NCBI RefSeq assembly: GCF_037968635.1
Contig: NZ_JBBKVV010000104.1
Coordinates: 86 to 64,085, forward strand
Direction: 5' to 3'
Length of the DNA: 64,000 nt
Source of the DNA: Phenylobacterium sp.
Lineage (GTDB): Bacteria > Pseudomonadota > Alphaproteobacteria > Caulobacterales > Caulobacteraceae
Under the pieces are notes generated by a model, which worked only from the letters and a program-made list of their open reading frames with translations, did no database searches and had not been told where the DNA came from. This document shows, piece after piece, positions 1 through 64,000 of the stretch (position 1 is its first letter; the number at the start of each line of letters is the position of its first letter). The position numbers and the translations under genes are program-made.

Positions 1-1016
1 AACACCGCGGACTCAGATCGCGGTTCGGCTGGCGCGACTGCGGGCGTGGGACGTCTACGCTTGAATTAGGCTTCCGACGCGGCGCGCAGGGACCAGTGCT
101 AGGTGGCTGGTCCCTGAATGTGGGGGAAACTGACAACCGGATTCTTCCTTCTGGGACCAAACAGCTAGGCCGGTTTCGCACTGTAAGAGCCCAAGGGGAG
201 TTGAGAGATAGGATTCCGGGAACGGTCTTCGCCCCGAAGCCGCGAAATATGTGGGGTGTGACTGCCTAACCTAACGCCGCGGCAGTGCAGTTTGGGATGC
301 CCCGTAGCATGCGCCGGATATGCCCTGCCCAAGAATGGTGAGGCAATGAACGTCGAAAAGGGTGGCGGGCGCCGTTCGAGTAAGGCGCCCCGGTGATCTT
401 CTGGATAGCGGTCGGGGGATAGGGATCTAGTTGCGCCGGGAACTCTCAGGCGCGCTCCATTAATCGAGCGACAAAACTATATCGGTCAGCGAGGCAGGTA
501 ACCGCAGCACGGCCCAGAAGACTCACCATTCCAGGTGGAAATCGCAGGGACGTGATGGTGTCGAGGTCGTCCACACCATCACGTCAGCATCGAAAACTTG
601 GCAGGCGCTCTCTTGCGAGCGCTGGGAACTCAACCTAGTGGTGGTCCACGGGCGCTGTGAGATAGGAGCCGACCTAGAGCCGGGGGAATGGTGGAAGTCC
701 GCCATTCGGTTGCGGTCGTCCCCAAGTAGCAGGCCTCTCAGCGAGGGGATTCCAACGCCCGGCCCCACATGAACGCATCCAACAGTTGCGTTCCCAGATC
801 AATTGATTCAGGCTCCTCCTGCCGACGCGTGAGTGTCGGTAGGGGCGTGGAATCCCCTTCGCAGAAATCGAAGCACGTGGTGGCGTCCGAAGGGATGAAA
901 CCATCGACTGCTGGATGTCACGCGCCCCTCGGCGAGAGACAATGCTCTCACGTGGTGGATTCCAGCCAACGGGCCAGTTCGCCCGACGCCCCTCTCACCA
1001 GTTGAGGAGCGGGCCT

Positions 1017-1535
1017 ATGAGCGCGCGTGATGACGTGAAGAAGGGCGCAAGCGCCGCCGAGGATTCGCTGTCCCAGCTTTACCGCAGGTATGCGGGTTGG
1101 TTGGAACGTTTGGTCCGTGGGAAATTTGGGGCCGATGGCGCCGAAGATCTGGTTCAAGAGACCTATCTGCGCGTGCGTGCCTACCAAGCTTCAAACGTGG
1201 TGCGGCATCCCAAGGCCCTGCTACTCCGCATCGCGACGAACCTCGCATACGATCGAGCGCGACGCGCCAAGGTGCGTGTCGGCCGCGGCGTGACATCGCT
1301 TGAGGAGGCTCGCCACGTTCGCCAACTCGTAAACCAGGCCGAACAGGTCGAAGCTCTGCTGCTCAAGCAGATCGTTCTATCGCTCCCGCCGGCCCAACGA
1401 GACGTTCTTGTTCTCAATCGGTTTGCGAACCTGTCTTACGAAGAGATCGCCTCGCACCTGGGAATTTCGGTGAAAACGGTAGAGTGGCGCATGTCCAAAG
1501 CCCTGGCGCACTGCGCCAAGCTCCTGCGCCCATAG
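1017..1535 (+). CDS. ECF RNA polymerase sigma-70 factor (FecI-like)
   Basis: Region 2 'AEDLVQETYLR' and region 4 'LPPAQRDVLVLNRFANLSYEEIASHLGISVKTVEWRMSKAL'. GAGGAG upstream of ATG 1017; the track ORF starts earlier at 915. Confidence 0.9.
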   Translation: MSARDDVKKGASAAEDSLSQLYRRYAGWLERLVRGKFGADGAEDLVQETYLRVRAYQASNVVRHPKALLLRIATNLAYDRARRAKVRVGRGVTSLEEARHVRQLVNQAEQVEALLLKQIVLSLPPAQRDVLVLNRFANLSYEEIASHLGISVKTVEWRMSKALAHCAKLLRP

Positions 1536-1552
1536 GAGCACGTGAAGCGAGC

Positions 1553-4102
1553 TCATCGCTGGCGCTCACGCTCCTGCTCCCGGCCACGAATGCGTTCGCG
1601 TTCTGGAGGGCGCCTCATCTCCCGCTGCAGGTTCTCAATTCCACGCACGGCCCTACCCGTCGCGCCGCGAGCGGCCACCTCGCGCAGTGTCGGATCAATG
1701 CTGAAGGCGGCCGAAATTTCTCTGGAGGATCCAGGCTGCGCTTCTTCGAGCTTCCCGCGGCTGAACTCCAACATCTCTTGAAGCTCAGGCCGTGGCTCCC
1801 GGCCCCTGGATCGCGCCCGGGCGATCTCACCAGAAGCCCTCGCGAACGCCTGCAGTGCGCTTCCAAAACCCCGATCAGAGTTCACGGTCTGACCGTCCCT
1901 GTTGCCGCCAAACCCGAGGTAGTCGGACGCCATGTCCTTTCGCCGTTCGCGACCGAGACTGCTCGCAAGCTGCTCGTCGGAGGAAAAATCCTGTCGGCTG
2001 TAGTGCAGGGAGACTGACTGGCGGTGGCGCGAGAGCGCCACGTAGGCGGCATGGCTGTCCATGTGCTCTGTGGCGAGGACATAGCTGCGATCGACCGTGA
2101 CCCCCTGCGCCTTGTGAACGGTGGCCGCGTAGCCGTGATCAAGATCGGCGTAGTCCTTGAAGTCGAACGTGACGGACCGACCATCGTGGAGGCGCACAGT
2201 CGCACCTGACTTGGTTAGCTCGATAAGGTCACCCAAGGCCCCGTTCTTCACTCCGAGTGACCGCTCATTTCGCAGGAACATCACGCGGTCCCCCTGCGCC
2301 ATCATCCGCTCGCCGTGCACGGTCTCGACAGGCAGATCTTCGCCAAGACCGCCCATTCCTCGCACCTGCGCTCGCGCGAGTTGGTTGAGAGCCGCGACAT
2401 CCTTCCGAGTGTAGGTGAGGATCATCTGAGAGCTGTTGGAATCTTCCCGTCGATCTCGTGCCCAGCCGGCGATCAGGGAGGTACGCGCGTCGGCTATCTC
2501 GTCATGCGCATGGACAGCGTCAGCCTCCGCATAGCGCGCCAGCGCGACGTCAGTACGACCGGTTGCAAGCTCGCGGGTGGCCTGCCTCTGCCAATCGTCC
2601 CGCTGCCGTCGAACCTGGGTGATCTCGACTGCGCCATGACGCTCGGCTAGCGCCCGAAATGCAGCTCCGGCCTCGATGGCCTGCAGCTGCTGCGGGTCGC
2701 CAACAAGGACGACCTTCGCGCCGGCATCGCGCGCCTCGCCGAGCACACGCTGCATCTGCCGTGAACCGACAAGACCTGCCTCGTCGACCACGAGTATGTC
2801 CTTGTCGGTCAGCAATTCGCGACCTCGCGCCCAAGCGTGCTCAAGACTCGCGAGTGTCCTTGAGTTGATACCCGACCCCGTCTCCAGGCTCTCCGCCGCG
2901 ATACCTGAGAGGGCGCCTCCAAGGACCTTGTAGCCCTCCCCTTCCCAGGCGCGCCGAGCCACGGCGAGCATGCTGCTCTTGCCCGAACCCGCGTACCCCA
3001 CGACCAAGGCGAGATCGGTGTCGCCCGTGACATGGCGTAGGGCGGAGGCCTGTTCGGCAGAGAGAGTCAGCCCTCGGCCTTCCGAGTACCGAGCAGCCTC
3101 CCTCGCAATGGCGGGCGAAACACGATGCCCATTGCGGACGTCCAAGTCCGCTGCCGACGTCTCCAATTGCGCTTCGACCTCGACCATCTCTCGCGTCGTG
3201 AAGCGTTCCTGTCCGGCTCCATCGCGCCCGAGGTAGCCCAGGTCGGGCGCGCTCCAGACAGCGGCAAGCGCCCGGTCGAACTGGGCTTTGTCATCCGTGT
3301 GCCGGTGGATGAACCGTGACACGTCCTGCCGCGTGAAGGTGGCTTGGTGATGGGTGATCGCCTCCAATGCGATGCTCGGCTCTGCGATGATCCTCTCGCC
3401 GTTTCGCCTGGCGATTTCGCGATGATCTTGCGCCCGCTCGGCGTCCTCCCCTCTCCCCTCTCGACGGGATCCCGCGGCGCCGATTTTATGCTGCGGCTCA
3501 AGGTCAATTCCCTGCGCCTCCAACGACCTGTGATCGACACGGGCATTGATATCGAGCTCAGCCAGTCGCCGGTTGAGGTGGCCTTCCCAGGCCTCCCGCC
3601 AGTGTTCCAAAAGCTCTGTCTGGTTCCAGGCGCGAACCTTTGCGCCGAAACCGTCAGGCGTTGCCTCCCGCATGGCTAGCATCACATGCGCATGCGGTCT
3701 GGCTTCGCCATCCGCACCAATGTCCCAGTGCACGTTGAGGTCGGCCACCATGCCGCGATGGACAATTTCGTTTTGTACGAAGTCGCGCGCCAGGCCGACG
3801 GCGTCGGCCTGGCCAATCTCCCGCGGCAGGGCGAACTCTACCTCGCGGGCAAGCTGGGCATCCTTGCGCTTCTCCGCGACCTCGACCTCGTTCCACAGCG
3901 TCGCGCGGTCTGCCCATCGCTCCGGCGCGCCGTCGGGCGTCAGGATCTCCGAATGAACGACGCCGGCCTTGTTGGTGAAGTCGTGCGCGCGATCGAGCCG
4001 GTCATCATGCAGACGAGAGGCGGCGCGGTAGGCCGCCGCAGCCACGGCGCTCGAGCCTTTGGCCCGGCTGATGACTTTGGCGGAGAAGTGGTAGATCGCC
4101 AT
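1553..4102 (-). CDS. traA: Ti-type conjugative relaxase/helicase TraA (MobA/MobL MOBQ relaxase + RecD-like helicase)
   Basis: N-term 'MAIYHFSAKVISR...AAAAYRA', HUH 'PHAHVML'; helicase Walker A 'GYAGSGKS', 'VVDEAG', 'HGYAATVHKAQG'. Confidence 0.95.
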   Translation of the reverse strand: MAIYHFSAKVISRAKGSSAVAAAAYRAASRLHDDRLDRAHDFTNKAGVVHSEILTPDGAPERWADRATLWNEVEVAEKRKDAQLAREVEFALPREIGQADAVGLARDFVQNEIVHRGMVADLNVHWDIGADGEARPHAHVMLAMREATPDGFGAKVRAWNQTELLEHWREAWEGHLNRRLAELDINARVDHRSLEAQGIDLEPQHKIGAAGSRREGRGEDAERAQDHREIARRNGERIIAEPSIALEAITHHQATFTRQDVSRFIHRHTDDKAQFDRALAAVWSAPDLGYLGRDGAGQERFTTREMVEVEAQLETSAADLDVRNGHRVSPAIAREAARYSEGRGLTLSAEQASALRHVTGDTDLALVVGYAGSGKSSMLAVARRAWEGEGYKVLGGALSGIAAESLETGSGINSRTLASLEHAWARGRELLTDKDILVVDEAGLVGSRQMQRVLGEARDAGAKVVLVGDPQQLQAIEAGAAFRALAERHGAVEITQVRRQRDDWQRQATRELATGRTDVALARYAEADAVHAHDEIADARTSLIAGWARDRREDSNSSQMILTYTRKDVAALNQLARAQVRGMGGLGEDLPVETVHGERMMAQGDRVMFLRNERSLGVKNGALGDLIELTKSGATVRLHDGRSVTFDFKDYADLDHGYAATVHKAQGVTVDRSYVLATEHMDSHAAYVALSRHRQSVSLHYSRQDFSSDEQLASSLGRERRKDMASDYLGFGGNRDGQTVNSDRGFGSALQAFARASGEIARARSRGREPRPELQEMLEFSRGKLEEAQPGSSREISAAFSIDPTLREVAARGATGRAVRGIENLQREMRRPPERERIRGREQERERQR

Positions 4103-4135
4103 CCCGGCGCTCCCCGCAGGTTGATCTTAAAGCGA

Positions 4136-4184
4136 CGTCGGCACGACGTATAAGCGCGCCCTCCCGACTTTCGGTCGGTCGGGA
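4136..4184 (+). other. oriT with MOBQ-type nic site
   Basis: ACGTATAAGCGCG^CCCT at 4146-4162 matches the RSF1010/pSC101/pTi-type nic core TAAxTGCG^CCCT. Flanking inverted repeats are CGTCG/CGACG (4136-4148) and TCCCGAC/GTCGGGA (4162-4184). It lies between divergent traA and traC/D. Confidence 0.8.
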
Positions 4185-4292
4185 TTTTCAGGGAATACGC
4201 AGTCCTACCCGGTCAGAGCCCGTAGCCTTACGCGTCGCGCGCTAGGCGAGAGCGCGCGAAACTCTTCCGCATGCACAGCTGCGGAGTTGGCC

Positions 4293-4595
4293 ATGCGAAA
4301 ACCTCGAGACATAGATGCCGAGCTGCAGGCTCTGGCCGAACGGGCCAAGGGCCTGAAGAGCCGCAAGGTGAGCCAGCTGGGGGAACTGGCGATCGCCACC
4401 GGAGCCGACGCTCTGTCGGTTGAAGTGTTGGCCGGCGCCCTACTCGCGGCGGCCAAGACCCGTGATGAGACCGCGATCACCACGTGGCGCCGACAGGGAG
4501 AAGCCTTCTTTCGGCGGACGGCCACACGTCGCGTTGGGGCGGGCGCTGGCCAGGACACTGACAGCGCTACGCCGCACCCTGGCTCAGAAACATAG
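4293..4595 (+). CDS. Relaxosome accessory protein, TraC/TraD-like
   Basis: 'MRKPRDIDAELQALAERAKGLKSRKVSQLGELAIATGADAL', divergent from traA in the pTi-like traCDG arrangement. Confidence 0.75.
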   Translation: MRKPRDIDAELQALAERAKGLKSRKVSQLGELAIATGADALSVEVLAGALLAAAKTRDETAITTWRRQGEAFFRRTATRRVGAGAGQDTDSATPHPGSET

Positions 4596-4635
4596 AGCTG
4601 AAGCCTTGCAGGCCAGAACTGAGACAAGGACCTGG

Positions 4636-4878
4636 ATGGCGGCGCGGCGCGAACGAACACGCCATCTGATCGAACTCGGCGGCTTGGTGCAGAAGGCGGG
4701 ACTGGTCGAACTCACGGACGACGACCGCGCCGTATTGCTTGGCGCATTCCTAGCTGTCGCCCAGATGTTGTCAGGGGAGCAGAGACAGGCGGCCTTGGCC
4801 AACTGGCGCCACTCTGGCCGGCGGGCGTTTCAGGCTCACGCCATGGCGGTTGCCGAGCGAGATCGGACCGAGCCATGA
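4636..4878 (+). CDS. traD: Conjugal transfer protein TraD-like
   Basis: 'RRERTRHLIELGGLVQKAGL' resembles the pTi TraD motif. ATGA overlap with traG. Start uncertain. Confidence 0.75.
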   Translation: MAARRERTRHLIELGGLVQKAGLVELTDDDRAVLLGAFLAVAQMLSGEQRQAALANWRHSGRRAFQAHAMAVAERDRTEP

Positions 4879-6446
4879 AGTACTTGCGACTAGCCGTTTG
4901 GCTGATCGTCGGCTTCTTCGGTGGAAGCCTGCTCATGAACATCGCGCTCTATGCGGCGCGGTTCGCTGGACACCCCATTTGGCCAGCCTGGCTGCTTCCG
5001 CTCCAGGTGGCCGGAGAGGTTCTCGGCGCATTCTCTGGCTATCTTTGGTGGCGGTTCAAGAACCGACCGCTTCGGTCGGACGTCCATGGTTCGGCGCACT
5101 TTCAAGGCGCCAAGATCACCAGGGCCACCCTCGGGGTGAGTCGCGGCCTCATTGTCGGTCGCGACAGACGCGGGGAACTTTTGCGTTACGACGGACCCGC
5201 GCACCTGCTGACAATTGCACCGACCCGATCTGGCAAGGGCGTCGGCGCGATCATCCCGAACTTGCTCACGACGGACTACTCGATCCTTTGCATCGATCCG
5301 AAAGGCGAGAACGCCCGCATCACGGCTCGCGCACGTGCGTTGCGCGGCCCAGTGCATGTCCTCGATCCGTTTGGAATCTCGGGTGAGCCCTGCGCGGCGT
5401 TCAATCCACTGAGCCGGTTGGACCCGGCCGGTGTCGACCTAGCGGAAGACGCGGCAATGATCGCCGATGCTTTGGTCTACGACCCGCCCGGCCAGGTGAG
5501 TGAGGCGCACTGGAACGAGGAGGCCCGCGCGCTCATCGCCGGGCTCATTCTCCACATTGTGACGAACCGATCTCCCGCCCACCGGTCGCTTGCAGCGGTT
5601 CGCGCCCTCCTCACTACCACGCCTGAGAAGTTCGATCAGGCGCTCTTTGACATGCAAGGTAGCTACGCTGCTCGCGGTCTCGTGGCCCGCGCCGCCAACC
5701 GGCATCTCAGCAAGAGTGAACGTGAGGGCGCGGGCGTTCTGTCGGCCGCTCAGAGGCACACCCACTTCCTCGACAGCCCGCGCATGGTACGGGTGCTGCA
5801 GAAGTCCGACTTTGCTTTTAGCGATCTCAAGCGAGGGCCAACCAGCGTCTTCCTGGTGCTGCCACCGGAGCGCCTGGCGACGCATGCTCGCTGGCTGCGG
5901 CTGTTGGTAGTCCAGGCGATCGGTGAGTTGGCGCAGACGCAGGCGAAGGATGCGCCACCACCGCATCCCGTTCTGATGATGCTTGACGAGTTTGCGGCGT
6001 TGGGACGCGTCGAACCTGTCGAGCGTGCCTTCGCACTGATGGCCGGCTACGGCCTGCAACTCTGGGCGATCCTGCAGGACCTCCATCAATTGAAGGGCCT
6101 GTACGGAGAACAGGCTGGAAGTTTCCTATCCAACGCTGGCCTGATCCAGGTCTTCAATGTCGCTGACATCGACACCGCGACCTGGGTGTCCCGCACCCTT
6201 GGCGCAGCGACGGAAGTGTTCAACACGATGTCGTGGGCGGAACGGCCGGAGTCCCGACCTTGGTGGCGGTCTTACACGCCCACAACGACGCTCAACCTCA
6301 GTCGCCGAGACCTCATGACGCCCGACGAGGTGATGCGTCTGGGTCAGGAAGAGTTGCTACTCCTGCGCCCTGGCATGTCGCCCGTGGTGGCGCAGAAGGT
6401 TCGCTACTATCGGGACCAGCAGTTTGCGGGCCTCTTCGATGCATAG
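4875..6446 (+). CDS. traG: Type IV coupling protein TraG/VirD4
   Basis: N-terminal TM segments, Walker A 'APTRSGKG', 'IDPKGE', Walker B 'MMLDEFAALG', 'ILQDLHQL', 'LMTPDEV'. Confidence 0.93.
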   Translation: MKYLRLAVWLIVGFFGGSLLMNIALYAARFAGHPIWPAWLLPLQVAGEVLGAFSGYLWWRFKNRPLRSDVHGSAHFQGAKITRATLGVSRGLIVGRDRRGELLRYDGPAHLLTIAPTRSGKGVGAIIPNLLTTDYSILCIDPKGENARITARARALRGPVHVLDPFGISGEPCAAFNPLSRLDPAGVDLAEDAAMIADALVYDPPGQVSEAHWNEEARALIAGLILHIVTNRSPAHRSLAAVRALLTTTPEKFDQALFDMQGSYAARGLVARAANRHLSKSEREGAGVLSAAQRHTHFLDSPRMVRVLQKSDFAFSDLKRGPTSVFLVLPPERLATHARWLRLLVVQAIGELAQTQAKDAPPPHPVLMMLDEFAALGRVEPVERAFALMAGYGLQLWAILQDLHQLKGLYGEQAGSFLSNAGLIQVFNVADIDTATWVSRTLGAATEVFNTMSWAERPESRPWWRSYTPTTTLNLSRRDLMTPDEVMRLGQEELLLLRPGMSPVVAQKVRYYRDQQFAGLFDA

Positions 6447-6522
6447 TCGGACTGACGACCGCAACTCGCGATTGGACCGGGAGCAGCTTGTCACCTCCCC
6501 CGGCTCAGGCGACATACATGAG

Positions 6523-7443
6523 ATGAAGACCAGTCTGGATCACCTACCGGCGGGCAAGCGACGCGAGCTCGAACTCGTCGTGGAGATCCTGGCGGCATCA
6601 TTTGCAAAGGCAGTTGCGGATCGAAAGGTCGACCGTCTGAAGAACGGCAAGATCCTGAAAATCATCCTATTTGGATCGTATGCTCGCGGGGACTGGGTCG
6701 AGGATCCGGTCGGACGTTACTTCTCTGACTTTGACTTACTCGTGGTGGTGGACGACGACGATCTAGCCGACACGGTTGAGTTCTGGGATATCGCTGAGGC
6801 TCGCCTGCTTAAGGAGCTGTCGGCTGGCAAAGTCCTTCGGACACCGGTCAACTTCATCGTCCACAGCCTGCAGGATGTGAACCACCAGCTTGAGCGTGGT
6901 CGCTACTTCTTCGTCGATATCGTCCGCGACGGCGTCCTGCTGCTTGACGTCCCAGGTCACCCTCTCACCACTCCGAAGGATCTGGCCCCAGCAACGGCGC
7001 TCGACGAAGCGAAGGGGTATTTCGACCAATGGCTGGAGAGCGCCGCAGACTTCGAGGATCAGGCTACCTACGCGGTTTCGAAAGGTAGGCTCAAAAACGC
7101 AGCCTTCCAAATGCATCAGGCGGCGGAGCATTTCTACAACTGCGTTCTGCTGGTTCTAACCCTCTACACACCAAAGTCCCACAATCTAGTGCGCCTTCGA
7201 AATCTGGCCGAGCCACTTGACCCTCGCCTGATCGCCGTCTGGGCCTTCGACACAAAGTTTGAAAAGCGCTGCTTCGAGTTGTTGCGCGCGGCGTACATCA
7301 AGGCGCGCTACTCGCGGCACTTCAAAGTCACGGCGGACGAGTTGGAGTGGCTCGGTCAGCGGGTGGCAGCGTTAAAGACAGCGGTCACAGCCGTTTGTGA
7401 GGAGCGGTTAGAAGCGTTGGAAACGCAGATCGCTGCCGAATAG
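6523..7443 (+). CDS. Fused minimal nucleotidyltransferase (MNT) + HEPN domain protein
   Basis: 'LFGSYARGDW...SDFDLLVVV' NTase motif followed by HEPN-like 'AAFQMHQAAE...PKSHNL...AYIKARY'. Start taken at MKTSLDHLP. Confidence 0.88.
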   Translation: MKTSLDHLPAGKRRELELVVEILAASFAKAVADRKVDRLKNGKILKIILFGSYARGDWVEDPVGRYFSDFDLLVVVDDDDLADTVEFWDIAEARLLKELSAGKVLRTPVNFIVHSLQDVNHQLERGRYFFVDIVRDGVLLLDVPGHPLTTPKDLAPATALDEAKGYFDQWLESAADFEDQATYAVSKGRLKNAAFQMHQAAEHFYNCVLLVLTLYTPKSHNLVRLRNLAEPLDPRLIAVWAFDTKFEKRCFELLRAAYIKARYSRHFKVTADELEWLGQRVAALKTAVTAVCEERLEALETQIAAE

Positions 7444-7648
7444 GTCGCTTGTGCGCCAGCAGCCGACATTGGCGCGCCTCCGGAAACCGGACGTTCAGAT
7501 TGCGGGCACGCGACGTTTTTGTAACAGGCTGAGTGAGGGGGGCCCGCTGCGGCCTAGGCCATCACCCGCCGTTCGCGCCGCCTCTCTCCCGCTCGGCCTT
7601 TCCCACAATCCGGCGAAAACGAAAGTCCAGGCACCGCGGACTTTTTCC

Positions 7649-10600
7649 TCAGGGCTCGTAAGGTTCCAGATCCTTCGCCTTTGGCTTGGAAGTGCCAGGA
7701 TAGGACTGCCGCAGCCGCCGAGCGAGATCGCCCAGCCCGTCCTTACGTGTCAGCGCCGTCTCGACCAGTAGGGCTGCGGCGCGTCGTGGGGTCCCGCCCG
7801 CCTTCAGACCCTTGCGAAGATTGGGTTCGAGCTTGGCGAGGTCGAGCTCTGCGAGCGTAGCGTCGAATGTCTCGGGCGCGATGGTCCGAACAAGCCTCAC
7901 TACCGATACGAAATGAGGCTCATCCTTTGCGGGCCCCTCAGTCAGGGCCTTGACGAGGTTCTTCTTCGCGCAGGCATAGGCCGGCCCGAAAAGTTCGCGC
8001 CGGTCCTGGGCGACATAGCCAAGCACACCGAACGTGAAGCTCCAGTGGTGGCCAAACTCAATTGCTCTGCCGGCCTCCAGATGCTGTAACGCGACCTTGG
8101 GAGCAATCACCGCGAGCCGCGCGGGCATGACATTGATCTCGTCGGCCCGCTCCCCGATCACAGCCCTGATGGCGGCCAATGGCCGCTTGCCGCGACAGCA
8201 GATCCCCAGCAAGTGCTCGGCCTCGCGGAAGAGATGCGACCAATCCTCGCCGATGGTGTTTCCCAGTTGCTTCCAGTCCAACGCCAGGACGGTCGCCTCA
8301 TAGATTTTCGGCGCAGCCTTGCTCAGGAAGAGCAGCAGGTAACCGGCTTGCTGGAAATTACGGGTCTCGGTAGCCGACAGCTGCCCCGCCAGAACCGCCG
8401 GCTCGAAGCCCTCGCACAGCCGGGCGGCCAACGCCTTATGACGGGCGCGAGGCGCATACTTTCCGGTATAGGCGCCGAGGATGTCGAGAATCCTCAAGGT
8501 CTGGTGGGCGATGTCGTCGAGCTGGTGAAAGGTGTCGACTGGGCTAGCCTTCAGGAGCGTCACAGCCATAGGCGTCACGGCCTCGACCATGTCGAGCCCC
8601 AGATCCTCGTCAAACCATCCGGTCGACTTGGTGAGATTGGAATAGGCGCCGATCCAGACGTCCTGCGGCCACTCACGCCCCAATCGCTTCAGCGCTTCTC
8701 GGTCCACGGCGGCGCTGAACCTGGCTTTCCAGGCCTCTGGCCATGCGTTGCCCGTGAAGCTGATGTATTCGCCAAGGTGGTATGCACTCTGAGGTGCGGC
8801 GGCCGACACGCTCGCGGCCGCCTTCTCCGGATCGGCGGCCTCGAAAAGGGCTTCCACGATGGCAGAGCTGTCACGCATGGCATTGATCAGCCGGCGAACC
8901 CCGTAGCCCATTGGCTCCAACGGCGCCTCGATCCAGCGCGGTAGAAGTTCAAGGCCGTCGGCCAAGAGGATCTCGAACGGTGTCTGGTTTAGGTAGTGAA
9001 GTTCGACCAGGATCAGGCTGGCGAAGGTTCGCTCTTCAGGATCCTTAGCGGCCCAGCATCGCGCCACGAGCCGCTTCTCGACCTCCGGATCCATCTCGTA
9101 GAGCCATTGATTGTCCCAACGGACCTGACGCATCTCGTCCAGGAACAGCCGAAGGCCGGCGAGCGGATGGACCGGATCGCCGAGCGTCGCATCGAGGAGG
9201 CGACTAAAGGCTTGCCGCTCCTCGCCCTCCTGCAAAGCCATGATCCGCCGGATGGCCACCGACGCGAACCGCTGGTGAGGTGTGCGCAGGTCCGAAGGGC
9301 CCAGGAGCAGCCGTTCATCAACCAGCCAGTCAATCGCGTTGTCGATGGTTCCCGTCTGCAGCCCTGCGACCGCGAGCAAGACCTCGAACTCGGCCCGTTC
9401 GGGCCTAGCGTCGCGAGAGGCCAGTTGGCACATGGCCGCGGCGGCCAGCACGAGGTCCGCGCCCTTGGCTCGTGCGGCCCGCGCCGCATCCGAGGCTCTC
9501 GCCTCCCCGCCGCCGAGAATGAAGCAAAACTGCCAGGGGAGCTCGGCATGGGTCTCGGCAAAGTCTAGGCGGCGGTCTAGGGACTCTTCGAACGGCTTGT
9601 CCCCTATCCGGCTATCGGCGCTCCGGACCGCCGCTAGGGTCGCGGCCCGGTCGCGCCGCAGCTCGGCGGCGATCACCTGGACCGCGCGCTTGGGGTCCAT
9701 GACGATCGCGCCGCGGCCGGCCCCGCCGTGGCCCAAGGCGTTGTGGGTCGACAGCAGCAGTCGGTCCTGACGAGTCTCGCTCTCGGCCAAAGCCAAGAGA
9801 TGCGGGGCAGTTAGGTGAGCGTCGTCGATGAGGCAGAGTACCTTGCCGGCGGCGGGCGGCCAGTCGATGACCGGAGCCCGAGGATCGGTCATCTGGAACA
9901 CCTTCCAACCGTCGTCGGCGAAGGCCTTGGCTGCTTGCCAGGCGCAGACCGACTTGCCCGCGCCTGGCTGGCCTTCCAAGCGAGAAGAGTACGCGCGGCG
10001 AAGATCGGCGACCGCTGCGTTAGCCTCGGGCAAGGTTGGACAGGCCAAGACGTCTGACGGGCCGAGCCCTCGCCCCATCAGCGCCGGGCCAAGATCTCGC
10101 GACTGCGCGAAGGTCACTCGTCGCCAGTAGGCATGGGTTGGCGCGGGGGACGGCGCCTGGGCCAGGTGCTTGATGTCCTCCCGCAGGCCCCTGATCTCGT
10201 CGGCAGAGACCGCCTTGAGTGCGGGCGCGAGGGCCGAGAGATCAAGGCCAAGCTCGCCATAGAACTGGTCGAGCACCTGGGGGTGGGCGACGAGAAGGCC
10301 GCAGATATCCTCCCAGCCGAGAATACGGACCGGAAAGGCGCCCCCGGCGACGCGCGCTGCCGAAATCTCGCGTAAGGCTTCCTGCAGCTTGGCGTCGGCA
10401 GGCGCGGTGGTGGCGAAGGTCCAGTGGCTGAGCTCCGGGGCGAAAGTTTCGGCCTTGGCCAGTTCGCGTCTGACCTCGGCGATCGTGGCCCTGGTGCCGT
10501 AGGTTCCGTCCTTGCCCTTGCACTGGACGCCGAAGAAAGTCTCGTCACGCCCGGCGGGAGCCCCCCAGACGTCGACACCGGCCTGGGCCTGGCCGCCGCG

Positions 10601-10714
10601 ACCGTTCTTCTGCGCCAGCTTGTCGGACCAGACTGCCCGGAACAGCGCCAAGCACAAATCCTCGAAGGCCTGCCAGTGCTTTGGTGGCGGGATCTGCTTT
10701 TCCCGGGCGTCCAT
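7649..10714 (-). CDS. PD-(D/E)xK (Mrr/Cap4-like) nuclease fused to STAND-type P-loop NTPase and long helical C-terminus; putative NLR/Avs-like defence protein
   Basis: N-term 'WQAFEDLC...GRGGQAQAGVDVWG...GVQCK'; Walker A 'GQPGAGKS'; Walker B 'LCLIDDAH'; 1021 aa. Confidence 0.75.
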   Translation of the reverse strand: MDAREKQIPPPKHWQAFEDLCLALFRAVWSDKLAQKNGRGGQAQAGVDVWGAPAGRDETFFGVQCKGKDGTYGTRATIAEVRRELAKAETFAPELSHWTFATTAPADAKLQEALREISAARVAGGAFPVRILGWEDICGLLVAHPQVLDQFYGELGLDLSALAPALKAVSADEIRGLREDIKHLAQAPSPAPTHAYWRRVTFAQSRDLGPALMGRGLGPSDVLACPTLPEANAAVADLRRAYSSRLEGQPGAGKSVCAWQAAKAFADDGWKVFQMTDPRAPVIDWPPAAGKVLCLIDDAHLTAPHLLALAESETRQDRLLLSTHNALGHGGAGRGAIVMDPKRAVQVIAAELRRDRAATLAAVRSADSRIGDKPFEESLDRRLDFAETHAELPWQFCFILGGGEARASDAARAARAKGADLVLAAAAMCQLASRDARPERAEFEVLLAVAGLQTGTIDNAIDWLVDERLLLGPSDLRTPHQRFASVAIRRIMALQEGEERQAFSRLLDATLGDPVHPLAGLRLFLDEMRQVRWDNQWLYEMDPEVEKRLVARCWAAKDPEERTFASLILVELHYLNQTPFEILLADGLELLPRWIEAPLEPMGYGVRRLINAMRDSSAIVEALFEAADPEKAAASVSAAAPQSAYHLGEYISFTGNAWPEAWKARFSAAVDREALKRLGREWPQDVWIGAYSNLTKSTGWFDEDLGLDMVEAVTPMAVTLLKASPVDTFHQLDDIAHQTLRILDILGAYTGKYAPRARHKALAARLCEGFEPAVLAGQLSATETRNFQQAGYLLLFLSKAAPKIYEATVLALDWKQLGNTIGEDWSHLFREAEHLLGICCRGKRPLAAIRAVIGERADEINVMPARLAVIAPKVALQHLEAGRAIEFGHHWSFTFGVLGYVAQDRRELFGPAYACAKKNLVKALTEGPAKDEPHFVSVVRLVRTIAPETFDATLAELDLAKLEPNLRKGLKAGGTPRRAAALLVETALTRKDGLGDLARRLRQSYPGTSKPKAKDLEPYEP

Positions 10715-10871
10715 GGTCTAGGCGTCTCCTCCCGCGGCGACTCAGCCTGCGGTGCCCGGCATCTTGGCAAGCTCAGAGGTTTTCGTCCCAAACGGCCGGC
10801 GCGGCGCTTCAACGGCTAGACCCTTTCAGACGCTGAAGCAGTGAACCCAACCGGACCCAAGCCAACGGGAA

Positions 10872-11138
10872 CTAGAACTGGATGCGGCCGTGGCCGGCGA
10901 CGCCATTGAGCTGTGTCATGAGGAAGCTCAAATCCCCGTCCAAGCCACGAACAAGGACGCCTTCGAATTGAGGTTCATAATGCGCCGCTGGCCCAATGGT
11001 GTGGCCAGGAAATTCGCTCTCTCGGCGGAAGGTCGCGAAGTCCTCGGCGTTGAGGGCAAAGCGATGCGGTGTGTCATGCTCACACCCTCCACATCTATGG
11101 CGATCCGTTGGCGTGCAGCAATGTCGGCTCTGGCTCAA
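10872..11138 (-). CDS. Small hypothetical protein, possibly frameshifted at its 5' end
   Basis: The C-terminal ~65 aa look protein-like. The best RBS+ATG (GGAGG...ATG at 11077) is out of frame with them. Confidence 0.3.
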   Translation of the reverse strand: MSQSRHCCTPTDRHRCGGCEHDTPHRFALNAEDFATFRRESEFPGHTIGPAAHYEPQFEGVLVRGLDGDLSFLMTQLNGVAGHGRIQF

Positions 11139-11290
11139 TCAACGGCGTCTAGATCAGGTTTCGAGACGCGCCTTGCACCGGTTTTCGCTCAGCTTTAGCG
11201 TTGGGCGGGATGCTACGCGGCAGCGTGGGCCGCTCGCGGGCAACGACTAGATCGCGACCGCCCGCCGACCTCGTAATCAAAAGGATCGCC

Positions 11291-13033
11291 GTGCGGATCG
11301 TCAGGGTCGAAATCCAGAACTACCGCGGCATTGGGACGCTCGACTGGCAGCCCTCGCCTGGCATGAACTGCCTGATTGGGCCTGGCGATTCCACCAAGAC
11401 CACAATCCTCGATGCGATCGAGCTGGCCCTCAATCCCCGGTCAAACTATCTGGGCGATGACACCGACTTCCACGATCTCAACTTCGATCTCCCCGTCAGG
11501 GTGACGGTGACTCTGGTCGGCATTCCGGCCGAGTTCTGCATCGATACGCGCTACGGGCTGCATCTGCGCGGCTGGGACGAGACGGCCGCGAAGCTCGTTG
11601 ACGAACCGGGCGATGGGCTGATGGAGGCGTTGTCGGTTCGGGTCGAGATTGATCCATCGACCCTCGAAGGGCGCTGGGCGATCTATAATGATCGCTTGGC
11701 CGAGGACGGCGATCCGCCGTCCTTGCGCTACAAGGATGCGCAGCAGCTGGCGACGACGCGGCTGGGTCCGTACGCCGAGCGGCATCTGGGCTGGGGCCGA
11801 CAATCGATCCTCAATCGCATCGGCGAAGGCGGGCGGATGAGCGAGCAGCTGGCCAGCGCCAGCCGCGCCGCCCGCGCGGCGTTCAAGACCAGCAATAAGG
11901 ACGTGTTCGCCATCCCCACAGCTCGTGCCGAGAAGTTGGGCAAGCACTTCTCGGTCCGGGTTCGGCAGGCCTTTACCGCCGAACTCGATGTCCAAGGCTC
12001 GGCGATCACCTCCGGCGGCGTCGTTCTCCATGACGGCGACCTGCCGCTCCGCACCTTGGGCACCGGGTCTTCGCGGTTGATCGTCTCGGCCCTGCAGCAC
12101 AATGCCGGCGGGTCTCATATCGCCCTGGTCGATGAGATCGAACATGGCCTTGAGCCACACCGCATCGCCCGGCTGCTGAAATATCTCCGCAACCCGCCGG
12201 CGCTGGAGGATGAGGCCGCCAAGGCTGGCACCGCCGCGCCGCAGACCTTCCTGACCACCCATTCCAACGTCGTGATCCGCGAACTCGACGCAGGCGACAT
12301 CCACGCCGTTCGCTCCCATGAGGGCCGAACCCAGGTGCGGTCAGTTGAACAGGCCGCCGCGACCCCGGACATCGCCCAGCGCCAGCTGCGCGCGTCGCCC
12401 GAAGCCTTCCTGGCGAGGCGCATCCTGGTCGGCGAGGGCCGGACGGAATGTGGCCTGTTGCGCGGTCTGGACGCTTGCTGGATCGCGGACGGCAGAGACT
12501 CCTTCGCGCTCCGCGGCGTGGTGGCGATCGACGGCGGCGGCGTCCCTAACGCCGTGACCCTGACCCAGTCCCTGCTCGATTTGGGATACGAGTGCTTGGC
12601 CCTGCTCGACTCCGACAAACCGCCGTCTCAAGAATCCGTGGCCAAGGTCGAAGCGGTTGGCGGCGTGGTCTTGGAATGGGGAGACGACTGCTCGACCGAA
12701 GAGCGCCTCTTCCGTGATGTCCCGTGGGCGACGGTGGACGCTTTGGTGGGGCTGGCAATCCAGTGCAACACCGAAGACAGCGTGCTGGCGACCCTTCGGG
12801 CGACCTGCAAGTCCATGAAGCTCGCCGAACCGGTGGATCTGAGCCTTCCGGTCAGCCTCGATACACCTCAAGTCCGCGCCGCGCTTGGTCTCACCGCGCG
12901 CGAGAAGTCCTGGTTCAAGACCATTCCGCGCGGCGAACGGCTCGCGGCGCTGGTGTATCCGTGCCTGAAGCACATCCCGGCCACACCCTTGGCCAAGCAT
13001 CTGTCTCATCTGCGCGCGTGGGTCGATGGCTGA
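11291..13033 (+). CDS. gajA: OLD-family ATP-dependent endonuclease (ABC ATPase + TOPRIM), GajA-like
   Basis: 'MRIVRVEIQNYRGI', Walker A-like 'GPGDSTKT', signature 'LGTGSSR', Walker B 'LVDEIEHGLEP', H-loop 'LTTHS', TOPRIM 'VGEGRTE...LLDSD'. GTG start at 11291. Confidence 0.85.
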   Translation: MRIVRVEIQNYRGIGTLDWQPSPGMNCLIGPGDSTKTTILDAIELALNPRSNYLGDDTDFHDLNFDLPVRVTVTLVGIPAEFCIDTRYGLHLRGWDETAAKLVDEPGDGLMEALSVRVEIDPSTLEGRWAIYNDRLAEDGDPPSLRYKDAQQLATTRLGPYAERHLGWGRQSILNRIGEGGRMSEQLASASRAARAAFKTSNKDVFAIPTARAEKLGKHFSVRVRQAFTAELDVQGSAITSGGVVLHDGDLPLRTLGTGSSRLIVSALQHNAGGSHIALVDEIEHGLEPHRIARLLKYLRNPPALEDEAAKAGTAAPQTFLTTHSNVVIRELDAGDIHAVRSHEGRTQVRSVEQAAATPDIAQRQLRASPEAFLARRILVGEGRTECGLLRGLDACWIADGRDSFALRGVVAIDGGGVPNAVTLTQSLLDLGYECLALLDSDKPPSQESVAKVEAVGGVVLEWGDDCSTEERLFRDVPWATVDALVGLAIQCNTEDSVLATLRATCKSMKLAEPVDLSLPVSLDTPQVRAALGLTAREKSWFKTIPRGERLAALVYPCLKHIPATPLAKHLSHLRAWVDG

Positions 13034-14471
13034 TCCGCACGTTGACGACCTGGCCGCCAGGATCTGCAGGGTACAGGCCGGGTCGATCGTGGCGGCGGCC
13101 GGCTGCGGCAAGACGGAGCAGATCGTCAACGCCACCGTCCTGAGCCAGGGACGGCGGCTCATCCTCACCCACACCCACGCCGGGGTCGACGCCCTGCGCA
13201 AGCGTATGCGGGAGAAAGGGGTGTCGACCAGCCAGTACGCCATCGACACCATCGCGGGCTGGTGCCTGCGCTACGCGGCCGCCTATCCGCGCCGGTCCGG
13301 GCTGAAAGTGGCCACGCCCAAGGGTGATCAAGACTGGACAGCGGTCTATGCTGGGGCGATCGCGTTGCTGGAGAGCGGTGCTGTCACCCAGGTTTTGAAG
13401 GTCTCCTACTGCGGTGTGTTCGTCGACGAGTACCAGGACTGCGGCGGCGCTCAGCATCAGGTCTTCGCGGCTCTGTCGAAAGTGCTGCCCGTCTGCGTGT
13501 TCGGTGATCCCCTGCAGGCGATCTTTGATTTTGGGCAGACGCCCGTCGATTGGCGCGGCGAGGTGTTTGCGCGGTTTCCCCAGCTTTCGACCCTGACCAA
13601 ACCCTGGCGATGGCATCGGCATGGAAACGCCGAGATGGCCAATTGGCTAGAAACGGTGCGCCCCGTCCTCGAGGCTGGACGCCCGCTGGATCTTGCGGCC
13701 CGACCCGCTTGCGTGACCTGGGAATGGTTGCCTGACCAGGACGGGCCACGCCAATCAAAAATTGTCTCCACCTGCCTCAAGGCGATGAAAGGCGAGGGAA
13801 ACCTGGTGGTGATCGCCGATCCGGCCAACCTCAATGGACGGGCGTTGATCGCCAAGAAGCTCGGCCGACAGGGCTTTTCCAACATCGAGCCCATCGAGTG
13901 CAAGACGGTGTATGCCGCGGCCAAGAGGCTGGCGGCGACCTCGGGGCCAAGGCGCCTGGTCGCGCTCCTGGCGTTCCTCGAGCAATGCATGTCCGGCGTC
14001 GCGAAGGGTGAGTTTCTCAAGGCCGTCGCGTCGCGCAAGGCTGGCGGCAAGCTCGGTAGCGCCAAGTTCGGGGACCTTGTCGAGCTTGGCGTGGCCTTCG
14101 ACCATGGTGCGGATGATGAGGTCTGTCTGGCCTTGGTCGATGGGTTCGCCGCCCAGGCGATGACGGTCGTCTTCCGCCGTGAAATGCTATATTCAATGCG
14201 TTCGGCGCTGAGGATGAAGGTGGCGGGCGATGCCGCAGATCTGTCGGAAGCCTTGTGGCACGTGCAGACGAAGATCCGACACGCGGGTCGGCAGATCCCC
14301 TACTATAGCGTCGGCAGCACGCTCCTGGTGAAGGGGTTGGAGTTTGCCAACGTCGTGGTCATCCACTCGACGAACATGAACAACAAGGACTGGTACGTCG
14401 CCTTGACGCGGGCGACCCACCGGCTGACGATCCTGTCGCCGAAAGCGGTGATCGCTCCAGGGTTCGCGTGA
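13026..14471 (+). CDS. gajB: UvrD/Rep-like SF1 helicase, GajB-like
   Basis: 'AAAGCGKT', 'FVDEYQD', 'FGDPLQAIF', 'VKGLEF', 'YVALTRA'. Overlaps the gajA stop by 8 bp. Confidence 0.85.
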   Translation: MADPHVDDLAARICRVQAGSIVAAAGCGKTEQIVNATVLSQGRRLILTHTHAGVDALRKRMREKGVSTSQYAIDTIAGWCLRYAAAYPRRSGLKVATPKGDQDWTAVYAGAIALLESGAVTQVLKVSYCGVFVDEYQDCGGAQHQVFAALSKVLPVCVFGDPLQAIFDFGQTPVDWRGEVFARFPQLSTLTKPWRWHRHGNAEMANWLETVRPVLEAGRPLDLAARPACVTWEWLPDQDGPRQSKIVSTCLKAMKGEGNLVVIADPANLNGRALIAKKLGRQGFSNIEPIECKTVYAAAKRLAATSGPRRLVALLAFLEQCMSGVAKGEFLKAVASRKAGGKLGSAKFGDLVELGVAFDHGADDEVCLALVDGFAAQAMTVVFRREMLYSMRSALRMKVAGDAADLSEALWHVQTKIRHAGRQIPYYSVGSTLLVKGLEFANVVVIHSTNMNNKDWYVALTRATHRLTILSPKAVIAPGFA

Positions 14472-14505
14472 GCACTTGGCCCATGCGCCTCGAGACCGTG
14501 AGCGC

Positions 14506-15048
14506 CTAGATCTTGGACGACGCCTTCCAGGCGGCGACGAAACTGGGCGTCAGCTCGGCGAGACGGTCTAGGAGAACCTCCAAGGTCATCGGTGGATTCT
14601 TTAGCCGGGCGACCTGCGCGGTCAGAGCGACCGCCAGGGCTTGAGGCGTCTTTTCCAGCAACAGGCAGAGAAAGTCGTCCGGGCTAATGGCGGTCACGCC
14701 GGGCGGCAGCTTGGCGAAGTCCTTAAGGTTGCTGGTGACGATCAGGCTGGCCCCGCCCTGGACCGCGCACGCCGCGACGTGGCGGTCCTTGACGTGGTTG
14801 GGCATGGTGAGGATCAGGGGCTCGTGGCCCTCGACGAAGGCGTCCTCGAACTGAAGATCAAGGGTCGCGCGAAGACGTTTGGCCTTGGGGGCGGTCAGGC
14901 GGCCGTCCGCCACCAGGTTGCGGGTAGCTTCCTCGACGATGAACACGCTCCAGCGCGGCTGAAAACAGCCGGCCGCCGCCGCCGACAGAAGGGTGTCGCG
15001 CAGGGGCAACGGATAAAGGACATCGGCGTCGAGGACAGCGACGATCAC
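14506..15048 (-). CDS. PIN domain protein (PIN_3-like VapC ribonuclease toxin)
   Basis: 'VAVLDADVLY', 'IVEEATRNL', 'KDRHVAACA', 'IVTSNLKDF', 'SPDDFL'. Confidence 0.9.
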   Translation of the reverse strand: MIVAVLDADVLYPLPLRDTLLSAAAAGCFQPRWSVFIVEEATRNLVADGRLTAPKAKRLRATLDLQFEDAFVEGHEPLILTMPNHVKDRHVAACAVQGGASLIVTSNLKDFAKLPPGVTAISPDDFLCLLLEKTPQALAVALTAQVARLKNPPMTLEVLLDRLAELTPSFVAAWKASSKI

Positions 15049-15785
15049 TGGGGTTTGGCCTTTCGGATCAGCGGCCGACGGCCACCAGGCTTCAGGGCCG
15101 TTTCGGAGGGCTTGGACAGGAGCTCTTCGGCGGTCGCGGCGGACTTGGGCCCGGTCTTGGCCTTCTGCGGGTTGGCGAGCATCTGGGCGAGCTTGGACTT
15201 CGGCGCGGGCTTGGCCGTCTTGGGCTCGCGCGAGGCCCGTAGGCTGGCGGCCACGTCGGTGGCACCCAGCTCCTGCGCGCGTTCCACGAAGGCATTGTAG
15301 GTCGCCGCCTGCAGGCCGGCGGCCTTTAGTTTCAAGGCCGGGTCGCCGCTCGGATCAGTCTTGGCCTGGTAGAGCGAGACGATGACCGCGTGCGGGTTGG
15401 GCAGGAAGGCCAGGCCCATGGCGTGCGCCCCGCTGGGCGCGACCTCGACGAAGCCGAGATCGACCAGGCGACGCAGGCGATCCTGGAAGGTTCGGGGCCC
15501 GCGCTGTCCGGCGAACCCAGCCGCGAAGGCCAGGTCCGGCATGCGGCCCAGGCGCACGAAGGCGTTGTCCCAGGTCGCGCACCACAAGGCGACATAGGTG
15601 TCCGACAACGGCTGGCCCTTGGACAGCTCGTCCAGGATCCGGCAGATATAGGGCATGGTCTTGGGCATGGTGGTGAAGCCATGGAAGCGGTTGCGATCCC
15701 ACATCCGCGCCTCGGCGTCAGGGAACAGACTGTCGCGCAGCTCGACGTCGCGATCGCGGATGGCCTTGCCTTTCACGCTCGGCAT
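15045..15785 (-). CDS. Hypothetical protein with probable winged-HTH core and Lys/Pro/Ala-rich tail
   Basis: AAAGGAG RBS before ATG 15785; 'LAFAAGFAGQRGPRTFQDRLRRLVDLGFVEV' is wHTH-like; its stop overlaps the PIN start (GTGA). Confidence 0.7.
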   Translation of the reverse strand: MPSVKGKAIRDRDVELRDSLFPDAEARMWDRNRFHGFTTMPKTMPYICRILDELSKGQPLSDTYVALWCATWDNAFVRLGRMPDLAFAAGFAGQRGPRTFQDRLRRLVDLGFVEVAPSGAHAMGLAFLPNPHAVIVSLYQAKTDPSGDPALKLKAAGLQAATYNAFVERAQELGATDVAASLRASREPKTAKPAPKSKLAQMLANPQKAKTGPKSAATAEELLSKPSETALKPGGRRPLIRKAKPQ

Positions 15786-16101
15786 GGGAGGGCTCCTTTG
15801 AGGCGGACATAAATTCCGCTGATTGGTAGGCTTATAGAATGAAACATCAATAGAGTCAGCGACGTAGATATGCACTCAGCCCATTTAACCTGGCGCATTG
15901 ATGTCAGAAGTGATTGCGAGCTTGTCACATCAAGGGCAACTCGAATGGTGGCCTGGCTTGTTTGTGCCTATCGGGTCGCGTAAGCTACTGATCTAGCACG
16001 GGTAATAGTCTATCCCGATGTGCTGGCGGTGATCGGGTGCTCGGCTGTGCTGACCATGTGCTCCCGGTGCTGACTGGGGGATCGGCCAAGGGGGAGCCTT
16101 G

Positions 16102-16119
16102 GTTGCGTTTGTAGCGTTT
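16102..16119. promoter_or_regulatory. Tandem 9-bp repeat, candidate operator upstream of the excisionase-like HTH gene
   Basis: GTTGCGTTT/GTAGCGTTT directly upstream of ATG 16135, in the divergent intergenic region. Confidence 0.35.
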
Positions 16120-16134
16120 ATACCGCACCTGACG

Positions 16135-16647
16135 ATGATGACCCGCACGACTGCCTCCAGAAAGATCGACAAGCTGGCTCGCCACGCGGTGCCGGCGGTG
16201 CTGTCGTTCGACGATCGCCAGATGGCTGCGCAGCTGTCGGACCTGTTGTTGGGCGCGGCTGGCGGGCCTGGCCGGCTGTGCCTAGCGCGCGGCGATGGCT
16301 ATTCAATCGCACTGTCTCCCGCCTTGGTGAGTGTCCTAGAAACGGTCGCGGAAATGGTGACGGGCGGCGCCAGTGTCACCGTCCTGCCCAGCCACACCGA
16401 GCTGACGACCCAAGAGGCGGCCGACACGCTCAATGTGTCGCGCCAGTACCTCGTGCGCCTGATCGATCGCGGCGACCTGCCCTCCCACAAGGTTGGCGCT
16501 CACCGCCGGGTGCGCGCCGAGGACCTTGCCGCCTATCGTCACCGCCGCGACCAGGCGCGCCGCGAGGCCTTGGATGTTCTGGCCGCCGACGCGCAGGACG
16601 CGGGCGGCTATGACGCGCCGATGAATTTTGGGCCGCGTCGGCGCTGA
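16135..16647 (+). CDS. Excisionase-family (HTH_17/MerR-like) DNA-binding protein, typical PIN_3 antitoxin partner
   Basis: 'LTTQEAADTLNVSRQYLVRLIDRGDLPSHKVGAHRRVRAEDLAAY'. Start 16135 or 16138. Confidence 0.88.
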   Translation: MMTRTTASRKIDKLARHAVPAVLSFDDRQMAAQLSDLLLGAAGGPGRLCLARGDGYSIALSPALVSVLETVAEMVTGGASVTVLPSHTELTTQEAADTLNVSRQYLVRLIDRGDLPSHKVGAHRRVRAEDLAAYRHRRDQARREALDVLAADAQDAGGYDAPMNFGPRRR

Positions 16648-17303
16648 ACGGTGGGTTGCAGTTTCAGGCCCGCTCGGAGAACCAATCGAAGGCGGTGATC
16701 CGGCGGGGAGAGAGACCGTATCGTAGCCGTAGATCTCTTGGGCAAGGCGGGCCAGTTCGGTTTCGCAGTCGGCCTCGGCGAGGTCGATGAACCAGGCCTT
16801 GGGGCGTGCGGCCTTGTGCCGCTCCAGCGATAGCCGCGCGCCCTGAGGCGGTCATTCATCCCGAACGGCGAACCCTCGGCGACGACGCGTCAGGTTGGGC
16901 TAAGCGCCGCGTTCAACATGCGGGCCAGAGCGGTGCGGCCACTGGGCAGGAGGCTGGTCTGGATCAAGGCTAGGCAATCGTTTTGCGCCCGGCGCCGTCG
17001 AAGAAGCACCCGCACTGACTGGCGAGATATCGCCATTGCCGGGAAGCGGACGTTCCCAAGGTCAGCGATGAGCCCTCAGCGGAAGTTGCGTACCTCAGCG
17101 GCAGCTAGATGGCTGAAGCTGTTGGATACTCCGTCGCAACGTCGGAAACGTAGCGCGGAAATCGCGTGGAATGGGCGCTGATGTGGGATCAGGACGCTTT
17201 CAATCGGCCCCCCTAGGGAGAACGAAAGCGAAAGAGAACCGGAACATGAATGCGCTAGATTTGCACCCCAACCCCGACAATTAGTTGATATTACTCAACA
17301 ATC

Positions 17304-17360
17304 TCACCAGTCCATCATGGGGGCAATGGACAAGCGATGGGGGGAAAACGGCACGGGCAT
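17304..17360 (-). pseudogene. dusA: Truncated 5' end of tRNA-dihydrouridine synthase A left at the island attachment site
   Basis: The minus strand reads ATG...MPVPFSPHRLSIAPMMDW-TGA. (S/V)APMMDW is the conserved DusA N-terminal motif. Confidence 0.85.
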
Positions 17361-17413
17361 TGGGTCTCAGGCGGCGAACGAGGGGAGCCGCGCGGGGGCG
17401 GCTCCCGCCCGCC

Positions 17414-19471
17414 TTACCAGATACGGACCCGATCCGCAGGCGCCAGATAGAGCTTCTGGCCCGGCTTGACGTCGAAGGCCGTATACCAGGCGTCGAAGTT
17501 GCGCACCTCATAGGCCCGGAACTGGCCCGGCGCATGGGGGTCGGTGGCGATGATCTGGCGCAGGAAGGGCTCGCGCATCAGGTTGCGGTAGCTCTGGGCG
17601 AAGGACATGAAGAACCGCTGGTCCCCGGTCAGCCCGCCGATCACCGGGGCGGGCTTGCCGCCGAGGCTGGCGTGGTAGGCGTCCAGAGCCGCGGCCACGC
17701 CACCCAGGTCCCCGACGTTCTCGCCAAGAGTAAGCTTGCCGTTGAGCTTCAGGTCCGGCAGGGCCTGATAGGCGTCATACTGCGCGGCCAGCTTGCCGGT
17801 GGAGGCCTCGAAGGCCTTGAGGTCCGCCGGCGTCCACCAGGTGATCAGCCGCCCCTGTTCGTCGAGCTTGGAGCCCTGATCGTCGAAGCTGTGGCTGATT
17901 TCGTGGCCGATCACCGAGCCGATGGCGCCGTAGTTCACCGCCGGGTCGGCGGCCGGATCGAACCAGGGCGGCGACAGGAAGCCGGCCGGGAAGGCCAGCT
18001 TGTTCAGCGGCCCGGCATTGAAGGCGTTGACCGTCTGGGGCGTCAGGGTCAGCCACCACTGGGCGCGGTCCACGGGCTTTTCCATTTCCGCAAGATTGCG
18101 GGCGTATTCGAACGCCGCCGCCCGCTGGCTGTTGCCGAAGGGGTCGCCCCGCACCACCGTCAGGGTCGAATAGTCCCGCCACTTTTCGGGATACCCCACC
18201 TCGACACGCAGATTGGCGAGCTTGAGCTTGGCGCGGACCTTGGTCTCCGGCGCCATCCAGTCCAGGCGGTCGATGCGGCGGGCGAAGGCGGCCTTCACCT
18301 CTCCCACCAGGTCCTCGATCTTGGCCTTGGCTTCCGGGGGGAAATACTGGGCCGCATAGGCCTTGCCCACCGCGTCGCCCATGGCGAGGTTCACCGCGCC
18401 GACGCCGCGCTTCCAGCGGGCGTTGAGCTCCGGCGTGCCGGTGAGCGCCTTGCCGTGGAAAGCGAAGTCGGCCTCGACGAAGGCCTTGGGCAGGACCGGC
18501 GCGGCGTCATTGATCAGGCGCGAAGCCAGGTAGTCGCGCCAGGTCTCCAGGTCAGTCTCGCCGGCCAGCTTCGCGAAGCCGGTGATGGCCGAGGTCTGGT
18601 TGAGGATCAGCACCGGCCGGGCGCCAAATCCCACCCCCTCGAGATAGGTTTTCCAGTCGAAGCCCGGCGCGGCGGCCGCCAGTTGGGCCGGGGTCATGGG
18701 ATTGTAGACCTTGTCGGCGTCGCGGGAATCCACACGGTTCCAGTGAACCTTGGCCAGGGCCGTCTCGAAGGCGAGGATCCGATCGGCGCGCGCCGCGCCG
18801 TCCGCAAACCCGGCCAGGGTGAAGATCTGGGTGAGGTAGGTCTTGTAGGCCGCCCGGGCCGCGGCGAACTTCGGATCGTCGGTCAGGTAGTAGTCGCGAT
18901 CCGGCAGGCCCAGGCCACCCTGCACCAGTTCCGAAGAGCCCTTCGTGGGGTCCCTGGCGTCTATGCCCACGGCCGGATAGACCGGGAAGCTGGGCTGGGG
19001 AGACCCGTAGCCGAAGGGGCGCTGCTTGCGCTCCAGGGCCGCCATGGTTCTCGCTAGGTCCTGGGGAGTCTTCACCGCGGCGATCATCGCCAGGTCGGCC
19101 TTCAGCGGGGTGATCCCGGCCGCCTCGATGGCCGCCTCGTCCATGAAGCTGGCGTAGAATTCACCGAACTTCTTCGCATCGGCTGAGCCCGGAGATTTGG
19201 CGCCGTCCTCGACGATGCCACGCACCCTGGCCAGACTCTGCTCGCGCAGGCGCGCCACGTCGCTGTAGTTGGAGCGGTCGGCGGGGATGGTCGTGCTCTT
19301 CAGCCACCCACCGTTCACGTAGGCGAAGAAATCGTCCCCAGGCGCGACGGATTTGTCCATGCTCGCGAGGTCGAGACCGACCTCGCCGAATTCCGGTTTG
19401 ACCGCCGCGCCGGCGGTTCCGGCGACCAGCAGAACGGCCACAGCCGCCGCACACATGAATTGACTGCGCAT
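17414..19471 (-). CDS. M13 family (neprilysin-like) secreted metallopeptidase
   Basis: Signal peptide, 'GDDFFAYVNGGW', 'VNAFN', 'GHEISHSFD', 'GENVGD', 'DPHAP'. Confidence 0.95.
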   Translation of the reverse strand: MRSQFMCAAAVAVLLVAGTAGAAVKPEFGEVGLDLASMDKSVAPGDDFFAYVNGGWLKSTTIPADRSNYSDVARLREQSLARVRGIVEDGAKSPGSADAKKFGEFYASFMDEAAIEAAGITPLKADLAMIAAVKTPQDLARTMAALERKQRPFGYGSPQPSFPVYPAVGIDARDPTKGSSELVQGGLGLPDRDYYLTDDPKFAAARAAYKTYLTQIFTLAGFADGAARADRILAFETALAKVHWNRVDSRDADKVYNPMTPAQLAAAAPGFDWKTYLEGVGFGARPVLILNQTSAITGFAKLAGETDLETWRDYLASRLINDAAPVLPKAFVEADFAFHGKALTGTPELNARWKRGVGAVNLAMGDAVGKAYAAQYFPPEAKAKIEDLVGEVKAAFARRIDRLDWMAPETKVRAKLKLANLRVEVGYPEKWRDYSTLTVVRGDPFGNSQRAAAFEYARNLAEMEKPVDRAQWWLTLTPQTVNAFNAGPLNKLAFPAGFLSPPWFDPAADPAVNYGAIGSVIGHEISHSFDDQGSKLDEQGRLITWWTPADLKAFEASTGKLAAQYDAYQALPDLKLNGKLTLGENVGDLGGVAAALDAYHASLGGKPAPVIGGLTGDQRFFMSFAQSYRNLMREPFLRQIIATDPHAPGQFRAYEVRNFDAWYTAFDVKPGQKLYLAPADRVRIW

Positions 19472-19654
19472 CCACGCCCCCTTGGAAATTTGTCGGTGCA
19501 GAATGGCGGGCGACCGCCAAGCTGTCCTCACCAAACGATCGGCGGAAGATGAACTTTCATCCACGTCACTCGCCGCGGTGCGGCGCGCGCTCCCCCATCC
19601 AACGCGACCTTGCAGGCCAGATACCGGGGCCGCGCCCTCACTGACCGCCTCGGC

Positions 19655-20725
19655 TCAACCGGCGGTCTGCATCTCCGACAGGGCCGGGTAGTCGGTGTAG
19701 CCCTCGGCGCCGGGCGTATAGAAGGTGGCCGGAACCCACCGGTTCAGCGGCGCGCCGGTGCGCAGCCGTTCCACCAGGTCGGGGGTGGCCAGGAAGTCCT
19801 TGCCGAAGGCCACGGCGTCGGCCCAGCCGGCGTCGAGAGCGGCCTGGGCGGTGGCGCCCGTGAACTTCTCGTTGGCGATATAGACGCCGCCAAAGGCCTT
19901 CTTCAGCTGCGGCCCCAGGCTGTCGGGCCCCTCCGCCTCGCGGGCGCAGAGGAAGGCCAGCTTTCGCTTTCCCAGTTCGGTGGCGACGTGGGTGAAGGTG
20001 GCCGCGAGGTCACTGTCGCCAACACTGTGGGCGTCGCCGCGAGGCGCCAGGTGCATGCCCACCCGATCTGATCCCCAGACCGAGACGGCGGCGTCGGCGC
20101 ATTCCAGCATCAGCCGGGCGCGGTTGGCGATGGAGCCGCCGTACTCGTCGGTGCGCTGGTTGGAGCTGTCCTGCAGGAACTGGTCGAGCAGGTAGCCATT
20201 GGCGCCGTGCAGCTCGACCCCGTCGAAGCCGGCCTTCTGGGCGTTCTGGGCGCCCAGGCGGAAGGCCTCCACCACGTCCTGGACCTCGCCGGTCTCCAGG
20301 GCGCGTGGGGTCGGATAGGGCCGCTCAGGGCGCAGCAGGCTGACGTGACCCTTGGCGGCGATGGCGCTGGGACCGACCGGCGCACGGCCGTCCAGGAAGG
20401 TCGGATCGGAAATGCGGCCCACGTGCCATATCTGCATGAAGATGCGTCCGCCCGCGGCGTGCACCGCCGAGGTGACCTGCCGCCAAGCCTGAGTCTGCTC
20501 GGCGGACCAGACGCCGGGGACGCCGGCATAACCCACACCCATCGGATCGACCGGCACGCCCTCGGAGATCAACAGGCCCGCCGAGGCCCGCTGCTCATAA
20601 TATTTGGCCATCAGGGCGTTGGGGATGCGGCTGTCGCCCGCGCGGCTGCGGGTCAGCGGCGCCATGATCACCCGGTTGGGCAGGGTCAGGTCACCGACGA
20701 CCAGCGGATCGAAGAGCGAAGGCAT
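19655..20725 (-). CDS. Old yellow enzyme family alkene reductase (NADH:flavin oxidoreductase)
   Basis: 'MAPLTRSRA', 'QIWHVGR', 'ELHGANGYLLDQFL', 'RTDEYGGS'. Start MPSLFDP. Confidence 0.95.
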   Translation of the reverse strand: MPSLFDPLVVGDLTLPNRVIMAPLTRSRAGDSRIPNALMAKYYEQRASAGLLISEGVPVDPMGVGYAGVPGVWSAEQTQAWRQVTSAVHAAGGRIFMQIWHVGRISDPTFLDGRAPVGPSAIAAKGHVSLLRPERPYPTPRALETGEVQDVVEAFRLGAQNAQKAGFDGVELHGANGYLLDQFLQDSSNQRTDEYGGSIANRARLMLECADAAVSVWGSDRVGMHLAPRGDAHSVGDSDLAATFTHVATELGKRKLAFLCAREAEGPDSLGPQLKKAFGGVYIANEKFTGATAQAALDAGWADAVAFGKDFLATPDLVERLRTGAPLNRWVPATFYTPGAEGYTDYPALSEMQTAG

Positions 20726-20816
20726 GGGTGGTCCTTGAGGCTTCAGGCTCCGGTCCAGCGCCGGGCGACATTCCACATAGGCGCCCAATCCCCACTTGCC
20801 CAGAGGAGCTTGGCCT

Positions 20817-21290
20817 TTAACCGCCGCCGATCCGTGAGGCCAGGTCGGCGACCAGATCCTCCAGTTGATCCAGGCCGGAGTTGGTCCCCTCTTCGAAGCC
20901 ACCGCCGATGTGCATCTTCGCCATCTCGTCGGAGGCGAACACCGTGTGCATGGTGAGCTTCGTCTTGCCGTCCACCTCATCGAAGGTGACGGTGACCACC
21001 ATCATCTTCTCGAAGTTGAAGCCGTTGTCGTAGACGATCTTCCTGTCCGGAACGATCTCCAGATAGGTCCCGCCGAACGGGTCGTTCTGCACCCCGCTAG
21101 GCCCCGTCATGGCGAACTTGAACTGGCCACCGACCCGGAAGTCGATCTCCGCCAGGGTCACCGGCCAGCCGACCGGGCCGAACCACTTCATGATGTGCTC
21201 AGCCCGGGAATAGGCCTCGAACAGCAGGGCGGCCGGGGCGTCGATGACGCGGGTGATGGTGATCTCGCGATCGGCGACGGGTTCGCTCAT
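20817..21290 (-). CDS. SRPBCC/AHSA1-like domain protein
   Basis: 'REITITRVIDAPAALLFEAY...KWFGP...DFRVGG'. Confidence 0.9.
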   Translation of the reverse strand: MSEPVADREITITRVIDAPAALLFEAYSRAEHIMKWFGPVGWPVTLAEIDFRVGGQFKFAMTGPSGVQNDPFGGTYLEIVPDRKIVYDNGFNFEKMMVVTVTFDEVDGKTKLTMHTVFASDEMAKMHIGGGFEEGTNSGLDQLEDLVADLASRIGGG

Positions 21291-22171
21291 CAGGCCTCTC
21301 CGATACGGGCGGCGATCATCGGCTCCAGCCAGGCGCCGCGGGTCAGGATGTTCATGTGAGTGGTGTCAGGCAGGACGGCGAGCTGCGCGCCGGGGATCAG
21401 CCGGGCCATCTCGGCGGCATGGTCGATGCGCACGAAGTCGTTGTCGCCGATGGCCAGCAGGGTCGGGGTCTTGACCGCCCTCAGCTGGTCGGGCGTCCAG
21501 CCGGTCCAGGCGCTGAGCATGGCGTTGGTCTTGGCCAGCACGCGCTCGAAGGCGGTGGGATCGGGCGCGGTGCGCCTGTAGCTGGCCTGCCATGAGGCGA
21601 AGTCCGCCTCCGTCGGCAGGATCGCCACGAGTTCGGGCGACGGCTGGTGGGTCGGATCGCGCTGCAGTTTCACGAGTTCGGGCTGATAGCCATCCAGGGT
21701 GTAGCTGATGCTGACGACGCTGACCGTCCGCGCCAGGTTTGGGCGACGGACGGCCATGTTCATGGCCACCATGCCCCCCAGGCTGTGGCCGACGAGGTGC
21801 GCCGACTTCACCCCCAGGTGGGCCAGGACACCCGCCGTGTCGGCGGTCATCTGGTCCAGGCTCGGGGCTGTGTCACGGTCGGCGGTATGGCCGTGCCCTT
21901 GCTGCTCGACGGCGATCAGCGGACGATCCCTCGCCAGACGCGCCAGGAAGCCGTCGGGGAAAGCCGTCTCAATGGTCATCATGCCGCCGTGCAGCAGCAC
22001 GAAGGGCCTCCGCCCGGCCAGCGGCCCGCCATGGACTTCGTAATAGACCTTCAGGCCGTCGACGCCGGCGTAGCCGGTGGCCGCGGTTTCCATGGCAAAT
22101 CCCTTCGTCGCCAATCCGGCCCCCAGCAAGGCCCCCGCCCCAAGAACCCGCCGCCGGTCCACGCGGTTCAC
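21290..22171 (-). CDS. Alpha/beta hydrolase with twin-arginine-like leader
   Basis: 'LLHGG', 'QGHGHT', 'GHSLGG'; GTG start overlapping the ArsR stop; 'RRRVLGAGALLG' leader. Confidence 0.9.
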   Translation of the reverse strand: MNRVDRRRVLGAGALLGAGLATKGFAMETAATGYAGVDGLKVYYEVHGGPLAGRRPFVLLHGGMMTIETAFPDGFLARLARDRPLIAVEQQGHGHTADRDTAPSLDQMTADTAGVLAHLGVKSAHLVGHSLGGMVAMNMAVRRPNLARTVSVVSISYTLDGYQPELVKLQRDPTHQPSPELVAILPTEADFASWQASYRRTAPDPTAFERVLAKTNAMLSAWTGWTPDQLRAVKTPTLLAIGDNDFVRIDHAAEMARLIPGAQLAVLPDTTHMNILTRGAWLEPMIAARIGEA

Positions 22172-22512
22172 GACGCGTCGCCCCTGGCCTGCAGGTCCTT
22201 CACATAGGCTTCCAGCTGGTCGAGGCTCTCGTCCCAGAACCGGCGGTAATCGCCGATCCAGCGGGCGGCCTCGGCCAGGGGCTCGGCGTTCAGCCGCACC
22301 GGCCGGAACTGCGCGTTCCGCCCTCGCGAAACCAGCCCAGCCCCTTCCAGGACCTTCAGGTGCTTGGAGATCGTCGGCTGGCTGAGGTCGAAGGGCGCCA
22401 CCAGCTCGTTCACCGTCGCCTCCCCGTCCGCCAACCGCGCCAGGATCGCCCGCCGCGTCGGATCGGCCAGGGCGCCGAACACGAGATCCATCTGTTGCGT
22501 CGCCGCCTGCAT
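22168..22512 (-). CDS. ArsR/SmtB family transcriptional regulator
   Basis: 'FGALADPTRRAILARL...LSQPTISKHLKVLEGAGLV'. Confidence 0.95.
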   Translation of the reverse strand: MQAATQQMDLVFGALADPTRRAILARLADGEATVNELVAPFDLSQPTISKHLKVLEGAGLVSRGRNAQFRPVRLNAEPLAEAARWIGDYRRFWDESLDQLEAYVKDLQARGDAS

Positions 22513-22619
22513 ATATCGTCATCCAGCTATATTGCCAGATGACGATATATAATCCCGCCAACTCGTCAATGCAGATTGGACGGAGGTTCACGCGTTTTCA
22601 CGCGCGTCAGGCTGATGTC

Positions 22620-23117
22620 CTACGACTCCACTGCGCCGCGCAGCCCCCTGAAGGTCTTCACCCTATGAACGCGGGCAAGCATCCGGGTGAGGAGCTTGGA
22701 CTCCTCCTGCGGTTCCCCGTTCTCCCCAGCGATCGCCTCGTCGTCACGCCAGGCGTCTGGATTGGCTTTGATCGACGCACAGATTCGCACCTTCGCGACT
22801 TCCAGCGACATTGGCGGCCGCTCCGCGAGTTCGTGTTCGAGCGCATAGTTGCTCTGCTGGAATACGAACCTGACGATGCGGCCCAGGAAGGATCCAACAA
22901 TCCCGAGATTCCTGACGCCGACGACCTCCCAGCTTCGCCCCGTCGCGTCGACCAGGATCATGCCGCGTCGAGCATCGTGCTTGATGTCCCACTGCGTGCC
23001 CGTCGAGAAATCTTCGTCCGATCCAAACCACGCAAGCCGCTCGCGTCCCGCGATCGCGTGGCCGCCAACGTCCTTGCCGAACGCCAACAAGGGGTACTTG
23101 AAAGGAAGGCCCGTCAC
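22620..23117 (-). CDS. Putative immunity protein for the upstream nuclease toxin
   Basis: GTG start overlaps the toxin stop (GTGA); ~165 aa; no recognisable family. Confidence 0.55.
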   Translation of the reverse strand: MTGLPFKYPLLAFGKDVGGHAIAGRERLAWFGSDEDFSTGTQWDIKHDARRGMILVDATGRSWEVVGVRNLGIVGSFLGRIVRFVFQQSNYALEHELAERPPMSLEVAKVRICASIKANPDAWRDDEAIAGENGEPQEESKLLTRMLARVHRVKTFRGLRGAVES

Positions 23118-23791
23118 TTCGAGCGCCTGCCTTGCTCTGCGGCCCCCATGGCCGGATGACCGACGGCCGAGCCCGTCGCCCACTTCGACCAAGCCGGCGT
23201 TCCGTACCAGTAGCGTTGCGCCGGCTTGAACTGCGGCTGACCGCCGTATCGACCGTGGATACGCCCGTGGACCTGCGGGCTTGGCATCGGCTTGATGTTC
23301 CAGGGCTGGTTCTTGATGAAATCCGGAACAGCCTTACCCCAGCCCTCGTTTTGTGGGATCGCCCAATGGTGGCCGTGCTGGCCAGGCTTCAGAAACTTCT
23401 GCTCGCCCATCCAGGTTCGGACATTCCCTTTCCACCCGTAAGGAGCCGCCCGCCTAGTCGCCTTGTTTGCGATGAAGACCCCGCCCTTCACCAGTCCTTT
23501 GCCAAGCGAGCCTGCGACAGCCAGATCGGACACCGCCAGCGCTCCATTCAGGCCGGCTCCGATATAGTCGCCGTCTTCGAAATCCGCCAACGCCTCACGG
23601 CCAGATCCCCACACTGGGATAAGGGACTCCAGTTCGCCGGGATGGCCAATCCGGCCACCGCTTCCCGACTTCATTTCAGGCTCACCCGCCGCCCGCGCAT
23701 TGTTCGCGGCCTGACGGCGGATCATCTCGTCATAGTCTTCGTCATTAATGTCGGGGACGGAACGCGGCTCCCCGTTCGGCATACGCGCCAT
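23114..23791 (-). CDS. Short polymorphic-toxin-like protein with pre-toxin motif and GHH/HNH-fold nuclease tip
   Basis: 'IPVWGSGREA...GAGLNGALAVSD' pre-toxin-like segment, then 'QHGHHW...NQPWNIKPM...VHGRIHG'. AAAGGTGAG RBS. Confidence 0.7.
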   Translation of the reverse strand: MARMPNGEPRSVPDINDEDYDEMIRRQAANNARAAGEPEMKSGSGGRIGHPGELESLIPVWGSGREALADFEDGDYIGAGLNGALAVSDLAVAGSLGKGLVKGGVFIANKATRRAAPYGWKGNVRTWMGEQKFLKPGQHGHHWAIPQNEGWGKAVPDFIKNQPWNIKPMPSPQVHGRIHGRYGGQPQFKPAQRYWYGTPAWSKWATGSAVGHPAMGAAEQGRRSK

Positions 23792-24127
23792 GCAAACTCA
23801 CCTTTTCTGACCAGAAAAACGCAAATCCCCATAAGACCGGCGCGCCCGGCGACGATCTCTTCCGCACGCTCAAGCTACACTCCAAGTCTCATCGTGGGCA
23901 CTTATGCACTTGAGATACCACGTCGGCGGCCCTAGACTGATTCGGACAGGCCGGCGCTCGCTAGATTTTTCGGTAGGGAAACCTTTACCGACTCATTACC
24001 TTTTGGAGTTGCGTGCGACGCGGTGAATCTCCAGGCCGTAGCCCTGTCCTTAGAGCTTTAACGTTGGGCTCTTCTGAGATGGGTGAGCTTTGTGGGGGAC
24101 AACGATATGGAGTCCCCACCACGCACT

Positions 24128-24149
24128 AGGGGGCGGCTTCGGCCGCCCC
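24128..24149 (-). terminator. GC hairpin immediately after the stop of the 24150-24554 gene
   Basis: GGGGCGGC-TTCG-GCCGCCCC stem-loop. No clear U-tract. Confidence 0.45.
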
Positions 24150-24554
24150 TCACTTCTTCAAGTCTCGCAAGACCGGAAAGCGGCGCATCTTGCTCCGCAC
24201 CTGCGGCCACTCCGTCTTGTGGAACGTGACCACGAACAGCAAGCGCCTTTCGTTGCAGCGCTTGACCGTCACGCGAAACCACTTGTTCCAGACGTACTCA
24301 TCAAAGTGCAGGAAGACGAGATGTTGGTCGCCGTCGCGCACGACAGCTCCCTGATCAATCGTTTCGTCCAGCATCGGAAAATGGTTCGGAAGAAGTTGGT
24401 GCTCCTGAACGCACTTCACCGCGTACGAGTGTTCTATCCGCACGACATTGGAAGCCGCGCCTAGGTGCTCGGTTAGGTTGGGAGACAGCTGCGCTAGCTG
24501 GATAGTTCTGCCTCGACCCCTGCGTATGAAGCTATCCCAGTCCCGAACATTCAT
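24150..24554 (-). CDS. IS passenger; hypothetical protein, possibly BECR-fold (PBECR/RelE-like) RNase
   Basis: 134 aa; beta-rich C-terminus 'HLVFL...WFRVTVK...LFVVTFHK' resembles BECR-fold nucleases. Confidence 0.45.
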   Translation of the reverse strand: MNVRDWDSFIRRGRGRTIQLAQLSPNLTEHLGAASNVVRIEHSYAVKCVQEHQLLPNHFPMLDETIDQGAVVRDGDQHLVFLHFDEYVWNKWFRVTVKRCNERRLLFVVTFHKTEWPQVRSKMRRFPVLRDLKK

Positions 24555-24598
24555 GGGCTATGGCATAACTGAACTTTCACGGTGCGGAAGGGGCTAGC

Positions 24599-24742
24599 GT
24601 GACGGACAGCCAAGACGACATCTCGGAAGAGGAAGCCGCTCGCCGTCGCGACGAAGTCGTGAAGCGGATGCTGGCAACGCCGCCGCAACCGCGAGATCCA
24701 AAGAAGGGGCGCGAGCCGAAGCCCGCGCCGAAAATGAAATGA
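24599..24742 (+). CDS. IS passenger; 47-aa small protein (not in ORF track)
   Basis: GTG...MTDSQDDISEEEAARRRDEVVKRMLATPPQPRDPKKGREPKPAPKMK-TGA. From recall, a similar motif occurs in alphaproteobacterial IS1595 elements. Confidence 0.55.
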   Translation: MTDSQDDISEEEAARRRDEVVKRMLATPPQPRDPKKGREPKPAPKMK

Positions 24743-24806
24743 GACACCTAAGGCTCCGTCTTGCGCTTTGGATTGCGCGCCGTCTGGGCGTCAGCGTGTT
24801 CCCCGA

Positions 24807-25112
24807 TCAAGCCCACTTCGTGAAGGGCATCATCTTGAAGAGGTCCTGATCGGTGATTGCGCCGATAGCCCGAGCGCTCTTGAAGAGCGGCATACCCAGC
24901 AGGGCGAGGTCGGTACTGACGTCGATCTCACCACTGATGATGGCGGCGACTTCATCGATATTCTGCTGAGCTTGGAAGAGGATGAACGACGTAGGCTCGA
25001 CCCACCACGGCATGGTGGCGATGCTGCCAACGGCGCCTGTTAGGCCGTCATAGCGGGCGGTGTGATTGCCGACTTGGGCAATCCTGAAGGTCAACCAGTA
25101 GAGGTTTGACAT
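24807..25112 (-). CDS. IS passenger; small ferredoxin-fold (Cas2/VapD-like) hypothetical protein
   Basis: 101 aa 'LYWLTFRI...RYDGLTGAV...WWVEPTSFILF' beta-alpha-beta pattern. AAGG RBS. Confidence 0.45.
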   Translation of the reverse strand: MSNLYWLTFRIAQVGNHTARYDGLTGAVGSIATMPWWVEPTSFILFQAQQNIDEVAAIISGEIDVSTDLALLGMPLFKSARAIGAITDQDLFKMMPFTKWA

Positions 25113-25325
25113 AAAGGCATCCTTGTTTGGGTGCCTGCGTGGGTTGACCGTCTAGGGTGACTCAGAGAGTATCCCTTTGCCTTCGGCCCGCCCCACACAG
25201 GCGGTTTCGGAACGCCCGGTCGACGTTGGCGCGTCGCCGGGCACTACCCGTCTAGGGTGATTCACGATCCGTTCCGAGTCCCAAGGTGCCGCTTCGCCTG
25301 AAGCTTCCGCGCCTTCTGCTTCCGG

Positions 25326-26276
25326 CTACGCGGCTTTACGAGGCTGTCGGTAGGTCAGGCGCTTGCCGACCACGCCGCGCACGGCCTCGTCGGCTCGCAT
25401 GCTGTCGGTGATCCCGAGGCCCGAGCGGTTCGAGTAGCGGAAATCGAACTCCACTAGATAACGCGAGAGGTGCGCTTCCGAGACGTGGTGGAACGTGCCG
25501 GTGATCCCGCGCTTGAGGATCGAGAAGTAGTTCTCGACCGTGTTGGAGTGATGCAGGCCGTGGCGGACATACTCGCCAGCGGCGTGATCGACGGCGCTGT
25601 GAGCGGCGAACTCCTTGCCAACCGCTGGGTACATGCGGGCGCCGTCCGTCATCAGGTGAGAGGCCCGGTCGGCGGTCTTGACGATGATCGGGCGCAGGGT
25701 CTTCGCCGTGACGTTGGCGACGTGGAAAGAACGGGCGCGACCGCCGCGCTCAACGAGGGTGATCACGGCTTCCTTGCGGCCGAACATGTCGCGCGAGTTG
25801 CGCTTGTTCTTGTGCTTGTTGGCCTCTTTGCCGCCCACGTAGGTCTCATCGACCTCAACGAACTTGCCTTCGCCGCCCAGCGGGGACGGTTCGGCGGGCA
25901 GGTTCATCGCCTCGCGGATGCGGTGCGCCATGAACCAGGCCGTCTTGTAGGAGCCGAAGCCGAGCATCCGGAACAGTTGGTGAGCGCTGATCCCCTTCTT
26001 TGACGAGCACATCAGGTGCGTCGCCAGCAGCCACTTATGCAGCGGGATATGCGAGCGCTCGTAAACCGTGCCCATCGTGGCGGTGAACGGCTTGCGGCAT
26101 TCCTTTTCCTTGCACTTGAACAGACCCGGACGGGTTGTGCGGCCCTTCATCTCCGTGGCGTTATCGACCACGCCGCAATGCGGGCAGACCGGACCATGCG
26201 GCCAGCGCAGCGCTTGGAAGTGAGCGCGGGCGGCGTCTTCATCGTGGAAAATCGGGGCGGTCAGGTCGGTAGACAT
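25326..26276 (-). CDS. IS1595-family DDE transposase
   Basis: Zn ribbon 'CPHCG...FKCKEKECRK', HTH 'KKGISAHQL', catalytic 'VEVDETYVGG', 'LMTDG', 'HSNTVENYFSILKR', 'YLVEFDFRYS'. Confidence 0.97.
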   Translation of the reverse strand: MSTDLTAPIFHDEDAARAHFQALRWPHGPVCPHCGVVDNATEMKGRTTRPGLFKCKEKECRKPFTATMGTVYERSHIPLHKWLLATHLMCSSKKGISAHQLFRMLGFGSYKTAWFMAHRIREAMNLPAEPSPLGGEGKFVEVDETYVGGKEANKHKNKRNSRDMFGRKEAVITLVERGGRARSFHVANVTAKTLRPIIVKTADRASHLMTDGARMYPAVGKEFAAHSAVDHAAGEYVRHGLHHSNTVENYFSILKRGITGTFHHVSEAHLSRYLVEFDFRYSNRSGLGITDSMRADEAVRGVVGKRLTYRQPRKAA

Positions 26277-26501
26277 CGGGTTTCTCGCTTGTTGAGAAAA
26301 CCCTATCAAATCAATCGTGGTATCTCAAGTGCATAAGTGCCTCATCGTGTCCAGAACATAACAAGAACTTCTGACGGCGCCTGGACGCCGCAGCGCTCAA
26401 CAAATGAACAGGCGGCCGCCATCGTGGTCCCGAACGCCCACCGTCATTGCCACCGGTCCCCACACGCCTAAGCTCCAAGGGCCAACCCTGGGGACTTCCA
26501 C

Positions 26502-27650
26502 ATGACCGCCCGCACCGAACTCACCGACGAGGCCCTCTCCGACCTCACCAGCCGCGGCTACTCCCGTCGCAGCATCGGCAAGGTGCTCAGCCTGTTCGCC
26601 GCCGCCCCAGCCCTGGGCACGGCGCTCGCCGGCCCCGCCGTGGCGCAGGAGGCCAAGAGCATGGTGCTGATCGGGGCCAACGAGTGCTGGACCGGCCCTC
26701 TCGCGCCCGGCGCCAAGGCTGCGGCGGACGCCATCGCCACCGGTAACCGCTACACCGGCTCCCAGCGCGAGGCCTTCGCCCAGGCGCTGTCCTCGGTGGA
26801 AGGCGTGCCCACCAGCCACATCATGACCTGGCCGGGGTCCAGCGATCCGCTGTCGCGCATCATCGTCACCTATTGCTCGCCGACCCGCGGCCTGGTCACC
26901 GCCGACCCCACCTTTGAACTGGCCGGGAGCGTCGCCCAGTACCTGGGGGTGAAGGTGTCCAAGGTTCCGCTGAAGGCCGACTACGCCCACGATGTGAAGG
27001 CCATGCTGGCCGCCGATCCCAACGCCGGGGTCTACTACATCTGCACCCCCAACAATCCGAGCGCGACCCTGACCGGCCTGCCCGATGTGGAGTGGTTGCT
27101 GGCCAACAAGCCCGCCGGCTCCATCGTCCTGCTGGACGAGGCCTATATCCATTTTTCGGAGGCCAAGCCCGGCGCCTACCTGGCCGCGCAGAACAAGGAC
27201 ATCATCGTCCTGCGCACCTTCTCCAAGCTGTTCGGCATGGCCGGCATGCGTCTGGGCGCGACGATCGCCCGGCCTGACCTGATGACCAAGACCATGCGCT
27301 ATGACGGCGGCATGGCCAGCTTCGCCCTGCCCAATCCGTCCCTGGTCTGCGGCACGGCCAGCCTGACCGCCGCCGGGCTGATCAAGGCCCGGCGCGACGA
27401 GATGATCGCGGTGCGCTCCAAGAGCCTGGCGCTCCTCGACAAGCGCGGCATTGAGCATGTCCCCTCGGACGCCAACTTCTTCATGGTGGACTGGAAGAAG
27501 CCGGCCAAGGAGGTCCAGGCCGCCTTCGCCAAGGAGAACGTCGCCATCGGCCGCTCCTGGCCGATCTGGCCGACCCGCAGCCGCGTGACGGTCGGCTCCG
27601 CCGCCGAGATGGCGGCCTTCGACGCCGCCGTGGTGAAGCTGAACCTCTAG
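26502..27650 (+). CDS. Class I/II PLP-dependent aminotransferase (HisC-like) with Tat signal
   Basis: 'YSRRSIGKVL' leader, 'CTPNNPS', 'LLDEAYIHF', 'LRTFSKLFGMAGMRLG'. Confidence 0.9.
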   Translation: MTARTELTDEALSDLTSRGYSRRSIGKVLSLFAAAPALGTALAGPAVAQEAKSMVLIGANECWTGPLAPGAKAAADAIATGNRYTGSQREAFAQALSSVEGVPTSHIMTWPGSSDPLSRIIVTYCSPTRGLVTADPTFELAGSVAQYLGVKVSKVPLKADYAHDVKAMLAADPNAGVYYICTPNNPSATLTGLPDVEWLLANKPAGSIVLLDEAYIHFSEAKPGAYLAAQNKDIIVLRTFSKLFGMAGMRLGATIARPDLMTKTMRYDGGMASFALPNPSLVCGTASLTAAGLIKARRDEMIAVRSKSLALLDKRGIEHVPSDANFFMVDWKKPAKEVQAAFAKENVAIGRSWPIWPTRSRVTVGSAAEMAAFDAAVVKLNL

Positions 27651-28708
27651 GCGGCCCTGGCCAGGCGGGTCTGGCGCGCGAGTTGGCGGAAGGAGATCAG
27701 CTGCTCGCTGGCCTCGTCCCATAGCGAGAGCGGCACCGCACGGATGCTCTGGGGCACGGACAGGCGGGCGGCTTCACGCAGTTCCGGATGGTCCTTGAGC
27801 ACGGCGGGCAGCCGATAGAAGGGGATGCGGCTGGAGATGTGGTGCACGTGGTGCACGCCGATATTGGCGGTCATCCACCGCAGGGGCTGCGGCAGGTGAT
27901 AGTGCGACGCCCCCTTCAGCGCCGCCTCCGTCAGGTCCCAGTCGTCCCGGCGCGCCCAGTAGGTGCCCTCGAACTGGTGCTGGACGTAGAACAGCCAGAC
28001 CCCGATGGAGGCGGCGATCACCAGGGTCGGCAGGTTGACCAGCAGCAGGGCGGGCCAGCCGGCCAGCAGGGCGACGATCAGCAGGAAGGCGGCGATGGCC
28101 AGGTTGGTGCCCATGGCGCTCAACCAGGGCCGCCAGCCGCCCTTCATCAGCCCGCTGGGCAGGCGCTGCTCCAGCAGGAAGACATAGGCCGGGCCGATGC
28201 CGAACAGCACCACCGGATGGCGATAGAGCCGGTAGCCGATCCGCCGCCACAGCGGGAGGGCGCGGTACTCGTCTACGGTGAGGGTCAGGATGTCGCCCAG
28301 GCCTCGGCGGTCGAGGTCGCCGGAGGTGGCGTGGTGGATGGCGTGGGTCTGGCGCCAGCAGTCGTAGGGCGTCAGGGTCAGCACCCCGATCACCCGGCCG
28401 ATCCAGTCATTGGCGGCGGGCGTGCGAAAAAAGGACCGGTGACTACAATCGTGCTGCACCATGAACAGGCGCACCAGAAACAACGCCGCCGGAACCGCCA
28501 GCAACAGGGCCAGCCACCACAGCCCGAAGTGGGAGGCCACCCAGGCCCCAACCCAGATCGCCGCCAGGGGTGCGGCGGTGATCACGATCTCCAGGATCGA
28601 GCGTCCGGCGTGCGGCTGCTGATAGGCGGCCAGGCGCTGGCGCCACGGGCGGGTGTCGGGACTCGGCAAGGCATGCGTCTCGCTAAAGTGGTTCGCCCGA
28701 CATACCAC
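27647..28708 (-). CDS. Membrane fatty acid desaturase
   Basis: His boxes HDCSH, HAIHH, HHVHH. Start uncertain. Confidence 0.93.
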   Translation of the reverse strand: MVCRANHFSETHALPSPDTRPWRQRLAAYQQPHAGRSILEIVITAAPLAAIWVGAWVASHFGLWWLALLLAVPAALFLVRLFMVQHDCSHRSFFRTPAANDWIGRVIGVLTLTPYDCWRQTHAIHHATSGDLDRRGLGDILTLTVDEYRALPLWRRIGYRLYRHPVVLFGIGPAYVFLLEQRLPSGLMKGGWRPWLSAMGTNLAIAAFLLIVALLAGWPALLLVNLPTLVIAASIGVWLFYVQHQFEGTYWARRDDWDLTEAALKGASHYHLPQPLRWMTANIGVHHVHHISSRIPFYRLPAVLKDHPELREAARLSVPQSIRAVPLSLWDEASEQLISFRQLARQTRLARAA

Positions 28709-28736
28709 CGCGATTGAGTCGGTTTGACGTCACCCG

Positions 28737-29942
28737 TCAGGTGGACTGGGTGTTGTCCGGCAGGTTCAGGATCCGCTTGGAGATGATGTTGTTCTGGATC
28801 TCGACCGAGCCGCCATAGATCGACATCGCCTTGCCCGACAGCCAGCCGCGCACGGTCTCGATCTCTTCCTGGTTGAAGTCCGAACCCTGCCAGCCCAGGC
28901 CCTGGTGCCCCATGATCTCCAGGGTCAGCTCGGCGCGGCCCTGGGACACCACCGTGGCGGAGTTCTTCAGCACCGAGGCGCCGTTGGTGGCCCCCGAAGC
29001 TTCCTTGGATTCCGCCATCACCCGGACCAGGGTCAGGCCGTGGATGCGGGCGTCCATCAAGTGCCGGGTCAGGCGGGTGCGCAGGTCCAGGTCGGCGATG
29101 CGGCCGTCCTCATCAACCTCCACATAGCGCTTGGCGATCTCGTTCAGCGGCACGGTGCGGCCACCGCCGCCGGTTCCCGTCTGGCTGGCGCGCTCGTGCT
29201 GCAGCAGACGCTTGCCCACCGTCCAGCCGCCGTTCAAGGGGCCCAGAAGGCCGTTCTTCTCGGCCCGCGCGTCGGTGAAGAAGGTTTCGCAGAACGGCGA
29301 GGCGCCGGCGATCAGGGCGATGGGCCGCGGATCGATGGCCTTCTGGTGCATGTCGATCAGCATGAAGCTGATGCCCTCATGCTTCTTGGCCGAGAAGTCG
29401 GTGCGCACCAGAGCGCCGCACCAGTCGGAATACTGGGCGCCGCTGGTCCACGTCTTTTGGCCGTTGATCACATAGTGGTCGCCGGCGTCCTCGCACTTCA
29501 TCTGCAGGGAGGCCAGGTCCGACCCGGCGCCGGGCTCGGAATAGCCCACGCACCACTGGACCTCGCCACGCACGATGGGCGGGATGTGCTGCTTCTTCTG
29601 CTCTTCGGTGCCGTAGTCCAGGATCGTCGGCCCGATCATCGTCACGCCCATCCCGAACATCAGGGGGTTGAAGGCGCCGATCTTGCCCATCTCCTGGGTC
29701 AGCACCCGGGCATGTTGGGGTGACATGCCGCCGCCGCCATATTCCGCTGGCCAGGTAGGGGTGGCCCAGCCCTTGAGGCCGATGGCCTTGCGCCAGGCGT
29801 TGAGCTCGGCGTTGGTGGTCGTCACCTCGGTCGCGGCAAGGAAGCCCTTGCCCTTCAGCGAAGCTGGGAAGTTGGCCTCCAGCCAGGCGCGCGCCTGCGT
29901 CCGGAATTCCTCGAGTTCGAGATCGCCTCCGAAATCGGCCAT
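28737..29942 (-). CDS. Acyl-CoA dehydrogenase family protein
   Basis: 'WCVGYSEPGAGSDLASL', 'INGQKTWTS', 'SIYGGSVEIQNNIISKRIL'. Confidence 0.95.
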   Translation of the reverse strand: MADFGGDLELEEFRTQARAWLEANFPASLKGKGFLAATEVTTTNAELNAWRKAIGLKGWATPTWPAEYGGGGMSPQHARVLTQEMGKIGAFNPLMFGMGVTMIGPTILDYGTEEQKKQHIPPIVRGEVQWCVGYSEPGAGSDLASLQMKCEDAGDHYVINGQKTWTSGAQYSDWCGALVRTDFSAKKHEGISFMLIDMHQKAIDPRPIALIAGASPFCETFFTDARAEKNGLLGPLNGGWTVGKRLLQHERASQTGTGGGGRTVPLNEIAKRYVEVDEDGRIADLDLRTRLTRHLMDARIHGLTLVRVMAESKEASGATNGASVLKNSATVVSQGRAELTLEIMGHQGLGWQGSDFNQEEIETVRGWLSGKAMSIYGGSVEIQNNIISKRILNLPDNTQST

Positions 29943-30031
29943 GTCGGTTCCTCCACGTCTTGGTTCGTTGACCCTAGTCTAGGCCTCCCGGCGATCAGGC
30001 CAAGTGTGACGTGGCGGCAGGCGCACAAACG

Positions 30032-30066
30032 AAAACCGCCGACGCTGGGGGGACCAGCGCCGGCGG
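30032..30066 (-). terminator. Rho-independent terminator of the 30094-30603 gene
   Basis: Stem CCGCCG.CGCTGG / CCAGCG.CGGCGG (30036-30066) followed by TTTT on the minus strand. Confidence 0.65.
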
Positions 30067-30093
30067 CTTCAACACCTTACGGAGTAAGGTGTC

Positions 30094-30603
30094 CTACATC
30101 GAGGCGACTTGGCTCGAACCCTCGAGGCGGGCCAGCTGGCGCAGTTGCAGCTGAGCCGAGCGCACGGCGCCGGTCACGCAGGCGCGGTAGTCGGGGGCGT
30201 AGTCGTTGGTCGCCTTGCAGACGGTGTTGGCGGCGGCGGCGATATCGGCCTGGATCTGGTCGTTCGAACGACCCACCAGGGCGACGCGAACCGAAGCGAC
30301 GGTGGCGCGACCGTCCTCAAGCTTGGCGGCGCGAACCGGAGCCGGCGCGGCGGGCTGACGAGCGCGGCTGATGGCGCTGAAGTCGGCGTTCGCCTTGCGC
30401 ACCGCGTTCGCCCAGCAGTCGCCGGTCAGGGCGCCGCAGACCGTCGAGGCGGCGTCGCGGATCTCGGTGCGAACCTGGGCGTCGGACTTGCCGGCCAGGG
30501 CGATGCGCACGCTGTCGACGCTCACCACGCCATCGGCGGCGAAGGAGGGGACGGCGAAGGCGGAGACGGCGGCGGCAACGGCGAAAGCGGCGAAGATCTT
30601 CAT
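30094..30603 (-). CDS. Secreted protein with two tandem UrcA-like repeats
   Basis: Signal peptide MKIFAAFAVAAAVSAFAVPSFA; two 'SVR(I/V)AL.G.S..Q....I..AA.TVC...C...AVR' units. Confidence 0.7.
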   Translation of the reverse strand: MKIFAAFAVAAAVSAFAVPSFAADGVVSVDSVRIALAGKSDAQVRTEIRDAASTVCGALTGDCWANAVRKANADFSAISRARQPAAPAPVRAAKLEDGRATVASVRVALVGRSNDQIQADIAAAANTVCKATNDYAPDYRACVTGAVRSAQLQLRQLARLEGSSQVASM

Positions 30604-30863
30604 GAATGTTTTCCCGACTGTGTTTTGCGTTTTGGTTATTGATTGAACTTGTCGAAGACGCTTTTCGGGCATTCCGTTTAAACTGTGGTTTATCTTCACG
30701 GTGAATAAGGACTTAATCAAATCTGTATTTTGCGTTACTTAAGTTATACACAAAATCGAGGCGAACCAGCAGGCACGCGACGGCTCATGGCGCGGCCAAA
30801 TTCGCGCAAAGAGCTTCTCAGTAAGGGATCAGGCGTCCTGGCGAGGATCGGGCCGCGCCGGAT

Positions 30864-31466
30864 CTACTCTTCGCAGTGGTTGCCGACCGAAACATTGAGG
30901 TCTTTCAACAGGCCGTTTTCCAGCGAGTAGACGAGGCCATGGACGCAGAGGTTCTGCCCCCTGGCCCAGGCGTCCTGCACGAAGACGTCGGTGGCCACGT
31001 TCTTCACTTGGCGGATCACGTTCAACTCGCACAGGCGGTCCAGCCGAGCGGCGTCGTCGGCCAGGGCGGCCAGTTCGCAGCTGTGCTCCTCATGGACTTC
31101 GCGAATGGGGTGCAGCCAGTGATCCACCAAGCCCCGACGCTGTCCATCCACCGCCGCGGCCACGCCGCCGCAGCCGTAGTGACCCACCACCATGATGTGC
31201 TTCACCTTCAGGACGTCGACGGCGAACTGCAGCACCGAAAGGTAATTGGCGTCCTGCGGCGGGGCGAGGTTTGCGACGTTGCGGTGCACGAACAGCTCGC
31301 CGGGATCGAGATCGACGATCTCATTGGCCGGAACGCGGCTGTCGGAGCAGCCGATCCACAGATAGTCCGGCGCCTGCTGCCCCTTCAGTCGCTTGAAGAA
31401 GCCGGGGTCAGCCGCGATCTTGCGCGCGGCCCAAGCCTTGTTGTTCGCCTTCAGGTGATCGAGCAT
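30864..31466 (-). CDS. can: Beta-class carbonic anhydrase
   Basis: 'IGCSDSRV', 'FVHRNVAN', 'VVGHYGCGGV'. Confidence 0.95.
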   Translation of the reverse strand: MLDHLKANNKAWAARKIAADPGFFKRLKGQQAPDYLWIGCSDSRVPANEIVDLDPGELFVHRNVANLAPPQDANYLSVLQFAVDVLKVKHIMVVGHYGCGGVAAAVDGQRRGLVDHWLHPIREVHEEHSCELAALADDAARLDRLCELNVIRQVKNVATDVFVQDAWARGQNLCVHGLVYSLENGLLKDLNVSVGNHCEE

Positions 31467-31508
31467 GGCCGCGCCATACGCCCGCGCGACGAAGGCTGCA
31501 ACCCCGCC

Positions 31509-31904
31509 TCAAGCCCCCCTTGGTCCCGGCCAGACCTCTCGAGCCCCATCGACCTCCACCGACATGCCCATCCCCTCGCTGGCGCACACCGGAAATCTGG
31601 AGGGATCAAACCCGTCCAGGCAGAAGGCATTGACCTCATACATGTCGGGCGCCGCGCGCTTGCGGTGGAAGACATAGATTCCGCAGGTCCGGCAGAAGTG
31701 GTGCCGCGCCCGGTGGGTGTTCCACACATAGGCGCCCAGTTGATCCTCGCCCGACAAGATCACCAAGGCGTCCTCGCGTACCCGCACCATCCGCGCGTTC
31801 TTCTTCACGCAGAGAGAGCAGTCGCAGGCGGTGAGGTGGTCAATCTCCGCCTCGATGGCGAAGGTCACCGCCCCACAATGGCAGGAGCCGAGATGGCGGG
31901 TCAT
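31509..31904 (-). CDS. GFA/CENP-V family Zn-binding protein
   Basis: 'GSCHCGAV', 'CDCSLC', 'HHFCRTCG'. Confidence 0.93.
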   Translation of the reverse strand: MTRHLGSCHCGAVTFAIEAEIDHLTACDCSLCVKKNARMVRVREDALVILSGEDQLGAYVWNTHRARHHFCRTCGIYVFHRKRAAPDMYEVNAFCLDGFDPSRFPVCASEGMGMSVEVDGAREVWPGPRGA

Positions 31905-31953
31905 GCAAACCTCCTGTCACGCCTCCCCGGTCGGGAGGCGCCCAGAAAACGCT

Positions 31954-32349
31954 CTAGGCCAGGCCCACCAAGGCGGCAAACACCATCACCGTGCCCACAA
32001 GACCGACGGCCCAGGCGATCGGCCGCACCATGGGAACGCCGAAGATGTAGAGGACCGCGTGGGCGACCCGCGAATAGAAGAAAAGTTGCGCCCCCAGGAC
32101 CGTTGTCCCGCTGGTCACCCCGGCGACCGCCGCCGCCAGCACCAGGGGCGCGAAGATCACCAGCCCCTCCCGATGGTTGTCCACCACCCGCTTCATCCGC
32201 GCGTGGAAACCGCTCGGCGGCGGCAGGTCGTCGCGGGAGTTGGCGAGGGGCACCGCGCCCTGAGCACGGATGCCGGCGAGAGCCTGGATGAAGACCAGCA
32301 CGAAAAGCAGGCCGACCGAATAGGTCAGCATCGTCAGTTCAACGCTCAT
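31954..32349 (-). CDS. MAPEG family membrane protein
   Basis: 'RMKRVVDNHREGLVIFAPLVL', 'FFYSRVAHAVLY'. Confidence 0.9.
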   Translation of the reverse strand: MSVELTMLTYSVGLLFVLVFIQALAGIRAQGAVPLANSRDDLPPPSGFHARMKRVVDNHREGLVIFAPLVLAAAVAGVTSGTTVLGAQLFFYSRVAHAVLYIFGVPMVRPIAWAVGLVGTVMVFAALVGLA

Positions 32350-32592
32350 GATTGCCGCCCCGAATGCGCTTCCTGTTGAAGCTTCACCTTGCCAGCTTCC
32401 GTCCGCGTGAGGGATCCGTCAACCTGCTGGGTCCCGCTCAGCCATCATCACAAGACCGCGACCGGCAGCTTCTCTGTCGATGATTCCTTCCGGTTCGGCA
32501 TAGCGACGCCGTCATGCCGAACGCGCCCGTGTTAGGCTGAACCCGAAGCCGAGCCGCGCATTGTCCAAGGGTCGGGGATCAGGGAGCCGCCC

Positions 32593-33924
32593 ATGCGTTC
32601 GGTGATATTGGCCACCACCCTTGCGGCGCTGGGCCTGACCGCCTGCGGCAAGGGCGCCTCCGACCCCTTCGTGGGCTTCGGCCCCAAGCCCGCCCTGCCC
32701 GAGCCAACTCAGAGCGCACTGCCGACGGTGAACGTCGCCAAGTTCGTCGGCTGGCCCAAGGACGCCGCTCCCCAGGCGCCGCCCGGCTTCGTCGTCACCC
32801 GGTTCGCAGATGGCCTGGATCATCCAAGGTGGCTGCTGGTCCTGCCCAATGGCGATGTGCTCGCCGCGGAGTCATCGTCGGAGGCCGGCAAGCCCGAGAC
32901 CTTCAAGGACTGGATCGCCCAGGTCATTCAGAAGCGGGCGGGCGCCCTGCAAGTCAGCCCGAACAAGATAATGCTGCTGCGCGACTCCGACGGAGACGGC
33001 GTGGCCGACACCAAGGCGATCTTCGCCCAAGGGCTGAAGCGCCCCTTCGGCATGGCCCTGGTGGGCGACACCCTCTACGTGGCCAATGACGACTCCATCG
33101 TCGCCTTCCCCTATTCCGAAGGCCAGACCCAGGTAAAGGGAACCGGGACCAAGGTCTTCGACCTGCCCGGCGGGCCGATCAATCACCACTGGACCAAGAA
33201 CATCATCGCCAGTCCGGACGGGCAGAAGCTGTACGCCACCGTCGGCTCCAATTCCAACATCGGGGAGAACGGCCTGCCGGCCGAGGCGGGCCGCGCCCAG
33301 ATCGTCGAATTCACCCTGCCCGAGGGCCCGAGCCGCCCCTACGCCACCGGCCTGCGCAATCCCAACGGCATGGATTGGGAGCCGGTCACCGGCAAGCTCT
33401 GGACCGCGGTCAACGAGCGAGACGAACTGGGCGACGATCTGGTCCCCGACTACATGACCAGCGTCACATCGGGCGGCTTCTATGGCTGGCCCTACAGCTA
33501 TTACGGCCAGCACGTGGACACCCGCGTCAGCCCCCAGCAGCCGGACCTAGTGGCCAAGGCCCTGGTTCCCGACTACGCGCTCGGCCCCCACACCGCCTCC
33601 CTGGGCCTGGCATTCTACCGGGCCGACGCCTTCCCGGTGGCCTACAAGGGCGGGGTGTTCATCGGCCAGCACGGCTCCTGGAACCGCAAGCCGCTGAACG
33701 GCTATCGGGTGGTCTTCATCCCCTTCGTGAAGGGCGAGCCCTCCGGCCCGCCGCAGGCCTTCCTCACCGGCTTCCTGAACGCCAAGGACGAGGCGCAGGG
33801 CCGGCCAGCCGGGGTGGCGGTGGACAACACCGGCGCCCTGCTGGTCGCCGACGACAGCGGCGACATTGTCTGGCGCGTGGCCAGCGCCAACCCGCCGACG
33901 GCCCAGGCCCCCACCGCCCCCTAG
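32593..33924 (+). CDS. PQQ-dependent sugar/sorbosone dehydrogenase family lipoprotein
   Basis: Lipobox 'LTAC', 'GLDHPRW', 'GLRNPNG', 'VNERDELG', 'QHGSWNR', 'GRPAGV'. Confidence 0.9.
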   Translation: MRSVILATTLAALGLTACGKGASDPFVGFGPKPALPEPTQSALPTVNVAKFVGWPKDAAPQAPPGFVVTRFADGLDHPRWLLVLPNGDVLAAESSSEAGKPETFKDWIAQVIQKRAGALQVSPNKIMLLRDSDGDGVADTKAIFAQGLKRPFGMALVGDTLYVANDDSIVAFPYSEGQTQVKGTGTKVFDLPGGPINHHWTKNIIASPDGQKLYATVGSNSNIGENGLPAEAGRAQIVEFTLPEGPSRPYATGLRNPNGMDWEPVTGKLWTAVNERDELGDDLVPDYMTSVTSGGFYGWPYSYYGQHVDTRVSPQQPDLVAKALVPDYALGPHTASLGLAFYRADAFPVAYKGGVFIGQHGSWNRKPLNGYRVVFIPFVKGEPSGPPQAFLTGFLNAKDEAQGRPAGVAVDNTGALLVADDSGDIVWRVASANPPTAQAPTAP

Positions 33925-35990
33925 AAGCTCTTGCGGATCCGCAGGTTCCACATCCGACCCCAGCGGAGGTCGCGCACGTCGGTGTAGAGCAGAGCGCTGC
34001 GGTCGCGCGGCCCCGCATAGACCTCGCGGGTGCGCTGGGCGCTGCGTTCGGTGAGGTTCATCAGCTCCAGCCGCACACTGAGGTCTGGCTTGGGCTTGTA
34101 CTCCCCGAACAGGGTGACCCAGGGGTCGAGCTTCCGGGTTTCTATCTCCGACAGTCGGAACGCGCGATCGCGCCAGCCATAGGCGTCGTTGGCGTTGGAG
34201 CCGCCCTTGTTGACGTCGATCCCCCAGTTGGATTTCCAGCGGGGCAGGTCCTGGCTGAAGTGCAGGTCCCACTCCATGTGGCGCAGGCCCGAGATCTGGC
34301 GCGGCTGGAGCGTCAGCGGGTCGGTCACTTCCGATCGCCGCCACACCGCCTGGGCCTTCAGTTGGCCGGCGGGAATGCGGAAGCGGTCGAGCGGCAGGCT
34401 GAGGCTGGCCTGCAGTTCGTCCTTGGTCCCCTCGCCGATATTGCCCGGCGCATCGGCCACGCTGCCGCCGGGCCCAAAGATCGGCGCCCGGTCGATGACG
34501 TCGGTGAGCTCGTAGTGCCGTAGGGTCAGGATCGCCGCGCCGTTGTTCCAGAACCGCTGCTCGATGGCGGCCTCCACCACCCAGGCCTGCTGCGGCGACA
34601 GATCGGGATTGCCCGCGATCACCGTACCCGTATTGGCCACGGACGACGGGGCCACGAAGTCGTCGAAGTTGAGCTGCCCGACCTCACGCTCGACCCGCAC
34701 ACGCAGCTGGGTCGTCGGCGTCGCCGACCAGGTCACCGCGATCCGCGGCTTGGTGAACTGCAACTGCTTCTCCAGCAGGACGTCGCCCTCCGACACGATC
34801 GTGGACCGCTCCTGGCGCAGGCCGGCCTCCGCCGAGATCGCCTCGCTGGGACGCCAGGTCGCGGTGGCGAATAGTTCTCCGCGCTTCTCGGTCACCAGCA
34901 CGCTGGCGGCCGGCAAGCGGACTTTCACCGCGTTCTGGAACAGGGTCGTGGTGTTATCGAGCTTGTTGTAAGCGCCCTCGCCGCCGAACTCCCAGGTCAA
35001 GGCCGGTGACTGGGCGAAGCGCACGTGTCCGCGTCCAACGCTCTCGGTAGTCTTCCGGTCGCCCTCGAACTGCCGGACCAGGTTGACGCCCTCAAACCGC
35101 GACTTGGTGTTGTTGTTATTCCACTGCTGGAAGGCCACGGCCTCCACGTCCAGGCGTGGCGTCAGGTGGCGGGTGAAACGCCCACCCACTTCGGCCTGCA
35201 GCCGGTCCATGGTGTCGTACTGGTATTCCTTGCCGCCCGGAAAGCGGAACCGGTCGGTGATCTCGGCCGAATAGGGGGTCAACATGTAGGCCGCGTTCAG
35301 CCGCAGCTTGCCCCCGGCCAGCGGGGTCTCATAGGCGCCGGTGGTCCACTGCTTCAGGCCCTTACCGTCGGCGTCCACGTCGGAGAGGATCAAGGTCGAA
35401 CCGTTCGCCGCGGTGCGGATACGCTGGCCGTCCCCCAACTGGTCGTCGGGTCCATAGCCCAGGATGATCGAGGCCTCCGCCGACCTTCCACCGGCCCAGC
35501 GCCACTGCCCCTCGGCCCGGAAGCTCCCCAGGATCCGGCCGTCATAGACCGCATAGGCGCCTGTCGTCGTCGCGCCGCGGAAGCCGGCGGTCGACTTGCG
35601 CACCACGTTGACCACGACGGTGCGGCCCTGCATGTCGATGCCCGGCGCGCCGCCACGGATCAGGTCGACGTGGGCCACGGCCCCGGCCGGAATGCGTCTG
35701 AGTATCTCGTCGAGGGCGTCGTTCTTGGCCACCGCCGGCTCGCCGTCGATGAGGACGTTGCCGCCGGAGCCGGCCAGGCCACGCACCACCGTCCCCTTCT
35801 CGAAGGAGAAGCCTGGCACCCGGATCACCATGTCGTAGGCCGTCGAGGGCGAGGCCTCCGCGAAGAAGCTGGCGGGATAGGCGATGACGCCGGTTTCGGA
35901 GGTGGCGGCCTTCGCGGGGGTCACTGCGACGGGAGGCTCGCCCGCAGCCAGAGCGGCCACCGCCGCCGCGATCATCAGCATACCCATCAC
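33921..35990 (-). CDS. TonB-dependent outer-membrane receptor
   Basis: Signal peptide, plug 'DMVIRVPGF...VLIDG...DLIRGG', C-terminal 'LRIRKSF'. Confidence 0.9.
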   Translation of the reverse strand: MMGMLMIAAAVAALAAGEPPVAVTPAKAATSETGVIAYPASFFAEASPSTAYDMVIRVPGFSFEKGTVVRGLAGSGGNVLIDGEPAVAKNDALDEILRRIPAGAVAHVDLIRGGAPGIDMQGRTVVVNVVRKSTAGFRGATTTGAYAVYDGRILGSFRAEGQWRWAGGRSAEASIILGYGPDDQLGDGQRIRTAANGSTLILSDVDADGKGLKQWTTGAYETPLAGGKLRLNAAYMLTPYSAEITDRFRFPGGKEYQYDTMDRLQAEVGGRFTRHLTPRLDVEAVAFQQWNNNNTKSRFEGVNLVRQFEGDRKTTESVGRGHVRFAQSPALTWEFGGEGAYNKLDNTTTLFQNAVKVRLPAASVLVTEKRGELFATATWRPSEAISAEAGLRQERSTIVSEGDVLLEKQLQFTKPRIAVTWSATPTTQLRVRVEREVGQLNFDDFVAPSSVANTGTVIAGNPDLSPQQAWVVEAAIEQRFWNNGAAILTLRHYELTDVIDRAPIFGPGGSVADAPGNIGEGTKDELQASLSLPLDRFRIPAGQLKAQAVWRRSEVTDPLTLQPRQISGLRHMEWDLHFSQDLPRWKSNWGIDVNKGGSNANDAYGWRDRAFRLSEIETRKLDPWVTLFGEYKPKPDLSVRLELMNLTERSAQRTREVYAGPRDRSALLYTDVRDLRWGRMWNLRIRKSF

Positions 35991-36110
35991 GCGCCCCTCC
36001 CCCGGAACAGGGCACGGTTCTGTCTTACTTCGTAAGCCCTCGCCACCCGTCCTCGCCTCGATGGGACGATTCGCCCCTCCGTGCGGCTTTGGCGTAACAA
36101 GTTTGGCGGT

Positions 36111-36809
36111 TCAGACCCGGCCGGTGACCGGGATCAGGGCGCCGGTGACCGCGCTGGCGGCGGGCGAGGCCAGGAACAGGATCACTGCGGCCAGCTCCTC
36201 GGGGGTAACCCAGCTGGCGAAATCGGCGTCGGGCATGTCGGCGCGGTTGGTGGGCGTGTCGATGATCGAGGGCAGCACGGCGTTGACCGTGACCTGGCCC
36301 TTCAGTTCCTCAGCCAAGCTCTCGGTCAGGCGATGAACCCCGGCCTTGGAGGCGGCATAGGCGCCCATGCCCGCAGCGGATTTCACTGCGCCATTCGCGC
36401 CGATGTTGATGATCCGGCCGGCGACGCTCGCCTTCAGGTGCGGAATGGCGGCGCGGACCGCATTGGCCGTGGTGCGCACGTTCATGGCGTAGAGATTGTC
36501 CCAGACCGCCGGGTCGCCATCGGCATGGGTCTGCCAGGCGAAGCCGCCCGCAACATTGATCAGGACATCCAGCCCGCCGAACTTCGCGGCGGCTTCATCG
36601 ACGGCGGCCTTGGCCGCGTCGGGATCGGTTAGGTCCACGCCCGGCAGCGCCCGCGCGTCTGGCCCGCAGGCCTCCAACAGCCCGGCGGGCGGAGTCCTTG
36701 AAAAATCGATGAGGGCGACCTTGGCCCCCTGCCCGACCGCGGCGCGGGCCACGGCGGCGCCGAGAATTCCGTACGCGCCGGTGACGGCGACAATGCGTGG
36801 CTGGCTCAA
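36111..36809 (-). CDS. SDR family oxidoreductase
   Basis: 'VTGAYGILG', 'INVAGG', 'YAASK', 'VNAVLPSIIDT'. TTG start assumed. Confidence 0.93.
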   Translation of the reverse strand: MSQPRIVAVTGAYGILGAAVARAAVGQGAKVALIDFSRTPPAGLLEACGPDARALPGVDLTDPDAAKAAVDEAAAKFGGLDVLINVAGGFAWQTHADGDPAVWDNLYAMNVRTTANAVRAAIPHLKASVAGRIINIGANGAVKSAAGMGAYAASKAGVHRLTESLAEELKGQVTVNAVLPSIIDTPTNRADMPDADFASWVTPEELAAVILFLASPAASAVTGALIPVTGRV

Positions 36810-36870
36810 CTCAAGTCCCCGATGCAGCGAGGCTTCCTTCTCCCGCACGGGGAGAAGGAAGCCAAGCCGG

Positions 36871-38043
36871 CTAGAGGCGTTCGACGATGGTCACATTGGC
36901 CATGCCGCCGCCTTCGCACATGGTCTGCAGACCGTACTTGCCGCCCCTGGATTCCAGGGCGTTCAGCAGGGTGGCCATCAGCTTGGTGCCCGAGGCGCCC
37001 AGGGGGTGACCCAGCGCGATGGCGCCGCCGTTGACGTTGATCTTGTCCCGCGAGACCCCCAGCGAGTTCATGAAGGCCACGGGCACGGAGGCGAAGGCTT
37101 CGTTGACCTCAAACAGGTCGATGTCGTCGACAGTCATGCCAGCGCGCTTCAGGGCGCGTTCGGTGGCCGGCAGCGGGGCTTCCAGCATGATGACGGGATC
37201 GTGGCCCAGCAGGCTCATGTGGTGGATTCGGGCCAGCGGCTTCACACCCAGTTCCTTCAGGCCCTTTTCAGAGACGATCATCACGCCCGAGGCGCCGTCG
37301 CAGATCTGGCTGGAGGACGCCGCCGTCAGGCTGCCGTCTTCGCGCAGGAGCTTCACGCCCTTGATGCCCTCGAGGCTGGCCTCGAAGCGGATCCCCTCAT
37401 CGACGGTGTGAAGGGTCTTGACGCCCTCCGCGTCGGTCACCTCGATGGCGACGATCTCGTTCTTGAAGGCGCCGGCCTGGGTGGCGGCGATGGCGCGCTG
37501 GTGGGACTGGAAGCTGTACTCGTCCAGCTGGTCGCGGTTCAGGCCGTACTTCTTGGCGACCATCTCGGCGCCGATGAACTGGCTGAACTGAATATTCGGA
37601 TACTGCTCCTGGATGCCCGGGCTCATATAGTTGCCAAAGCCGTTCTGGGCCGGCAGCGCTGCCGACAGGCCCATGGGCACGCGGGTCATGCTCTCGACGC
37701 CGGCGGCGATGACGATGTCCATCGTGCCGCTCATCACGGCCTGGGCCGCGAACTGCAGAGCCTGCTGCGAGGAGCCGCACTGACGGTCGACGCTGGTGCC
37801 GGGCACACTCTCGGGCAGACGCGAGGCCAGCACGGCGTTGCGGCCGACATTGATCCCCTGTTCGCCCACCTGGCCGACGCAGCCCATGATCACGTCCTCG
37901 ATGAGGGCCGGATCGGCCTTGGTGCGGTCGACGAGGTCGTTGAGGACATTGGCGGCCAGGTCGACCGGATGCCAATCCTTCAGTTTGCCGCCCTTGCGGC
38001 CGCCGGCCGTGCGTGAGGCCGCGACGATATAGGCTTCGCCCAT
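36871..38043 (-). CDS. Acetyl-CoA C-acyltransferase (thiolase)
   Basis: 'DRQCGSSQQA', 'EVNEAFA', 'NVNGGAIALGHPLGASG', 'MCEGGG'. Confidence 0.96.
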   Translation of the reverse strand: MGEAYIVAASRTAGGRKGGKLKDWHPVDLAANVLNDLVDRTKADPALIEDVIMGCVGQVGEQGINVGRNAVLASRLPESVPGTSVDRQCGSSQQALQFAAQAVMSGTMDIVIAAGVESMTRVPMGLSAALPAQNGFGNYMSPGIQEQYPNIQFSQFIGAEMVAKKYGLNRDQLDEYSFQSHQRAIAATQAGAFKNEIVAIEVTDAEGVKTLHTVDEGIRFEASLEGIKGVKLLREDGSLTAASSSQICDGASGVMIVSEKGLKELGVKPLARIHHMSLLGHDPVIMLEAPLPATERALKRAGMTVDDIDLFEVNEAFASVPVAFMNSLGVSRDKINVNGGAIALGHPLGASGTKLMATLLNALESRGGKYGLQTMCEGGGMANVTIVERL

Positions 38044-38142
38044 GGTTCCGCTCCCTTTGGAAATGCGCGTCTCTTGCGCGTCGAAATCCAGTCTAGGCGG
38101 GCGCCGTCACGGAAGCCAACGGGGCGTCATCTTCCGGGCCGG

Positions 38143-39060
38143 CTAGACCGGCAGCAGGCTTCCCAGCCGCTCGCCGTCCAGCTTGAAACTGGTGGGAAGG
38201 ACGCGGGGATTGGGCTTCTGCAGCTTCAGCGCCTTGGCGCCACGCGCCACGGCCAGCTTGCCCAGCGCGCCCGGCGTGAAGCCGTCCTGAATGCGGGGTC
38301 GCCGAGCCCCCAGCCGGCGGCGCAGGACGCCGTTGGCGTAGATCACATTGGCGCGCAGCAGCGCCTGGGGGGTCATGAATTCGATGGAGAGTGAGACGTT
38401 CAGCATCGGGCCGTTTTCGATCCGGTGCGGAGCGTTCTGGGCCCAGGTCACCATCTTGCCCGGCGTCAGGTCGTGAACCTCCGCCCCCTTGTCCCAGGCG
38501 GGATTGAAGGCGAACTGTTCGGCGGTTTCCCGCAGTACGATCTTCTCCAGCGCTTCGTCGCCCACATAGGGGTCGGCCACCGGATAGACCCAGACCCGCT
38601 TCTGTCCCCGCAACTGCCACAACGACACCAATGGCACATCCAGATGGTAGAAGACCTGGGCGTTGGCCGAGGAAATCAGCATCCCGAGGTCCCGCTTGAA
38701 GGTGCGCAGACCCGGCGCATGGGCGGCCTTCTCGGCGAAGATTTCGTCTCCCAGGGCAGCGTAGTCGGCCAGGTGCAGGTTGGTCTCGCGCAGGTTCAGC
38801 CAGATGCGGCCCGACTGGGCGGCCTCCAACAGCTTGGAACCCGACAGCGTCCCGGCCGAACCCCGTCGCCAGGTGGTCCAGGCCACCGGGTCCTCGCCCA
38901 TGGTGAAGACGCCCAGCTTCTCGCGCGGATAGCGGTCCAGCAATTGCTCCAGACCCTCGTCATTGAACATCGGCCGCTCGTGCAGTCCGTGCTCGAAGGC
39001 GAGGTTCTGTCTTGTGAAGGCGGCGCCCTTCTCAGGCGTCCAATCGGTGATGATGCTCAT
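38143..39060 (-). CDS. Cupin/JmjC-like protein
   Basis: 'LISSANAQVFYHLD...WQLRGQKRVWVYP', 'APHRIEN'. Start overlaps the glycosyltransferase stop. Confidence 0.8.
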   Translation of the reverse strand: MSIITDWTPEKGAAFTRQNLAFEHGLHERPMFNDEGLEQLLDRYPREKLGVFTMGEDPVAWTTWRRGSAGTLSGSKLLEAAQSGRIWLNLRETNLHLADYAALGDEIFAEKAAHAPGLRTFKRDLGMLISSANAQVFYHLDVPLVSLWQLRGQKRVWVYPVADPYVGDEALEKIVLRETAEQFAFNPAWDKGAEVHDLTPGKMVTWAQNAPHRIENGPMLNVSLSIEFMTPQALLRANVIYANGVLRRRLGARRPRIQDGFTPGALGKLAVARGAKALKLQKPNPRVLPTSFKLDGERLGSLLPV

Positions 39061-39992
39061 GTCGGAGCCCTCAGGCCGTAGAAGTGGATCTTGAAAGGGC
39101 CGCCCCACAGGGTCTTGCCCAAGCCGCGGACGGCGCGGTCCAGGGTGAAGGCGAAGCGCGGGCTGCGGATCAGCCATTGCAGGCCCGCCAGCAGGCCGAA
39201 CACGCCGGCCTGGCCAACCCCGATCACCATCCAGCGCGCGACGCCCAGGCGGTCGGGTGGCGTGCGGGCGGCGCAGTGGCTGGTGGGGCCCTGGCCATAG
39301 GAGAAAGCTCGCGGGATCGTGTATCCGAGGGTCAGGCGGTTGGGGACCGGGTCTTCCCAGACCCAGGCGTCCGGCGCCCAGGCGAACCTGGCGCCCTTGG
39401 TGTGCATGCCGCCGAACAACAGGTCGTCCTCGCCGCCGATTTGGTTGCGGATCGCCGAGAACGGGGCCTTGGGATCGGGAAGGCTGGCGCGACGTAGCAG
39501 GCTGTCACCGCAGCCGTAATAGTGGTCGATCAGCCCCTCTCGCGCGCCGTCGCCGACGCGGGAGAAGAACCATTCCAGATAGGCGCGGTGCCTGACCACG
39601 CCGGCGGGCGCCCGGCCCCGAACCGGACCGAACACCACGTCGGCGTCGTACCTGGCCTGGACCGCCAGGAGGGCGGCCAGCCAGCCGGTCGGCGCTTCCT
39701 CGTCATCGTCCAGGAAGGCGATGTAGTCGCCCCGCGCCTGGGCCATGGCCGCATTTCGGGCGTTGGCGACGCCGGGGTCGGCCTCATGCACGTAGATCAC
39801 CGGGAACGGCGCCTCAGCCGCCAGGGTCTCCGCCAGGGCGTGGGCCGAAGGAACCTGGTCGTTGTCCACCACCACCAGTTCCAGGGTCGTGGGATCAACC
39901 CCGGCCTGGCGGAAGGTCGAGCGCGCCGCCGTGGCCAGTCCATCCAGGCGTCGCTGGGTGGGAATGATCAGACTGACACGCGGCGAGGGCAT
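39057..39992 (-). CDS. GT2 family glycosyltransferase, HfsL-like (holdfast)
   Basis: 'VSLIIPT', 'VVVDND', 'GVANARN', 'IAFLDDDE', 'GGEDD'. Context next to an HfsK-like GNAT. Confidence 0.85.
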   Translation of the reverse strand: MPSPRVSLIIPTQRRLDGLATAARSTFRQAGVDPTTLELVVVDNDQVPSAHALAETLAAEAPFPVIYVHEADPGVANARNAAMAQARGDYIAFLDDDEEAPTGWLAALLAVQARYDADVVFGPVRGRAPAGVVRHRAYLEWFFSRVGDGAREGLIDHYYGCGDSLLRRASLPDPKAPFSAIRNQIGGEDDLLFGGMHTKGARFAWAPDAWVWEDPVPNRLTLGYTIPRAFSYGQGPTSHCAARTPPDRLGVARWMVIGVGQAGVFGLLAGLQWLIRSPRFAFTLDRAVRGLGKTLWGGPFKIHFYGLRAPT

Positions 39993-39996
39993 GGGG

Positions 39997-41139
39997 TCAG
40001 ACGGACTCCAGCTCGGCAGGCTGGCGGCGCACGCGAGAGCCTATGGCCTGGGCCACGCCGCGCGCGCGGCCGGCGAAGGAGAGTTCGCTGCTGGCGATGA
40101 TATCCAGGCGACGGCGCAGCTTGCCCACCGGTCCCACGCCATGGGCGCCGGCCAGGCTCCAGGCCTGCTCCGAGATCTGGGCCGCCCGACCGCCGAGGTT
40201 GGCGGCCGTGGCCACGCCCTCACCGATCATCCGCGTCGTCAGCGCATAGGGGCGCTTATAGTGTTCGTGACCCGGGCCGAGGTCATAGGTGGTCAGGTCC
40301 ATCTCCGGCATGGCCGCGATGGCGCGGCCCAGAAACACCTGGCCCGGCGACCAGGCGCCGAGTTCAGGGTCTGTCGACGCGATCCAGGGGTGGTAGACGC
40401 CCCCCTGACGAACGCCGAAATGTCCCGCCACCAGCCGATCGCCGGCATAGAGGTTGACCATCAGCCCCTGGAAATCGCCGTCCTGGCGCTCGAACAGCGC
40501 CTGCAACAGCCCTTGCGTCCAGTCGGCGTCCAGGAAGCCGTGCGCCCCGGTCCGGGCCAGTTGTTCACGCTTCCAGCGCAGCAGGGTGTTGAAGGCCGAA
40601 GTGTCGCGATCCGCGCCCCGGATCGACAACTCGCCGACCTCGCGGTCCAGCTTGTGATCCAGCCGGCGATAGTTCTTGAACCGCTTGGGGCTGGCGGCGC
40701 GCAGGGCCTCCAGATAGGCCTCAGCGGTGGTCGTAAGGTCGATCACGAAGCTCTCGCGCGCCACGGCTCCGAAGCCCTTGAAGGCCAGGTTCGGGTCGGT
40801 CAGGCCGGTGAAGCGATAGACCGACAGGCCGGCGGCGGCCATCGCCTCGTCGGCGTCCAGACCCTGCTCGGCCACCAGGCCGTGATAGTCCGACAGCGGC
40901 GCGCCGATGGGCCGGGCATAGCATCCCGGACGGCGGTGATAGGCCAGGAACCCTGCGGTGCGACCCGGCCAGCGCCAGACGGTGACCCGGGCATCGGCGC
41001 GAACCCGGCCCACCGCCTGGGCGAAATCAGGGCCCATCAGCGGATTGGCGAATTCCGGCCGGCTGGCGCACAGCATCCGCCAGGTGGCGATGTCGGCCTG
41101 CGAAAGGTCGCTCGGGTGGAAGGTTTCGGCACTCAGCAT
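39997..41139 (-). CDS. GNAT/CelD-BcsL-like acyltransferase, HfsK-paralog-like
   Basis: 'APLSDYHG', 'PKRFKNYRR', 'WSPGQVFL', 'YDLGPGHEHYKR'. Start MLSAET. Confidence 0.85.
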   Translation of the reverse strand: MLSAETFHPSDLSQADIATWRMLCASRPEFANPLMGPDFAQAVGRVRADARVTVWRWPGRTAGFLAYHRRPGCYARPIGAPLSDYHGLVAEQGLDADEAMAAAGLSVYRFTGLTDPNLAFKGFGAVARESFVIDLTTTAEAYLEALRAASPKRFKNYRRLDHKLDREVGELSIRGADRDTSAFNTLLRWKREQLARTGAHGFLDADWTQGLLQALFERQDGDFQGLMVNLYAGDRLVAGHFGVRQGGVYHPWIASTDPELGAWSPGQVFLGRAIAAMPEMDLTTYDLGPGHEHYKRPYALTTRMIGEGVATAANLGGRAAQISEQAWSLAGAHGVGPVGKLRRRLDIIASSELSFAGRARGVAQAIGSRVRRQPAELESV

Positions 41140-41324
41140 CGTCTTAAGCCCTAGCTTGTCCCGGTTAGGGAAAGGTGGACTTCCGCGCTGCAATTCACAT
41201 GCCCTGGAAGGTGTGCTCTTTCGCGCCAGAGGCGACCGGAACCAGCGGTCGCAAGGCGGGTCTTCGACGGGGGCTATCTTATTGTTTTATATGAAATTAA
41301 CCGGCCGTCAGCCTTACCTGAATC

Positions 41325-41828
41325 CTAACGATCCGCGGCGAACGACGCCTTGAGGATTTTCTCCAACCAGGCGGCGTCCACCGCGTCGAACGCCGCGGGT
41401 TCGGTGGCGTCGACATCGAAGACAGCGATCAGCTTTCCGGCGTGATCGAAGACCGGCACCACCACCTCGCTAGCCGACCGCCCGTCACAGGCGATATGGC
41501 CCGGGAAGGCGTGGACGTCGGGCACCAGTTGGGTCTCGCCCGTCGCGGCCGCCGCGCCGCAGACCCCGCGCCCGTAGGCGATGCGCAGGCAGCCGAGCGT
41601 CCCTTGATAGGGTCCCACCACCAGTTCCCGTTCCTTGTCGGGGTCGACCACATAGAAGCCGGTCCAGAAATAGTGCTCGAAGCTGGCGGCCAGCATGGAG
41701 GCGATGGTGGCCATCCGCGCGGTGCGATTGGGTTCGCCGTCCAGAACGGACGCGATCTCCTCGGCCACCGCTGCATAGCGGGTGGCCTTGTCGTCGGGCA
41801 GGGTCAGGTCGTTGAAAGCTTCGGCCAT
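41325..41828 (-). CDS. msrC: GAF-domain free methionine-R-sulfoxide reductase
   Basis: 'WTGFY', 'GPYQGTLGCLRI..GRGVCG', 'HIACDGRSASEVVVP', 'VFDVDA'. Confidence 0.88.
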   Translation of the reverse strand: MAEAFNDLTLPDDKATRYAAVAEEIASVLDGEPNRTARMATIASMLAASFEHYFWTGFYVVDPDKERELVVGPYQGTLGCLRIAYGRGVCGAAAATGETQLVPDVHAFPGHIACDGRSASEVVVPVFDHAGKLIAVFDVDATEPAAFDAVDAAWLEKILKASFAADR

Positions 41829-41847
41829 GGGCGACCTATATAGGCCT

Positions 41848-42810
41848 CTAGCCCACCGCCACCAGACGCCGCGCGCTCTTGCGGGAGACCACCGCCTCCA
41901 GGTTGCGGGCGATGCGGTCAGCCTCGACAGGCTCAATCTCGTTCTGACTCAGCAGATTGCGGATGGCGTCGAAGTGGATCTCGATCACCGCCGGGTCGCA
42001 GGCGTCCGGACCGCCCATGGCGTCCACATAGGCGATCATCGACTGGGAGGCGCGCTCCACGGACTTGTCGCGCACCTGCCGGGCGCGGAAGGTCGTGTGC
42101 TGCATGACGCGGTAGATCATCTGCAGGGTGGCGCGGTCCACGCCGCCGCGCGCCGCGATCAGGCGGCGCATGGCCTCCAGCTCGACACTGATGGTCTCGC
42201 GGGCGATCTCGCGTTCCACCTCGTCGGCCACCTCTTCGGGGTCACAGGTGCGGCGCAGCGGCCCCGAATAGTTCAACTCCACCTTCCGGCGCCGGTCGGG
42301 GCCGACATAGGCCTCGCTGATGATGAAGGGCCTGGGCTTCCTCAGCACCAGCTGAATGCGCGACAGCAGGGCCGCCGGCGTGAAGGGCTTGATCACAAAT
42401 TCATTGACCCCGGCCAGGCGGGCGACCTGCACGTCGCGCTCACTCCGTTGGCCGGTGACCATCACCACCGGCACCTCGGCGTTGGGCACCAGGGGATCGG
42501 GATGGATCGCGGCGCGCCGGATCGAGCGCACCAGCTCCAGCCCGTCCATCACCGGCATCGACCAGTCGGTGAAGATTATGTGCGGACAGCGGTGGCGCAG
42601 CAGTTCGCGCGCGCGATGGCCGTCCGGGGCGGTATAGACATCCCCTACGCCACCGGCCCGCAGCACGTCGGTGATCAGACGCAGGGTGTTGGCGTGGTCA
42701 TCCACCACGAGGATCTTGAGACCCGACAGATCGTCGGGCGTCAGGTTCGCACTTGGCAAACGTCGTTGCGAACTCATCGGCCCCAAAAATCCCCAAACCT
42801 TGGCGAACAT
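41848..42810 (-). CDS. CheY-like receiver with arginine-rich c-di-GMP-binding region (Cle family) plus C-terminal extension
   Basis: Receiver 'ILVVDD...IIFTDWSMPVMDG...FVIKPFT' followed by tandem YVGPDRR / YSGPLRR = [Y/F]xGPx[R/K]R. Confidence 0.85.
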   Translation of the reverse strand: MFAKVWGFLGPMSSQRRLPSANLTPDDLSGLKILVVDDHANTLRLITDVLRAGGVGDVYTAPDGHRARELLRHRCPHIIFTDWSMPVMDGLELVRSIRRAAIHPDPLVPNAEVPVVMVTGQRSERDVQVARLAGVNEFVIKPFTPAALLSRIQLVLRKPRPFIISEAYVGPDRRRKVELNYSGPLRRTCDPEEVADEVEREIARETISVELEAMRRLIAARGGVDRATLQMIYRVMQHTTFRARQVRDKSVERASQSMIAYVDAMGGPDACDPAVIEIHFDAIRNLLSQNEIEPVEADRIARNLEAVVSRKSARRLVAVG

Positions 42811-42870
42811 GCTCGGTGAGCATTGAGATCGGGTTTATGGCGCCGGGAAATGTCGGGTCGCTGACCCTGG

Positions 42871-43605
42871 CTAACGGAGAACGTGGGCGGCCAAGGCTTC
42901 GTAGTGCGGCCGGGCCTGGTCGGCGATGCGGCGCAGATCGCCGGAGAGTTGGACCTCGCGGCTCTCCTTGGGCCGCTCGAACCCGGTGGACCGCTCCACC
43001 GCGTCATACCAGGCCGGCGCCCAGACCCCGTCGGTATCGCGCCGGCCCGCGGGCCAGTTCAACATCTCGGCGCGGAATGGAATGCCAAGGGCTTCGCACA
43101 AGGCGCGCAGCATACGCGCCGGATCGGCCAGCACGTCGCGGCCTTCCACCACGGGAGGCGCCGCGCCCAGGCGATCGGCCTCGCGATCAAACAGCTCCCT
43201 CTGACGGGCGACACCAATGTCGGCCAGTGTCACCTCGGCCCGCTTGACGGTGTAGGAGGCCAGGACGGCGACTGGATCCCGGATCAGAAACGCGCTGCGG
43301 CAGGCGTCCATCCAGGCCAGGCCGACCCCGTCGAACATGTGGTGGGTCATGTGCTTCTGGTAGAAGACAGCCGCCCCGCCCGGCGCCGGTCCGGCCATCG
43401 CGGCGGCCACCTCGCGCCAGTCCTGCGGCTGCGAGGCCAGGACCTCGTCCCGCATCGGGTGGTTCAGGCCGGTCCTGGCCAGATAGGCCGCGTAGAACGG
43501 TTCATCCACCACAGCGGTATCGGGGCGGTTCTCGAAGCTGCGCATCATGGCCGTGGAGATGTTGCGCGGCCCCGACCACATGGCGATCCGCACGGTCTCC
43601 GTCAT
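42871..43605 (-). CDS. Sulfotransferase-like P-loop protein (partner of class IV aminotransferase)
   Basis: 'MWSGPRNISTAMMRSF', 'FYQKHM', 'FLIRDP'. Confidence 0.85.
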   Translation of the reverse strand: MTETVRIAMWSGPRNISTAMMRSFENRPDTAVVDEPFYAAYLARTGLNHPMRDEVLASQPQDWREVAAAMAGPAPGGAAVFYQKHMTHHMFDGVGLAWMDACRSAFLIRDPVAVLASYTVKRAEVTLADIGVARQRELFDREADRLGAAPPVVEGRDVLADPARMLRALCEALGIPFRAEMLNWPAGRRDTDGVWAPAWYDAVERSTGFERPKESREVQLSGDLRRIADQARPHYEALAAHVLR

Positions 43606-44510
43606 GACGCCTGCGCGTCCTTCAGGTCCTCATAGGCTGCCCGCAGCCCGGCGGTCACCGGCCCCGGCAGGGCGTTTGGCAGGAGGTGGCCGTCGATCTC
43701 CCGCACGGGGGTCAAGCCGCCGAAAGTGCCGGTCACGAAGGCCTCGTCGGCGTCGTAGACATCGTCCAGGCTGAAGTCGCCCAGCGTGATCGGAATACCC
43801 TTGGCGCGGCAGAGCGCGATGACATTGCCCCGCGTCACCCCGTTGAAACAGAAGTCGCCGGTGGAGGTCATCACCCGGCCCTCGCGGACAAAGAAGAAGT
43901 TGGTGGCGTTGCAGCTCGAGACAAAGCCGCTGGGATCGAGCATCAGCGCCTCGTCGCAGCCGGCCTCGATGGCCTGCAGCAGGGCGGTGATCAGGTTGAG
44001 GCGTGAGTGGGAATTCAGCCGCATGTCGAACATCTGGACCGGGGTGCAGAGGATGCTGGAGGTGAACAGCGACAGGCCTCGAGTGACGATCTCCGGGCTC
44101 GGCGACTTGTACTCCGCGGTGATGACGATGGTGGGCGTGCCTAGCCAGTTGCGCGGGTCCTGGTTGGCGGCGGCCTTCTCGCCCCGGGTGATCATCAGGC
44201 GCAGGTGGGCGCCGTCGGTCATGCCGTTGCCGTCCAGCAGCTTCCAGATCTCGGCCGTGAGTTGCTCGCGCGTCAGGCCGATGTCCAGAGCGATGGCCTT
44301 CAGCCCCGCATAGAGCCTGTCGAGATGGGTCTCCAGGAACAGCAGTCTGCCCTTGTGCAGGCGCAGGCCTTCCCAGACACCGTCCCCCAGCACGAACCCG
44401 GCGTCGAACACCGACACCTTGGCGTCCTCGCGCCTGACGAGATCGCCGTTGAGATAGAGCCGGGCCGCCGCGTTGCGCGGATCGACGGCGAAATCCTGAC
44501 TGCCTGCCAT
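43602..44510 (-). CDS. Class IV PLP aminotransferase (D-amino acid/branched-chain-like)
   Basis: 'GDGVWEGLR', 'HLDRL', 'DEALML', 'GVTRGNV', 'ADEAFVTGT'. Confidence 0.92.
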   Translation of the reverse strand: MAGSQDFAVDPRNAAARLYLNGDLVRREDAKVSVFDAGFVLGDGVWEGLRLHKGRLLFLETHLDRLYAGLKAIALDIGLTREQLTAEIWKLLDGNGMTDGAHLRLMITRGEKAAANQDPRNWLGTPTIVITAEYKSPSPEIVTRGLSLFTSSILCTPVQMFDMRLNSHSRLNLITALLQAIEAGCDEALMLDPSGFVSSCNATNFFFVREGRVMTSTGDFCFNGVTRGNVIALCRAKGIPITLGDFSLDDVYDADEAFVTGTFGGLTPVREIDGHLLPNALPGPVTAGLRAAYEDLKDAQAS

Positions 44511-44562
44511 GGCGTGACGTTGTAGGGGTGGAGGCGGCGTAGAGCTAGACCAGGAGCATCGG

Positions 44563-45765
44563 ATGACCCACGGCATCGGCGGATCGACGGCGGAAGACCA
44601 GCTGGCCGACCTCGCGCCCTGGCCCAAGGCGCCGGCCATCGGGCCTGCGGAACGCGCCGCCCGCCTCGCCCGCGCCCGCGAACTGATGGGTCAGATCGGC
44701 GCCGAGGCCCTGATCATCGGGGCCGGGCCGTCCCTGCGCTATTTCACCGGCGTCGCCTGGAACCCCACAGAGCGACTTGTGGCGATGATCCTGCCGATCA
44801 CCGGCCCGCTGAAGATGATCTGCCCCCGGTTCGAGCTGGGCTCGCTGCAGGCCGCCCTGCTGGTGGAGGCCGAACTCCTGCTCTGGGAGGAGCATGAAAG
44901 CCCCTACGTCCTCACCGCCCGGGCCCTGGCCGACCTGGGCGCCACGTCCCTGGCCATAGACCCCGCCCTGCCCTTCTTCGTCTTCAACGGTCTGCGCCTG
45001 GCCGCCCCCGAGCTCGCCCTATTGGACGGCGCTCCGGCTGTGGACGGCTGCCGATCCATCAAGTCGCCCGCCGAACTGGCCCTGATGTCCCAGGCCAAGG
45101 CCATGACCCTGGAGGTCCACCGCCGCGCCGCCCGTATCCTGGCGCCGGGGATCACCACGGGTGAGGTCCGTCGGTTCATCGACCAGGCCCACCGCGCGCT
45201 CGGGGCCGACGATGGTTCGTCCTTCTGCGCGGTGCAGTTCGGGGTGGCCAGCGCCTATCCCCACGGCCTGCCGGGGGAGCAGGCCCTGGTCAAGAACGAC
45301 CTCGTGCTCATCGACACCGGCTGCAAGGTTGAGGGCTACAACTCCGACATCACCCGCACCTACGTCTTCGGCCACGCGACCCCGGACCAGGCCCGTGTCT
45401 GGGAGATCGAGAAACGCGCCCAGGCCGCCGCCTTCGCCGCCGTGAAGCCCGGCGTTCTCTGCGAGGAGATCGACGCCGTCGCCCGCCGCGTGCTCGCCGC
45501 CGGAGGCTTCAGCCCAGACTACGATCTGCCCGGCCTGCCCCACCGCACCGGCCACGGCATCGGCCTGTCGATCCACGAGGCGCCCTATCTGGTGCGCGGG
45601 GACAAGACGCCGCTGGCGGTCGGCATGTGCTTCTCCAACGAACCCATGATCGTCATCCCCGAGACCTTCGGCGTCCGGCTGGAAGACCACTTCCATGTCA
45701 CGCAGGACGGGGCCGCCTGGTTCACGCAGCCCCAGGACAGCCTCGAGGCGCCGTTCGGCCGCTAG
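44563..45765 (+). CDS. Xaa-Pro peptidase (M24B) family protein
   Basis: 'LIDTGC', 'SDITRT', 'HRTGHGIGL..HE', 'FSNEP', 'GVRLEDH'. Confidence 0.95.
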   Translation: MTHGIGGSTAEDQLADLAPWPKAPAIGPAERAARLARARELMGQIGAEALIIGAGPSLRYFTGVAWNPTERLVAMILPITGPLKMICPRFELGSLQAALLVEAELLLWEEHESPYVLTARALADLGATSLAIDPALPFFVFNGLRLAAPELALLDGAPAVDGCRSIKSPAELALMSQAKAMTLEVHRRAARILAPGITTGEVRRFIDQAHRALGADDGSSFCAVQFGVASAYPHGLPGEQALVKNDLVLIDTGCKVEGYNSDITRTYVFGHATPDQARVWEIEKRAQAAAFAAVKPGVLCEEIDAVARRVLAAGGFSPDYDLPGLPHRTGHGIGLSIHEAPYLVRGDKTPLAVGMCFSNEPMIVIPETFGVRLEDHFHVTQDGAAWFTQPQDSLEAPFGR

Positions 45766-45841
45766 GGGTCGAACGCCGCGCAAGGAGAATAGGCCCAGGC
45801 CCGGGCTTGCGGCGAAACACCGCCCATGACTTTAGGAATTC

Positions 45842-46366
45842 ATGCCGCTCTATCCCGCCACCGCCGCCGACCTGCCCGTCATCGTCGACCTCGTGAACGC
45901 CGCCTATCGCGGCGAGACGTCCCGCCAGGGCTGGACCACCGAAGCTGACTTTCTCGAGGGCCAGCGCACGGATCTCGTGACCCTGACCCGCGATCTCGCT
46001 GAGACACCAGGCGCGGGGCTTTTCATGTGGCGAGACGATCCCGACACCCCCCTGCTGGGGACGGTCTGGCTGGAGCCGGCGGAAGCCGGTGTCTGGCACC
46101 TGGGCATGCTGACTGTTCGCCCTGACCGCCAGGCGCGGCGCCTGGGCCGAACCTTGCTGCACGCCGCCGAAGCCATCGCCGAGCGCAAGGGCGCGCGCCG
46201 CATCCGCATGACCGTGGTCAACATCCGCGACACCCTGATCGCCTGGTACGCCCGCCGCGGCTACGACCCCACCGGCGAGACCCGGCCGTTTCCCTATGGC
46301 GACAAACGTTTCGGCGACCCCCTGCGGGACGACCTGGCCTTCGTCGTTCTGGAGAAGACCCTCTAG
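45842..46366 (+). CDS. GNAT N-acetyltransferase
   Basis: 'LGMLTVRPDRQARRLGRTLL', 'LIAWYARRGY'. Confidence 0.92.
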   Translation: MPLYPATAADLPVIVDLVNAAYRGETSRQGWTTEADFLEGQRTDLVTLTRDLAETPGAGLFMWRDDPDTPLLGTVWLEPAEAGVWHLGMLTVRPDRQARRLGRTLLHAAEAIAERKGARRIRMTVVNIRDTLIAWYARRGYDPTGETRPFPYGDKRFGDPLRDDLAFVVLEKTL

Positions 46367-46530
46367 GCCCTGCCCGGCTTCGCCAACCCATCCAGCCGCG
46401 CCGACAGTCGCTCGAACAGGGCCACCGGCTCCACGCCCACCGAGCGCGCGACCTTATAGAATTTCAGGGTGTCGATCCGCCGCTGGCCGGTCTCGATCAT
46501 GCAGACGTGGCTGGCGGTCTTGCCGATACG
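46363..46530 (-). pseudogene. XRE-family HTH remnant lacking a recognisable N-terminus
   Basis: 'RIGKTASHVCMIETGQRRIDTLKFYKVARSVGVEP' is XRE-like, but the upstream frame is not. Confidence 0.5.
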
Positions 46531-46580
46531 CCAAGGTCGGGTGGCGTGGCCGGGCGCTGACCCCGACCCGCGCGGCAGCG

Positions 46581-47522
46581 CTACGCGATCTCGAAGGTGA
46601 CGGTGGAGCGCCCAAAGTCCAGAGCCACCGAGGTGAACTCCGCCATCAGATCCATTCCCAGCACCAGGGCGGGCTTCGTCCCAAGGCCCCACAGGCCGAA
46701 GACCGACAGGTCGGCGAACACCACCGGCACATTGCCCAACTGCAAGCCGCCGACCCGTAGGAACGGCAGATAGAGCAAGTCCCCCACGAAGGTCTCACCG
46801 GTCACCGAGACCATGGTCACCTTCTCCAGCTTCCGCTCGATCCTCGGGTCGAGCATCCTGCGCAAGGTCGGATTGCCGATGGAGAGCTGGGCCCCGGAGT
46901 CGATCATGCAGCTGATCGGCCTGGCGCCCATGTCGGCGTCGACGATGGTCAGTTGCCCCGCATGCCGCCGCGCCGGCACCACCACGCTCTTCACCGTGCT
47001 CACATCACGCCGTGAGCTGGTGATGGCGACATGCTTCTGCGCCATGTTCAGCACCAGCCGCTGGCCGCGCAGCCAGTCCACCGCCAGCAGGCCCTCGATA
47101 TCGGTGCCCACGAAGGGCAGGACGGGGACCTTCACGCGACGCTGGGCGCGGCTGCCAACCTGCAGACGGTCAACCAGCACGCTCTGACGGGTGCGCCGGC
47201 CGATGATTGTGTTCACCACCACCTTGCCTGCGGACGGCAGGGCGAGCCTTGCAGCCAGGGTCGTGGAGATACACGAGCGATTGGCCCCGGTATCCACCAT
47301 GAAGTCGAAGGGACCCTGGCCGTCGATCGTCACCGGCACGGTGATGCGGGAGAAGGCGTCTTTGCCGCTGTCGACCTGGGTGGGCTCGAGCGTCGCCTCA
47401 TCGTCCGGCGTTATCTGCGGGGCCATGGCGGGCGGGGTCTGGGCATAACCCAGCCCGCCGCCCAGCAGCATCGTGCCGCCGATCGCGCCCGCAGCGGCGC
47501 GCCGGGTCAGCCCGCCGCTCAC
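46581..47522 (-). CDS. Double-domain retropepsin-like aspartyl protease with Tat-like leader
   Basis: 'FMVDTGAN' and 'CMIDSGAQ' motifs, 'GLLAVD', 'VLGMD'; 'LTRRAAAG' leader. Confidence 0.9.
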   Translation of the reverse strand: MSGGLTRRAAAGAIGGTMLLGGGLGYAQTPPAMAPQITPDDEATLEPTQVDSGKDAFSRITVPVTIDGQGPFDFMVDTGANRSCISTTLAARLALPSAGKVVVNTIIGRRTRQSVLVDRLQVGSRAQRRVKVPVLPFVGTDIEGLLAVDWLRGQRLVLNMAQKHVAITSSRRDVSTVKSVVVPARRHAGQLTIVDADMGARPISCMIDSGAQLSIGNPTLRRMLDPRIERKLEKVTMVSVTGETFVGDLLYLPFLRVGGLQLGNVPVVFADLSVFGLWGLGTKPALVLGMDLMAEFTSVALDFGRSTVTFEIA

Positions 47523-47524
47523 AG

Positions 47525-48661
47525 CTAGGTGAGGCCTTTGCTCGGGTTGATCAGGTACTTCTCGCCCGTGGCGCGGCGGTTGTACCCGGCCATGATCTCG
47601 GGGTTCAGGGTCTCGGCCAGCGAGATCTCGTGCGAATAGTGGCTGGCGAAGGTGGTCTTCAGCTCGTCCAGCACCCGCTGGCGCAGCTTGCCGCCGGCCT
47701 CGGCGCCGATCTTCATCAGGAATGGCGTCAGGAGCCAGCCTCCCAGGCCCCAGGACATGCCAAAGGCGCGGTTCAGTTCGGTGGGACCCGTGTTCAGGCC
47801 GCCATAGATGTAGACCTGCTTGTAGGTGGTGGAGCCGTAGCGGCTGTAGGTCTTGGCCGTCATGTTGGCGGCGACCTCCATCCCGCTGAGGATCTGGCCG
47901 GCCAGCTTGCCGCCGCCGATGGCGTCGAAGGCGAGCGTCGCGCCGGTGGCGACCAGCGCCTTGATCAGCTCTTCCATGAAGTCAGGCGCGGTGGAGTCCA
48001 CCACATGCTTGGCGCCGATGTCCTTGAGGATCTTGGCCTGCTCGGCGCTGCGGACGATGTTCACCAGGTCGACGCCGTCCTTGAGGCAGACCTTGTTCAG
48101 CATCTGGCCGAGGTTGGAGGCTGCGGCGGTGTGAACCAACGCCTTGTGGCCCTCCATCCGCATCGTCTCCACCATGCCCAGAGCGGTCAGCGGATTGACG
48201 AAGCACGAGGCGCCATCGGCGGCGGTGGCGCCGGCCGGCAACGCCAGGACGTCGGCGGCCTTCAGCAGGCGGTACTGGGCGTACATCGCGCCCCCCAGCA
48301 TGGCGACGGTCTTGCCCAGCAGGGCCTGGACGTTGGCGCCGGCCTTGATGACCTCGCCGGCGCCCTCATTGCCGACGGGCATGGATTCATCGGCCCGGGC
48401 GGCCATGGCGCGCATGAAGTTGGGCTGAATGGGGGCGGTCGTCACCGGGCGATCAGCCGTCCCCGAGGTCTTGGCCTGGGCCACGTCGATGGGGCCCAGC
48501 AGCAGCCCGAGGTCAGACGGGTTGATCGGCGAGGCCTGGACGCGGACCAGGATTTCGTCGGGACCGGGCTCAGGGTGCGAAACAGTGGCCAGGGACAATT
48601 CCAGCTCGCCGCTCGACTTCACCAGGGAGCGCAGCTCCAGCCCTTGAGTTTCGTTGCTCAT
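47525..48661 (-). CDS. MDR-superfamily (zinc-binding dehydrogenase-like) oxidoreductase
   Basis: 'ASPINPSD', 'GNEGAG', 'FVNPLTALGM', 'HTAAASNLG', 'FDAIGGG'. Confidence 0.9.
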   Translation of the reverse strand: MSNETQGLELRSLVKSSGELELSLATVSHPEPGPDEILVRVQASPINPSDLGLLLGPIDVAQAKTSGTADRPVTTAPIQPNFMRAMAARADESMPVGNEGAGEVIKAGANVQALLGKTVAMLGGAMYAQYRLLKAADVLALPAGATAADGASCFVNPLTALGMVETMRMEGHKALVHTAAASNLGQMLNKVCLKDGVDLVNIVRSAEQAKILKDIGAKHVVDSTAPDFMEELIKALVATGATLAFDAIGGGKLAGQILSGMEVAANMTAKTYSRYGSTTYKQVYIYGGLNTGPTELNRAFGMSWGLGGWLLTPFLMKIGAEAGGKLRQRVLDELKTTFASHYSHEISLAETLNPEIMAGYNRRATGEKYLINPSKGLT

Positions 48662-48763
48662 CTGCGTTTCCAATCCCGTGTTGTGGTCTTATCCGCGCCC
48701 GAGGCGCGTCTCGTCTTCACTTAGGGGGCGCGGGGCGCGGTTGCGAGCCCGACCTGAAAATTC

Positions 48764-50377
48764 TCAGGCTTGACGCCGGGCGTCCTCGACCATCATCCGC
48801 GCGGCCTTCTCGGCGATCATCATGGTGGGGGAGTTGGTGTTGCCCGAGGTGATGGTGGGCATCACCGAAGCGTCGGCGACCCGCAAGGCGCCGACGCCAT
48901 GCACCCGCAGCCGCGCATCCACCACCGCGCCGAGGTCGCTCTCCAGGCCCATCCTGGCGGTCCCAACCGGATGGAAGATCGTCGTGCCCAGGGTGCGGGC
49001 CGCAGCCAGCAACTCGTCGTCGCTCTGGGCCTGCGCGCCCGGTCGCTGCTCCACCGGCGCGAACTGCGCCAGGGGCGGTTGGGCGACGATGGCGCGAACC
49101 AGGCGCATGGCGTCCACCGCCACCCGCTCATCCTCGCGGGTCGAGAGGTAGTTGGGCTGGATCAGGGGAGCCTCGCGCGGATCAGCGCTGGCGGCATGGA
49201 TGGAGCCCCGGCTGGCGGGGCGCAGGTTGCAGACGCTGACCGTGATGGCCGGCGCCAGGTGCAGCGCCTCTCCGAACCTGTCGAGGGACAAGGGCTGGAC
49301 ATGGAACTGCAGGTTCGGCGTCGCCTGCTCGGGCGAAGACCTGGCGAAAGCCCCCAGCTGCGACGGCGCCATCGACATCGGCCCTCTGCGGAACAGGGCG
49401 TACTCCGCCGCCATCAGCGGCCGGCGCCACCAGGAGGCGTAGAGCTCGTTCATGGTCGGCACGCCGGTGACCCCGTAATAGGGCCGGATCTGCAGGTGGT
49501 CCTGCAGGTTCTCACCCACGCCGGGCAGATGTCGCACGGTCTCGACCCCCAGGGCCCGCAGCCGGCGGCCGTCGCCGATCCCCGACAATTCCAGGATCTG
49601 CGGCGTCCCCACCGCCCCGGCCGCCAGCACGACCTCGCCGTCGGCTCGGGCCTCGAAGGCCTCGCTCCCATGGGTCCAGGCCACCCCGATGGCGCGGCCC
49701 TCCTGGATCAACACCCGGCTCACCTGGGCGCCGGTCACAAGTTTCAGGTTCGGCCGGGTCAGCACCGGTTTGAGGAACCCCCGCGCCGCGCTCCAACGCC
49801 GCCCCGCCTTCTGGTTCACCTGGAAATAGCCGACGCCGGCATTGTCGCCGCCGTTGAAATCTCCAACCGCCGGGATGCCGGCCATCTCGGCGGCCTGCGC
49901 GAAGGAGTCCAGCACCTCCCAGCGCATGCGCGGATGTTCCACCCGCCATTCGCCGCCGCTGCGGTGATGGTCGCCCTCCGGCGCGATGTGGTCCTCCTGG
50001 GACAGGAACAGCGGCAGGACATCATCCCAGCCCCAGCCGGCCAGCCCCGTCTGCCGCCAGGCGTCATAGTCGGCGGCCTGGCCGCGCATATAGATCATGG
50101 CGTTGATGGCCGATGAGCCACCGATCACCTTGCCCCGCGGATAGGCGAGCTTGCGGTCCGCGAGCCCCGGGATGGCCTGAGTCTCGAACATCCAGTCGGC
50201 GCGGGGGTTGCCGATGGAGAAGAGATAGCCAACCGGGATGTGGAACCAGATCCAGTCGTCCTTGCCGCCCGCCTCCAGAACCAGCACGCGCTTGGCCGGG
50301 TCGGCCGACAGCCGGTTGGCCAGCACGCAGCCGGCCGAGCCGCCGCCGACGATGATGTAGTCGAAGTGTTCGGCCAT
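48764..50377 (-). CDS. GMC oxidoreductase (choline dehydrogenase-like)
   Basis: 'GGGSAG', 'RGKVIGGSSAINAM', 'GENLQDH', 'IFHPVGT', 'SGNTNSPT'. Confidence 0.95.
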   Translation of the reverse strand: MAEHFDYIIVGGGSAGCVLANRLSADPAKRVLVLEAGGKDDWIWFHIPVGYLFSIGNPRADWMFETQAIPGLADRKLAYPRGKVIGGSSAINAMIYMRGQAADYDAWRQTGLAGWGWDDVLPLFLSQEDHIAPEGDHHRSGGEWRVEHPRMRWEVLDSFAQAAEMAGIPAVGDFNGGDNAGVGYFQVNQKAGRRWSAARGFLKPVLTRPNLKLVTGAQVSRVLIQEGRAIGVAWTHGSEAFEARADGEVVLAAGAVGTPQILELSGIGDGRRLRALGVETVRHLPGVGENLQDHLQIRPYYGVTGVPTMNELYASWWRRPLMAAEYALFRRGPMSMAPSQLGAFARSSPEQATPNLQFHVQPLSLDRFGEALHLAPAITVSVCNLRPASRGSIHAASADPREAPLIQPNYLSTREDERVAVDAMRLVRAIVAQPPLAQFAPVEQRPGAQAQSDDELLAAARTLGTTIFHPVGTARMGLESDLGAVVDARLRVHGVGALRVADASVMPTITSGNTNSPTMMIAEKAARMMVEDARRQA

Positions 50378-50384
50378 GGCGGCC

Positions 50385-51104
50385 CTAGTCGTAATTCATG
50401 AAGGCGCGGGCCTGCCGGTCGGCGATCCGCGCGGCGCGGAAGGTCAGCTCCGGCAGGGTCGCCTGGATCAGCCGGAAGCAGGGCTCCACAGCGTGTTCTG
50501 TTGTGCAGACCAGCTTGGTGCCGCCGCCCATCAGCGGACCAGATCGGGGGATCACCGCCACCGGATAGAGGTTCGGCGCCTGCCTCAGGCTGTCGATAAT
50601 CCCCTCGGTCACGTCAGGGAACCAGTCATGCAGGTAGTCGTCGATCACCACGATCGCGCCCTCCACCAGGTAGCTGGCCGCCAACTGGATGTCGTTGAAC
50701 ACCGCCTCATAGGCATGGTCACCGTCGATGTGGACGAAGCGCGCCGGCGCCCCCAGAAGGTCGGCCCATCCCGCCGGATCGATGGTACGGGAATCGGCCT
50801 TGGCGAACCGTACATTGGCCACAGCCTCCGGGCTGACCACACGGGTCAGGTGCCCCACCAGCACCTCGGCGATGTCGCCCTCGAACACGTCGACACCCAG
50901 CAACCTGTCCTCACCGGCCGCAAGGGCCATGCCCACGAAGGTCTTGCCATGGTAGGTGCCGATCTCGGCCAGGGGCCCCCGCAAGCCGGCCTGGGTCTGC
51001 CAGGACAGCAGGGTCGAGAAGACGCGGGCCGATCGCGGCGAGATGAAACCCGCCACGCTCTCCATGCCGCCGCCGGCTGCGAACCACGCCTCGTGATCAG
51101 CCAT
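50385..51104 (-). CDS. Class I SAM-dependent methyltransferase (Methyltransf_24-like)
   Basis: 'AEIGTYHGKT', 'FVHIDGDHAYE', 'VVIDDY'. Confidence 0.85.
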   Translation of the reverse strand: MADHEAWFAAGGGMESVAGFISPRSARVFSTLLSWQTQAGLRGPLAEIGTYHGKTFVGMALAAGEDRLLGVDVFEGDIAEVLVGHLTRVVSPEAVANVRFAKADSRTIDPAGWADLLGAPARFVHIDGDHAYEAVFNDIQLAASYLVEGAIVVIDDYLHDWFPDVTEGIIDSLRQAPNLYPVAVIPRSGPLMGGGTKLVCTTEHAVEPCFRLIQATLPELTFRAARIADRQARAFMNYD

Positions 51105-51188
51105 GCCCAACTCCCCGAGTCGCCATGACCCGCGCCTTGAGCGATACGGTTTGGCGTCGGTGGTGACAATGCGCGACAGGGAGCGGCC

Positions 51189-52127
51189 ATGAGAGACACG
51201 AAATCCGACCCCGCCATCGCGCCGGGCGCGCGACGTCCCGGCATGTCATGGATTCCCGGCGGGGCGTTCCGCATGGGATCCGAGCGTCACTATCCCGAGG
51301 AGGCCCCGGCCCGCGACGCATGGGTGGACGGGTTCTGGATCGACACCGCACCCGTCACCAACCGCCAGTTCGCCCGTTTCGTGCGGGAGACCGGCTGGAT
51401 CACCTTCGCCGAAATCCCGCCCGATCCCGCCGATTATCCCGGCGCGACGCCGGAAACCCTGGTGGCCGGCTCCCTGGTCTTCACCCCGCCCGCGGGCCCC
51501 GTCGCCTTGGACAATCCTGGGGCTTGGTGGCGCTATGAGCCCGGCGCCGTCTGGCGTCATCCGCTTGGCCCCAACAGCGGCTTGGCGGGCCTCTGGGAAC
51601 ATCCTGTCGTCCATGTCGCCTGGATCGACGCCGAGGCCTACGCCGCCTGGGCCGGCGCCGATCTGCCCACCGAGGCGGAATGGGAGTTCGCCGCCCGCGG
51701 CGGTCTCGCCGACACGGAATTCGCGTGGGGCGACGAACTGTCGCCGAAGGGCAAGCCGATGGCCAATACCTGGCAAGGGCAATTTCCGCACCAGAGCCTC
51801 AAGCCGAACGGCCGCTTCCGCACCTCAAAGGTCGGCAGCTTCCCAGCCAACGGCTACGGACTTTCCGACATGATCGGCAATGTCTGGGAATGGACCGCGG
51901 ACAGCTGGTCCACCGCGGACACGCGTCGGACGGTATCGGCCTGCTGCGCCGCGCCGGCGGAGACCTTCGATCCCGACGCCCCCACCATCGCCCGCAAGGT
52001 CCTGAAGGGCGGTTCGCACCTCTGCGCGCCCTCCTACTGCCGCCGCTATCGGCCGGCCGCGCGCCATGCGCAGAGCCTCGACAGTTCCACCTCCCACGTC
52101 GGCTTCCGCTGCGTGGTTCGCCCCTGA
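51189..52127 (+). CDS. Formylglycine-generating enzyme (SUMF1) family protein
   Basis: 'PVTNRQF', 'HPVVHVAW', 'LPTEAEWEFAARGG', 'DMIGNVWEW', 'CAPSYCRRYRPAAR'. Confidence 0.93.
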   Translation: MRDTKSDPAIAPGARRPGMSWIPGGAFRMGSERHYPEEAPARDAWVDGFWIDTAPVTNRQFARFVRETGWITFAEIPPDPADYPGATPETLVAGSLVFTPPAGPVALDNPGAWWRYEPGAVWRHPLGPNSGLAGLWEHPVVHVAWIDAEAYAAWAGADLPTEAEWEFAARGGLADTEFAWGDELSPKGKPMANTWQGQFPHQSLKPNGRFRTSKVGSFPANGYGLSDMIGNVWEWTADSWSTADTRRTVSACCAAPAETFDPDAPTIARKVLKGGSHLCAPSYCRRYRPAARHAQSLDSSTSHVGFRCVVRP

Positions 52128-52144
52128 TCACGTCTCGCCGAGCC

Positions 52145-52309
52145 GGCTGCCCCGTAGTCGCTCAGGGTCTTGGCGCCGTTCCGGCTGAGCACCTCCGCCA
52201 CATGAGGGGCGAACCAGATGGAGGCGACGCCGTAGTTGGGGTTCTGGTGCAGCACCTGCTGCTGCCTGCGGTATTCTTCCGAAATCACGGGGGCGAGCGT
52301 GTCGGTCAT
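52145..52309 (-). pseudogene. Truncated class I SAM methyltransferase (N-terminal ~55 aa only)
   Basis: 'ISEEYRRQQQVLHQNPNYGVAS...KTLSDYGA' stops resembling the family at SAM motif I and then runs antisense into the FGE gene. Confidence 0.65.
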
Positions 52310-52347
52310 GCCGGCAGTATTTCACAGCCGGCGTTGGCTCGCCAGTT

Positions 52348-53274
52348 TCACGGCCGCCGAAGTTCGGCCGGCGAGCGCCGCGCCTCCCGCCGGATCAACC
52401 GCCGCAGGGTGGAAGGCTCGGCATAGCCGACCCGACGCGCGACCTCGTCCACCGACAGGCGCGTGGTCTCCAGCAGGCGTTCGGCAGCTTCCATGCGGAT
52501 CCGCTGGGCGAACTTCACCGGCGACAGGCCGCAGACAGAGGCGAGCCGCCGCGCGAAGGTGCGGGGCGACAGGCCGGCCGCGGCCGCCAGCTCGTCCATG
52601 CTGAAGTCGCGAGCGATGTGTTCCCGCGCCCAGGCCTCCGCCCGGGAGATCTGGGCGTCCTGTCCCGCCAGGAAGGTCACCGCCATATAGGGCGCCTGCG
52701 AGCGGCGCTGGTCCAGCAACAGGTAGCGGGCGCAGGCCTCGGAAAGGCCCGGGCTGGCGAACTTGGCGACCACCGCCAGCATCAGATCCATCTGCGCCAT
52801 GGCCGCGCCGGCGGTGGCGATCGGCCAGTCGGCCACGACGATCTGCTCGGTGACGAGCGCCACCTCGGGGTGCAGACGCCGAAATACCGGCGCCAACCAC
52901 CAGGTTGTGGTCGCCCGCCGGCCCGACAGCAGGCCGGCCTGGGCCAGGATGAAGGTGCTGGCGCAGGAGGCCGCAACGCAGGCGCCCGCCATATGGGCCT
53001 GCGCCGCGAAACGGGCGGCGCGGCGCACCGCCGGGGTAGCCAGTCCCTCAATCAGCTCCGCCTCCGAACGGACCCCCAGGCCCGGCATGATGAGCAGGTC
53101 CCCGCGCCCCAGCTCCGGCATGCCCCCCCGCTCGGCCCGGACAGCGATGACCTCGAACGGGGCCTTTCGCCCACCGCGCAGACTAACGTCGTTGGCCGTC
53201 TCCAGAGCGTCCAGGGTGATGGCGAGGCTGGAGGCCAGCCCGCCGGGCAGGGCAAGAACCGCGACCCGTGTCAT
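52348..53274 (-). CDS. GlxA-type AraC family regulator (DJ-1/PfpI + AraC HTH)
   Basis: 'ASCASTFILAQAGLL..RRATTTWW', 'LSPRTFARR', 'VGYAEPSTLRRL'. Confidence 0.93.
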   Translation of the reverse strand: MTRVAVLALPGGLASSLAITLDALETANDVSLRGGRKAPFEVIAVRAERGGMPELGRGDLLIMPGLGVRSEAELIEGLATPAVRRAARFAAQAHMAGACVAASCASTFILAQAGLLSGRRATTTWWLAPVFRRLHPEVALVTEQIVVADWPIATAGAAMAQMDLMLAVVAKFASPGLSEACARYLLLDQRRSQAPYMAVTFLAGQDAQISRAEAWAREHIARDFSMDELAAAAGLSPRTFARRLASVCGLSPVKFAQRIRMEAAERLLETTRLSVDEVARRVGYAEPSTLRRLIRREARRSPAELRRP

Positions 53275-53474
53275 TGGCAAGTTATCCCCGAAAGGTGTCG
53301 ATTTCGACCCTATCAACAGCGGCCGCCTATCGCAAACATGGGTGGAACGTCGCCCTCCGGAAGTCGCCATGCCAACCCTCATCGCCAAGGTCCGTCTGGG
53401 TGCGTTCGACTTGGCCAAGGCCGGCGGCCTCAAGCCTCCGCCGCACCTTCCCCCCGCCCGATCGGAGCCCATCC

Positions 53475-54293
53475 ATGCGCCAACAGACCCTGACCCAGGA
53501 CGACGCCCTGGACGACTTCAAGGCCCGAGAATTCACCCTTGAAGGCGCCACCAAGCGAGTCCATCTCGCCGGGACCGGTCCGGCGGTGATCGTCATGACC
53601 GAGATGCCCGGGATCAGCCCCCATGTGGCCCGCTTCGCCCGCTGGGTCCGTGACGCGGGCTTCACCGTCTACATGCCCTCGCTGTTTGGCCGGGATGGGG
53701 CGATCCCGGATGCCGACGAGGGGGCGGCGGTCTTCCGGCGCGCCTGCGTCAGCGCGGAGTTCCGGGCCTTCGGCGCGGGCGCCTCGGCGCCTGTGACCGT
53801 CTGGCTCAGGGCCCTGGCGCGCCAGGCGCACGCCGATTGCGGCGGTCCTGGCGTCGGCGCCATCGGCATGTGCTTCACCGGAAACTTCGCCCTGTCCCTG
53901 ATGCTGGAGAGCGCCGTGCTGGCCCCCGTACTCTCCCAGCCATCCCTGCCCCTCGACGATCCCGGCGGCCTGGACATCGCACCGGAGGACCTCGCCGCCG
54001 TCCGCGACCGCCTGGACCGGGAGGACCTCACCGTGCTGGGCTACCGCTTCGAGGGCGACCAGGTCTGCCGCGCCGAGCGGTTCGTGGCCCTCGCCCAGGC
54101 GCTGGGCGACCGGTTCGTCAGCAGAACCTTGCCCGACAGCGCCGCTCATGACGCGCCGCCGCCCTTCTTCCAGCGCCATGTCGCCTTCCCCCACAGCGTC
54201 GTGACCGCCCACCTGATCGACGAGGCTGGTCAGCCGACCCTGGCCGCGCGCGACGAGATTCTCGCCTTCTTCCGCCGGAGACTGCATGCCTGA
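53475..54293 (+). CDS. Dienelactone hydrolase family protein
   Basis: 'VMTEMPG', 'GAIGMCFTG', 'HSVVT'. Confidence 0.9.
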   Translation: MRQQTLTQDDALDDFKAREFTLEGATKRVHLAGTGPAVIVMTEMPGISPHVARFARWVRDAGFTVYMPSLFGRDGAIPDADEGAAVFRRACVSAEFRAFGAGASAPVTVWLRALARQAHADCGGPGVGAIGMCFTGNFALSLMLESAVLAPVLSQPSLPLDDPGGLDIAPEDLAAVRDRLDREDLTVLGYRFEGDQVCRAERFVALAQALGDRFVSRTLPDSAAHDAPPPFFQRHVAFPHSVVTAHLIDEAGQPTLAARDEILAFFRRRLHA

Positions 54294-54579
54294 CGCTGGC
54301 CCCTACGTCCTGATCCTGCACGAGGTCGAGGACTATGCCGCCTGGAAGGTCGTGTTCGACGACGCGGCGGCCATCCGCAAGGCGGCCGGCGAGTTGAGCT
54401 TCCAGGTCCTTCGCCACGACGATGACGCCAACCGCATCGTCCACTTCTCACGCTGGGCCAGCCTGGAAGGCGCCCGAACCTTCTTCGAGTCCCCGGCCCT
54501 GGTGGAGATCCGCCGGCGGGCCGGTGTCCGCGCGCCGCAGTTCCTCTACCTCAGCCAGCTCGAACAGGGCGATCTCTAG
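54286..54579 (+). CDS. Small dimeric alpha/beta-barrel (ABM-like) protein
   Basis: 'HEVEDYAAWKVVFD...WASLEGARTFFESP'. Confidence 0.8.
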   Translation: MPDAGPYVLILHEVEDYAAWKVVFDDAAAIRKAAGELSFQVLRHDDDANRIVHFSRWASLEGARTFFESPALVEIRRRAGVRAPQFLYLSQLEQGDL

Positions 54580-54672
54580 GCGCAGGCCCCCTTGATGGGG
54601 CTGCGGGCGACCACTGGCGGAGGCGGCGAGCTGCTGTGCTAAGGGTGGCCCGCCCTGCTCACGGAGACCGCC

Positions 54673-55539
54673 ATGGAAGGCCCGACATCCCACTTCTACT
54701 TCTCGCAGCGGCTGCGCCTGCACTATGTCGACTGGGGCAACGAAGGGGCGCCGCCCCTGGTCCTGGTCCATGGCGGCCGCGACCATTGCCGCAACTGGGA
54801 CTGGGTCGCCGAACGGCTCCGTGACCGCTACCACGTGATCGCGCCGGATCTTCGCGGACATGGCGACAGCGCCTGGGCGGTGGGCGGCGGCTACGACAAC
54901 GCCGCCTACCTCTACGACCTCGCCCAGATCATCCATCAGAAGGACATGGCGCCGGTCACCATCATCTCCCATTCCCTGGGCGCGGGGATCGCGCTGAACT
55001 ACTGCGGCGCCTTCCCCGACAGCGTGAAGAAGATCGTCGCCATCGAGGGCCTCGGCCCCTCCCCCGCCGTGATGGCCGAGCAAGCCAAGCGCACGGTGGA
55101 GGAACGGCTGCGCGGTTGGGTCGCCGACCGCCGCAAGAACTCCGGCCGCACCCCGCGCCGCTACGCCAGCATCGACGAGGCCGTCGCCCGCATGGCGCAG
55201 CAGAACCCCCACCTTTCCGCCGAACAGGCGCGACACCTGACCATCTACGGGGTCAATCAGAACGAGGACGGGACCTATTCCTGGAAGTTCGACAACCACA
55301 CCGGCGGCGGGGTCGGCGGCCTCAGCCATGCCGACCAGCACCGACTGTGGGGCCAGATCACTGCACCGGTCCTACTGGTGCGCGGCGCGGAGTCCTGGGC
55401 CTCCGATCCGGTCATCGACGGCCGAATCCAGCACTTCAGAAACGCCCGGCTGGTGAACTTCGAGGGCGCCGGGCACTGGGTCCACCATGACCGGCTCGAC
55501 GGCTTCATGGCCGAGGTGGAGACCTTCCTCGCCGAATAG
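54673..55539 (+). CDS. Alpha/beta hydrolase
   Basis: 'LVHGG', 'PDLRGHGDS', 'SHSLGA', 'GHWVHHD'. Confidence 0.93.
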   Translation: MEGPTSHFYFSQRLRLHYVDWGNEGAPPLVLVHGGRDHCRNWDWVAERLRDRYHVIAPDLRGHGDSAWAVGGGYDNAAYLYDLAQIIHQKDMAPVTIISHSLGAGIALNYCGAFPDSVKKIVAIEGLGPSPAVMAEQAKRTVEERLRGWVADRRKNSGRTPRRYASIDEAVARMAQQNPHLSAEQARHLTIYGVNQNEDGTYSWKFDNHTGGGVGGLSHADQHRLWGQITAPVLLVRGAESWASDPVIDGRIQHFRNARLVNFEGAGHWVHHDRLDGFMAEVETFLAE

Positions 55540-56331
55540 TCAGGCCTCCACGAAGGCCACGACCCGTGCGGGGGCCGCGCTGCATCCGGCCAGCCGCAGG
55601 GGGAAGAAGCCCACCTTGAAGCCGCTCGCCGGCAGACTCCTCAGGTTGTCCAACTGCTGGACGATGAAAACCTCCCGGTCGCGGCCGGCGAAGTGCCCGT
55701 CCCATATCTCCCCGGCGTTCCCGGTCGCCAGGAAGGCCTTGCGCATCACCGGGAACGGGCGATCCCAGCCCATGGCGTCGGTGCCCAGGATCTTCGCCCC
55801 CTGGTCGGCCAGGAACAGGGTCCCATCGCGGGTCATGCCCGGATAGGAGAACATCCCCTCGTCGGCGACCGTATAGGCTTCCTGCCCCGTGCGGATCATC
55901 AGCGCGCCGCCCTCCGGCGGCTTGGCGCCCGTCGCCGCGATCGCCGCCTTCAGGGCCTCGACCGTGATTCCCTCGCCCTGGGTGGAACCCCTCAGGTCCA
56001 GGACCATGCCGTCGACATAGAGTTCCTCCAGGGCGATGTCGGATATGGTCCGCGCGGGTTTGCCCTCGCAGGTCGAACCATAGTGCAGCGGCGCATCGAC
56101 ATGGGTGCCCAGGTGGGTGGTGATGCGCAGCCGTTCGTCGCCCCAGCCCTCGCCCCCGGGCAGGTCGTGCTTCTGACAGCCGAACAGCGAACACATGACG
56201 GTCGCGCCCTCGCCCCAGGGGGTGATCGGTTCGATATTCGGGACCAGGTTGTTCCCCCAGCCCTTGTATCTCTCGGGCAGCCGATCGCGGTCGGCGGCGT
56301 CCAGCAGCCGGGTCAGGTCGATAAGCTTCAT
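55540..56331 (-). CDS. Cyclase family (kynurenine formamidase-like) metal-dependent hydrolase
   Basis: 'HLGTHVDAPLHY', 'ILGTD', 'APARVVA'. Confidence 0.9.
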   Translation of the reverse strand: MKLIDLTRLLDAADRDRLPERYKGWGNNLVPNIEPITPWGEGATVMCSLFGCQKHDLPGGEGWGDERLRITTHLGTHVDAPLHYGSTCEGKPARTISDIALEELYVDGMVLDLRGSTQGEGITVEALKAAIAATGAKPPEGGALMIRTGQEAYTVADEGMFSYPGMTRDGTLFLADQGAKILGTDAMGWDRPFPVMRKAFLATGNAGEIWDGHFAGRDREVFIVQQLDNLRSLPASGFKVGFFPLRLAGCSAAPARVVAFVEA

Positions 56332-57326
56332 AGCCGGAACACCACCTTGCCCGAGGTCTCCCCACGCTCCATCGCGGCCTGGACCTTGGCGATGTCCTCG
56401 ATGGGGTGGATCACCGGGGCGGTCAGGGGCTCGGTCTTCAGCCAGTCCTTCACATAGGCCTGCGCCCGCGCCATTTCCGGCGAGCCGGCATAGGGGATGA
56501 TCGAGAACGGCAGGATGGCGATCGAGTCGTAGGAGTACTCGAAGGGGTTCACCGCCTCCGTCCCGCCCGGCGTGCCGTACAGGACCCAGCGGCCCAGGCG
56601 GCGGATCACCCGGCGGTCAGTCTTCAGCGTCGCCCCCCCGACGCCGTTCAGAGCCACGTGCACGCCGGCCGGAGGGGCCCCCGGCGCGAATCCCGCCGGC
56701 TTGACGCCAGCAATCTTGCCGACCTCGGCCACATAGTCGTGCGTCTTGTAATTGATGGCGTGATCGGCGCCGTTGGCCAGCACCTGGGCGACCTTCTCGT
56801 CGGACCCGGCCAAGCCGATAACGGTGACATTCTGGAACTTCCTTTTCAGGATCTGCACCACCAGCATGCCCACGCCACCGGCCGCAGCGTGGACCAGAAC
56901 CGTCTCGCCCTCCTGGACCTTGGCCCACTCGTAAACCAGCATGTAGGCGGTGGGCAGGTTGACCCGGGTGACCAGCATGGTCTCCAGCGGCACGTGGTCT
57001 GGCACCCGCCCCACCGCGGCCACCGGCGCCCGCAGGAACGCCGCATAGGCGCCCCCCTGCGGCTGGGCCACGACGCGGTCACCGACCGTCAAGTGGCTGA
57101 CGCCCTCCCCCAGTTCGGCCACGACGCCCACCGCCTCCATGCCGGGCACGAAGGCGCCGGTCTGGGTGCGCACCGGGATGCCCTTGCGGCCCATGATGTC
57201 ACCCCACCGCAAACCGGCGAACGCGACCTCGATCAACACCTCGCCGGCGCGAGGGCTGGGCTTGGGCAGATCGACGATCTGGAAGTTCTCCGCCGGACCG
57301 TATTCGCTGAGTTGCGCCGCCTTCAT
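56328..57326 (-). CDS. MDR family NADPH:quinone oxidoreductase-like protein
   Basis: 'VPGMEAVG', 'VLVHAAAGGVG', 'GADHAINY', 'GKVV'. Confidence 0.92.
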   Translation of the reverse strand: MKAAQLSEYGPAENFQIVDLPKPSPRAGEVLIEVAFAGLRWGDIMGRKGIPVRTQTGAFVPGMEAVGVVAELGEGVSHLTVGDRVVAQPQGGAYAAFLRAPVAAVGRVPDHVPLETMLVTRVNLPTAYMLVYEWAKVQEGETVLVHAAAGGVGMLVVQILKRKFQNVTVIGLAGSDEKVAQVLANGADHAINYKTHDYVAEVGKIAGVKPAGFAPGAPPAGVHVALNGVGGATLKTDRRVIRRLGRWVLYGTPGGTEAVNPFEYSYDSIAILPFSIIPYAGSPEMARAQAYVKDWLKTEPLTAPVIHPIEDIAKVQAAMERGETSGKVVFRL

Positions 57327-57395
57327 GTGTCTCGCCTCCTGTTGAGTTCAGGAGGACTAGCGGGCGGATGGGGCTCGATATACTGAATTCCAAGC

Positions 57396-58316
57396 ATGAG
57401 TGATATTGGATTTCAGAATATCCGGAAACTGGACGGCGGCCTGCTGCTGGTGTTCCGCGAGTTGATGCGCCAAGGCCGCGCCACCGCTGCGGCTGAACGG
57501 CTGGGCCTGTCGCAATCGGGAGTCAGCCACGCCCTGGCCCGCCTGCGCGAGGTGTTCGGCGACCCCCTGTTCATCCGCCGTCCGCATGGGCTGGAGCCGA
57601 CCCGGCGAGCCCTCGAGCTGGCGCCGCGCATCGAGGCCCTGATCGATGCGGCTCAGGACCTGGTGGGCGGCGCGCCCGCCTTCGAGCCGGCCCACTCCGA
57701 GCGGCAGTTCCATATCGGCGCGGCGGACTTCGTGGCGGCCTTGCTGGCCGCCCCGCTGCTGGCCGCGGTCCAGGCCGAGGCGCCGCGCGCCGCCATATCC
57801 TTCCGCTTCGCAGTGGGGGACGCAGCCCTGGACGCGCTTCGGCGCGGCGAGGTCGACCTGGCGCTGGGACGCTTCGCGAAGCTCCCTGAGCCGCTGAAAC
57901 GGGAGCGTATCCTGCGGGGCTGCTACGCCGTGGCCGGCCGCGCGGGCCACCCGGCCTTCGAGGGCGGCCTGACCCTGCAAAAGTTCGCCGAGCTGGGGCA
58001 TATCATGGTTGGCGCCGGCGCGACTCCCGCCGCGCCCCTGGCCGACGCGGTCCTCACCGAGCTAGGGGTCAAGCGACGGGTGGTGGCGCATACGACCCAG
58101 TTCATGACCGCCTTCACCATCGCCGCCGCCACCGACGCCGTGGTCACCGCGCCAGCGCCCTTGGCCGAACGGTATGCGCGGGCCTTTGGACTGGAGGTGG
58201 TGACGACCCCCTTCCCCTCGCCTGTGCTGGAGGTCTTCGCCGTCCATCGCATCGGCGCGAGCCCAGACCCGGCCCTGCCGTGGCTGTTGGCTCAGGTCCG
58301 AAGGGCCGCCGCCTGA
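57396..58316 (+). CDS. LysR family transcriptional regulator
   Basis: 'ATAAAERLGLSQSGVSHALARLREVFGDPLFIR..GLEPT'. Confidence 0.95.
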   Translation: MSDIGFQNIRKLDGGLLLVFRELMRQGRATAAAERLGLSQSGVSHALARLREVFGDPLFIRRPHGLEPTRRALELAPRIEALIDAAQDLVGGAPAFEPAHSERQFHIGAADFVAALLAAPLLAAVQAEAPRAAISFRFAVGDAALDALRRGEVDLALGRFAKLPEPLKRERILRGCYAVAGRAGHPAFEGGLTLQKFAELGHIMVGAGATPAAPLADAVLTELGVKRRVVAHTTQFMTAFTIAAATDAVVTAPAPLAERYARAFGLEVVTTPFPSPVLEVFAVHRIGASPDPALPWLLAQVRRAAA

Positions 58317-58543
58317 GCTGAGGGCCTTCGTCAGCACGCCGGATGCCGGCCGCGCCGCGCGCCTCGGCGTGCCCTGGCGTTTACTTGGCCGAACCGTCCG
58401 TTCCGCATGACGGAACTTCATTCCGCTTATTGGAATCGACACACGCCTTGTGTCACCATGTCTCCGCCGTCGCGCACGGCGGCGTCGGGCGGTTCAAGAC
58501 CTGAAGGCGCCCGAAACCCGCAATCCCAGGCCCCGGAGCCGCC

Positions 58544-60115
58544 ATGACCGCCGACCGCCCCGAACCTTCGCCCGCCGCCACCCGCAGCGCGGAGTCCAAA
58601 CTGTTTCCCATCGTCGAGACCGCCGAGGGCAAGGTGCGGGGCCTGAGGTCGGGCCGGATCTCCATCTTCAAGGGCCTGCGCTACGGCGCCGACAGTTCCG
58701 GCGCGAACCGATTCCTGCCGCCGCAGCCGGTGGCGCCGTGGGCGGGCGTCCGGGACGCCCTGGACTATGGCAATATCGCCCCGCAGATTCCTGGGGACCG
58801 ACGGCACGCCTATGCTGATCTGATCCTGAACGATGTGCAGCCGGGCGGCATGGGCGAGGACTGCCTGGTGCTGAACCTCTGGACGCCCGATCCCAGCCCG
58901 AGCGCCAAGCGGCCGGTGATCGTGCGGTTCCATGGCGGCGGCTTCTACGGCGGCTCCAGCAACAATCCCGGCGGCGACGGCGAGATGCTGGCGCGGTTCG
59001 GCGACTGTGTCGTGGTGACCGTGAACCACCGCCTCAGCGCCCTGGGCTATCTCTACCTGGGCGACGACGGCCCGCTCGCCGACTCCGGGGCCGCCGGCAT
59101 GCAGGACCTGGTGGCGTCGCTGCAATGGGTGGCGCGCAATGTGGCGGCCTTCGGCGGCGATCCCTCCCGTGTCCTCATCGTCGGTCAGTCCGGCGGGGGC
59201 GCAAAGGTGAGCCACCTGCTGGCGATGCCGAACGCCAAGGGCCTGTTCTCCAGCGCCGGGGTGATGAGCGGCTCGCGGCTGACCGCCATGACCCGCGAAC
59301 AGGGCGCCAAGGCCGCCGACCTGTTGCTGCGCCAGCTTGGCCTGAGGGCCGACCAGATCAAGGAATTGCGGGCCGTGCCCTTCGCCACGCTCCTGGCCGC
59401 CCAGGCCGAGGTCGAGGCGGAAGACCGGGCGCGCGGTGAGGCGCCCAGGTCCTTCGCGCCGGTCATCGGCGACGCGATCCCCCGCCATCCCTTCACCCCG
59501 GGCGCGCCGCCGGAGTCCCTGGACATCCCTCTGGTGATCTCCACCGCCCTGGACGAACGCACCTATCGCGAGACCCGGTTCGACATGGGCTGGGACGAGG
59601 TCCGCAAGAACCTCGAGCGCCGGGTCGGCGCCGACGCCGACATGCTGCTCTCCGCCTATCGCGATGAGGATCCAAACACGACCGCCTTCATCATCAACGC
59701 CCGGATCAACTCCGACACCACCTTCCGGCTGGGCGCCGAGACGATGCTGGAGCGTCGGCTCGCGGGCGGGGGCGCCCCGACCTGGTCCTACCTTTGGTCC
59801 AGCCCCAGTCCCGCATTCGGTGGCCGCTATGGCGCCGTGCACGGGATCGATGTCGCCTATTCCATGCACGACATCCGCTTCCCGCTCGCCGGGCCAACCG
59901 ACGACAATCTGCGGCTGGCCGACGAGATCGCCTCGGCCTGGGTCGCCCTCGCGGCCACCGGCGCGCCAACCAATCCCAAGACCCCGGCCTGGCCGGCCTA
60001 TGACCTCACCGACCGCAACACCCTGGTCTTCGGCCAACCGACCCAGACCCAGAGCGATCCTCGCAAATTCTTCCGAGAATACTGGGGCAAGGCTTCAGCG
60101 GCCAAGCGCGCCTGA
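58544..60115 (+). CDS. Type-B carboxylesterase/lipase
   Basis: 'EDCLVLNLWTP', 'HGGGF', 'FGGDP', 'GQSGG', 'AVHGID'. Confidence 0.95.
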   Translation: MTADRPEPSPAATRSAESKLFPIVETAEGKVRGLRSGRISIFKGLRYGADSSGANRFLPPQPVAPWAGVRDALDYGNIAPQIPGDRRHAYADLILNDVQPGGMGEDCLVLNLWTPDPSPSAKRPVIVRFHGGGFYGGSSNNPGGDGEMLARFGDCVVVTVNHRLSALGYLYLGDDGPLADSGAAGMQDLVASLQWVARNVAAFGGDPSRVLIVGQSGGGAKVSHLLAMPNAKGLFSSAGVMSGSRLTAMTREQGAKAADLLLRQLGLRADQIKELRAVPFATLLAAQAEVEAEDRARGEAPRSFAPVIGDAIPRHPFTPGAPPESLDIPLVISTALDERTYRETRFDMGWDEVRKNLERRVGADADMLLSAYRDEDPNTTAFIINARINSDTTFRLGAETMLERRLAGGGAPTWSYLWSSPSPAFGGRYGAVHGIDVAYSMHDIRFPLAGPTDDNLRLADEIASAWVALAATGAPTNPKTPAWPAYDLTDRNTLVFGQPTQTQSDPRKFFREYWGKASAAKRA

Positions 60116-60490
60116 CGCCGCACCCTTGAGAGTATCATCGCCATCAGGCCGCCGCCTCGGTTAGTTCAAGGCTTGCCCTGCCAACTCGGGACCGCGTCGT
60201 GGATCAGAAGACAGCCCTTGGCCCGAACGCCGAGCAGAGTTTCGAGTTTAGCGCCTCGGCGGCGTTGGCTGTCTCGGGCCGGAGGAACACCAGCCGGCAC
60301 CTAGAGGAACAAGGCAGACATCACCACCCTGCCCGCATCGCATGATTTCTCACGCGTGCGGGCAGCGTGGGGCGCTTTAGAGGAACATCCCCAGTTCGCT
60401 TAGCCGCCACGTCTCGCGCGCGCATTGTGAGGATGGTTCGCCGCTAAGGTGATCATGACTCACGCATGCATCGAGAGGGGTTGGGGGGAG

Positions 60491-60937
60491 TTAGGTGTGA
60501 CGGGCGAACACCCGATATTTGCCGCCAGGGAGTATGAGCAGGGTATTGTAGGGCTCTCGCTTCCCATCGCGACGCTCCATGCCAGGAGAGCCGTCAGGCA
60601 TGCCCGGGACCGAGATTCCGATCGCTTTGGGGCGCTCCAGAAGCATGCGATTGAGGTCGACAATCGGCACATGGCCCACAGTCACGTAGTCGTCCACAAC
60701 GCCCATGTGGCAGGACGAGAGTTCATCCGGCACGCCGCGTTTGCGCCATTCGACGCTCAGGTCTTCCACCGCCATCACTTGCGGCCGAAATCCGGCGCGC
60801 CTTACATGTGTGATCCATCCCTCGCAGCAGGCGCACCCTGCGGCCTTGTAGATCGCGATCGCCCGTCCGGGCGCCGCTTCGGCGCGCACCGCCCACGCGC
60901 CAGCCGCTAGGCCGGCCACAAAACAGCGACGGCGCAT
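60491..60937 (-). CDS. DUF411 / CopG-like periplasmic metal-binding protein
   Basis: 'YKAAGCACCEGW', 'LSSCH', 'GHVP', 'VPGMPDGSPGME'. Confidence 0.9.
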   Translation of the reverse strand: MRRRCFVAGLAAGAWAVRAEAAPGRAIAIYKAAGCACCEGWITHVRRAGFRPQVMAVEDLSVEWRKRGVPDELSSCHMGVVDDYVTVGHVPIVDLNRMLLERPKAIGISVPGMPDGSPGMERRDGKREPYNTLLILPGGKYRVFARHT

Positions 60938-60940
60938 GTC

Positions 60941-61135
60941 TTAGTGCTTGTGCTCAGGCTCGACCTGCGGGGTCTCCGTCGGCTTCGGAGCGGCGGCCTC
61001 GTCCTTCATCCTGTCACAGCACTCCATCTTCTCGCCGTCCTTGCAACAGGCGCACTTCTCGGCGGCCATCGCGGCCCCGGTTCCGAGCACAGTCATGGCG
61101 ATGGCGATGGCTGCAGTTTTGGCTAGAGTCTTCAT
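60941..61135 (-). CDS. Small secreted Cys-rich protein (64 aa)
   Basis: Signal peptide, then 'CACC...MECCDRM...EHKH'. GGAGG RBS. Confidence 0.75.
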   Translation of the reverse strand: MKTLAKTAAIAIAMTVLGTGAAMAAEKCACCKDGEKMECCDRMKDEAAAPKPTETPQVEPEHKH

Positions 61136-61460
61136 AGTCGCACCCTCCAAATAGCCTAAGAGCGTTGCGCTCAGGATGATCGTAACCCGCTCACCAGGCG
61201 CGCGAAAGCTACTCTGATGCTCCAAGCCGACTGGGCATCCGTCGCAGATTTTGCCCCTGGCCGACGCCCTTGCTTGGGCGCGCCTCGGCTTCTGCACCAT
61301 GGCCCGCTAGCCGACCGAAACCTCGTGCCGGTCGCACTCTCCGTTCGTCTGCGGCGGCACTTGATCCGCCACCTAGGCCTGCATTGACGACAGATAAGGG
61401 ATTGTCCGTCCTGTTGCGTATGTTCGACAGAGACCGATCTCAGCCAATGGGAATTTGACG

Positions 61461-61826
61461 ATGCGCCGACACCTCACCTTCGCAGGCCTTGCCGCCAGCG
61501 CCGCGCTGCTTCTCGCGGGCCAGGCCGCAGCTCATGCCCACCTCGTGACATCGACCCCGGACGCCAACGCGACGGTCGCGTCGCCGACGGTCATCAGCCT
61601 GACCTTCAATGAGAAGCTGACCCCCGCGTTCTCCAAATTCGAGCTCAGCATGCCCGCGATGAACGGCATGAAGGTCAAGATGAAAACCACCGTGTCCAAG
61701 GACCACCTGACCATCGTGGGCAAGCCCCAGGGCAAGCTGATGCCGGGCGCCTATGTGATCACCTGGCACGCGGCGACGGGTGACGGCCACAAGATGGACG
61801 GCGTCGTCCCCTTCACGGTGAAGTAG
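61461..61826 (+). CDS. copC: Periplasmic copper-binding protein CopC
   Basis: Mature N-terminal His 'AHA|HLVTSTP', Met-rich loop, 'WHAATGDGHKMDG'. Confidence 0.92.
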   Translation: MRRHLTFAGLAASAALLLAGQAAAHAHLVTSTPDANATVASPTVISLTFNEKLTPAFSKFELSMPAMNGMKVKMKTTVSKDHLTIVGKPQGKLMPGAYVITWHAATGDGHKMDGVVPFTVK

Positions 61827-61829
61827 CGC

Positions 61830-62756
61830 GTGCTCGAGCCTGCGGTCATCGTCCTCAGGCTTTTGGAGTTCGCGGGCGCGATGATCCTCTTCGGATCATC
61901 GCTCTTCCTGATCTACGCCCTGCCCCATGACGGCGCGGGATCAGGTGCGGAGTTGGGCTGGCCGCGAAAGGTTCTGTCCTGGGCGGCCGGTGTCGTGCTG
62001 GCGGCCAGTGTGGTGGGCCTCTTGGCCCACACCTCGATCCTCGCCGGATCGGTTCGTGAGGGCATGACCGCGTCGTCCCTGTCGGCCGTGATGACCACCA
62101 TGTCGATGGGGCCTTCGACGCTGATCCGGGCTGGCGCCGCGGCGCTGGCGCTCGTGGTCCTGGCGCGGCGGGTCAGCCGCGCAACCTGGCAGCTCTGCGC
62201 CGGCCTGGGCGCCGTCATCAGCGCGAGCTTCGCCTGGATGGGTCATGGCGCCGCCACCGAGGGAGCGCCGGGCCTGCTGCACCTGAGCGCCGATATCCTT
62301 CACACCCTGGCTGCGAGCGCCTGGATCGGCGCGCTTGTGGGGTTCTTCCTTCTTCTTCGACCCCGGCCGCCTTCGGTCATTCTGGACCGGGTGCTGCACA
62401 AGGCCCTCCATGGCTTCTCCGGCGTCGGTACGGGCCTAGTCGCCGTGATTGTCGCTACCGGTCTGGTCAACAGCTGGTTCCTGGTCGGACCCGCCCGCAT
62501 TTCCGGCCTCTGGACCACACCATATGGCCAGCTGCTCTCATTGAAACTCGTGCTGTTCGTCAGCATGCTGGCGCTTGCGGCCGCCAATCGCTTCCGCCTG
62601 ACGCCAGCGCTCGGCGCGGCCGTCGATGGCGGCCAGGCAAGCGGTCAGGCGCTCGACGCGCTGCGCCGCAGCCTGATCCTCGAGACAGCTCTCTCCATTC
62701 TGGTGTTGGGCCTGGTGGCCTGGCTCGGCACGCTGGCCCCGGTCTCCGCCGGGTAG
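61830..62756 (+). CDS. copD: Copper resistance inner-membrane protein CopD
   Basis: Multiple TM segments, 'WMGHG', 'HTLAASAWIG', 'YGQLLSLK', 'NRFRLTP'. Confidence 0.92.
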   Translation: MLEPAVIVLRLLEFAGAMILFGSSLFLIYALPHDGAGSGAELGWPRKVLSWAAGVVLAASVVGLLAHTSILAGSVREGMTASSLSAVMTTMSMGPSTLIRAGAAALALVVLARRVSRATWQLCAGLGAVISASFAWMGHGAATEGAPGLLHLSADILHTLAASAWIGALVGFFLLLRPRPPSVILDRVLHKALHGFSGVGTGLVAVIVATGLVNSWFLVGPARISGLWTTPYGQLLSLKLVLFVSMLALAAANRFRLTPALGAAVDGGQASGQALDALRRSLILETALSILVLGLVAWLGTLAPVSAG

Positions 62757-62783
62757 TCGGGGCCTCGGTCGTCCAAGGACGCG

Positions 62784-63968
62784 CTAGAAGAAGCTCCTCA
62801 CGCCGAATACGACGCTCTTGTCCTCGACGCCCTCACCCAGGGCGCGGGCATAGTCGGCGGTCCGGCCGACTTTCCGCTCCCAGGAGACGCCGATATAGGG
62901 CGCGAACTCGCGCCGGATCTCGTAACGAAGGCGGAGGCCGACTTCGGCGTTTGACAGGCCTGACCCTGTACCCGTGGCGCGGTCGTCCTGGGCGGCGAAG
63001 TTCAGCTCGGCGCGGGGCTGGAGGATCCAGCGGTTGGTCAGCCGCAGGTCGTAGCTGCCCTCCAGCCGCCCTAGCAGATCGCCCTTGGTCGAGAGGAACG
63101 CCGCGCCCTCGACCTCGAACCAATAGGGCAGCAGGGTCTCAAAGCCTACGGTGGCATAGGTGCGGCCGCGCGGCTTGAAGTCCTGTCGGACTCCAAGCTG
63201 GACGTCGGTGTAGACGCCGACCGCGCGCGAATAGAGCGCCTGCAGCTCGGCGCTTTCGACACCTTCCCCCGAGGTCCCCTCGCCTTCGGTCTTGACGACG
63301 AAGCGGTGGATGTCGCTGCCGAACCAGGCCTCACCTTCCCAGCGGTAGCCGTCAACGCCCTTACGCGCCTGGTGCTCGGCGAGGCTGACCATCACCTTGG
63401 AGACCGGCATCGCCCCGTGCTCTCGCCGCAGTTGGGTCCGCGCCGCCGCCATGGCTCCTGGAGAAAAGTAACGATCAGCAGCGTGATCTGACGGCGCTGG
63501 AGGCGGCGGCGTCTTCGGGACAACGATCTCACTCAGCAATTGCTGGCGGTCGACGGCTCCGGGCGGCGGCGGCGCCCGCGTCACGGCATGATCCGTGGGC
63601 GGAGCTCCAGGCGCCATTGTGTGCCCGGCGTGTGGGTCGGGCGCGGCGGGCATCGTGTGGCCAGCGTGAGGATCGGGTGCGGTCGGCATGGTGTGCCCCG
63701 CGTGGGGATCTGGCGTAGCGGGCATCGTGTGGCCAGCGTGGGGATCGGCCACCGGGGGTTTGGCGTGCCCGGCGTGCGGGGCCGCCGCGGCCGCTGGCTT
63801 TGACGCCGGTTTCCTGGTCTTGGCCGTTTTGGCCGGAGGCTTATTCGCGGTCGCCGTCGTAGGCGCCGGCATGCTCATGCCGTGCATCTTCGAGTGATCC
63901 ATCGGCTGGGCCAGGGCTGGCGCGGCCAGGACGAGCGGCACGAGCGCGATCAGAGCGAGACGGTTCAT
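62784..63968 (-). CDS. copB: Outer-membrane copper resistance protein CopB
   Basis: His/Met-rich N-terminus; barrel 'RWEGEAWFG', 'ILQPRAEL', 'GLRLRYEIRREFAPYIGV'. Confidence 0.95.
   Translation of the reverse strand: MNRLALIALVPLVLAAPALAQPMDHSKMHGMSMPAPTTATANKPPAKTAKTRKPASKPAAAAAPHAGHAKPPVADPHAGHTMPATPDPHAGHTMPTAPDPHAGHTMPAAPDPHAGHTMAPGAPPTDHAVTRAPPPPGAVDRQQLLSEIVVPKTPPPPAPSDHAADRYFSPGAMAAARTQLRREHGAMPVSKVMVSLAEHQARKGVDGYRWEGEAWFGSDIHRFVVKTEGEGTSGEGVESAELQALYSRAVGVYTDVQLGVRQDFKPRGRTYATVGFETLLPYWFEVEGAAFLSTKGDLLGRLEGSYDLRLTNRWILQPRAELNFAAQDDRATGTGSGLSNAEVGLRLRYEIRREFAPYIGVSWERKVGRTADYARALGEGVEDKSVVFGVRSFF
63615..63750 (-). repeat. Four imperfect 36-bp tandem repeats encoding (P)DPHAGHTMP in CopB
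   Basis: Units start at 63615, 63651, 63687 and 63723 on the + strand. Confidence 0.9.
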
Positions 63969-64000
63969 GCCGCACCTCCAGCGAGGGGCCGAACGCTGAA
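63965..64000 (-). CDS. copA: 3' end of a gene translationally coupled to copB; probably multicopper oxidase CopA (partial)
   Basis: FSVRPLAGGAA-TGA with ATGA overlap on copB. Identity inferred from the copAB order only. Confidence 0.55.
   Translation of the reverse strand, partial: FSVRPLAGGAA

What the first reader, a model, noticed from the sequence alone, without database searches (positions are those of the whole stretch)
1..17326. dusA-integrated, MOBQ-mobilisable defence island with at least four stacked defence/TA modules
Seen: relaxase, oriT, traCD, T4CP, then MNT-HEPN, nuclease-STAND, OLD+UvrD and PIN/HTH genes. These end at a truncated dusA start, after which housekeeping genes resume. 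Known: dusA-associated integrases insert in the 5' end of dusA and restore the gene with a new 5' end. Inference: this is an integrative mobilisable element acting as an anti-phage cargo vehicle. The integrase and restored dusA should lie left of position 1. No mating-pair genes occur in the visible part.
Basis: partly seen in the sequence, partly recalled or inferred. Interest (0 to 1): 0.8.

Follow-up and report, generated by a model that had tools for sequence, protein, structure and literature searches.

The report
dusA-integrated mobilisable island with defence genes
The window holds the right half of a roughly 41-kb mobile island inserted in the tRNA-modification gene dusA; the island has its own integrase and DNA-transfer genes but no mating pore, and it carries phage-defence, toxin and secretion genes, so it is a well-confirmed but ordinary member of a known class.

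Summary

**What the window contains.** Window 1-17,306 carries these features:
- a Ti-type MOBQ relaxase, TraA
- a conserved oriT core
- two TraD-family genes and a 523-aa coupling protein (T4CP)
- a fused MNT-HEPN protein
- an Mrr-nuclease/STAND protein
- a full Gabija pair (GajA and GajB)
- a PIN operon and an HTH_17 gene

The stretch ends at an 18-codon orphan dusA start (17,360 to 17,307, minus strand).

**The predicted partner.** It lies on another contig of the same assembly, C11. There a tyrosine integrase sits 98 bp from the genome's only intact dusA. That dusA carries the second copy of the 12-bp core inside a 26-bp imperfect direct repeat (23/26).

**Size and extent.** One secreted repeat-protein gene spans the contig break, with a gap of about 1.1 kb judged from an orthologue. 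The island is therefore about 41 kb and has no mating-pore genes.

**Helper and relatives.** A separate VirB-type T4SS on contig C24 is a candidate helper. Homologous integrases sit at dusA in about 20% of species in the genus, each with different cargo.

**Verdict.** This is a new member of the known dusA-specific island / integrative mobilisable element class. Only Gabija is an established defence system; the other modules are candidates. Transfer and excision are untested.

The parts
1..69 (+). Last 22 codons plus stop of a secreted Big_9/cadherin/RHS-repeat/Gly-rich protein. The contig holds its last 50 codons, from C104:2. Its N-terminal 623 aa are on contig C11:1870->2, so this gene spans the assembly gap.
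   Evidence: The C-terminal fragment matches the C-terminus of the 1036-aa G057 orthologue (49% identity, E 1.4e-12) in the same ORF as the part homologous to C11.
915..1535 (+). ECF-type sigma factor (island cargo or regulator).
   Evidence: Sigma70_r4_2 2.3e-15, Sigma70_r2 and Sigma70_ECF. A 46% homologue lies in the dusA island of G156.
1553..4102 (-). TraA: Ti-type MOBQ relaxase fused to a RecD-like helicase.
   Evidence: MobA_MobL 4.5e-67 and AAA_30 1.4e-57. TIGR02768 scores 904.6 against a cut-off of 590, and NF041496 MobQ scores 243.9 against 200. H137-A-H and Walker A GYAGSGKS at residue 369 are present.
4132..4165 (+). oriT core: inverted repeat ACGTCG-GCA-CGACGT followed by ATAAGCGCGCCCT.
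   Evidence: The block is almost invariant in the TraA/TraD intergenic regions of the Caulobacter plasmid pNIBR24542, Sphingomonas sp. JC676 and two Hephaestia loci, while the flanking sequence is not conserved. The nick position is inferred from the RSF1010/pTi type, recalled from memory.
4287..4595 (+).
   Evidence: PF06412 2e-12. Homologues are 63-68% identical next to TraA in L020-L023. The Caulobacter plasmid has the same two-TraD layout.
4420..4878 (+). TraD-family accessory protein 2. The longest ORF is listed; the likely start is the ATG at 4663.
   Evidence: PF06412 5.7e-21 and NF010421 TraD 1.6e-07.
4875..6446 (+). Type IV coupling protein (VirD4/TraG-like), 523 aa.
   Evidence: T4SS-DNA_transf 1.6e-79, TraG-D_C and TrwB_AAD_bind. 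It falls below all NCBIfam equivalog cut-offs. A 530-aa counterpart sits in the same cassette on pNIBR24542, so the protein is not truncated.
6424..7443 (+). Fused nucleotidyltransferase (MNT)-HEPN protein, with a likely start at the ATG near 6523. Candidate toxin-antitoxin-like or defence gene.
   Evidence: HEPN 3.4e-11 and NTP_transf_2 4e-06. PDB 4nqf matches at 1.3e-34 over the HEPN half. Only a weak PADLOC PDC-S09 hit. Homologues of 50-53% identity lie directly beside TraA/TraD in Hephaestia and S. glacialis.
7649..10714 (-). Mrr-like nuclease + STAND NTPase + alpha-solenoid protein (Avs-like), 1021 aa.
   Evidence: - nSTAND5/nSTAND3 weak hits.
- At least 482 homologues of about 1030 aa, named 'nSTAND3 domain-containing NTPase'; one carries PF04471.
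- Invariant D48, Q64, C65, (K66), G248-S255 and D297.
- AF2 model with pLDDT 86.8.
- Foldseek matches SAMD9 2.6e-7, EfAvs5 6e-6 and Avs4 1.6e-5.
11201..13033 (+). GajA (OLD-family ATPase-TOPRIM nuclease) of Gabija.
   Evidence: PADLOC GajA PDLC04168 1.8e-191, full length. AAA_21 and OLD-like TOPRIM domains.
13026..14471 (+). GajB (UvrD-like helicase) of Gabija.
   Evidence: PADLOC GajB PDLC04173 1.7e-152. UvrD-helicase domain. Overlaps gajA by 8 bp.
14506..15048 (-). PIN_3 domain protein (candidate toxin or effector).
   Evidence: PF13470 at 28.7 bits against a cut-off of 27. NF046100 RSP_2648-like at 97 bits, below its cut-off of 170. The homologue in L041 also carries VapC50_C.
15045..15875 (-). 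Uncharacterised protein co-transcribed with the PIN gene, overlapping it by 4 bp. The likely real start is the ATG at 15785, giving about 246 aa.
   Evidence: No Pfam, NCBIfam or PADLOC hit. 118 homologues, all unnamed, in Alphaproteobacteria. The pairing with PIN is conserved in L041.
16099..16647 (+). HTH_17 (excisionase-family DNA-binding domain) protein, divergent from the PIN operon. Likely regulator or antitoxin of that module.
   Evidence: PF12728 1e-13 and TIGR01764 6e-15. In Hephaestia an HTH_17 homologue lies directly upstream of a PIN homologue.
11080..17029 (.). Portable 6-kb block: Gabija + PIN operon + HTH_17 + a 3' remnant of an RNase_T gene (16648-17029).
   Evidence: 89% nucleotide identity over 5,962 bp to NCBI GCA_040384225.1 contig JAWVHC010000685.1, where it sits in a different context.
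17260..17266 (-). GTGCAAA heptamer, a candidate integrase arm-type site at the far end of the island.
   Evidence: The whole genome has 77 copies, yet 3 lie within about 500 bp around the att core. Copies occupy the equivalent positions in the G016 element.
17307..17332 (-). Junction distal to the integrase: a 26-bp imperfect direct repeat whose perfect 12-bp core is at 17307-17318.
   Evidence: TGTCCATTGCCCCCATGATGGACTGG here against TGTCTATTGCACCTATGATGGACTGG at C11:22651-22676, a 23/26 match.
17304..17360 (-). Orphan native 5' end of dusA: 18 codons (MPVPFSPHRLSIAPMMDW) followed by a TGA supplied by the island.
   Evidence: An equivalent remnant lies at the same chromosomal place in G016.
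17414..19564 (-). Chromosomal flank: M13 peptidase, immediately upstream of the native dusA start.
   Evidence: Peptidase_M13_N 1.7e-115. The flank further right is syntenic with G016.

Best explanation
Window 1-17,306 is the integrase-distal arm of a single island of about 41 kb, inserted by a dusA-associated tyrosine integrase into codon 18 of dusA.

**Integration (shown by sequence).**
- The island supplies a surrogate 5' end, giving dusA the N-terminus ...QNQAHRLSIAPMMDWTD.
- The native 18-codon start is left orphaned at the far junction.
- The two junctions share a 26-bp imperfect direct repeat with a perfect 12-bp core.

**Excision (inferred).** The integrase acts together with the adjacent AlpA-like HTH_17 protein, which is conserved next to this integrase in the genus.

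**Transfer (inferred).**
- TraA nicks the conserved oriT at about 4150-4165, assisted by the two TraD-family proteins.
- The island's own 523-aa coupling protein docks the relaxosome onto a type IV secretion system supplied in trans. A VirB-type system on contig C24 is a candidate.
- The island itself has no mating-pore genes, which makes it an integrative mobilisable element of the 'iMOB' kind.

**Origin of the transfer cassette.** The cassette TraA-oriT-TraD-TraD-T4CP is the one found on small Caulobacter and sphingomonad plasmids.

**Cargo.**
- A complete Gabija system.
- An Avs-like Mrr-STAND protein.
- A fused MNT-HEPN protein.
- An HTH_17/unknown/PIN module.
- On the other arm: RelE/XRE, a T2SS-like cluster, a Sec-dependent Rhs toxin with an RNase A-like tip, and a large cadherin-like protein.
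For: **Integration**
- Integrase, dusA and the second core copy are on C11.
- The integrase R/H-x-x-R/H/Y motifs are present.
- There is one dusA and only two att-like sites in the genome.
- Att repeats of this length and type match those described for dusA-specific islands (PMC4482086).
- GTGCAAA motifs cluster at both ends.

**Contiguity and size**
- The C11 and C104 ends carry the N- and C-terminal parts of one gene, whose G057 orthologue is 1036 aa.

**Relatives**
- Integrase homologues (69-89% identity, single copy) occur in 30 of 150 species of the genus.
- They lie directly upstream of dusA where this was checked.
- They share only the integrase and AlpA with this island.
- The closest relative, G016, has a dusA remnant in the same flank, 149 kb from its integrase and dusA.

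**Transfer module**
-.

**Missing pore and possible helper**
- No VirB4 in the island; the only VirB4 is on C24, within a virB1-B11/virD4 operon.

**Cargo**
- Gabija.
- STAND.
- The other modules.
Against: - No direct evidence of excision or transfer.
- The contig join rests on homology, not on reads.
- The T4CP is below every NCBIfam equivalog cut-off.
- A truncated RNase_T gene (16648-17029) and the mosaic make-up show past rearrangement, so decay is possible.
- No relative has an unoccupied dusA with the same upstream neighbour.
- Compatibility of the C24 T4SS with this relaxosome is unknown.
- Defence activity is untested for every module. Four of the five candidate modules have no strong match in PADLOC.
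Confidence: 0.8

Rival explanations
1. The island is a fossil: a decayed integrative conjugative element (a 'psi-ICE') or a dead mobilisable element. It was integrated by the dusA integrase but can no longer excise or transfer, and it now serves only as a fixed accessory region.
For: - No mating-pore genes.
- A truncated RNase_T gene remnant and mosaic blocks.
- The T4CP is below curated cut-offs.
- No other species representative carries the same element.
- Decaying or incomplete ICEs form a recognised class (PMC10484663).
Against: - The integrase, AlpA-like protein, TraA, both TraD genes and the T4CP are all full-length open frames with catalytic motifs.
- The T4CP has the same length as in the plasmid cassette.
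- The oriT core is intact.
- The att repeats keep a perfect 12-bp core.
Confidence: 0.15
2. The island is a complete, self-transmissible ICE whose mating-pore genes are hidden in the assembly gap, for example the VirB operon of contig C24.
For: - The island is split over two contigs.
- C24 (14 kb) has open genes at both ends and encodes virB1-B11 plus the start of virD4.
- A T4SS-bearing dusA island is reported in Phenylobacterium (PMC4482086).
Against: - The two contig ends carry the two ends of one gene in the right orientation, and an orthologue implies a gap of only about 1.1 kb of Gly-rich repeats.
- C24 has its own coupling protein and its own serine recombinase.
- The open genes at the C24 ends do not fit the open genes at the C11 and C104 ends.
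Confidence: 0.03
3. There is no insertion: the short dusA-like stretch at 17307-17360 is a chance match or an assembly artefact, and the gene cluster is ordinary chromosomal content.
For: The perfect repeat is only 12 bp. With one mismatch allowed, two matches were seen in the window, and 2 of 100 shuffles did as well.
Against: - The stretch encodes 18 in-frame codons ending in the conserved HRLSIAPMMDW, with 23 of 26 nt matching the junction beside the integrase.
- The same remnant lies in the same flank in G016.
- Only two such sites exist in 4.1 Mb.
- The cargo is patchy across the genus.
Confidence: 0.01

Closest known systems
dusA-specific genomic islands with dusA-associated integrases (DAIs; Farrugia et al. 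2015, PMC4482086)
   Same: - A tyrosine integrase lies next to dusA.
- The insertion is in the 5' end of dusA, with an island-supplied replacement 5' end.
- An orphan native 5' end remains at the far junction.
- The imperfect direct repeats are about 26 bp long.
- The cargo is mosaic, and the host is an alphaproteobacterium.
   Different: - The cargo combination here is not among the island functions named in the passages of that paper read here: a plasmid-type TraA/TraD/T4CP cassette, Gabija, Mrr-STAND, a T2SS-like cluster and Rhs.
- Excision is not demonstrated.
- The phylogenetic position of this integrase within the DAI family was not computed.
Integrative mobilisable elements of the iMOB type that carry their own relaxase and coupling protein (reviewed in PMC11389934; classified in PMC10484663)
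   Same: It has an integration module, oriT, a relaxase and a coupling protein but no mating-pore genes. A conjugative T4SS is present elsewhere in the same genome.
   Different: The helper is not identified experimentally. At about 41 kb the element is large and cargo-rich for a mobilisable element.
Ti-plasmid Dtr region (traA / oriT / traCDG) and the small TraA-TraD-TraD-T4CP plasmids of Caulobacter and sphingomonads (e.g. pNIBR24542, NZ_CP114873.1)
   Same: - Divergent traA and traD-traD-T4CP operons lie around a conserved oriT.
- TraA passes the TraA_Ti equivalog model.
- The gene order and the T4CP size (523 against 530 aa) match pNIBR24542.
   Different: - The cassette is integrated in the chromosome by a dusA integrase rather than being replicon-borne.
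- There is no TraC-family (PF07820) protein.
- The T4CP does not reach the TraG-Ti model cut-off (105.8 against 686).
- TraA is only 57-66% identical to its nearest relatives.
Gabija (GajA/GajB)
   Same: The adjacent, overlapping gajA (ATPase-TOPRIM) and gajB (UvrD-like) genes both give full-length PADLOC matches.
   Different: The GajA P-loop reads GPGDSTKT, with Thr where Gly normally precedes Lys. Activity is untested.
Avs / antiviral STAND NTPases (Avs4 8dgf, EfAvs5 9jap) and human SAMD9
   Same: It has the same three-part architecture: an N-terminal effector (here an Mrr-like PD-QxK nuclease), a STAND NTPase and a C-terminal helical-repeat sensor. The best fold matches are to these proteins.
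   Different: - No PADLOC Avs model matches.
- No sequence match in the PDB.
- It belongs to an uncharacterised 'nSTAND3' family of about 1030 aa with at least 482 members.
- Its trigger and activity are unknown.

Membership tests
dusA-specific island / DAI integrase family | Tyrosine recombinase with the R-H-R-H/Y catalytic residues | tested here: met
   Phage_integrase 8.7e-23. Motifs AMRQEE (207), HDLRH (301), GHKD (326) and RRYTH (334) are present.
dusA-specific island / DAI integrase family | Integrase gene adjacent to dusA, with the insertion in the dusA 5' end and an island-derived replacement 5' end | tested here: met
   The integrase at C11:21446-22510(-) lies 98 bp from dusA at 22608-23645(+). 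The orphan native 5' end is at window 17360->17307.
dusA-specific island / DAI integrase family | Semi-conserved imperfect direct repeats (21-28 bp) at both junctions | tested here: met
   A 26-bp repeat matching 23/26 with a 12-bp perfect core. The reference repeat sizes come from PMC4482086.
dusA-specific island / DAI integrase family | Integrase clusters phylogenetically with DAIs (sister to Rci) | not tested
   No reference DAI sequences were fetched. Only homologues within the genus were compared.
dusA-specific island / DAI integrase family | Excision yielding attP and a repaired attB | not testable with these tools
Integrative mobilisable element (IME, iMOB) | Integration module plus relaxase and oriT | tested here: met
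Integrative mobilisable element (IME, iMOB) | Absence of mating-pair-formation genes within the element | tested here: met
   The only VirB4 in the genome is on C24. Both island contigs were annotated without T4SS genes. The gap is about 1.1 kb inside one gene. The contig join is by homology only.
Integrative conjugative element (ICE) | Self-encoded T4SS (VirB4-class ATPase and pore proteins) | tested here: not met
Ti-type Dtr system | TraA_Ti relaxase (TIGR02768) | tested here: met
   904.6 bits against a cut-off of 590.45, covering model positions 1-743 of 751.
Ti-type Dtr system | TraG-Ti coupling protein (TIGR02767) and TraC (PF07820) | tested here: not met
   TraG-Ti scores 105.8 against 686.2. 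The first small ORF hits TraD, not TraC.
Gabija | Adjacent GajA (ATPase + TOPRIM) and GajB (UvrD-like helicase) | tested here: met
   PADLOC 1.8e-191 and 1.7e-152, both full length.
Avs (antiviral STAND) families 1-5 | Match to an Avs family profile | tested here: not met
   No PADLOC family matches, and the PDB sequence search gave nothing.
Avs (antiviral STAND) families 1-5 | Effector - STAND NTPase - repeat sensor architecture | tested here: met
   Invariant nuclease and P-loop residues. AF2 model with pLDDT 86.8. Foldseek hits to SAMD9, Avs5 and Avs4.
Type VII HEPN-MNT toxin-antitoxin (HepT/MntA) | Separate MntA antitoxin and HepT toxin genes matching the family models | tested here: not met
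   Here it is a single fused polypeptide. MntA scores 16.7 bits against a cut-off of 60.
PIN-domain (VapC-like) toxin-antitoxin | PIN toxin preceded by a small cognate antitoxin | tested here: inconclusive
   PIN_3 is just over its cut-off. The upstream partner is an uncharacterised protein of about 246 aa. An HTH_17 gene lies divergent, and HTH_17 directly precedes PIN in Hephaestia.

The most novel reading that the evidence does not exclude
The island may be more than a defence vehicle: a mobilisable 'armoury' joining anti-phage genes to an interbacterial weapon. In this reading, the T2SS-like cluster on its other arm is a dedicated exporter for the neighbouring Sec-signal-bearing Rhs toxin (RNase A-like tip) and the cadherin/Big_9/Gly-rich protein. 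That would be an Rhs delivery route other than T6SS, spread between species by a plasmid-derived relaxase/T4CP cassette fused to a dusA integrase.
Probability: 0.12. Interest if true: 0.6.

Novelty: new member of a known kind. Interest (0 to 1): 0.3.

Why it matters
- It documents, with both junctions, how a plasmid-type mobilisation cassette, a dusA-specific integrase and blocks of defence genes have been assembled into one chromosomal element.
- dusA emerges as a hotspot for unrelated cargo in this genus: about one species in five has a homologous integrase there.
- The island offers testable candidates. These are an uncharacterised family of at least 482 Mrr-STAND proteins, an MNT-HEPN fusion that travels with TraA/TraD modules, and a three-gene HTH_17/unknown/PIN module that moves together with Gabija as a 6-kb block.
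- None of this changes current concepts. It is a useful annotated example rather than a discovery.

Tried and rejected
1. **Empty-site search.** I joined the two flanks and searched 40 relatives. No genome has the M13-peptidase flank contiguous with dusA, and the gene upstream of dusA varies between species. The closest relative's site is occupied, so absence of the island could not be shown at an identical site.
3. **Exact overlap between the contig ends.** None found. The join was inferred from an orthologue instead.
4. **Linkage of TraA to dusA integrases elsewhere.** TraA homologues (at most 66% identity) occur in about 24 of 150 species, but where both genes are present they lie on different contigs or far apart. 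The combination is therefore not a conserved family.
5. **Defence-library matches.** PADLOC gave nothing for the STAND, PIN or 276-aa proteins and only a weak hit for MNT-HEPN. The PDB sequence search for the STAND protein gave nothing.
6. **Rfam on window 1-20,000.** No RNA family.
7. **Earlier findings of the scan.** None for this genome.
8. **The ORF listed at 3-269(+).** I rejected this Arg-rich frame as non-coding. The real coding frame ends at window 69.
9. **The ORF at 7451-7771(+).** It overlaps the STAND gene and has no family hit, so I did not count it as a gene.


Full report
**1. The observation**

- TraA, 1553-4102(-), combines MobA_MobL and AAA_30 domains. It passes the curated TraA_Ti and MobQ models.
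- Two small ORFs between traA and the coupling-protein gene both belong to the TraD family, PF06412.
- The coupling protein, 4875-6446, scores 1.6e-79 on T4SS-DNA_transf.
- 6424-7443 is a single polypeptide with nucleotidyltransferase and HEPN halves.
- 7649-10714(-) is a 1021-aa STAND protein.
- 11201-13033 and 13026-14471 are GajA and GajB, with full-length PADLOC matches of 1.8e-191 and 1.7e-152.
- 14506-15048(-) is a PIN_3 protein. It overlaps an upstream gene of unknown function by 4 bp.
- 16099-16647(+) carries an excisionase-type HTH_17 domain.
- On the minus strand, 17360->17307 reads MPVPFSPHRLSIAPMMDW and is followed by a TGA. This is the conserved start of DusA cut after 18 codons.
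- To the right lie an M13 peptidase, an OYE-type oxidoreductase and a hydrolase.

**2. The prediction**

The window is C104:86-64085 of a 201-contig assembly, so the sequence cannot be extended leftward on that contig. A search of the assembly for the core found one other dusA-context copy, on contig C11.

C11 carries three relevant features:
- a 354-aa tyrosine integrase (21446-22510, minus)
- 98 bp away and divergent, an intact 345-aa dusA
- upstream of the integrase, RelE and XRE genes and an AlpA-like HTH_17 gene

The two junctions share TGTC(T/C)ATTGC(A/C)CC(T/C)ATGATGGACTGG. That is 26 bp with 23 matches and a perfect 12-bp end. On the integrase side the repeat continues into chromosomal dusA. 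On the window side it runs into island sequence.

The genome has no other dusA (the next paralogue is 31% identical) and no third att-like site. The rare heptamer GTGCAAA has 77 copies in 4.1 Mb, yet three copies lie within about 500 bp of the core. It recurs at the same positions in the element of relative G016, so these are probably integrase arm sites. All of this matches the description of dusA-specific islands in PMC4482086.

**3. Extent of the island**

The first gene on C11 (1870->2, minus) encodes a Sec-signal protein with RHS, F5/8-C and Big_9/cadherin repeats, and it runs off the contig. C104 begins with the last 50 codons of a Gly-rich protein in the matching orientation.

In genome G057 the orthologue is one 1036-aa ORF. 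Its N-terminal 620 aa match the C11 piece at 55-56% identity, and its C-terminus matches the C104 piece (49% identity, E 1.4e-12). The two contigs therefore abut, with about 1.1 kb of Gly-rich repeat missing.

The island is about 22.7 + 1.1 + 17.3 = 41 kb. It contains no type IV secretion genes. The genome's only VirB4 is on contig C24. C24 carries virB1, B2, B4, B5, B6, B9, B10 and B11, the start of a virD4, an AbiE pair and a serine recombinase. It is a separate conjugative element and a candidate helper.

**4. The transfer module**

The 27.7-kb Caulobacter plasmid pNIBR24542 has the same cassette: traA divergent from traD-traD and a 530-aa coupling protein. The 523-aa T4CP here is therefore full length for its type.

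I aligned the traA/traD intergenic regions from this island, that plasmid, Sphingomonas sp. JC676, S. glacialis and two Hephaestia loci. A 34-nt block stands out: an inverted repeat ACGTCG-N3-CGACGT followed by ATAAGCGCGCCCT. It is almost invariant in five of the six sequences, while the surrounding sequence and the proteins have diverged to 57-63% identity. This block is the oriT core. The nick position after GCGCCCT is my inference from the RSF1010/pTi type, recalled from memory.

**5. The cargo**

*Gabija.* The pair is complete. The GajA P-loop is unusual: GPGDSTKT.

*The STAND protein.* It belongs to a family of at least 482 proteins of about 1030 aa, mostly unnamed; NCBI calls some 'nSTAND3 domain-containing NTPase'.
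- Forty aligned members keep D48, Q64-C65-(K66), the Walker A motif G248-S255 and D297. This indicates an Mrr-like nuclease head and an active NTPase.
- The AlphaFold model has pLDDT 86.8.
- Its best PDB neighbours are SAMD9, EfAvs5 and Avs4. After those come armadillo/HEAT solenoids for the C-terminal half.
- It works like an Avs protein by architecture, but it matches no Avs profile.

*MNT-HEPN.* The fusion has 50-53% homologues directly beside TraA/TraD in Hephaestia and S. glacialis. It may belong to the backbone of this mobilisation cassette rather than being free cargo.

*The 6-kb block.* Window 11080-17029 covers Gabija, PIN, its 246-aa partner, HTH_17 and a truncated RNase_T gene. It is 89% identical at the nucleotide level to a stretch of an unrelated contig in GCA_040384225.1. 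This 6-kb block therefore moves as a unit.

**6. Relatives**

- Integrase homologues (69-89% identity) occur once per genome in 30 of 150 species of the genus.
- Eleven near relatives were checked. In four the integrase lies directly upstream of dusA, one has a remnant, and six have no integrase there.
- Where I looked, the related elements share only the integrase and AlpA with this island.
- The closest relative, G016 (dusA 92% nucleotide identity), shares the right-hand flank. It has its own dusA remnant at the same place, 149 kb from its integrase and dusA.
- The site is thus a recurrent target, but an identical empty site was not found.

**7. Mechanism and verdict**

Shown by sequence: site-specific insertion into dusA with gene repair, intact recombination and relaxosome genes, a conserved oriT, absence of a mating pore, and a T4SS elsewhere in the genome.

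Inferred: excision by the integrase plus AlpA, nicking by TraA, docking through the island's own coupling protein onto a helper T4SS, and anti-phage function of the cargo. Mobilisable elements that carry their own relaxase and coupling protein are well known (PMC11389934). Roughly 20% of IMEs carry a defence system (PMC10484663).

The finding is correct and well delimited, but it is a new member of a known kind.

Excision and the contig join therefore remain untested by reads.

Noticed in passing
contig C11:1-19436 of the same genome (loci L001, L002), outside the window: The other arm of the island holds a T2SS-like cluster with a secretin, GspG, a prepilin peptidase, GspE, GspF and a GspM-like protein. 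Beside it lie a 2214-aa Rhs protein and the Big_9/cadherin/Gly-rich protein. The Rhs protein has a Sec signal peptide, an RNase A-like CdiA-CT tip and a 104-aa downstream ORF. The cadherin-like gene sits next to the T2SS genes in six other species, and the Rhs gene is present in about half of them. Secretin orthologues occur in only about 7 of 150 species.
   Followed up: partly
window 11201-13033 (GajA residues ~60-67): The GajA P-loop reads GPGDSTKT, with Thr in place of the usual Gly before the Lys. The protein still gives a full-length match to a PADLOC GajA model.
   Followed up: no
window 6424-7443; L022:3328-4227; L023:7956-8849: The fused MNT-HEPN gene recurs at 50-53% identity directly beside TraA/TraD modules in Hephaestia mangrovi and Sphingomonas glacialis, where no coupling-protein gene lies between. 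This suggests a link with the mobilisation cassette itself.
   Followed up: partly
contig C24 of the same genome (L048): A 14-kb contig carries a VirB-type T4SS operon, the start of a virD4, an AbiEii/DUF6088 pair and a serine recombinase. It is probably a separate conjugative element. A further T4CP homologue lies on C88.
   Followed up: partly
G016:C1:216185-365754 (L015, L016); G004:C109:56203-117123 (L017, L018): In two relatives the dusA remnant and the intact dusA lie 149 kb and 60 kb apart. These are much larger insertions, or tandem ones, at the same site, sharing only the integrase and AlpA with this island.
   Followed up: partly
window 17414-19564 vs L015:14171-16090: The gene immediately upstream of the native dusA start is an M13 peptidase here. 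In the otherwise syntenic closest relative it is an unrelated ORF of about 640 aa. The genome also has several M13 peptidase paralogues.
   Followed up: no
window 16648-17029: A 3' remnant of an RNase_T (DEDDh exonuclease) gene, recognisable only by 89% nucleotide identity to an intact gene in GCA_040384225.1. It marks the edge of the 6-kb Gabija/PIN block.
   Followed up: partly
contig C95:4021-4719 of the same genome: A second RelE/XRE pair, 54% and 70% identical to the pair beside the integrase. Homologues of this pair also lie next to dusA integrases or their remnants in relatives G014 and G021.
   Followed up: no

What the first reader, a model, noticed from the sequence alone, without database searches (positions are those of the whole stretch)
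7649..10714. Stand-alone nuclease-STAND-sensor protein: candidate undescribed NLR/Avs-like anti-phage system
Seen: an N-terminal ~150-aa PD-(D/E)xK-type domain (E..GVD..QCK), a central Walker A GQPGAGKS / Walker B LIDDAH, and ~600 aa of predicted helical C-terminus with no motif I recognise. Known: effector-STAND-sensor is the architecture of Avs and bacterial NACHT/NLR-like defences, which oligomerise on sensing a phage protein and cut DNA. Inference: the unusual C-terminus may sense a ligand not covered by described Avs types. It sits between MNT-HEPN and a Gabija-like pair.
Basis: partly seen in the sequence, partly recalled or inferred. Interest (0 to 1): 0.82.

Follow-up and report, generated by a model that had tools for sequence, protein, structure and literature searches.

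The report
Uncharacterised Avs-like nuclease-STAND defence protein
This gene encodes a large three-part protein (DNA-cutting head, ATP-driven switch, helical sensor tail) of the same design as known bacterial anti-phage "Avs" receptors; it belongs to a widespread but untested family, so it is a good new example of a known kind and not a new kind of system.

Summary
Window 7649-10714 (minus strand) is one intact 1021-aa gene. It has an N-terminal Mrr-like PD-(D/E)xK domain (E18, D48, Q64-x-K66), a P-loop NTPase (GQPGAGKS 248-255, LIDDAH 295-300) and a ~540-aa ARM/HEAT-like helical C-terminus. It lies between a fused MNT-HEPN gene and a full Gabija pair, beside a relaxase and a coupling protein.

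It belongs to a sharply defined family of ~1030-aa proteins, 40-60% identical, scattered across at least eight phyla and present in about 1% of genomes of its own family. A homologue on Klebsiella, E. coli and Enterobacter plasmids is still annotated "hypothetical protein". The body carries other heads in relatives (SIR2, HNH, trypsin-like protease, EAD7), and the same nuclease head sits on NACHT and TPR proteins. Neighbours are often defence genes. The best structural matches are SAMD9, Avs4 and Avs5.

No PADLOC, NCBIfam or PDB sequence match covers it. The most likely function is an Avs-like abortive-infection nuclease; the trigger is unknown. A 2026 census of about 200 defence-associated STAND clades probably includes this family; I could not check its tables. 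Verdict: new member of a known kind, moderate interest.

The parts
7649..10714 (-). Whole CDS, 1021 aa plus stop: Mrr-like nuclease, STAND NTPase, helical sensor
   Evidence: full-length homologues; AF2 model with pLDDT 86.7 and pTM 0.70
10726..10733 (-). Shine-Dalgarno-like GGGAGGAG, 11 nt upstream of the ATG at 10714
   Evidence: read from the sequence
10250..10714 (-). N-terminal effector domain (residues 1-155): Mrr-like PD-(D/E)xK nuclease fold
   Evidence: Mrr_cat hit in 11/14 and Mrr_cat_2 in 6/14 N-domains, all below threshold. Domain model pLDDT 87.6. Foldseek: Cdn1, Avs4 N-domain (TMq 0.58, rmsd 3.9), AF1548, EcoO109I, NucS, Can2.
10517..10525 (-). Q64-C65-K66, the (E/Q)xK part of the nuclease motif. 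Partners are D48 (10571-10573) and E18 (10661-10663).
   Evidence: invariant or nearly invariant in 120 homologues and across other architectures
10127..10249 (-). Poorly conserved, low-confidence linker (residues 156-196); the point at which effectors are exchanged
   Evidence: 24% mean identity; pLDDT below 50 at 159-170 and 182-193; matches of relatives with other heads start at about residue 180-197
9275..10126 (-). NOD module (residues 197-480): conserved RDLGPALMGR lead-in, P-loop NTPase, helical domain with invariant PWQFCFxLGGG, winged-helix-like end with invariant R477-x-PHQ
   Evidence: sub-threshold Pfam nSTAND_NTPase5 and nSTAND3 hits; Foldseek SAMD9, Avs4, EfAvs5
9950..9973 (-). 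Walker A, GQPGAGKS (residues 248-255)
   Evidence: G248, G251, G253 and K254 kept in 120/120
9821..9838 (-). Walker B, LCLIDD (residues 293-298), followed by invariant H300
   Evidence: D297 120/120, D298 115/120
7652..9274 (-). C-terminal all-helical ARM/HEAT-like solenoid (residues 481-1021), the presumed sensor
   Evidence: DSSP with pLDDT mostly above 90; Foldseek hits to armadillo, importin and SF3B1 repeats; most divergent part of the protein, 33-40% identity
6424..7443 (+). Neighbour: fused MNT-HEPN protein (339 aa), convergent with the gene
11201..14471 (+). Neighbour: Gabija GajA (11201-13033) and GajB (13026-14471), divergent from the gene
1553..6446 (.). Mobile-element backbone: MobA/MobL relaxase-helicase (1553-4102, minus strand) and type IV coupling protein (4875-6446, plus strand)
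   Evidence: the relaxase resembles TraA of Acetobacteraceae plasmids

Best explanation
The gene encodes a single-protein, Avs-like (antiviral STAND / bacterial NLR-like) immune receptor, carried as cargo in a small defence island on a mobilisable element.

Proposed mechanism, by analogy with Avs3, Avs4, Avs7 and Avs8:
1. In the resting state the ARM/HEAT-like C-terminal solenoid and the NOD module hold the N-terminal Mrr-like nuclease inactive.
2. A phage-derived protein, or another infection signal, binds the solenoid and releases this inhibition.
3. The NTPase binds ATP and the protein oligomerises.
4. Oligomerisation brings the PD-(D/E)xK heads together. They cut DNA indiscriminately and abort the infection.

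Shown here: the three-domain anatomy, intact catalytic and nucleotide-binding residues, family-wide conservation, modular effector exchange, sporadic mobile distribution and defence-island context.

Inferred: the trigger, oligomerisation, the DNase activity and its substrate, and phage protection itself.
For: (1) Anatomy. The protein has an Mrr-like fold with E18/D48/Q64-x-K66. It has Walker A and B motifs and a helical/winged-helix continuation. The best full-length Foldseek matches are human SAMD9 (4.5e-7), Avs4 (1.3e-5) and EfAvs5 (1.6e-5), followed by ARM/HEAT solenoids.

(2) Effector swapping on the same body (residues ~197-1020).
- Trypsin-like protease in L053; its head matches PADLOC LmuA (2.5e-22) and the Avs1b N-terminus (6.9e-22).
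- HNH in L063, L065 and L073; the head matches CBASS, Shedu and PDC-M68A effectors (down to 8e-29).
- EAD7 in L060 (1.5e-9).
- SIR2_2 in P0182, and SIR2-like in L077 and L081.
- Further unknown heads.
- Among the 268 retrieved proteins: 143 have Mrr plus body, 47 have SIR2-like plus body, and 30 have the same nuclease head without the body. The full-length ones among those 30 that were scanned carry NACHT-NCAB2, TPR or NACHT-pentapeptide bodies; many of the rest are short.

(3) Context.
- In the window: Gabija, MNT-HEPN and PIN beside a relaxase and coupling protein.
- In homologue loci: inside a type I R-M operon with DarTG, Lit, Vsr and AbiE; next to AbiJ; near a Gabija-like pair; next to an OLD-TOPRIM gene; next to a NACHT-NCAB2 protein with RES-Xre; in a TIGR02391-REase-gene-phosphoesterase-HAD-Hachiman island on Klebsiella, E. 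coli and Enterobacter plasmids and in E. coli chromosomes.
- Immediate neighbours hit type I S subunits, mad5, PDC-M54A and CapH.

(4) Distribution.
- One copy in the own genome.
- Two of 201 genomes of the same family carry a full-length copy.
- 78 loci among 185,579 species genomes, spread across many phyla.
- 27 of 5426 complete E. coli genomes, at 99.9% identity to the Klebsiella plasmid copy.

(5) Divergence gradient. The sensor is the most divergent domain (33-40% identity) against 50-58% for the NTPase and nuclease, as expected for a ligand-facing domain.

(6) The gene stands alone. No neighbouring gene is conserved across loci.
Against: No experiment, and no homologue with a tested function was found.

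This protein's own Pfam STAND hits are below the gathering thresholds (24.2 against 34 bits; 18.5 against 27.2).

All PD-(D/E)xK evidence is sub-threshold by sequence and weak by Foldseek E-value (7.5e-3 to 2.7e-2).

Global TM-scores to SAMD9, Avs4 and Avs5 are low (0.14-0.22).

The C-terminus is unusually well conserved for an Avs sensor: it aligns over its full length from Acidobacteriota to Enterobacteriaceae. This could mean a non-phage or host-derived ligand.

The neighbourhood evidence is a set of examples without a background rate.
Confidence: 0.7

Rival explanations
1. Same mechanism, but the family is not new. It is one of the STAND families already catalogued, and possibly already tested and named (Avs11-24 or another of the ~30 sensor clusters cloned), in Lee et al., Nature 2026.
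For: That study built 589 STAND clades from 359,879 sequences, including nSTAND clades and seeds found with Mrr effectors. It preferred Enterobacteriaceae representatives, with Kp, Ec and Eh prefixes. This family has Klebsiella, E. coli and Enterobacter members.
Against: Accessions of family members appear in no paper text held. RefSeq still calls the E. coli and Klebsiella protein 'hypothetical protein' in September 2026. NCBIfam (June 2026) and PADLOC 2.0 have no model for it. The named EhAvs10 is a NACHT protein (Erebus/Hypnos/bNACHT64), whereas this protein has no NACHT hit. The supplementary tables could not be read, so this is unresolved.
Confidence: 0.25
2. An inter-element conflict or plasmid-maintenance module and not an anti-phage sensor. 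The solenoid would detect a protein of incoming plasmids or conjugative elements, or the loss of its own element, and the nuclease would kill the cell or cut the intruder.
For: The gene sits directly beside a relaxase and coupling protein in the window, on Enterobacter plasmid p1_045001, and near a relaxase in Peristeroidobacter. Fifteen plasmid records carry a full-length copy. It is absent from 2.9 million viral contigs and 50,697 phage records.
Against: Many copies are chromosomal, in classic anti-phage islands with type I R-M, DarTG, AbiE and Hachiman. Every characterised effector-STAND-sensor protein of this design senses phage proteins (PMC13581612). Carriage on plasmids is usual for anti-phage genes.
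Confidence: 0.1
3. An NTP-dependent type IV (modification-dependent) restriction enzyme. The Mrr-like head would cut modified foreign DNA directly, and the NTPase and helical region would serve DNA binding or translocation and not ligand sensing.
For: The head is Mrr-like with the D...QxK motif. UniRef and NCBI name some members 'restriction endonuclease'.
Against: The same body carries a protease, SIR2, HNH or an EAD7 adaptor in place of the nuclease. That makes sense for a signal-transducing switch and not for a DNA translocase. The NTPase is nSTAND-like with SAMD9, Avs4 and Avs5 as best folds, not McrB/AAA+ or SF2. No DNA-binding domain was detected.
Confidence: 0.05

Closest known systems
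Avs4 (antiviral STAND type 4; EcAvs4, PDB 8DGF)
   Same: One polypeptide with an N-terminal Mrr-like PD-(D/E)xK nuclease, a STAND NTPase and a large helical C-terminal sensor. The N-domain model superposes on the Avs4 nuclease (TMq 0.58, rmsd 3.9). The full-length model ranks Avs4 second.
   Different: No detectable sequence homology: no PADLOC Avs hit and no hit of the family profile to any PDB chain beyond the P-loop. This protein is about 1020 aa against about 1540. Its NTPase is of the nSTAND3/5 type, and its sensor is ARM/HEAT-like and unrelated by sequence.
Avs5 / Avs6 / Avs9 and human SAMD9/9L (the nSTAND3-type, SAMD9-like branch)
   Same: The NTPase gives its best Pfam hits to nSTAND_NTPase5 and nSTAND3, and nSTAND3 is the Avs5 NTPase. 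Human SAMD9 is the top structural match and EfAvs5 the third. A sister clade of the same body carries a SIR2 head, as Avs5 does.
   Different: The effector here is an Mrr-like nuclease, not SIR2, PNP or AlbA_2. There is no PADLOC Avs5 hit, even for the SIR2-headed relatives. Sequence identity to the solved structures is about 10%.
Avs8 (PD-lambda-4A/B)
   Same: Mrr-family nuclease plus P-loop NTPase. In vitro it cuts dsDNA when capsid protein, ATP and Mg2+ are present (PMC12236752).
   Different: Avs8 is a two-gene operon, Avs8A with Avs8B. Here no partner gene is conserved, and no PADLOC model matches.
Effector/EAD-STAND 'counter-invader conflict systems' of Kaur, Iyer, Burroughs and Aravind 2021 (nSTAND clades)
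   Same: N-terminal position occupied interchangeably by REase, HNH, SIR2, trypsin or EAD domains, followed by a STAND NTPase and helical repeats (PMC8195603). This is exactly the pattern seen in this family.
   Different: That work is a computational classification without functional tests. This particular ~1030-aa family, with its conserved C-terminal solenoid, is not described in the text I could read.

Membership tests
STAND NTPase superfamily | P-loop NTPase with Walker A GxxxxGK[ST] and Walker B hhhhDD/DE | tested here: met
   GQPGAGKS at 248-255 and LCLIDD at 293-298. K254 and D297 are kept in 120/120 homologues.
STAND NTPase superfamily | NTPase followed by a helical domain and a winged-helix domain (NOD module), ending in a conserved His-containing motif | tested here: met
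   AF2 secondary structure for residues 341-480. The best full-length fold matches are the STAND proteins SAMD9, Avs4 and EfAvs5. R477-x-PHQ is invariant. Equating H480 with the NLR nucleotide-sensing His is inference.
STAND NTPase superfamily | Pfam STAND model (nSTAND3 PF20720 / nSTAND_NTPase5 PF25199) at or above its gathering score | tested here: inconclusive
   This protein scores 24.2 bits against a cut-off of 34, and 18.5 against 27.2. Family members pass nSTAND3 (L053: 34.4 bits), and many carry precomputed PF20720 or PF25199 hits.
STAND NTPase superfamily | Tripartite effector-NTPase-repeat architecture with exchangeable N-terminal effector | tested here: met
   Mrr, SIR2, HNH, trypsin-like, EAD7 and unknown heads occur on one body. 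The same Mrr head occurs on NACHT and TPR bodies.
Avs (antiviral STAND) as a functional class | Confers phage resistance; activated by a phage protein binding the C-terminal sensor; oligomerises | not testable with these tools
Avs (antiviral STAND) as a functional class | Sporadic, mobile distribution and location among defence genes | tested here: met
   These are examples without a background rate.
Avs4 | N-terminal Mrr-like nuclease | tested here: met
   Fold match to the 8dgf_B N-domain (prob 1.00, TMq 0.58). Mrr_cat hit in 11/14 N-domains.
Avs4 | Sequence homology of the NTPase and sensor to Avs4 | tested here: not met
   No PADLOC hit of any kind. The library does hold Avs models; Avs1b matched elsewhere. 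The family profile finds no Avs4 chain in the PDB.
Avs5 | N-terminal SIR2 NADase effector | tested here: not met
   The head is Mrr-like. SIR2 occurs only in a sister clade at 26-30% identity.
Avs5 | Sequence homology to characterised Avs5 proteins | tested here: not met
   No PADLOC hit. No PDB sequence hit to EfAvs5. Similarity is at fold level only (1.6e-5, 10% identity).
Avs8 / PD-lambda-4 | Two-gene operon (Avs8A with Avs8B) | tested here: not met
   No neighbouring gene is conserved across 64 loci. The small upstream ORF at 10872-11138 is not conserved.
bacterial NACHT (bNACHT) | NACHT-type NTPase (PF05729) | tested here: not met
   This protein has no NACHT hit. NACHT appears only in other proteins that share the N-terminal head.
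Mrr-type type IV restriction endonuclease | PD-(D/E)xK core with D...QxK | tested here: met
   D48 and Q64-C-K66 are invariant or nearly so.
Mrr-type type IV restriction endonuclease | Self-contained DNA-recognising enzyme (DNA-binding domain plus nuclease), with the nuclease indispensable to the architecture | tested here: not met
   No DNA-binding domain was found. In relatives the nuclease is replaced by a protease, SIR2 or EAD7.

The most novel reading that the evidence does not exclude
The family is a functionally untested Avs type. Its ARM/HEAT-like sensor is conserved from Acidobacteriota to Enterobacteriaceae. It might recognise a trigger outside the set mapped for Avs1-24: for example a conserved non-structural phage factor, a host protein altered during infection, or a protein of conjugative elements, given its repeated position next to relaxase and coupling-protein genes.
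Probability: 0.3. Interest if true: 0.65.

Novelty: new member of a known kind. Interest (0 to 1): 0.45.

Why it matters
The protein would add one more family, with an unknown trigger, to the bacterial pattern-recognition receptors.

The family is attractive for follow-up for four reasons:
- It is a single gene.
- It is very well delimited: about 1030 aa, with full-length alignment across phyla.
- It shows textbook effector modularity.
- It has a native E. coli and Klebsiella version (WP_023300121.1, still 'hypothetical protein') that moves with a Hachiman-containing island between plasmids and chromosomes.

Phage challenge and trigger screens could therefore be run directly in laboratory E. 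coli. The protein also links the Avs4-type nuclease head with the SAMD9/Avs5-type NTPase branch.

Tried and rejected
- PADLOC 2.0, NCBIfam 20.0 and PDB sequence searches with both the protein and the family profile gave no match beyond the P-loop.
- Foldseek against viral structures found nothing significant.
- Phage records (tblastn) and IMG/VR contigs hold no family member. One Salmonella record shares only the head.
- A search for a conserved partner gene among the +/-2 neighbours of 64 loci found none. The recurrent ~400-480-aa upstream genes are not homologous to each other.
- The small upstream ORF at 10872-11138 is not conserved and has low GC3, so I rejected it as a gene.
- No second copy of the nuclease head occurs in the flanks.
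- The window has no tRNA gene. No promoter-like site was found, and the terminator-like sites are no more than chance would give.
- I tried to place the family in Lee et al. 2026 and Legrand et al. 2025. The supplements are not held, and the accessions are in no searchable text.
- Earlier notes of this scan hold nothing on this genome or sequence.
- The weak EAD2 hit at residues 959-1009 (E 0.09) is treated as noise.
Full report
**1. Is it there?**

Yes. Window 7649-10714 (minus strand) is one uninterrupted ORF of 1021 codons. It starts at an ATG with GGGAGGAG 11 nt upstream. Its codon-position GC profile is typical of a coding sequence: GC3 0.785 against 0.64-0.75 for the overlapping alternative frames.

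- GVD at 46-48
- QCK at 64-66
- GQPGAGKS at 248-255
- LIDDAH at 295-300

The window is almost the whole of a 64.2-kb contig from a 4.1-Mb draft genome, and the gene is present once. The genome belongs to the same GTDB family as a MAG labelled Caulobacteraceae.

**2. Anatomy**

An AlphaFold2 model built on 32 homologues is confident, with mean pLDDT 86.7 and pTM 0.70. It divides the protein into four parts.

- *N-terminal domain, residues 1-155.* This is an alpha/beta domain. Modelled alone (pLDDT 87.6), all of its top structural matches are PD-(D/E)xK nucleases: Cdn1, the Avs4 N-terminal nuclease (prob 1.00, TMq 0.58, rmsd 3.9 A), AF1548, EcoO109I, NucS and Can2. The E-values are weak (7.5e-3 and above). 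By sequence, 11 of 14 such domains hit Pfam Mrr_cat and 6 hit Mrr_cat_2, always below threshold. E18, D48 and Q64-x-K66 lie on the expected helix and strands, and are invariant or nearly so.
- *Linker, residues 156-196.* It is variable and low-confidence (24% identity, pLDDT below 50).
- *NOD-like module, residues 197-480.* It has a conserved lead-in (RDLGPALMGR), the P-loop NTPase, a helical domain with invariant PWQFCFxLGGG, and a winged-helix-like end with invariant R477-x-PHQ. The Pfam hits are to nSTAND_NTPase5 (3.3e-5) and nSTAND3 (1.7e-3). They are below threshold for this protein, but nSTAND3 is above threshold in relatives.
- *C-terminal solenoid, residues 481-1021.* It is all-helical, with pLDDT mostly above 90. 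After the STAND hits, its structural matches are armadillo, HEAT, importin and SF3B1 repeats.

The three best full-length fold matches are human SAMD9, Avs4 bound to phage portal, and EfAvs5 (4.5e-7 to 1.6e-5). Global TM-scores are low (0.14-0.22), as expected for multi-domain proteins in different conformations.

**3. The family**

The word-indexed search returned 472 proteins. The top 120 are full length (about 1020-1050 aa) and 39-60% identical to the query. The exhaustive search of 1.84 billion representatives gave 3499 hits at E<=1e-3 and 356 at E<=1e-30.

Seventy-eight loci were recovered from one-genome-per-species collections. They come from Alpha-, Beta- and Gammaproteobacteria, Acidobacteriota, Verrucomicrobiota, Chloroflexota, Latescibacterota, Desulfobacterota, Spirochaetia and Actinomycetota.

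Within the window's own family only 2 of 201 genomes carry a full-length copy.

A homologue with 40.5% identity and full coverage sits on large Klebsiella pneumoniae, E. coli and Enterobacter hormaechei plasmids. At 99.9% nucleotide identity it is also found in 27 of 5426 complete E. coli genomes, mostly in the chromosome.

All of these are annotated 'hypothetical protein', 'ATP-binding protein', 'restriction endonuclease' or 'nSTAND3 domain-containing NTPase'.

Catalytic and nucleotide-binding residues are conserved throughout. Mean identity to the query falls from 58% (nuclease) and 50-54% (NOD) to 33-40% in the solenoid.

**4. Modularity: the strongest argument for an immune-receptor role**

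Several relatives match the query only from about residue 180-197 onward and carry a different head.

- *Trypsin-like protease (L053).* Pfam Trypsin 2e-6. The head matches PADLOC LmuA (2.5e-22) and the Avs1b N-terminus (6.9e-22).
- *HNH nuclease (L063, L065, L073).* The head matches CBASS, SAVED-HNH, Shedu and PDC-M68A effectors (down to 8e-29).
- *EAD7 adaptor (L060).* Pfam 1.5e-9.
- *SIR2_2 (P0182; SIR2-like in L077 and L081).*
- *Unknown heads (L071, L080).*

In the retrieved set of 268 proteins, 143 combine the Mrr head with the body, 47 combine a SIR2-like head with the body, and a few have no head at all.

Conversely, the very same nuclease head (about 50% identical) occurs on NACHT-NCAB2 proteins of about 1500 aa, on a TPR protein and on a NACHT-pentapeptide protein.

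This interchange of REase, HNH, SIR2, protease and EAD heads on a STAND core is the signature of counter-invader systems described by Kaur et al. 2021 (PMC8195603) and of Avs proteins. It argues against the nuclease being a self-sufficient restriction enzyme.

**5. Context**

In the window the gene lies in a lower-GC stretch: 0.605-0.658 over 1-16 kb, against about 0.67-0.70 for most of the contig beyond 26 kb. That stretch contains:
- a MobA/MobL relaxase-helicase
- a type IV coupling protein
- a fused MNT-HEPN
- the gene itself
- Gabija GajA and GajB, divergent from it
- a PIN-domain gene
- an HTH_17 gene

Elsewhere the neighbours differ from locus to locus, and no partner gene is conserved. 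They are often defence genes:
- A Latescibacterota copy sits between hsdS and DarT-Macro-hsdR, with Lit, Vsr, a cytosine methylase and AbiE nearby.
- A Caulobacteraceae copy sits beside AbiJ.
- The Peristeroidobacter copy lies near a Gabija-like pair, a relaxase and a methylase.
- A Burkholderia copy sits beside an OLD-TOPRIM gene.
- The Pseudoxanthobacter copy is divergent from an HNH-NACHT-NCAB2 protein, with RES-Xre nearby. Clear relatives of that NLR-like neighbour recur in three other loci (L039, L040, L061), and more distant partial matches in two more (L024, L026).
- The enterobacterial copy travels in a fixed island, TIGR02391 - restriction endonuclease - gene - metallophosphoesterase - HAD - Hachiman HamAB, flanked by IS elements.

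A PADLOC scan of 122 immediate neighbours found type I specificity subunits (3 members), mad5 (3), PDC-M54A (4) and CapH among 229 matched models. I have no background rate, so this is supportive and not statistical.

The family is absent from phage records and from IMG/VR contigs.

**6. Mechanism**

The most likely mechanism is that of the characterised nuclease-STAND receptors, as I recall it for Avs3 and Avs4 from Gao et al. 2022, and as read here for Avs7 (PMC13581612) and Avs8 (PMC12236752):
1. An auto-inhibited monomer binds a trigger through its helical sensor.
2. The NTPase binds ATP and the protein oligomerises.
3. The clustered PD-(D/E)xK heads degrade DNA.

Every residue needed for that scheme is intact here. 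Everything beyond the anatomy is inference. I put this at 0.70.

Rivals:
- An inter-element or plasmid-maintenance role, suggested by the position next to relaxase genes (0.10).
- An NTP-dependent type IV restriction enzyme, disfavoured by the effector swapping (0.05).
- Separately from mechanism, identity with an already catalogued or named Avs family (0.25).

**7. Comparison with what is known**

The protein works like an Avs. It shares the Avs4 type of head and the Avs5/SAMD9 type of NTPase branch. It is not a member of Avs4, Avs5, Avs8 or bNACHT by any sequence test available:
- No PADLOC hit at E<=1. The library does hold Avs models.
- No NCBIfam model.
- No PDB sequence relative.
- No NACHT hit.

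The SIR2-headed sister clade also has no PADLOC Avs5 hit.

Lee et al. 2026 report 589 STAND clades, 198 defence-associated clades, 684 sensor clusters and named families up to Avs24, chosen mainly from Enterobacteriaceae. This family very probably lies somewhere in that census and might have been among the roughly 30 clusters cloned. I could not read their tables, and none of the accessions occurs in searchable text.

**8. Verdict**

The novelty is that of an uncharacterised member of a well-known class, not of a new class. Interest is 0.45. The protein is a clean, single-gene candidate that can be tested experimentally, with a native E. coli homologue and an unknown trigger. A specialist who has seen the 2026 STAND census would not be surprised by it.

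Noticed in passing
window 6424-7443 (+): MNT (nucleotidyltransferase) and HEPN are fused in one 339-aa protein. Its start overlaps the end of the coupling-protein gene by 23 nt. It gives only weak PADLOC hits, to PDC-S09.
   Followed up: partly
window 14506-15875 (-): A PIN_3-domain protein (180 aa) overlaps by 4 nt with an upstream 276-aa ORF that has no Pfam or PADLOC hit. This may be a two-gene toxin-antitoxin or defence module directly after Gabija.
   Followed up: no
window 1-17000: A lower-GC stretch (0.605-0.658, against about 0.67-0.70 for most of the contig beyond 26 kb) holds an ECF sigma factor, relaxase, coupling protein, four defence modules and an HTH_17 (AlpA/excisionase-like) gene at 16099-16647. 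No type IV secretion genes, integrase or tRNA were seen in the window. It looks like a mobilisable island or a fragment of one. Its boundaries were not determined.
   Followed up: partly
L093, L094, L095 (Enterobacter and Klebsiella plasmids, E. coli chromosome): There is a fixed island: TIGR02391 protein - 477-aa 'restriction endonuclease' - family homologue - metallophosphoesterase - HAD hydrolase - Hachiman HamAB. It is 99.9% identical between Klebsiella plasmids and 27 E. coli genomes. In one E. coli chromosome examined it lies next to a truncated ydeT, and IS elements flank it. The genes between the homologue and Hachiman are uncharacterised and could be further defence genes.
   Followed up: partly
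L092 10001-13060 and flanks: In a Latescibacterota MAG the homologue and a DarT-Macro (DarTG) pair are inserted between hsdS and hsdR of a type I R-M operon. Lit (Peptidase_U49), Vsr, a C5 methylase and AbiEi/Eii lie nearby. This is a very dense defence island.
   Followed up: no
L091 5282-9658 (-); also L040, L039, L061; more distantly L024 and L026: A ~1450-aa protein with an HNH-like N-terminus (read by eye) and a Pfam NCAB2 hit (NACHT-type C-terminal domain), i.e. another NLR-like protein, recurs next to the family gene. Three further loci hold clear relatives (46-63% identity) and two hold partial matches (~29% identity). It does not share the Mrr-like head.
   Followed up: partly
P0256, P0265, P0268, P0269: The ~155-aa Mrr-like head (QIxPPKxW..FEDLC..GVD..GVQCKGK..ATTAP) is a distinct, highly conserved cassette, about 50% identical across unrelated bodies. 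It is reused by NACHT-NCAB2, TPR and NACHT-pentapeptide proteins. No Pfam model captures it above threshold.
   Followed up: partly
P0001 residues 959-1009 (window ~7685-7840): There is a weak Pfam hit to Effector-associated domain 2 (EAD2) at the extreme C-terminus (E 0.09, 13.5 bits against a cut-off of 23.8). It is probably noise. If real, it would imply recruitment of a second partner.
   Followed up: no
window 25326-26309 (-): An IS1595-family transposase lies further along the contig, among metabolic genes: M13 peptidase, an old yellow enzyme-type oxidoreductase, a fatty-acid desaturase and an acyl-CoA dehydrogenase.
   Followed up: no

Follow-up and report, generated by a model that had tools for sequence, protein, structure and literature searches.

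A mobile cassette built around an uncharacterized winged-helix-like protein and an AGCAC repeat array carries split toxin-antitoxin pairs and defense genes

In a 64,000-nucleotide stretch of DNA from a Phenylobacterium sp. (the window), we analyzed a PIN_3-family toxin gene, its HTH_17 antitoxin gene and a third, unannotated gene located between them, which encodes a 246-aa protein (15045-15785, minus strand) and is termed X here as a working name. The locus is a representative of a conserved, mobile cassette, in which the antitoxin gene is divergent from X, the toxin gene follows X, and the spacer between the antitoxin gene and X holds, in this order, a candidate antitoxin operator, a CCCTT..ATCCC block, an AGCAC array, a palindrome and a putative promoter. 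A census of 80 X loci showed that X and the array are the constant part of the cassette and that the remainder is exchangeable, being either a toxin-antitoxin (TA) pair (PIN_3/HTH_17, YafQ/RelB or DUF5615/DUF433) or a stand-alone defense effector. The non-coding blocks and the three genes move as a unit. With respect to the function of X, the evidence favors transcription control through the conserved upstream repeat array over a direct action of X on the toxin.

Genes and protein X of the window locus

The PIN_3 gene, X and the HTH_17 gene follow each other in the window, with the HTH_17 gene divergent from X-PIN. The genes and the elements of the spacer are:

14506-15048, minus strand: PIN_3-family gene, predicted toxin, 180 aa, start codon GTG at 15048
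15045-15048, minus strand: GTGA, in which the stop codon of X (TGA) overlaps the start codon of PIN (GTG), TCAC on the plus strand, predicted translational coupling
15045-15785, minus strand: gene X, 246 aa, start codon ATG at 15785, AGGAG 8 nt upstream of the start
15803-15819, minus strand: hairpin GCGGA-N7-TCCGC in the probable X leader, directly upstream of the ribosome-binding site, from the sequence
15831-15859, minus strand: putative X-PIN promoter, -35 region CTGACT (15859-15854), 17-nt spacer, -10 region TATAAG (15836-15831)
15844-15933, no strand assigned: three TTGATGT half-sites from a repeat search, ACATCAAT at 15844-15851 and a 13-nt inverted repeat (15898-15910 / 15921-15933)
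16020-16071, minus strand: AGCAC array, on the plus strand GTGCT at 16020, 16037, 16047, 16058 and 16067 and a degenerate GTGAT at 16029
16076-16094, no strand assigned: GGGGGATCGGCCAAGGGGG block (CCCCCTTGG..ATCCCCC on the X strand), next to the array on the side of the antitoxin gene
16102-16119, plus strand: tandem 9-mers GTTGCGTTT (16102-16110) and GTAGCGTTT (16111-16119), located 16 nt before the probable start of HTH_17
16135-16647, plus strand: HTH_17 (excisionase-type) antitoxin gene, 170 aa from ATG 16135, start placed by means of homologs

The PIN protein passed the cut-off of Pfam PIN_3 (E = 2.6e-6) and matched the NCBIfam model RSP_2648_fam_PIN with E = 1.2e-27 and 97 bits, which is below the 170-bit cut-off of that model. 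Its acidic residues D7, E40, D88 and D110 were conserved in an alignment of 11 homologs. The GTGA coupling of the PIN gene to a 246-aa uncharacterized gene, on which the first-pass annotation of this DNA was built, is present as described, and in the other PIN-type loci X and PIN either share this -4 overlap or lie no more than 10 nt apart. The HTH_17 protein matched Pfam HTH_17 (E = 1e-13) and the excisionase model TIGR01764 (E = 6e-15). The same annotation had placed its gene divergently behind a tandem repeat, a layout that holds. The reading frame opens at TTG 16099. However, the homologs share a methionine matching ATG 16135/16138, and the DNA upstream of it is conserved even past any start codon. 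Therefore, ATG 16135 is probably the start codon, the gene probably extends from 16135 to 16647, and the tandem repeat would be a non-coding upstream element. The neighboring Gabija system contains genuine GajA and GajB (PADLOC E = 1.8e-191 and 1.7e-152), but outside the window it is found with the module in just one near-identical relative (L001), and an accessory function of X-PIN-HTH_17 for Gabija was rejected.

X showed no match in Pfam (none at E ≤ 0.1), NCBIfam, PHROGs or PADLOC, and our literature searches found no description of the family or of the split-TA layout. There are 119 close homologs, the homologs form 838 clusters at 50% identity, and protein length across the family is about 180-250 aa. 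In an AlphaFold2 model (pLDDT 80), a conserved N-terminal region precedes a predicted winged helix of canonical topology at about residues 61-127 (α1 61-70, β1 76-78, α2 79-88, α3 96-110, hairpin 114-127), which is followed by a helical C-domain (131-186) forming a short bundle and by a basic Lys/Pro/Ala tail (about 190-246). The tail is predicted to be disordered and its sequence is not conserved among homologs. The residues G90, F91, G93, R95, R103 and L107, which are invariant in the family, map to the turn and the recognition helix of the model. A Foldseek search of PDB and BFVD with this model returned only weak generic winged-helix matches (MarR/RPC62, best E = 0.03, TM about 0.3), and the X profile gave only chance-level matches to PDB sequences (best E = 0.029, CheY2). 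The model supports the winged-helix-like fold proposed earlier, and we infer from it that X is a winged-helix DNA-binding protein.

The spacer and its repeat array

What stands out most in the spacer, and was overlooked in the first-pass annotation, is the series of five GTGCT and one GTGAT at 16020-16071. These pentamers read AGCAC on the X strand, are spaced by 8-11 nt and constitute the sole such array in the host genome. Nearly every X gene is preceded, at a distance of 220-400 nt, by an array of 4-7 AGCAC pentamers with the same 8-11 nt spacing. When at least three perfect AGCAC copies within a 60-nt stretch of the X strand were required, the array was found at 63 of 78 X loci and in 3 of 2054 control windows; the same scan of the X loci found none on the strand opposite X. 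Its occurrence is independent of the cargo and extends over Alpha-, Beta- (Burkholderia phage) and Gammaproteobacteria (enterobacterial ColE1 plasmids). The array is located about 200 bp upstream of the putative X promoter and adjoins the putative divergent antitoxin promoter; its distance and orientation are fixed relative to the X promoter, not relative to an att site. The middle base of the pentamer, which may be C, G, T or A, showed no covariation with the recognition helix.

Three other interpretations of the array were dropped. A function as RNA was discarded, as the array has no complementary partner and lies upstream of both inferred promoters. The view that the pentamers are arm-type or excision-factor sites belonging to an att region was dismissed, since on three small plasmids without an annotated integrase the position of the array with respect to X is unchanged. 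For a sigma-54 enhancer/IHF architecture, a -24/-12 box could be fitted at one locus but not at the others.

A scan with the sigma-70 consensus called no promoter, and promoters were therefore placed by alignment only. The putative X-PIN promoter corresponds to CTAAGTCA-TTGAww-N17-TAnnnT, a block conserved upstream of X in every cassette type. The half-site ACATCAAT falls within the spacer of this putative promoter. At the place equivalent to the three TTGATGT half-sites, related cassettes carry palindromes (TGACTCATATGAGTCA, TTGCAACATATGTTGCAA and TGACATG-N2-CATGTCA). A leader hairpin comparable to that of the window is found at the same place in locus L003, and the copy in L001 is imperfect; an Rfam search of the window spacer and six related loci returned nothing at the cassette. 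The GGGGGATCGGCCAAGGGGG block is conserved beside the array in cassettes of the PIN, YafQ, DUF5615 and defense-cargo types, including those on plasmids and the phage. The distribution of the tandem repeat is different: AAACGCAAC occurs in 13 of 13 PIN-type loci and is absent from all other types, and the GTTGCGTTT/GTAGCGTTT repeat is kept in an Agrobacterium vitis HTH/PIN pair that is divergent and lacks X. The repeat therefore belongs to the HTH_17 gene rather than to X, which the first-pass annotation had not recognized, and is a candidate HTH_17 operator.

Conserved layout and exchangeable cargo

The neighborhood survey of X homologs revealed co-occurrence with PIN and HTH_17 in the window layout at 13 loci of Caulobacterales and Sphingomonadales, with X identities of 47-92%. 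The X proteins of these loci form one clade (support 99/96). The proposed three-component unit is thus strongly supported as an evolutionary unit. In 32 further loci, relB is divergent and yafQ follows X, and in two loci DUF433 and DUF5615 genes take these positions. In all loci of the three types the antitoxin gene is divergent, and no more than about 10 nt separate the toxin gene from the stop codon of X. The proteins of the YafQ-type cassettes are of normal length and match Pfam YafQ_toxin (E about 1e-30) and RelB (E about 1e-20), and RefSeq independently annotates the order RelB (minus strand), hypothetical protein, YafQ on a Sphingobium plasmid.

The first-pass annotation had considered an inversion that captured a stray gene, i.e., a local rearrangement that split HTH_17 from PIN and left an unrelated, functionally unlinked gene between them. 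This is formally conceivable, the canonical order in this PIN family being HTH before PIN. A one-off event is unsupported, however, because two unrelated TA families, RelB/YafQ with 32 loci and DUF433/DUF5615 with 2, show the same layout in 34 more loci, and it is contradicted by the 13 genomes in which the PIN-type layout is kept down to 47% identity of X. The probability of such a coincidence is negligible.

Elsewhere, the genes directly downstream of X encode AbiJ/Abi_C, TIR, DUF3800, Ppl, Gabija-like, OLD+UvrD, NACHT, STAND or Schlafen-HATPase proteins; the position of X as promiscuous head of defense operons had also been missed in the first-pass annotation. This promiscuity toward the cargo argues for a generic, regulatory role of X. 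The cassettes are found on chromosomal islands, on plasmids (165 with X, among the enterobacterial ones ColE1 plasmids of 3-5 kb) and on a Burkholderia phage; some lie near island ends or beside integrases. On chromosomes, X is a single-copy gene. The X tree follows the cargo type with only four label changes and a long stem for the PIN/DUF5615 clade, and it shows that the loci are not recent copies of a single element.

Possible roles of X and relation to known systems

Textbook type II TA systems are two-gene operons whose antitoxin both neutralizes the toxin and regulates the operon. In agreement with the earlier statement that PIN_3 toxins normally follow their HTH_17 partner in one operon, six of seven inspected plasmid homologs of this PIN are overlapped by an HTH/excisionase gene in the same direction, without X. 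The canonical HTH_17/PIN_3 operons of Edwardsiella IncC, Skermanella, Sulfitobacter and Sinorhizobium plasmids encode toxins of the same PIN family (36-51% identity, catalytic acidic residues kept), and their antitoxin gene overlaps the toxin gene co-directionally with no third gene, whereas in the window the antitoxin gene is divergent and X plus a structured control region of about 350 bp are interposed. The window locus thus shares with type II PIN/HTH_17 systems the PIN domain with its acidic residues and the adjacent cognate DNA-binding antitoxin, but instead of an antitoxin-first two-gene operon it has X in the upstream overlapping slot. The same contrast exists between the dinJ-yafQ operon of E. 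coli, encoding DinJ(RelB)-YafQ, and the 32 X loci with divergent relB and X-coupled yafQ.

The HTH_17 gene is adjacent in 13 of 13 PIN-type loci. Over 104 aa, its product has 43% identity to the HTH protein encoded in a canonical HTH-PIN operon; identity to the A. vitis partner is 48%. In A. vitis, X and the array were lost and the candidate HTH operator was kept; in Sphingomonas sp. TDK1, X carries a 4-bp frameshift and PIN and HTH_17 are intact. The canonical operons, the X-less relative and the X pseudogene together indicate that neutralization does not need X.

These observations bear on the idea that X acts as an additional and promiscuous antitoxin, chaperone or adaptor in direct contact with toxin or antitoxin, while HTH_17, RelB and DUF433 would act mainly as transcriptional regulators. 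X does occupy the classical antitoxin slot, upstream of the toxin gene and overlapping it, but the divergently encoded proteins are full-length homologs of proven or canonical antitoxins, and two genomes keep PIN and HTH_17 without a functional X. Its tail is predicted to be disordered, as in many antitoxins, yet unconserved in sequence. The phylogeny of X tracks the cargo type, including the long PIN/DUF5615 stem, as would be expected for direct contact; on the other hand, X also heads self-contained effectors without antitoxins (NACHT/STAND, Gabija-like, TIR), and direct contact leaves the conserved array unexplained. A parallel would be Panacea (DUF4065), a hyperpromiscuous antitoxin domain (PMC8832971), which neutralizes toxins directly and without a second antitoxin. 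Both are single families found in the upstream slot of many unrelated toxins, but the cognate antitoxin is retained in the X cassettes, and no DUF4065 match was obtained for X. X also lacks the SecB match of toxin-antitoxin-chaperone systems, its predicted fold being a winged helix plus helices. We therefore regard a direct action of X on toxin or antitoxin as unlikely.

Winged-helix proteins such as P2 Cox, RdfS, lambda Xis and StbA have 60-130 aa, oligomerize head to tail on 5-10 short direct repeats about one helical turn apart and function in excision or in the positioning of plasmids. X exceeds them in size, contains additional conserved domains and is associated with toxin or defense cargo. 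RdfS is an example of an excision factor among such proteins (PMC11963761). X and its array might accordingly serve maintenance of the mobile element, as a centromere-binding or positioning system (StbA/stbDR, ParR/parC) or as a replication or excision factor, with the cargo merely accumulating alongside. Arrays of direct repeats of about 10 bp bound by small proteins are typical of plasmid centromeres and excision-factor sites, and X is present on 165 plasmids, near island ends and beside integrases. We nevertheless consider this quite improbable: a ParA-type partner is absent, the enterobacterial plasmids use ColE1 RNAI and the three inspected carry no annotated integrase, the array is fixed in position and orientation to the X promoter instead of an att site, the toxin genes are not just close but translationally coupled to X, and X is single-copy on chromosomes. 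The last point is also at variance with an iteron-type replication initiator, an idea that the small plasmids had prompted and that was ruled out by ColE1 RNAI (L083, L084) and Rop (L083).

We judge it somewhat more probable than not that X acts as a transcription factor specific to the cassette, binding the array and controlling both the X-toxin operon and the divergent antitoxin promoter, with HTH_17 remaining the true antitoxin. Instead of X, the array might be bound by a host factor or by the antitoxin, and the cargo-dependent X tree would also fit direct X-toxin contact. As a transcription factor, X would bind AG(C/G)AC pentamers co-operatively and head to tail, and bound X would set transcription of the X-toxin operon and probably also of the antitoxin gene. 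The amount of X would report toxin synthesis, because X shares the mRNA with PIN and is translationally coupled to it; we lean toward autorepression of the toxin operon rather than activation. HTH_17 would be the real neutralizer of PIN and autoregulate via the AAACGC tandem repeat. In the split arrangement, toxin and antitoxin would each be expressed from a promoter of their own, and a signal to which X responds, for example infection by a phage or element loss, could shift their ratio and release the RNase. In this sense, X would control or trigger the PIN RNase, as proposed earlier.

The X cassettes relate to two known kinds of systems, tripartite TA systems and defense regulators. In omega-epsilon-zeta and paaR2-paaA2-parE2, a third protein, of the RHH or Xre-like type, is dedicated to transcription control, all genes form one operon, and the antitoxins have no DNA-binding domain; omega binds arrays of short repeats. 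The X cassettes resemble them in the repeat array and in the proposed use of a third protein for transcription control, but their antitoxin is divergently encoded, has its own promoter and contains a DNA-binding domain (HTH_17, RHH or DUF433), and X is an unrelated winged-helix protein common to unrelated toxins. To our knowledge, neither BrxR/CapW nor RptR has been described with split TA pairs. Omega-epsilon-zeta and paaR2-paaA2-parE2 are three-component TA systems with a separate regulator (PMC8630535). BrxR/CapW proteins (wHTH-WYL-WCX) are regulators heading many different defense operons (PMC9122601), and the 79-aa RptR binds TAGCTA palindromes over the -10 box, the protein and the repeated site in its own promoter being conserved (PMC12255303). 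X likewise heads diverse defense operons, a likeness that for BrxR/CapW is one of function only, X having no WYL match; compared to RptR, X is longer (about 180-250 aa) and the array precedes the promoter by about 200 bp.

A more far-reaching proposal, which we put forward tentatively and as a whole rather doubt, is that X and the AGCAC array form a portable, signal-responsive expression platform of mobile elements in Alpha-, Beta- and Gammaproteobacteria that can arm any toxic effector. Placing the toxin behind X and the antitoxin on a divergent promoter would then turn ordinary addiction modules (PIN/HTH_17, YafQ/RelB and DUF5615/DUF433) into inducible abortive-infection systems with X as sensor of infection or element loss; in antitoxin-less cassettes, tandem leader hairpins with the loop GGUCCAAAC would act as restraint and represent a new cis-regulatory RNA.

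Three unrelated TA families have been rebuilt alike around one uncharacterized protein and a repeat array, and an unnamed family of about 840 sequence clusters would control the timing of toxic cargo expression. The cassettes offer a testable case of uncoupled toxin and antitoxin expression, which bears on how TA toxins are released. X together with the array can be used as a search flag for new defense or toxin genes: several cargo proteins have no family match, and a 181-aa partner on small enterobacterial plasmids is a candidate new cargo.

Genes of the module and recurrence of its layout

The first-pass annotation described the PIN, X, and HTH_17 genes listed below as a rewired toxin module, in which a PIN toxin gene is coupled to an uncharacterised gene, here termed X, and its usual antitoxin gene faces the other way. 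A complete bona fide Gabija pair (11201-14471) adjoins the module and is convergent with the PIN gene.

11201-13033, GajA, 610 aa as listed (PADLOC E=1.8e-191)
13026-14471, GajB, 481 aa (PADLOC E=1.7e-152)
14506-15048, minus strand, PIN gene, 180 aa, start codon GTG
15045-15785, minus strand, open reading frame of gene X, 246 aa
ending at 16647, plus strand, HTH_17/excisionase-type gene (Pfam E=1e-13)
16102-16110/16111-16119, tandem repeat GTTGCGTTT/GTAGCGTTT, 16 nt upstream of the HTH_17 gene

The proposed coupling is evident in the sequence GTGA, in which the stop codon of X and the GTG start codon of PIN overlap. The PIN protein is a member of Pfam PIN_3 (E=2.6e-6) and related to NCBIfam RSP_2648_fam_PIN, with a score under the cut-off of that model; its acidic residues D7, E40, D88, and D110 were kept in an alignment with ten homologues. 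X is indeed uncharacterised in that it had no match in Pfam, NCBIfam, PHROGs, or PADLOC. For the HTH_17 gene, the ORF list gives TTG 16099 as start. Since its homologues have a common Met at the position of ATG 16135/16138, and the DNA 5′ of this Met is kept at the nucleotide level, even past any start codon, we placed the start at 16135. The tandem repeat previously noted ahead of HTH_17 is thus present, but as a non-coding element upstream of the revised start. At another locus carrying an X homologue (L038), X is located directly 5′ of an OLD+UvrD pair that is Gabija-like and reads in the same direction.

Plasmid-encoded homologues of the PIN protein (36-51% identical) usually have a gene for a ~150-aa HTH/excisionase protein overlapping PIN in the same direction, as in Edwardsiella, Skermanella, Corynebacterium, Agrobacterium pusense, Sinorhizobium medicae, and Sulfitobacter. 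The Edwardsiella HTH protein shows 43% identity to the HTH_17 protein of the window over 104 residues. These canonical pairs indicate that HTH_17 is the usual antitoxin partner of this PIN family and that the layout in the window is rewired, as had been claimed.

X had 119 close homologues, and a library of 1.84 billion proteins yielded 838 X clusters at 50% identity. Relatives were present in 80 species genomes and in about 1.5% of alphaproteobacterial species (6 of 400), while X is single in its own genome. A neighbourhood survey of 80 X loci, as the first-pass annotation had suggested, revealed three toxin-antitoxin (TA) layouts, the first being that of the window.

HTH_17 divergent from X-PIN: 13 loci, X 47-92% identical
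RelB divergent from X-YafQ: 32 loci, Pfam E about 1e-20 and 1e-30
DUF433 divergent from X-DUF5615: 2 loci

The hosts of the PIN-type layout were Caulobacter, Phenylobacterium, Brevundimonas, Sphingomonas, Sphingobium, Blastomonas, and Allosphingosinicella. In every TA-type case the toxin gene starts within ~10 nt of the X stop codon, mostly with a 4-nt overlap, and the independent RefSeq annotation of a Sphingobium plasmid lists a RelB/DinJ antitoxin (minus strand), a hypothetical protein (plus strand), and a YafQ toxin (plus strand). That such a layout arose by chance is extremely improbable. In a maximum-likelihood tree, the 13 PIN-type X proteins formed one clade (support 99/96), and four changes of the cargo label suffice on the X tree. 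Caulobacterales and Sphingomonadales are intermingled within the PIN clade, which argues that the module moves as a unit. In L013, from a MAG, PIN is split between two reading frames. Variant layouts were also seen: in Sinorhizobium meliloti pSmeRU11d (L086, 1737-2947) a shortened X of 129 aa has an entire ParD-ParE operon divergent to it, and in L077 (about 3700-4100) X follows a canonical RelB-YafQ operon of the same orientation at a distance of ~900 bp.

In other loci, the gene immediately 3′ of X encodes an AbiJ_NTD3+Abi_C (L048) or Abi_C (L068) protein, a TIR protein (L061), DUF3800 (L021), a PHP-ATPase with a match to PADLOC Ppl (L025), a 1323-aa NACHT protein, accompanied by an XRE gene in divergent orientation (L032), or a 1334-aa AAA_16 STAND protein (L064); in L038 this place is taken by the Gabija-like pair. 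On Methylobacterium plasmid pMOC2, the neighbour of X is annotated as an abortive-infection protein. X and the blocks upstream of it (see below) are the constant part of a conserved cassette; what varies is the cargo, either a toxin plus its divergent antitoxin or a defence effector.

Control region and leader hairpins

The region upstream of X contains 4-7 AGCAC pentamers on the X strand with a spacing of 8-11 nt (mode 9-10). With at least three exact AGCAC within 60 nt as criterion, 63 of 78 testable loci carried the array, compared to 3 of 2054 control windows from the same loci, and none did on the opposite strand; the loci failing this test have AGGAC, AGAAC, or AGTAC variants instead. 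In the 4.1-Mb genome, a pattern search for three copies gave no second array. The distance from the array to the X start downstream is 220-300 nt for TA-type cassettes and 330-400 nt for the others, with a CCCTT(C/G)..ATCCC block ahead of the array in all cases. In the window, the elements are arranged as follows.

16076-16094, CCCTT(C/G)..ATCCC block
16020, 16037, 16047, 16058, 16067, GTGCT pentamers of the array, plus GTGAT at 16029
15898-15910/15921-15933, palindrome, a 13-nt inverted repeat
15844-15851, third TTGATGT half-site
15859-15854 and 15836-15831, -35 region (CTGACT) and -10 region (TATAAG) of the putative X-operon promoter, by alignment

The palindrome between array and X is clade-specific. 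Nearer to X, the conserved motif CTAAGTCA-TTGAww-N17-TAnnnT presumably represents the promoter of the X operon. The element by the antitoxin start differs with the cassette type: the AAACGC tandem repeat was present in 13/13 PIN-type loci and nowhere else, and YafQ-type loci have TTGTAGCTACAA just 3′ of a conserved promoter-like TTGACC-N17-CATTTA.

In cassettes lacking an antitoxin, the X leader contains 1-3 hairpins in tandem, whose stems are variable and compensating and whose 9-nt loop, GGUCCAAAC, is conserved. They lie within the 30-170 nt ahead of the X start (L015-L077; e.g., L076:4821-4956, L059:3082-3209, and L064:4960-4982). The loop motif occurred 45 times in the 320-nt leaders versus 28 times in the other 1.47 Mb, searched on both strands, and at least five flanking pairs were present for 32/45 leader loops versus 0/28 elsewhere. 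With a looser loop pattern, hairpins were found in 25 of 36 antitoxin-less loci versus 0 of 44 TA-type loci, the window included. Two-sided changes were seen in 7/7 stem pairs, although the counted hairpins had been selected for pairing. The hairpins had no match in Rfam and are a candidate for a new cis-regulatory RNA motif.

Structure and proposed role of X

An AlphaFold2 model of X (22-sequence alignment; mean pLDDT 80, >90 for most of residues 40-180) starts with a helix and a conserved extended segment (W29, GFxTxPKTxP), followed by a canonical winged helix (a1 61-70, b1 76-78, a2 79-88, a3 96-110, hairpin 114-127), four helices (131-186), and a disordered basic tail. Both the wHTH-like character and the basic tail of the initial description were thus recovered. 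The residues invariant in the family (G90, F91, G93, R95, R103, L107) are located at the turn and the recognition helix. Foldseek against PDB and viral models gave generic winged-helix matches alone (MarR, RPC62, TrmBL2; best E=0.03, TM ~0.3), and a PDB sequence-profile search gave chance-level matches only (best E=0.029). The tails of the PIN-clade proteins vary in sequence (alignment A1; window 15045-15215, residues about 190-246), and the majority terminate with a short basic motif of the type [KR][KR]xx[ILV][RK]x[KR]P (e.g., RRPLIRKAKPQ, KRPIKLRPRP, RSFRLRPSPKK). This motif resembles an AT-hook or minor-groove tail.

P2 Cox and OmpR/PhoB-type winged-helix regulators form head-to-tail oligomers on direct repeats. 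The winged-helix protein RdfS is reported to do likewise (PMC11963761). By analogy, X would oligomerise head to tail along the pentamers of the array and would control its own operon and hence the toxin. The antitoxin promoter is probably also controlled by X, because the array lies about 60-120 bp ahead of the point where antitoxin transcription is inferred to start. HTH_17 would remain antitoxin and autoregulator. The design of the cassette separates toxin from antitoxin transcription, and a signal acting on X could thereby release the toxin.

For toxin neutralisation X seems to be dispensable, since canonical HTH-PIN is a two-gene system without X, DinJ-YafQ likewise works with two genes, and two loci with PIN and its HTH partner have no intact X. 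On an Agrobacterium vitis plasmid (L090, 1231-2352), the closest plasmid PIN (51% identical) is head to head with an HTH partner 48% identical to HTH_17 of the window; the TAAACGCTATAAACGCAAC/AAACGC tandem repeat is kept, while X and the AGCAC array are absent. This pair is an X-less derivative, or precursor, of the module. In Sphingomonas sp. TDK1 (L075, 5001-5640), a 4-bp deletion, called against the 91%-identical locus L012, frameshifts X and leaves PIN and HTH_17 intact. That X is a promiscuous toxin-binding partner is unlikely; we favour the role of a regulator.

The omega-epsilon-zeta system is a three-component TA system with a separate regulator. So is paaR2-paaA2-parE2 (PMC8630535), Panacea is a promiscuous antitoxin domain (PMC8832971), and defence operons are headed by the WYL-domain regulators BrxR/CapW (PMC9122601) or by the 79-aa RptR, with TAGCTA repeats over the -10 box (PMC12255303). 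X has no domain in common with any of these, and none of them is known to have the layout of an antitoxin gene divergent from X-toxin. Defence-operon regulators, three-component TA systems, and promiscuous antitoxins are already known; for the X family and its layout, full-text literature searches yielded no description.

Plasmid, phage, and island carriers of X

X homologues were present on 165 plasmids, among them many of 3-5 kb in size from E. coli, Klebsiella, Enterobacter, and Salmonella. On the small enterobacterial plasmids, X has 170-192 aa, and the gene after it encodes a 181-aa protein without family match (Pfam and PADLOC negative). This protein, a candidate for an uncharacterised toxin or defence gene, is encoded on many plasmids of clinical isolates. 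The array and its preceding block are also found on a Salmonella ColE1 plasmid: in pRGI00316 (L083, 2290-3710), as in L084 and L082, CCCTTGCATCCCC and six AGCAC/AGTAC pentamers precede X. A maintenance or centromere-type function of X and the array appears quite improbable. A role of X as replication protein of the small plasmids was ruled out by ColE1 RNAI, present on 2 of 3 inspected, with Rop also on L083.

The P2-like temperate Burkholderia phage Musica (L094, 2660-5287) encodes a 30% identical X homologue near the integrase, again with the block and six pentamers. The nearest downstream gene on the same strand, ~370 nt from X, encodes a Schlafen/AlbA_2 + HATPase_c_4 protein, and a small ORF on the opposite strand lies in between. 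In L064, a partial tmRNA match (9847-9920; Rfam RF00023, scoring 20 bits and thus under the gathering score) ~290 nt past the X-STAND cassette suggests an island integrated at ssrA. X cassettes abutting housekeeping genes or integrases were also seen in L055, L065-L068, and L071.
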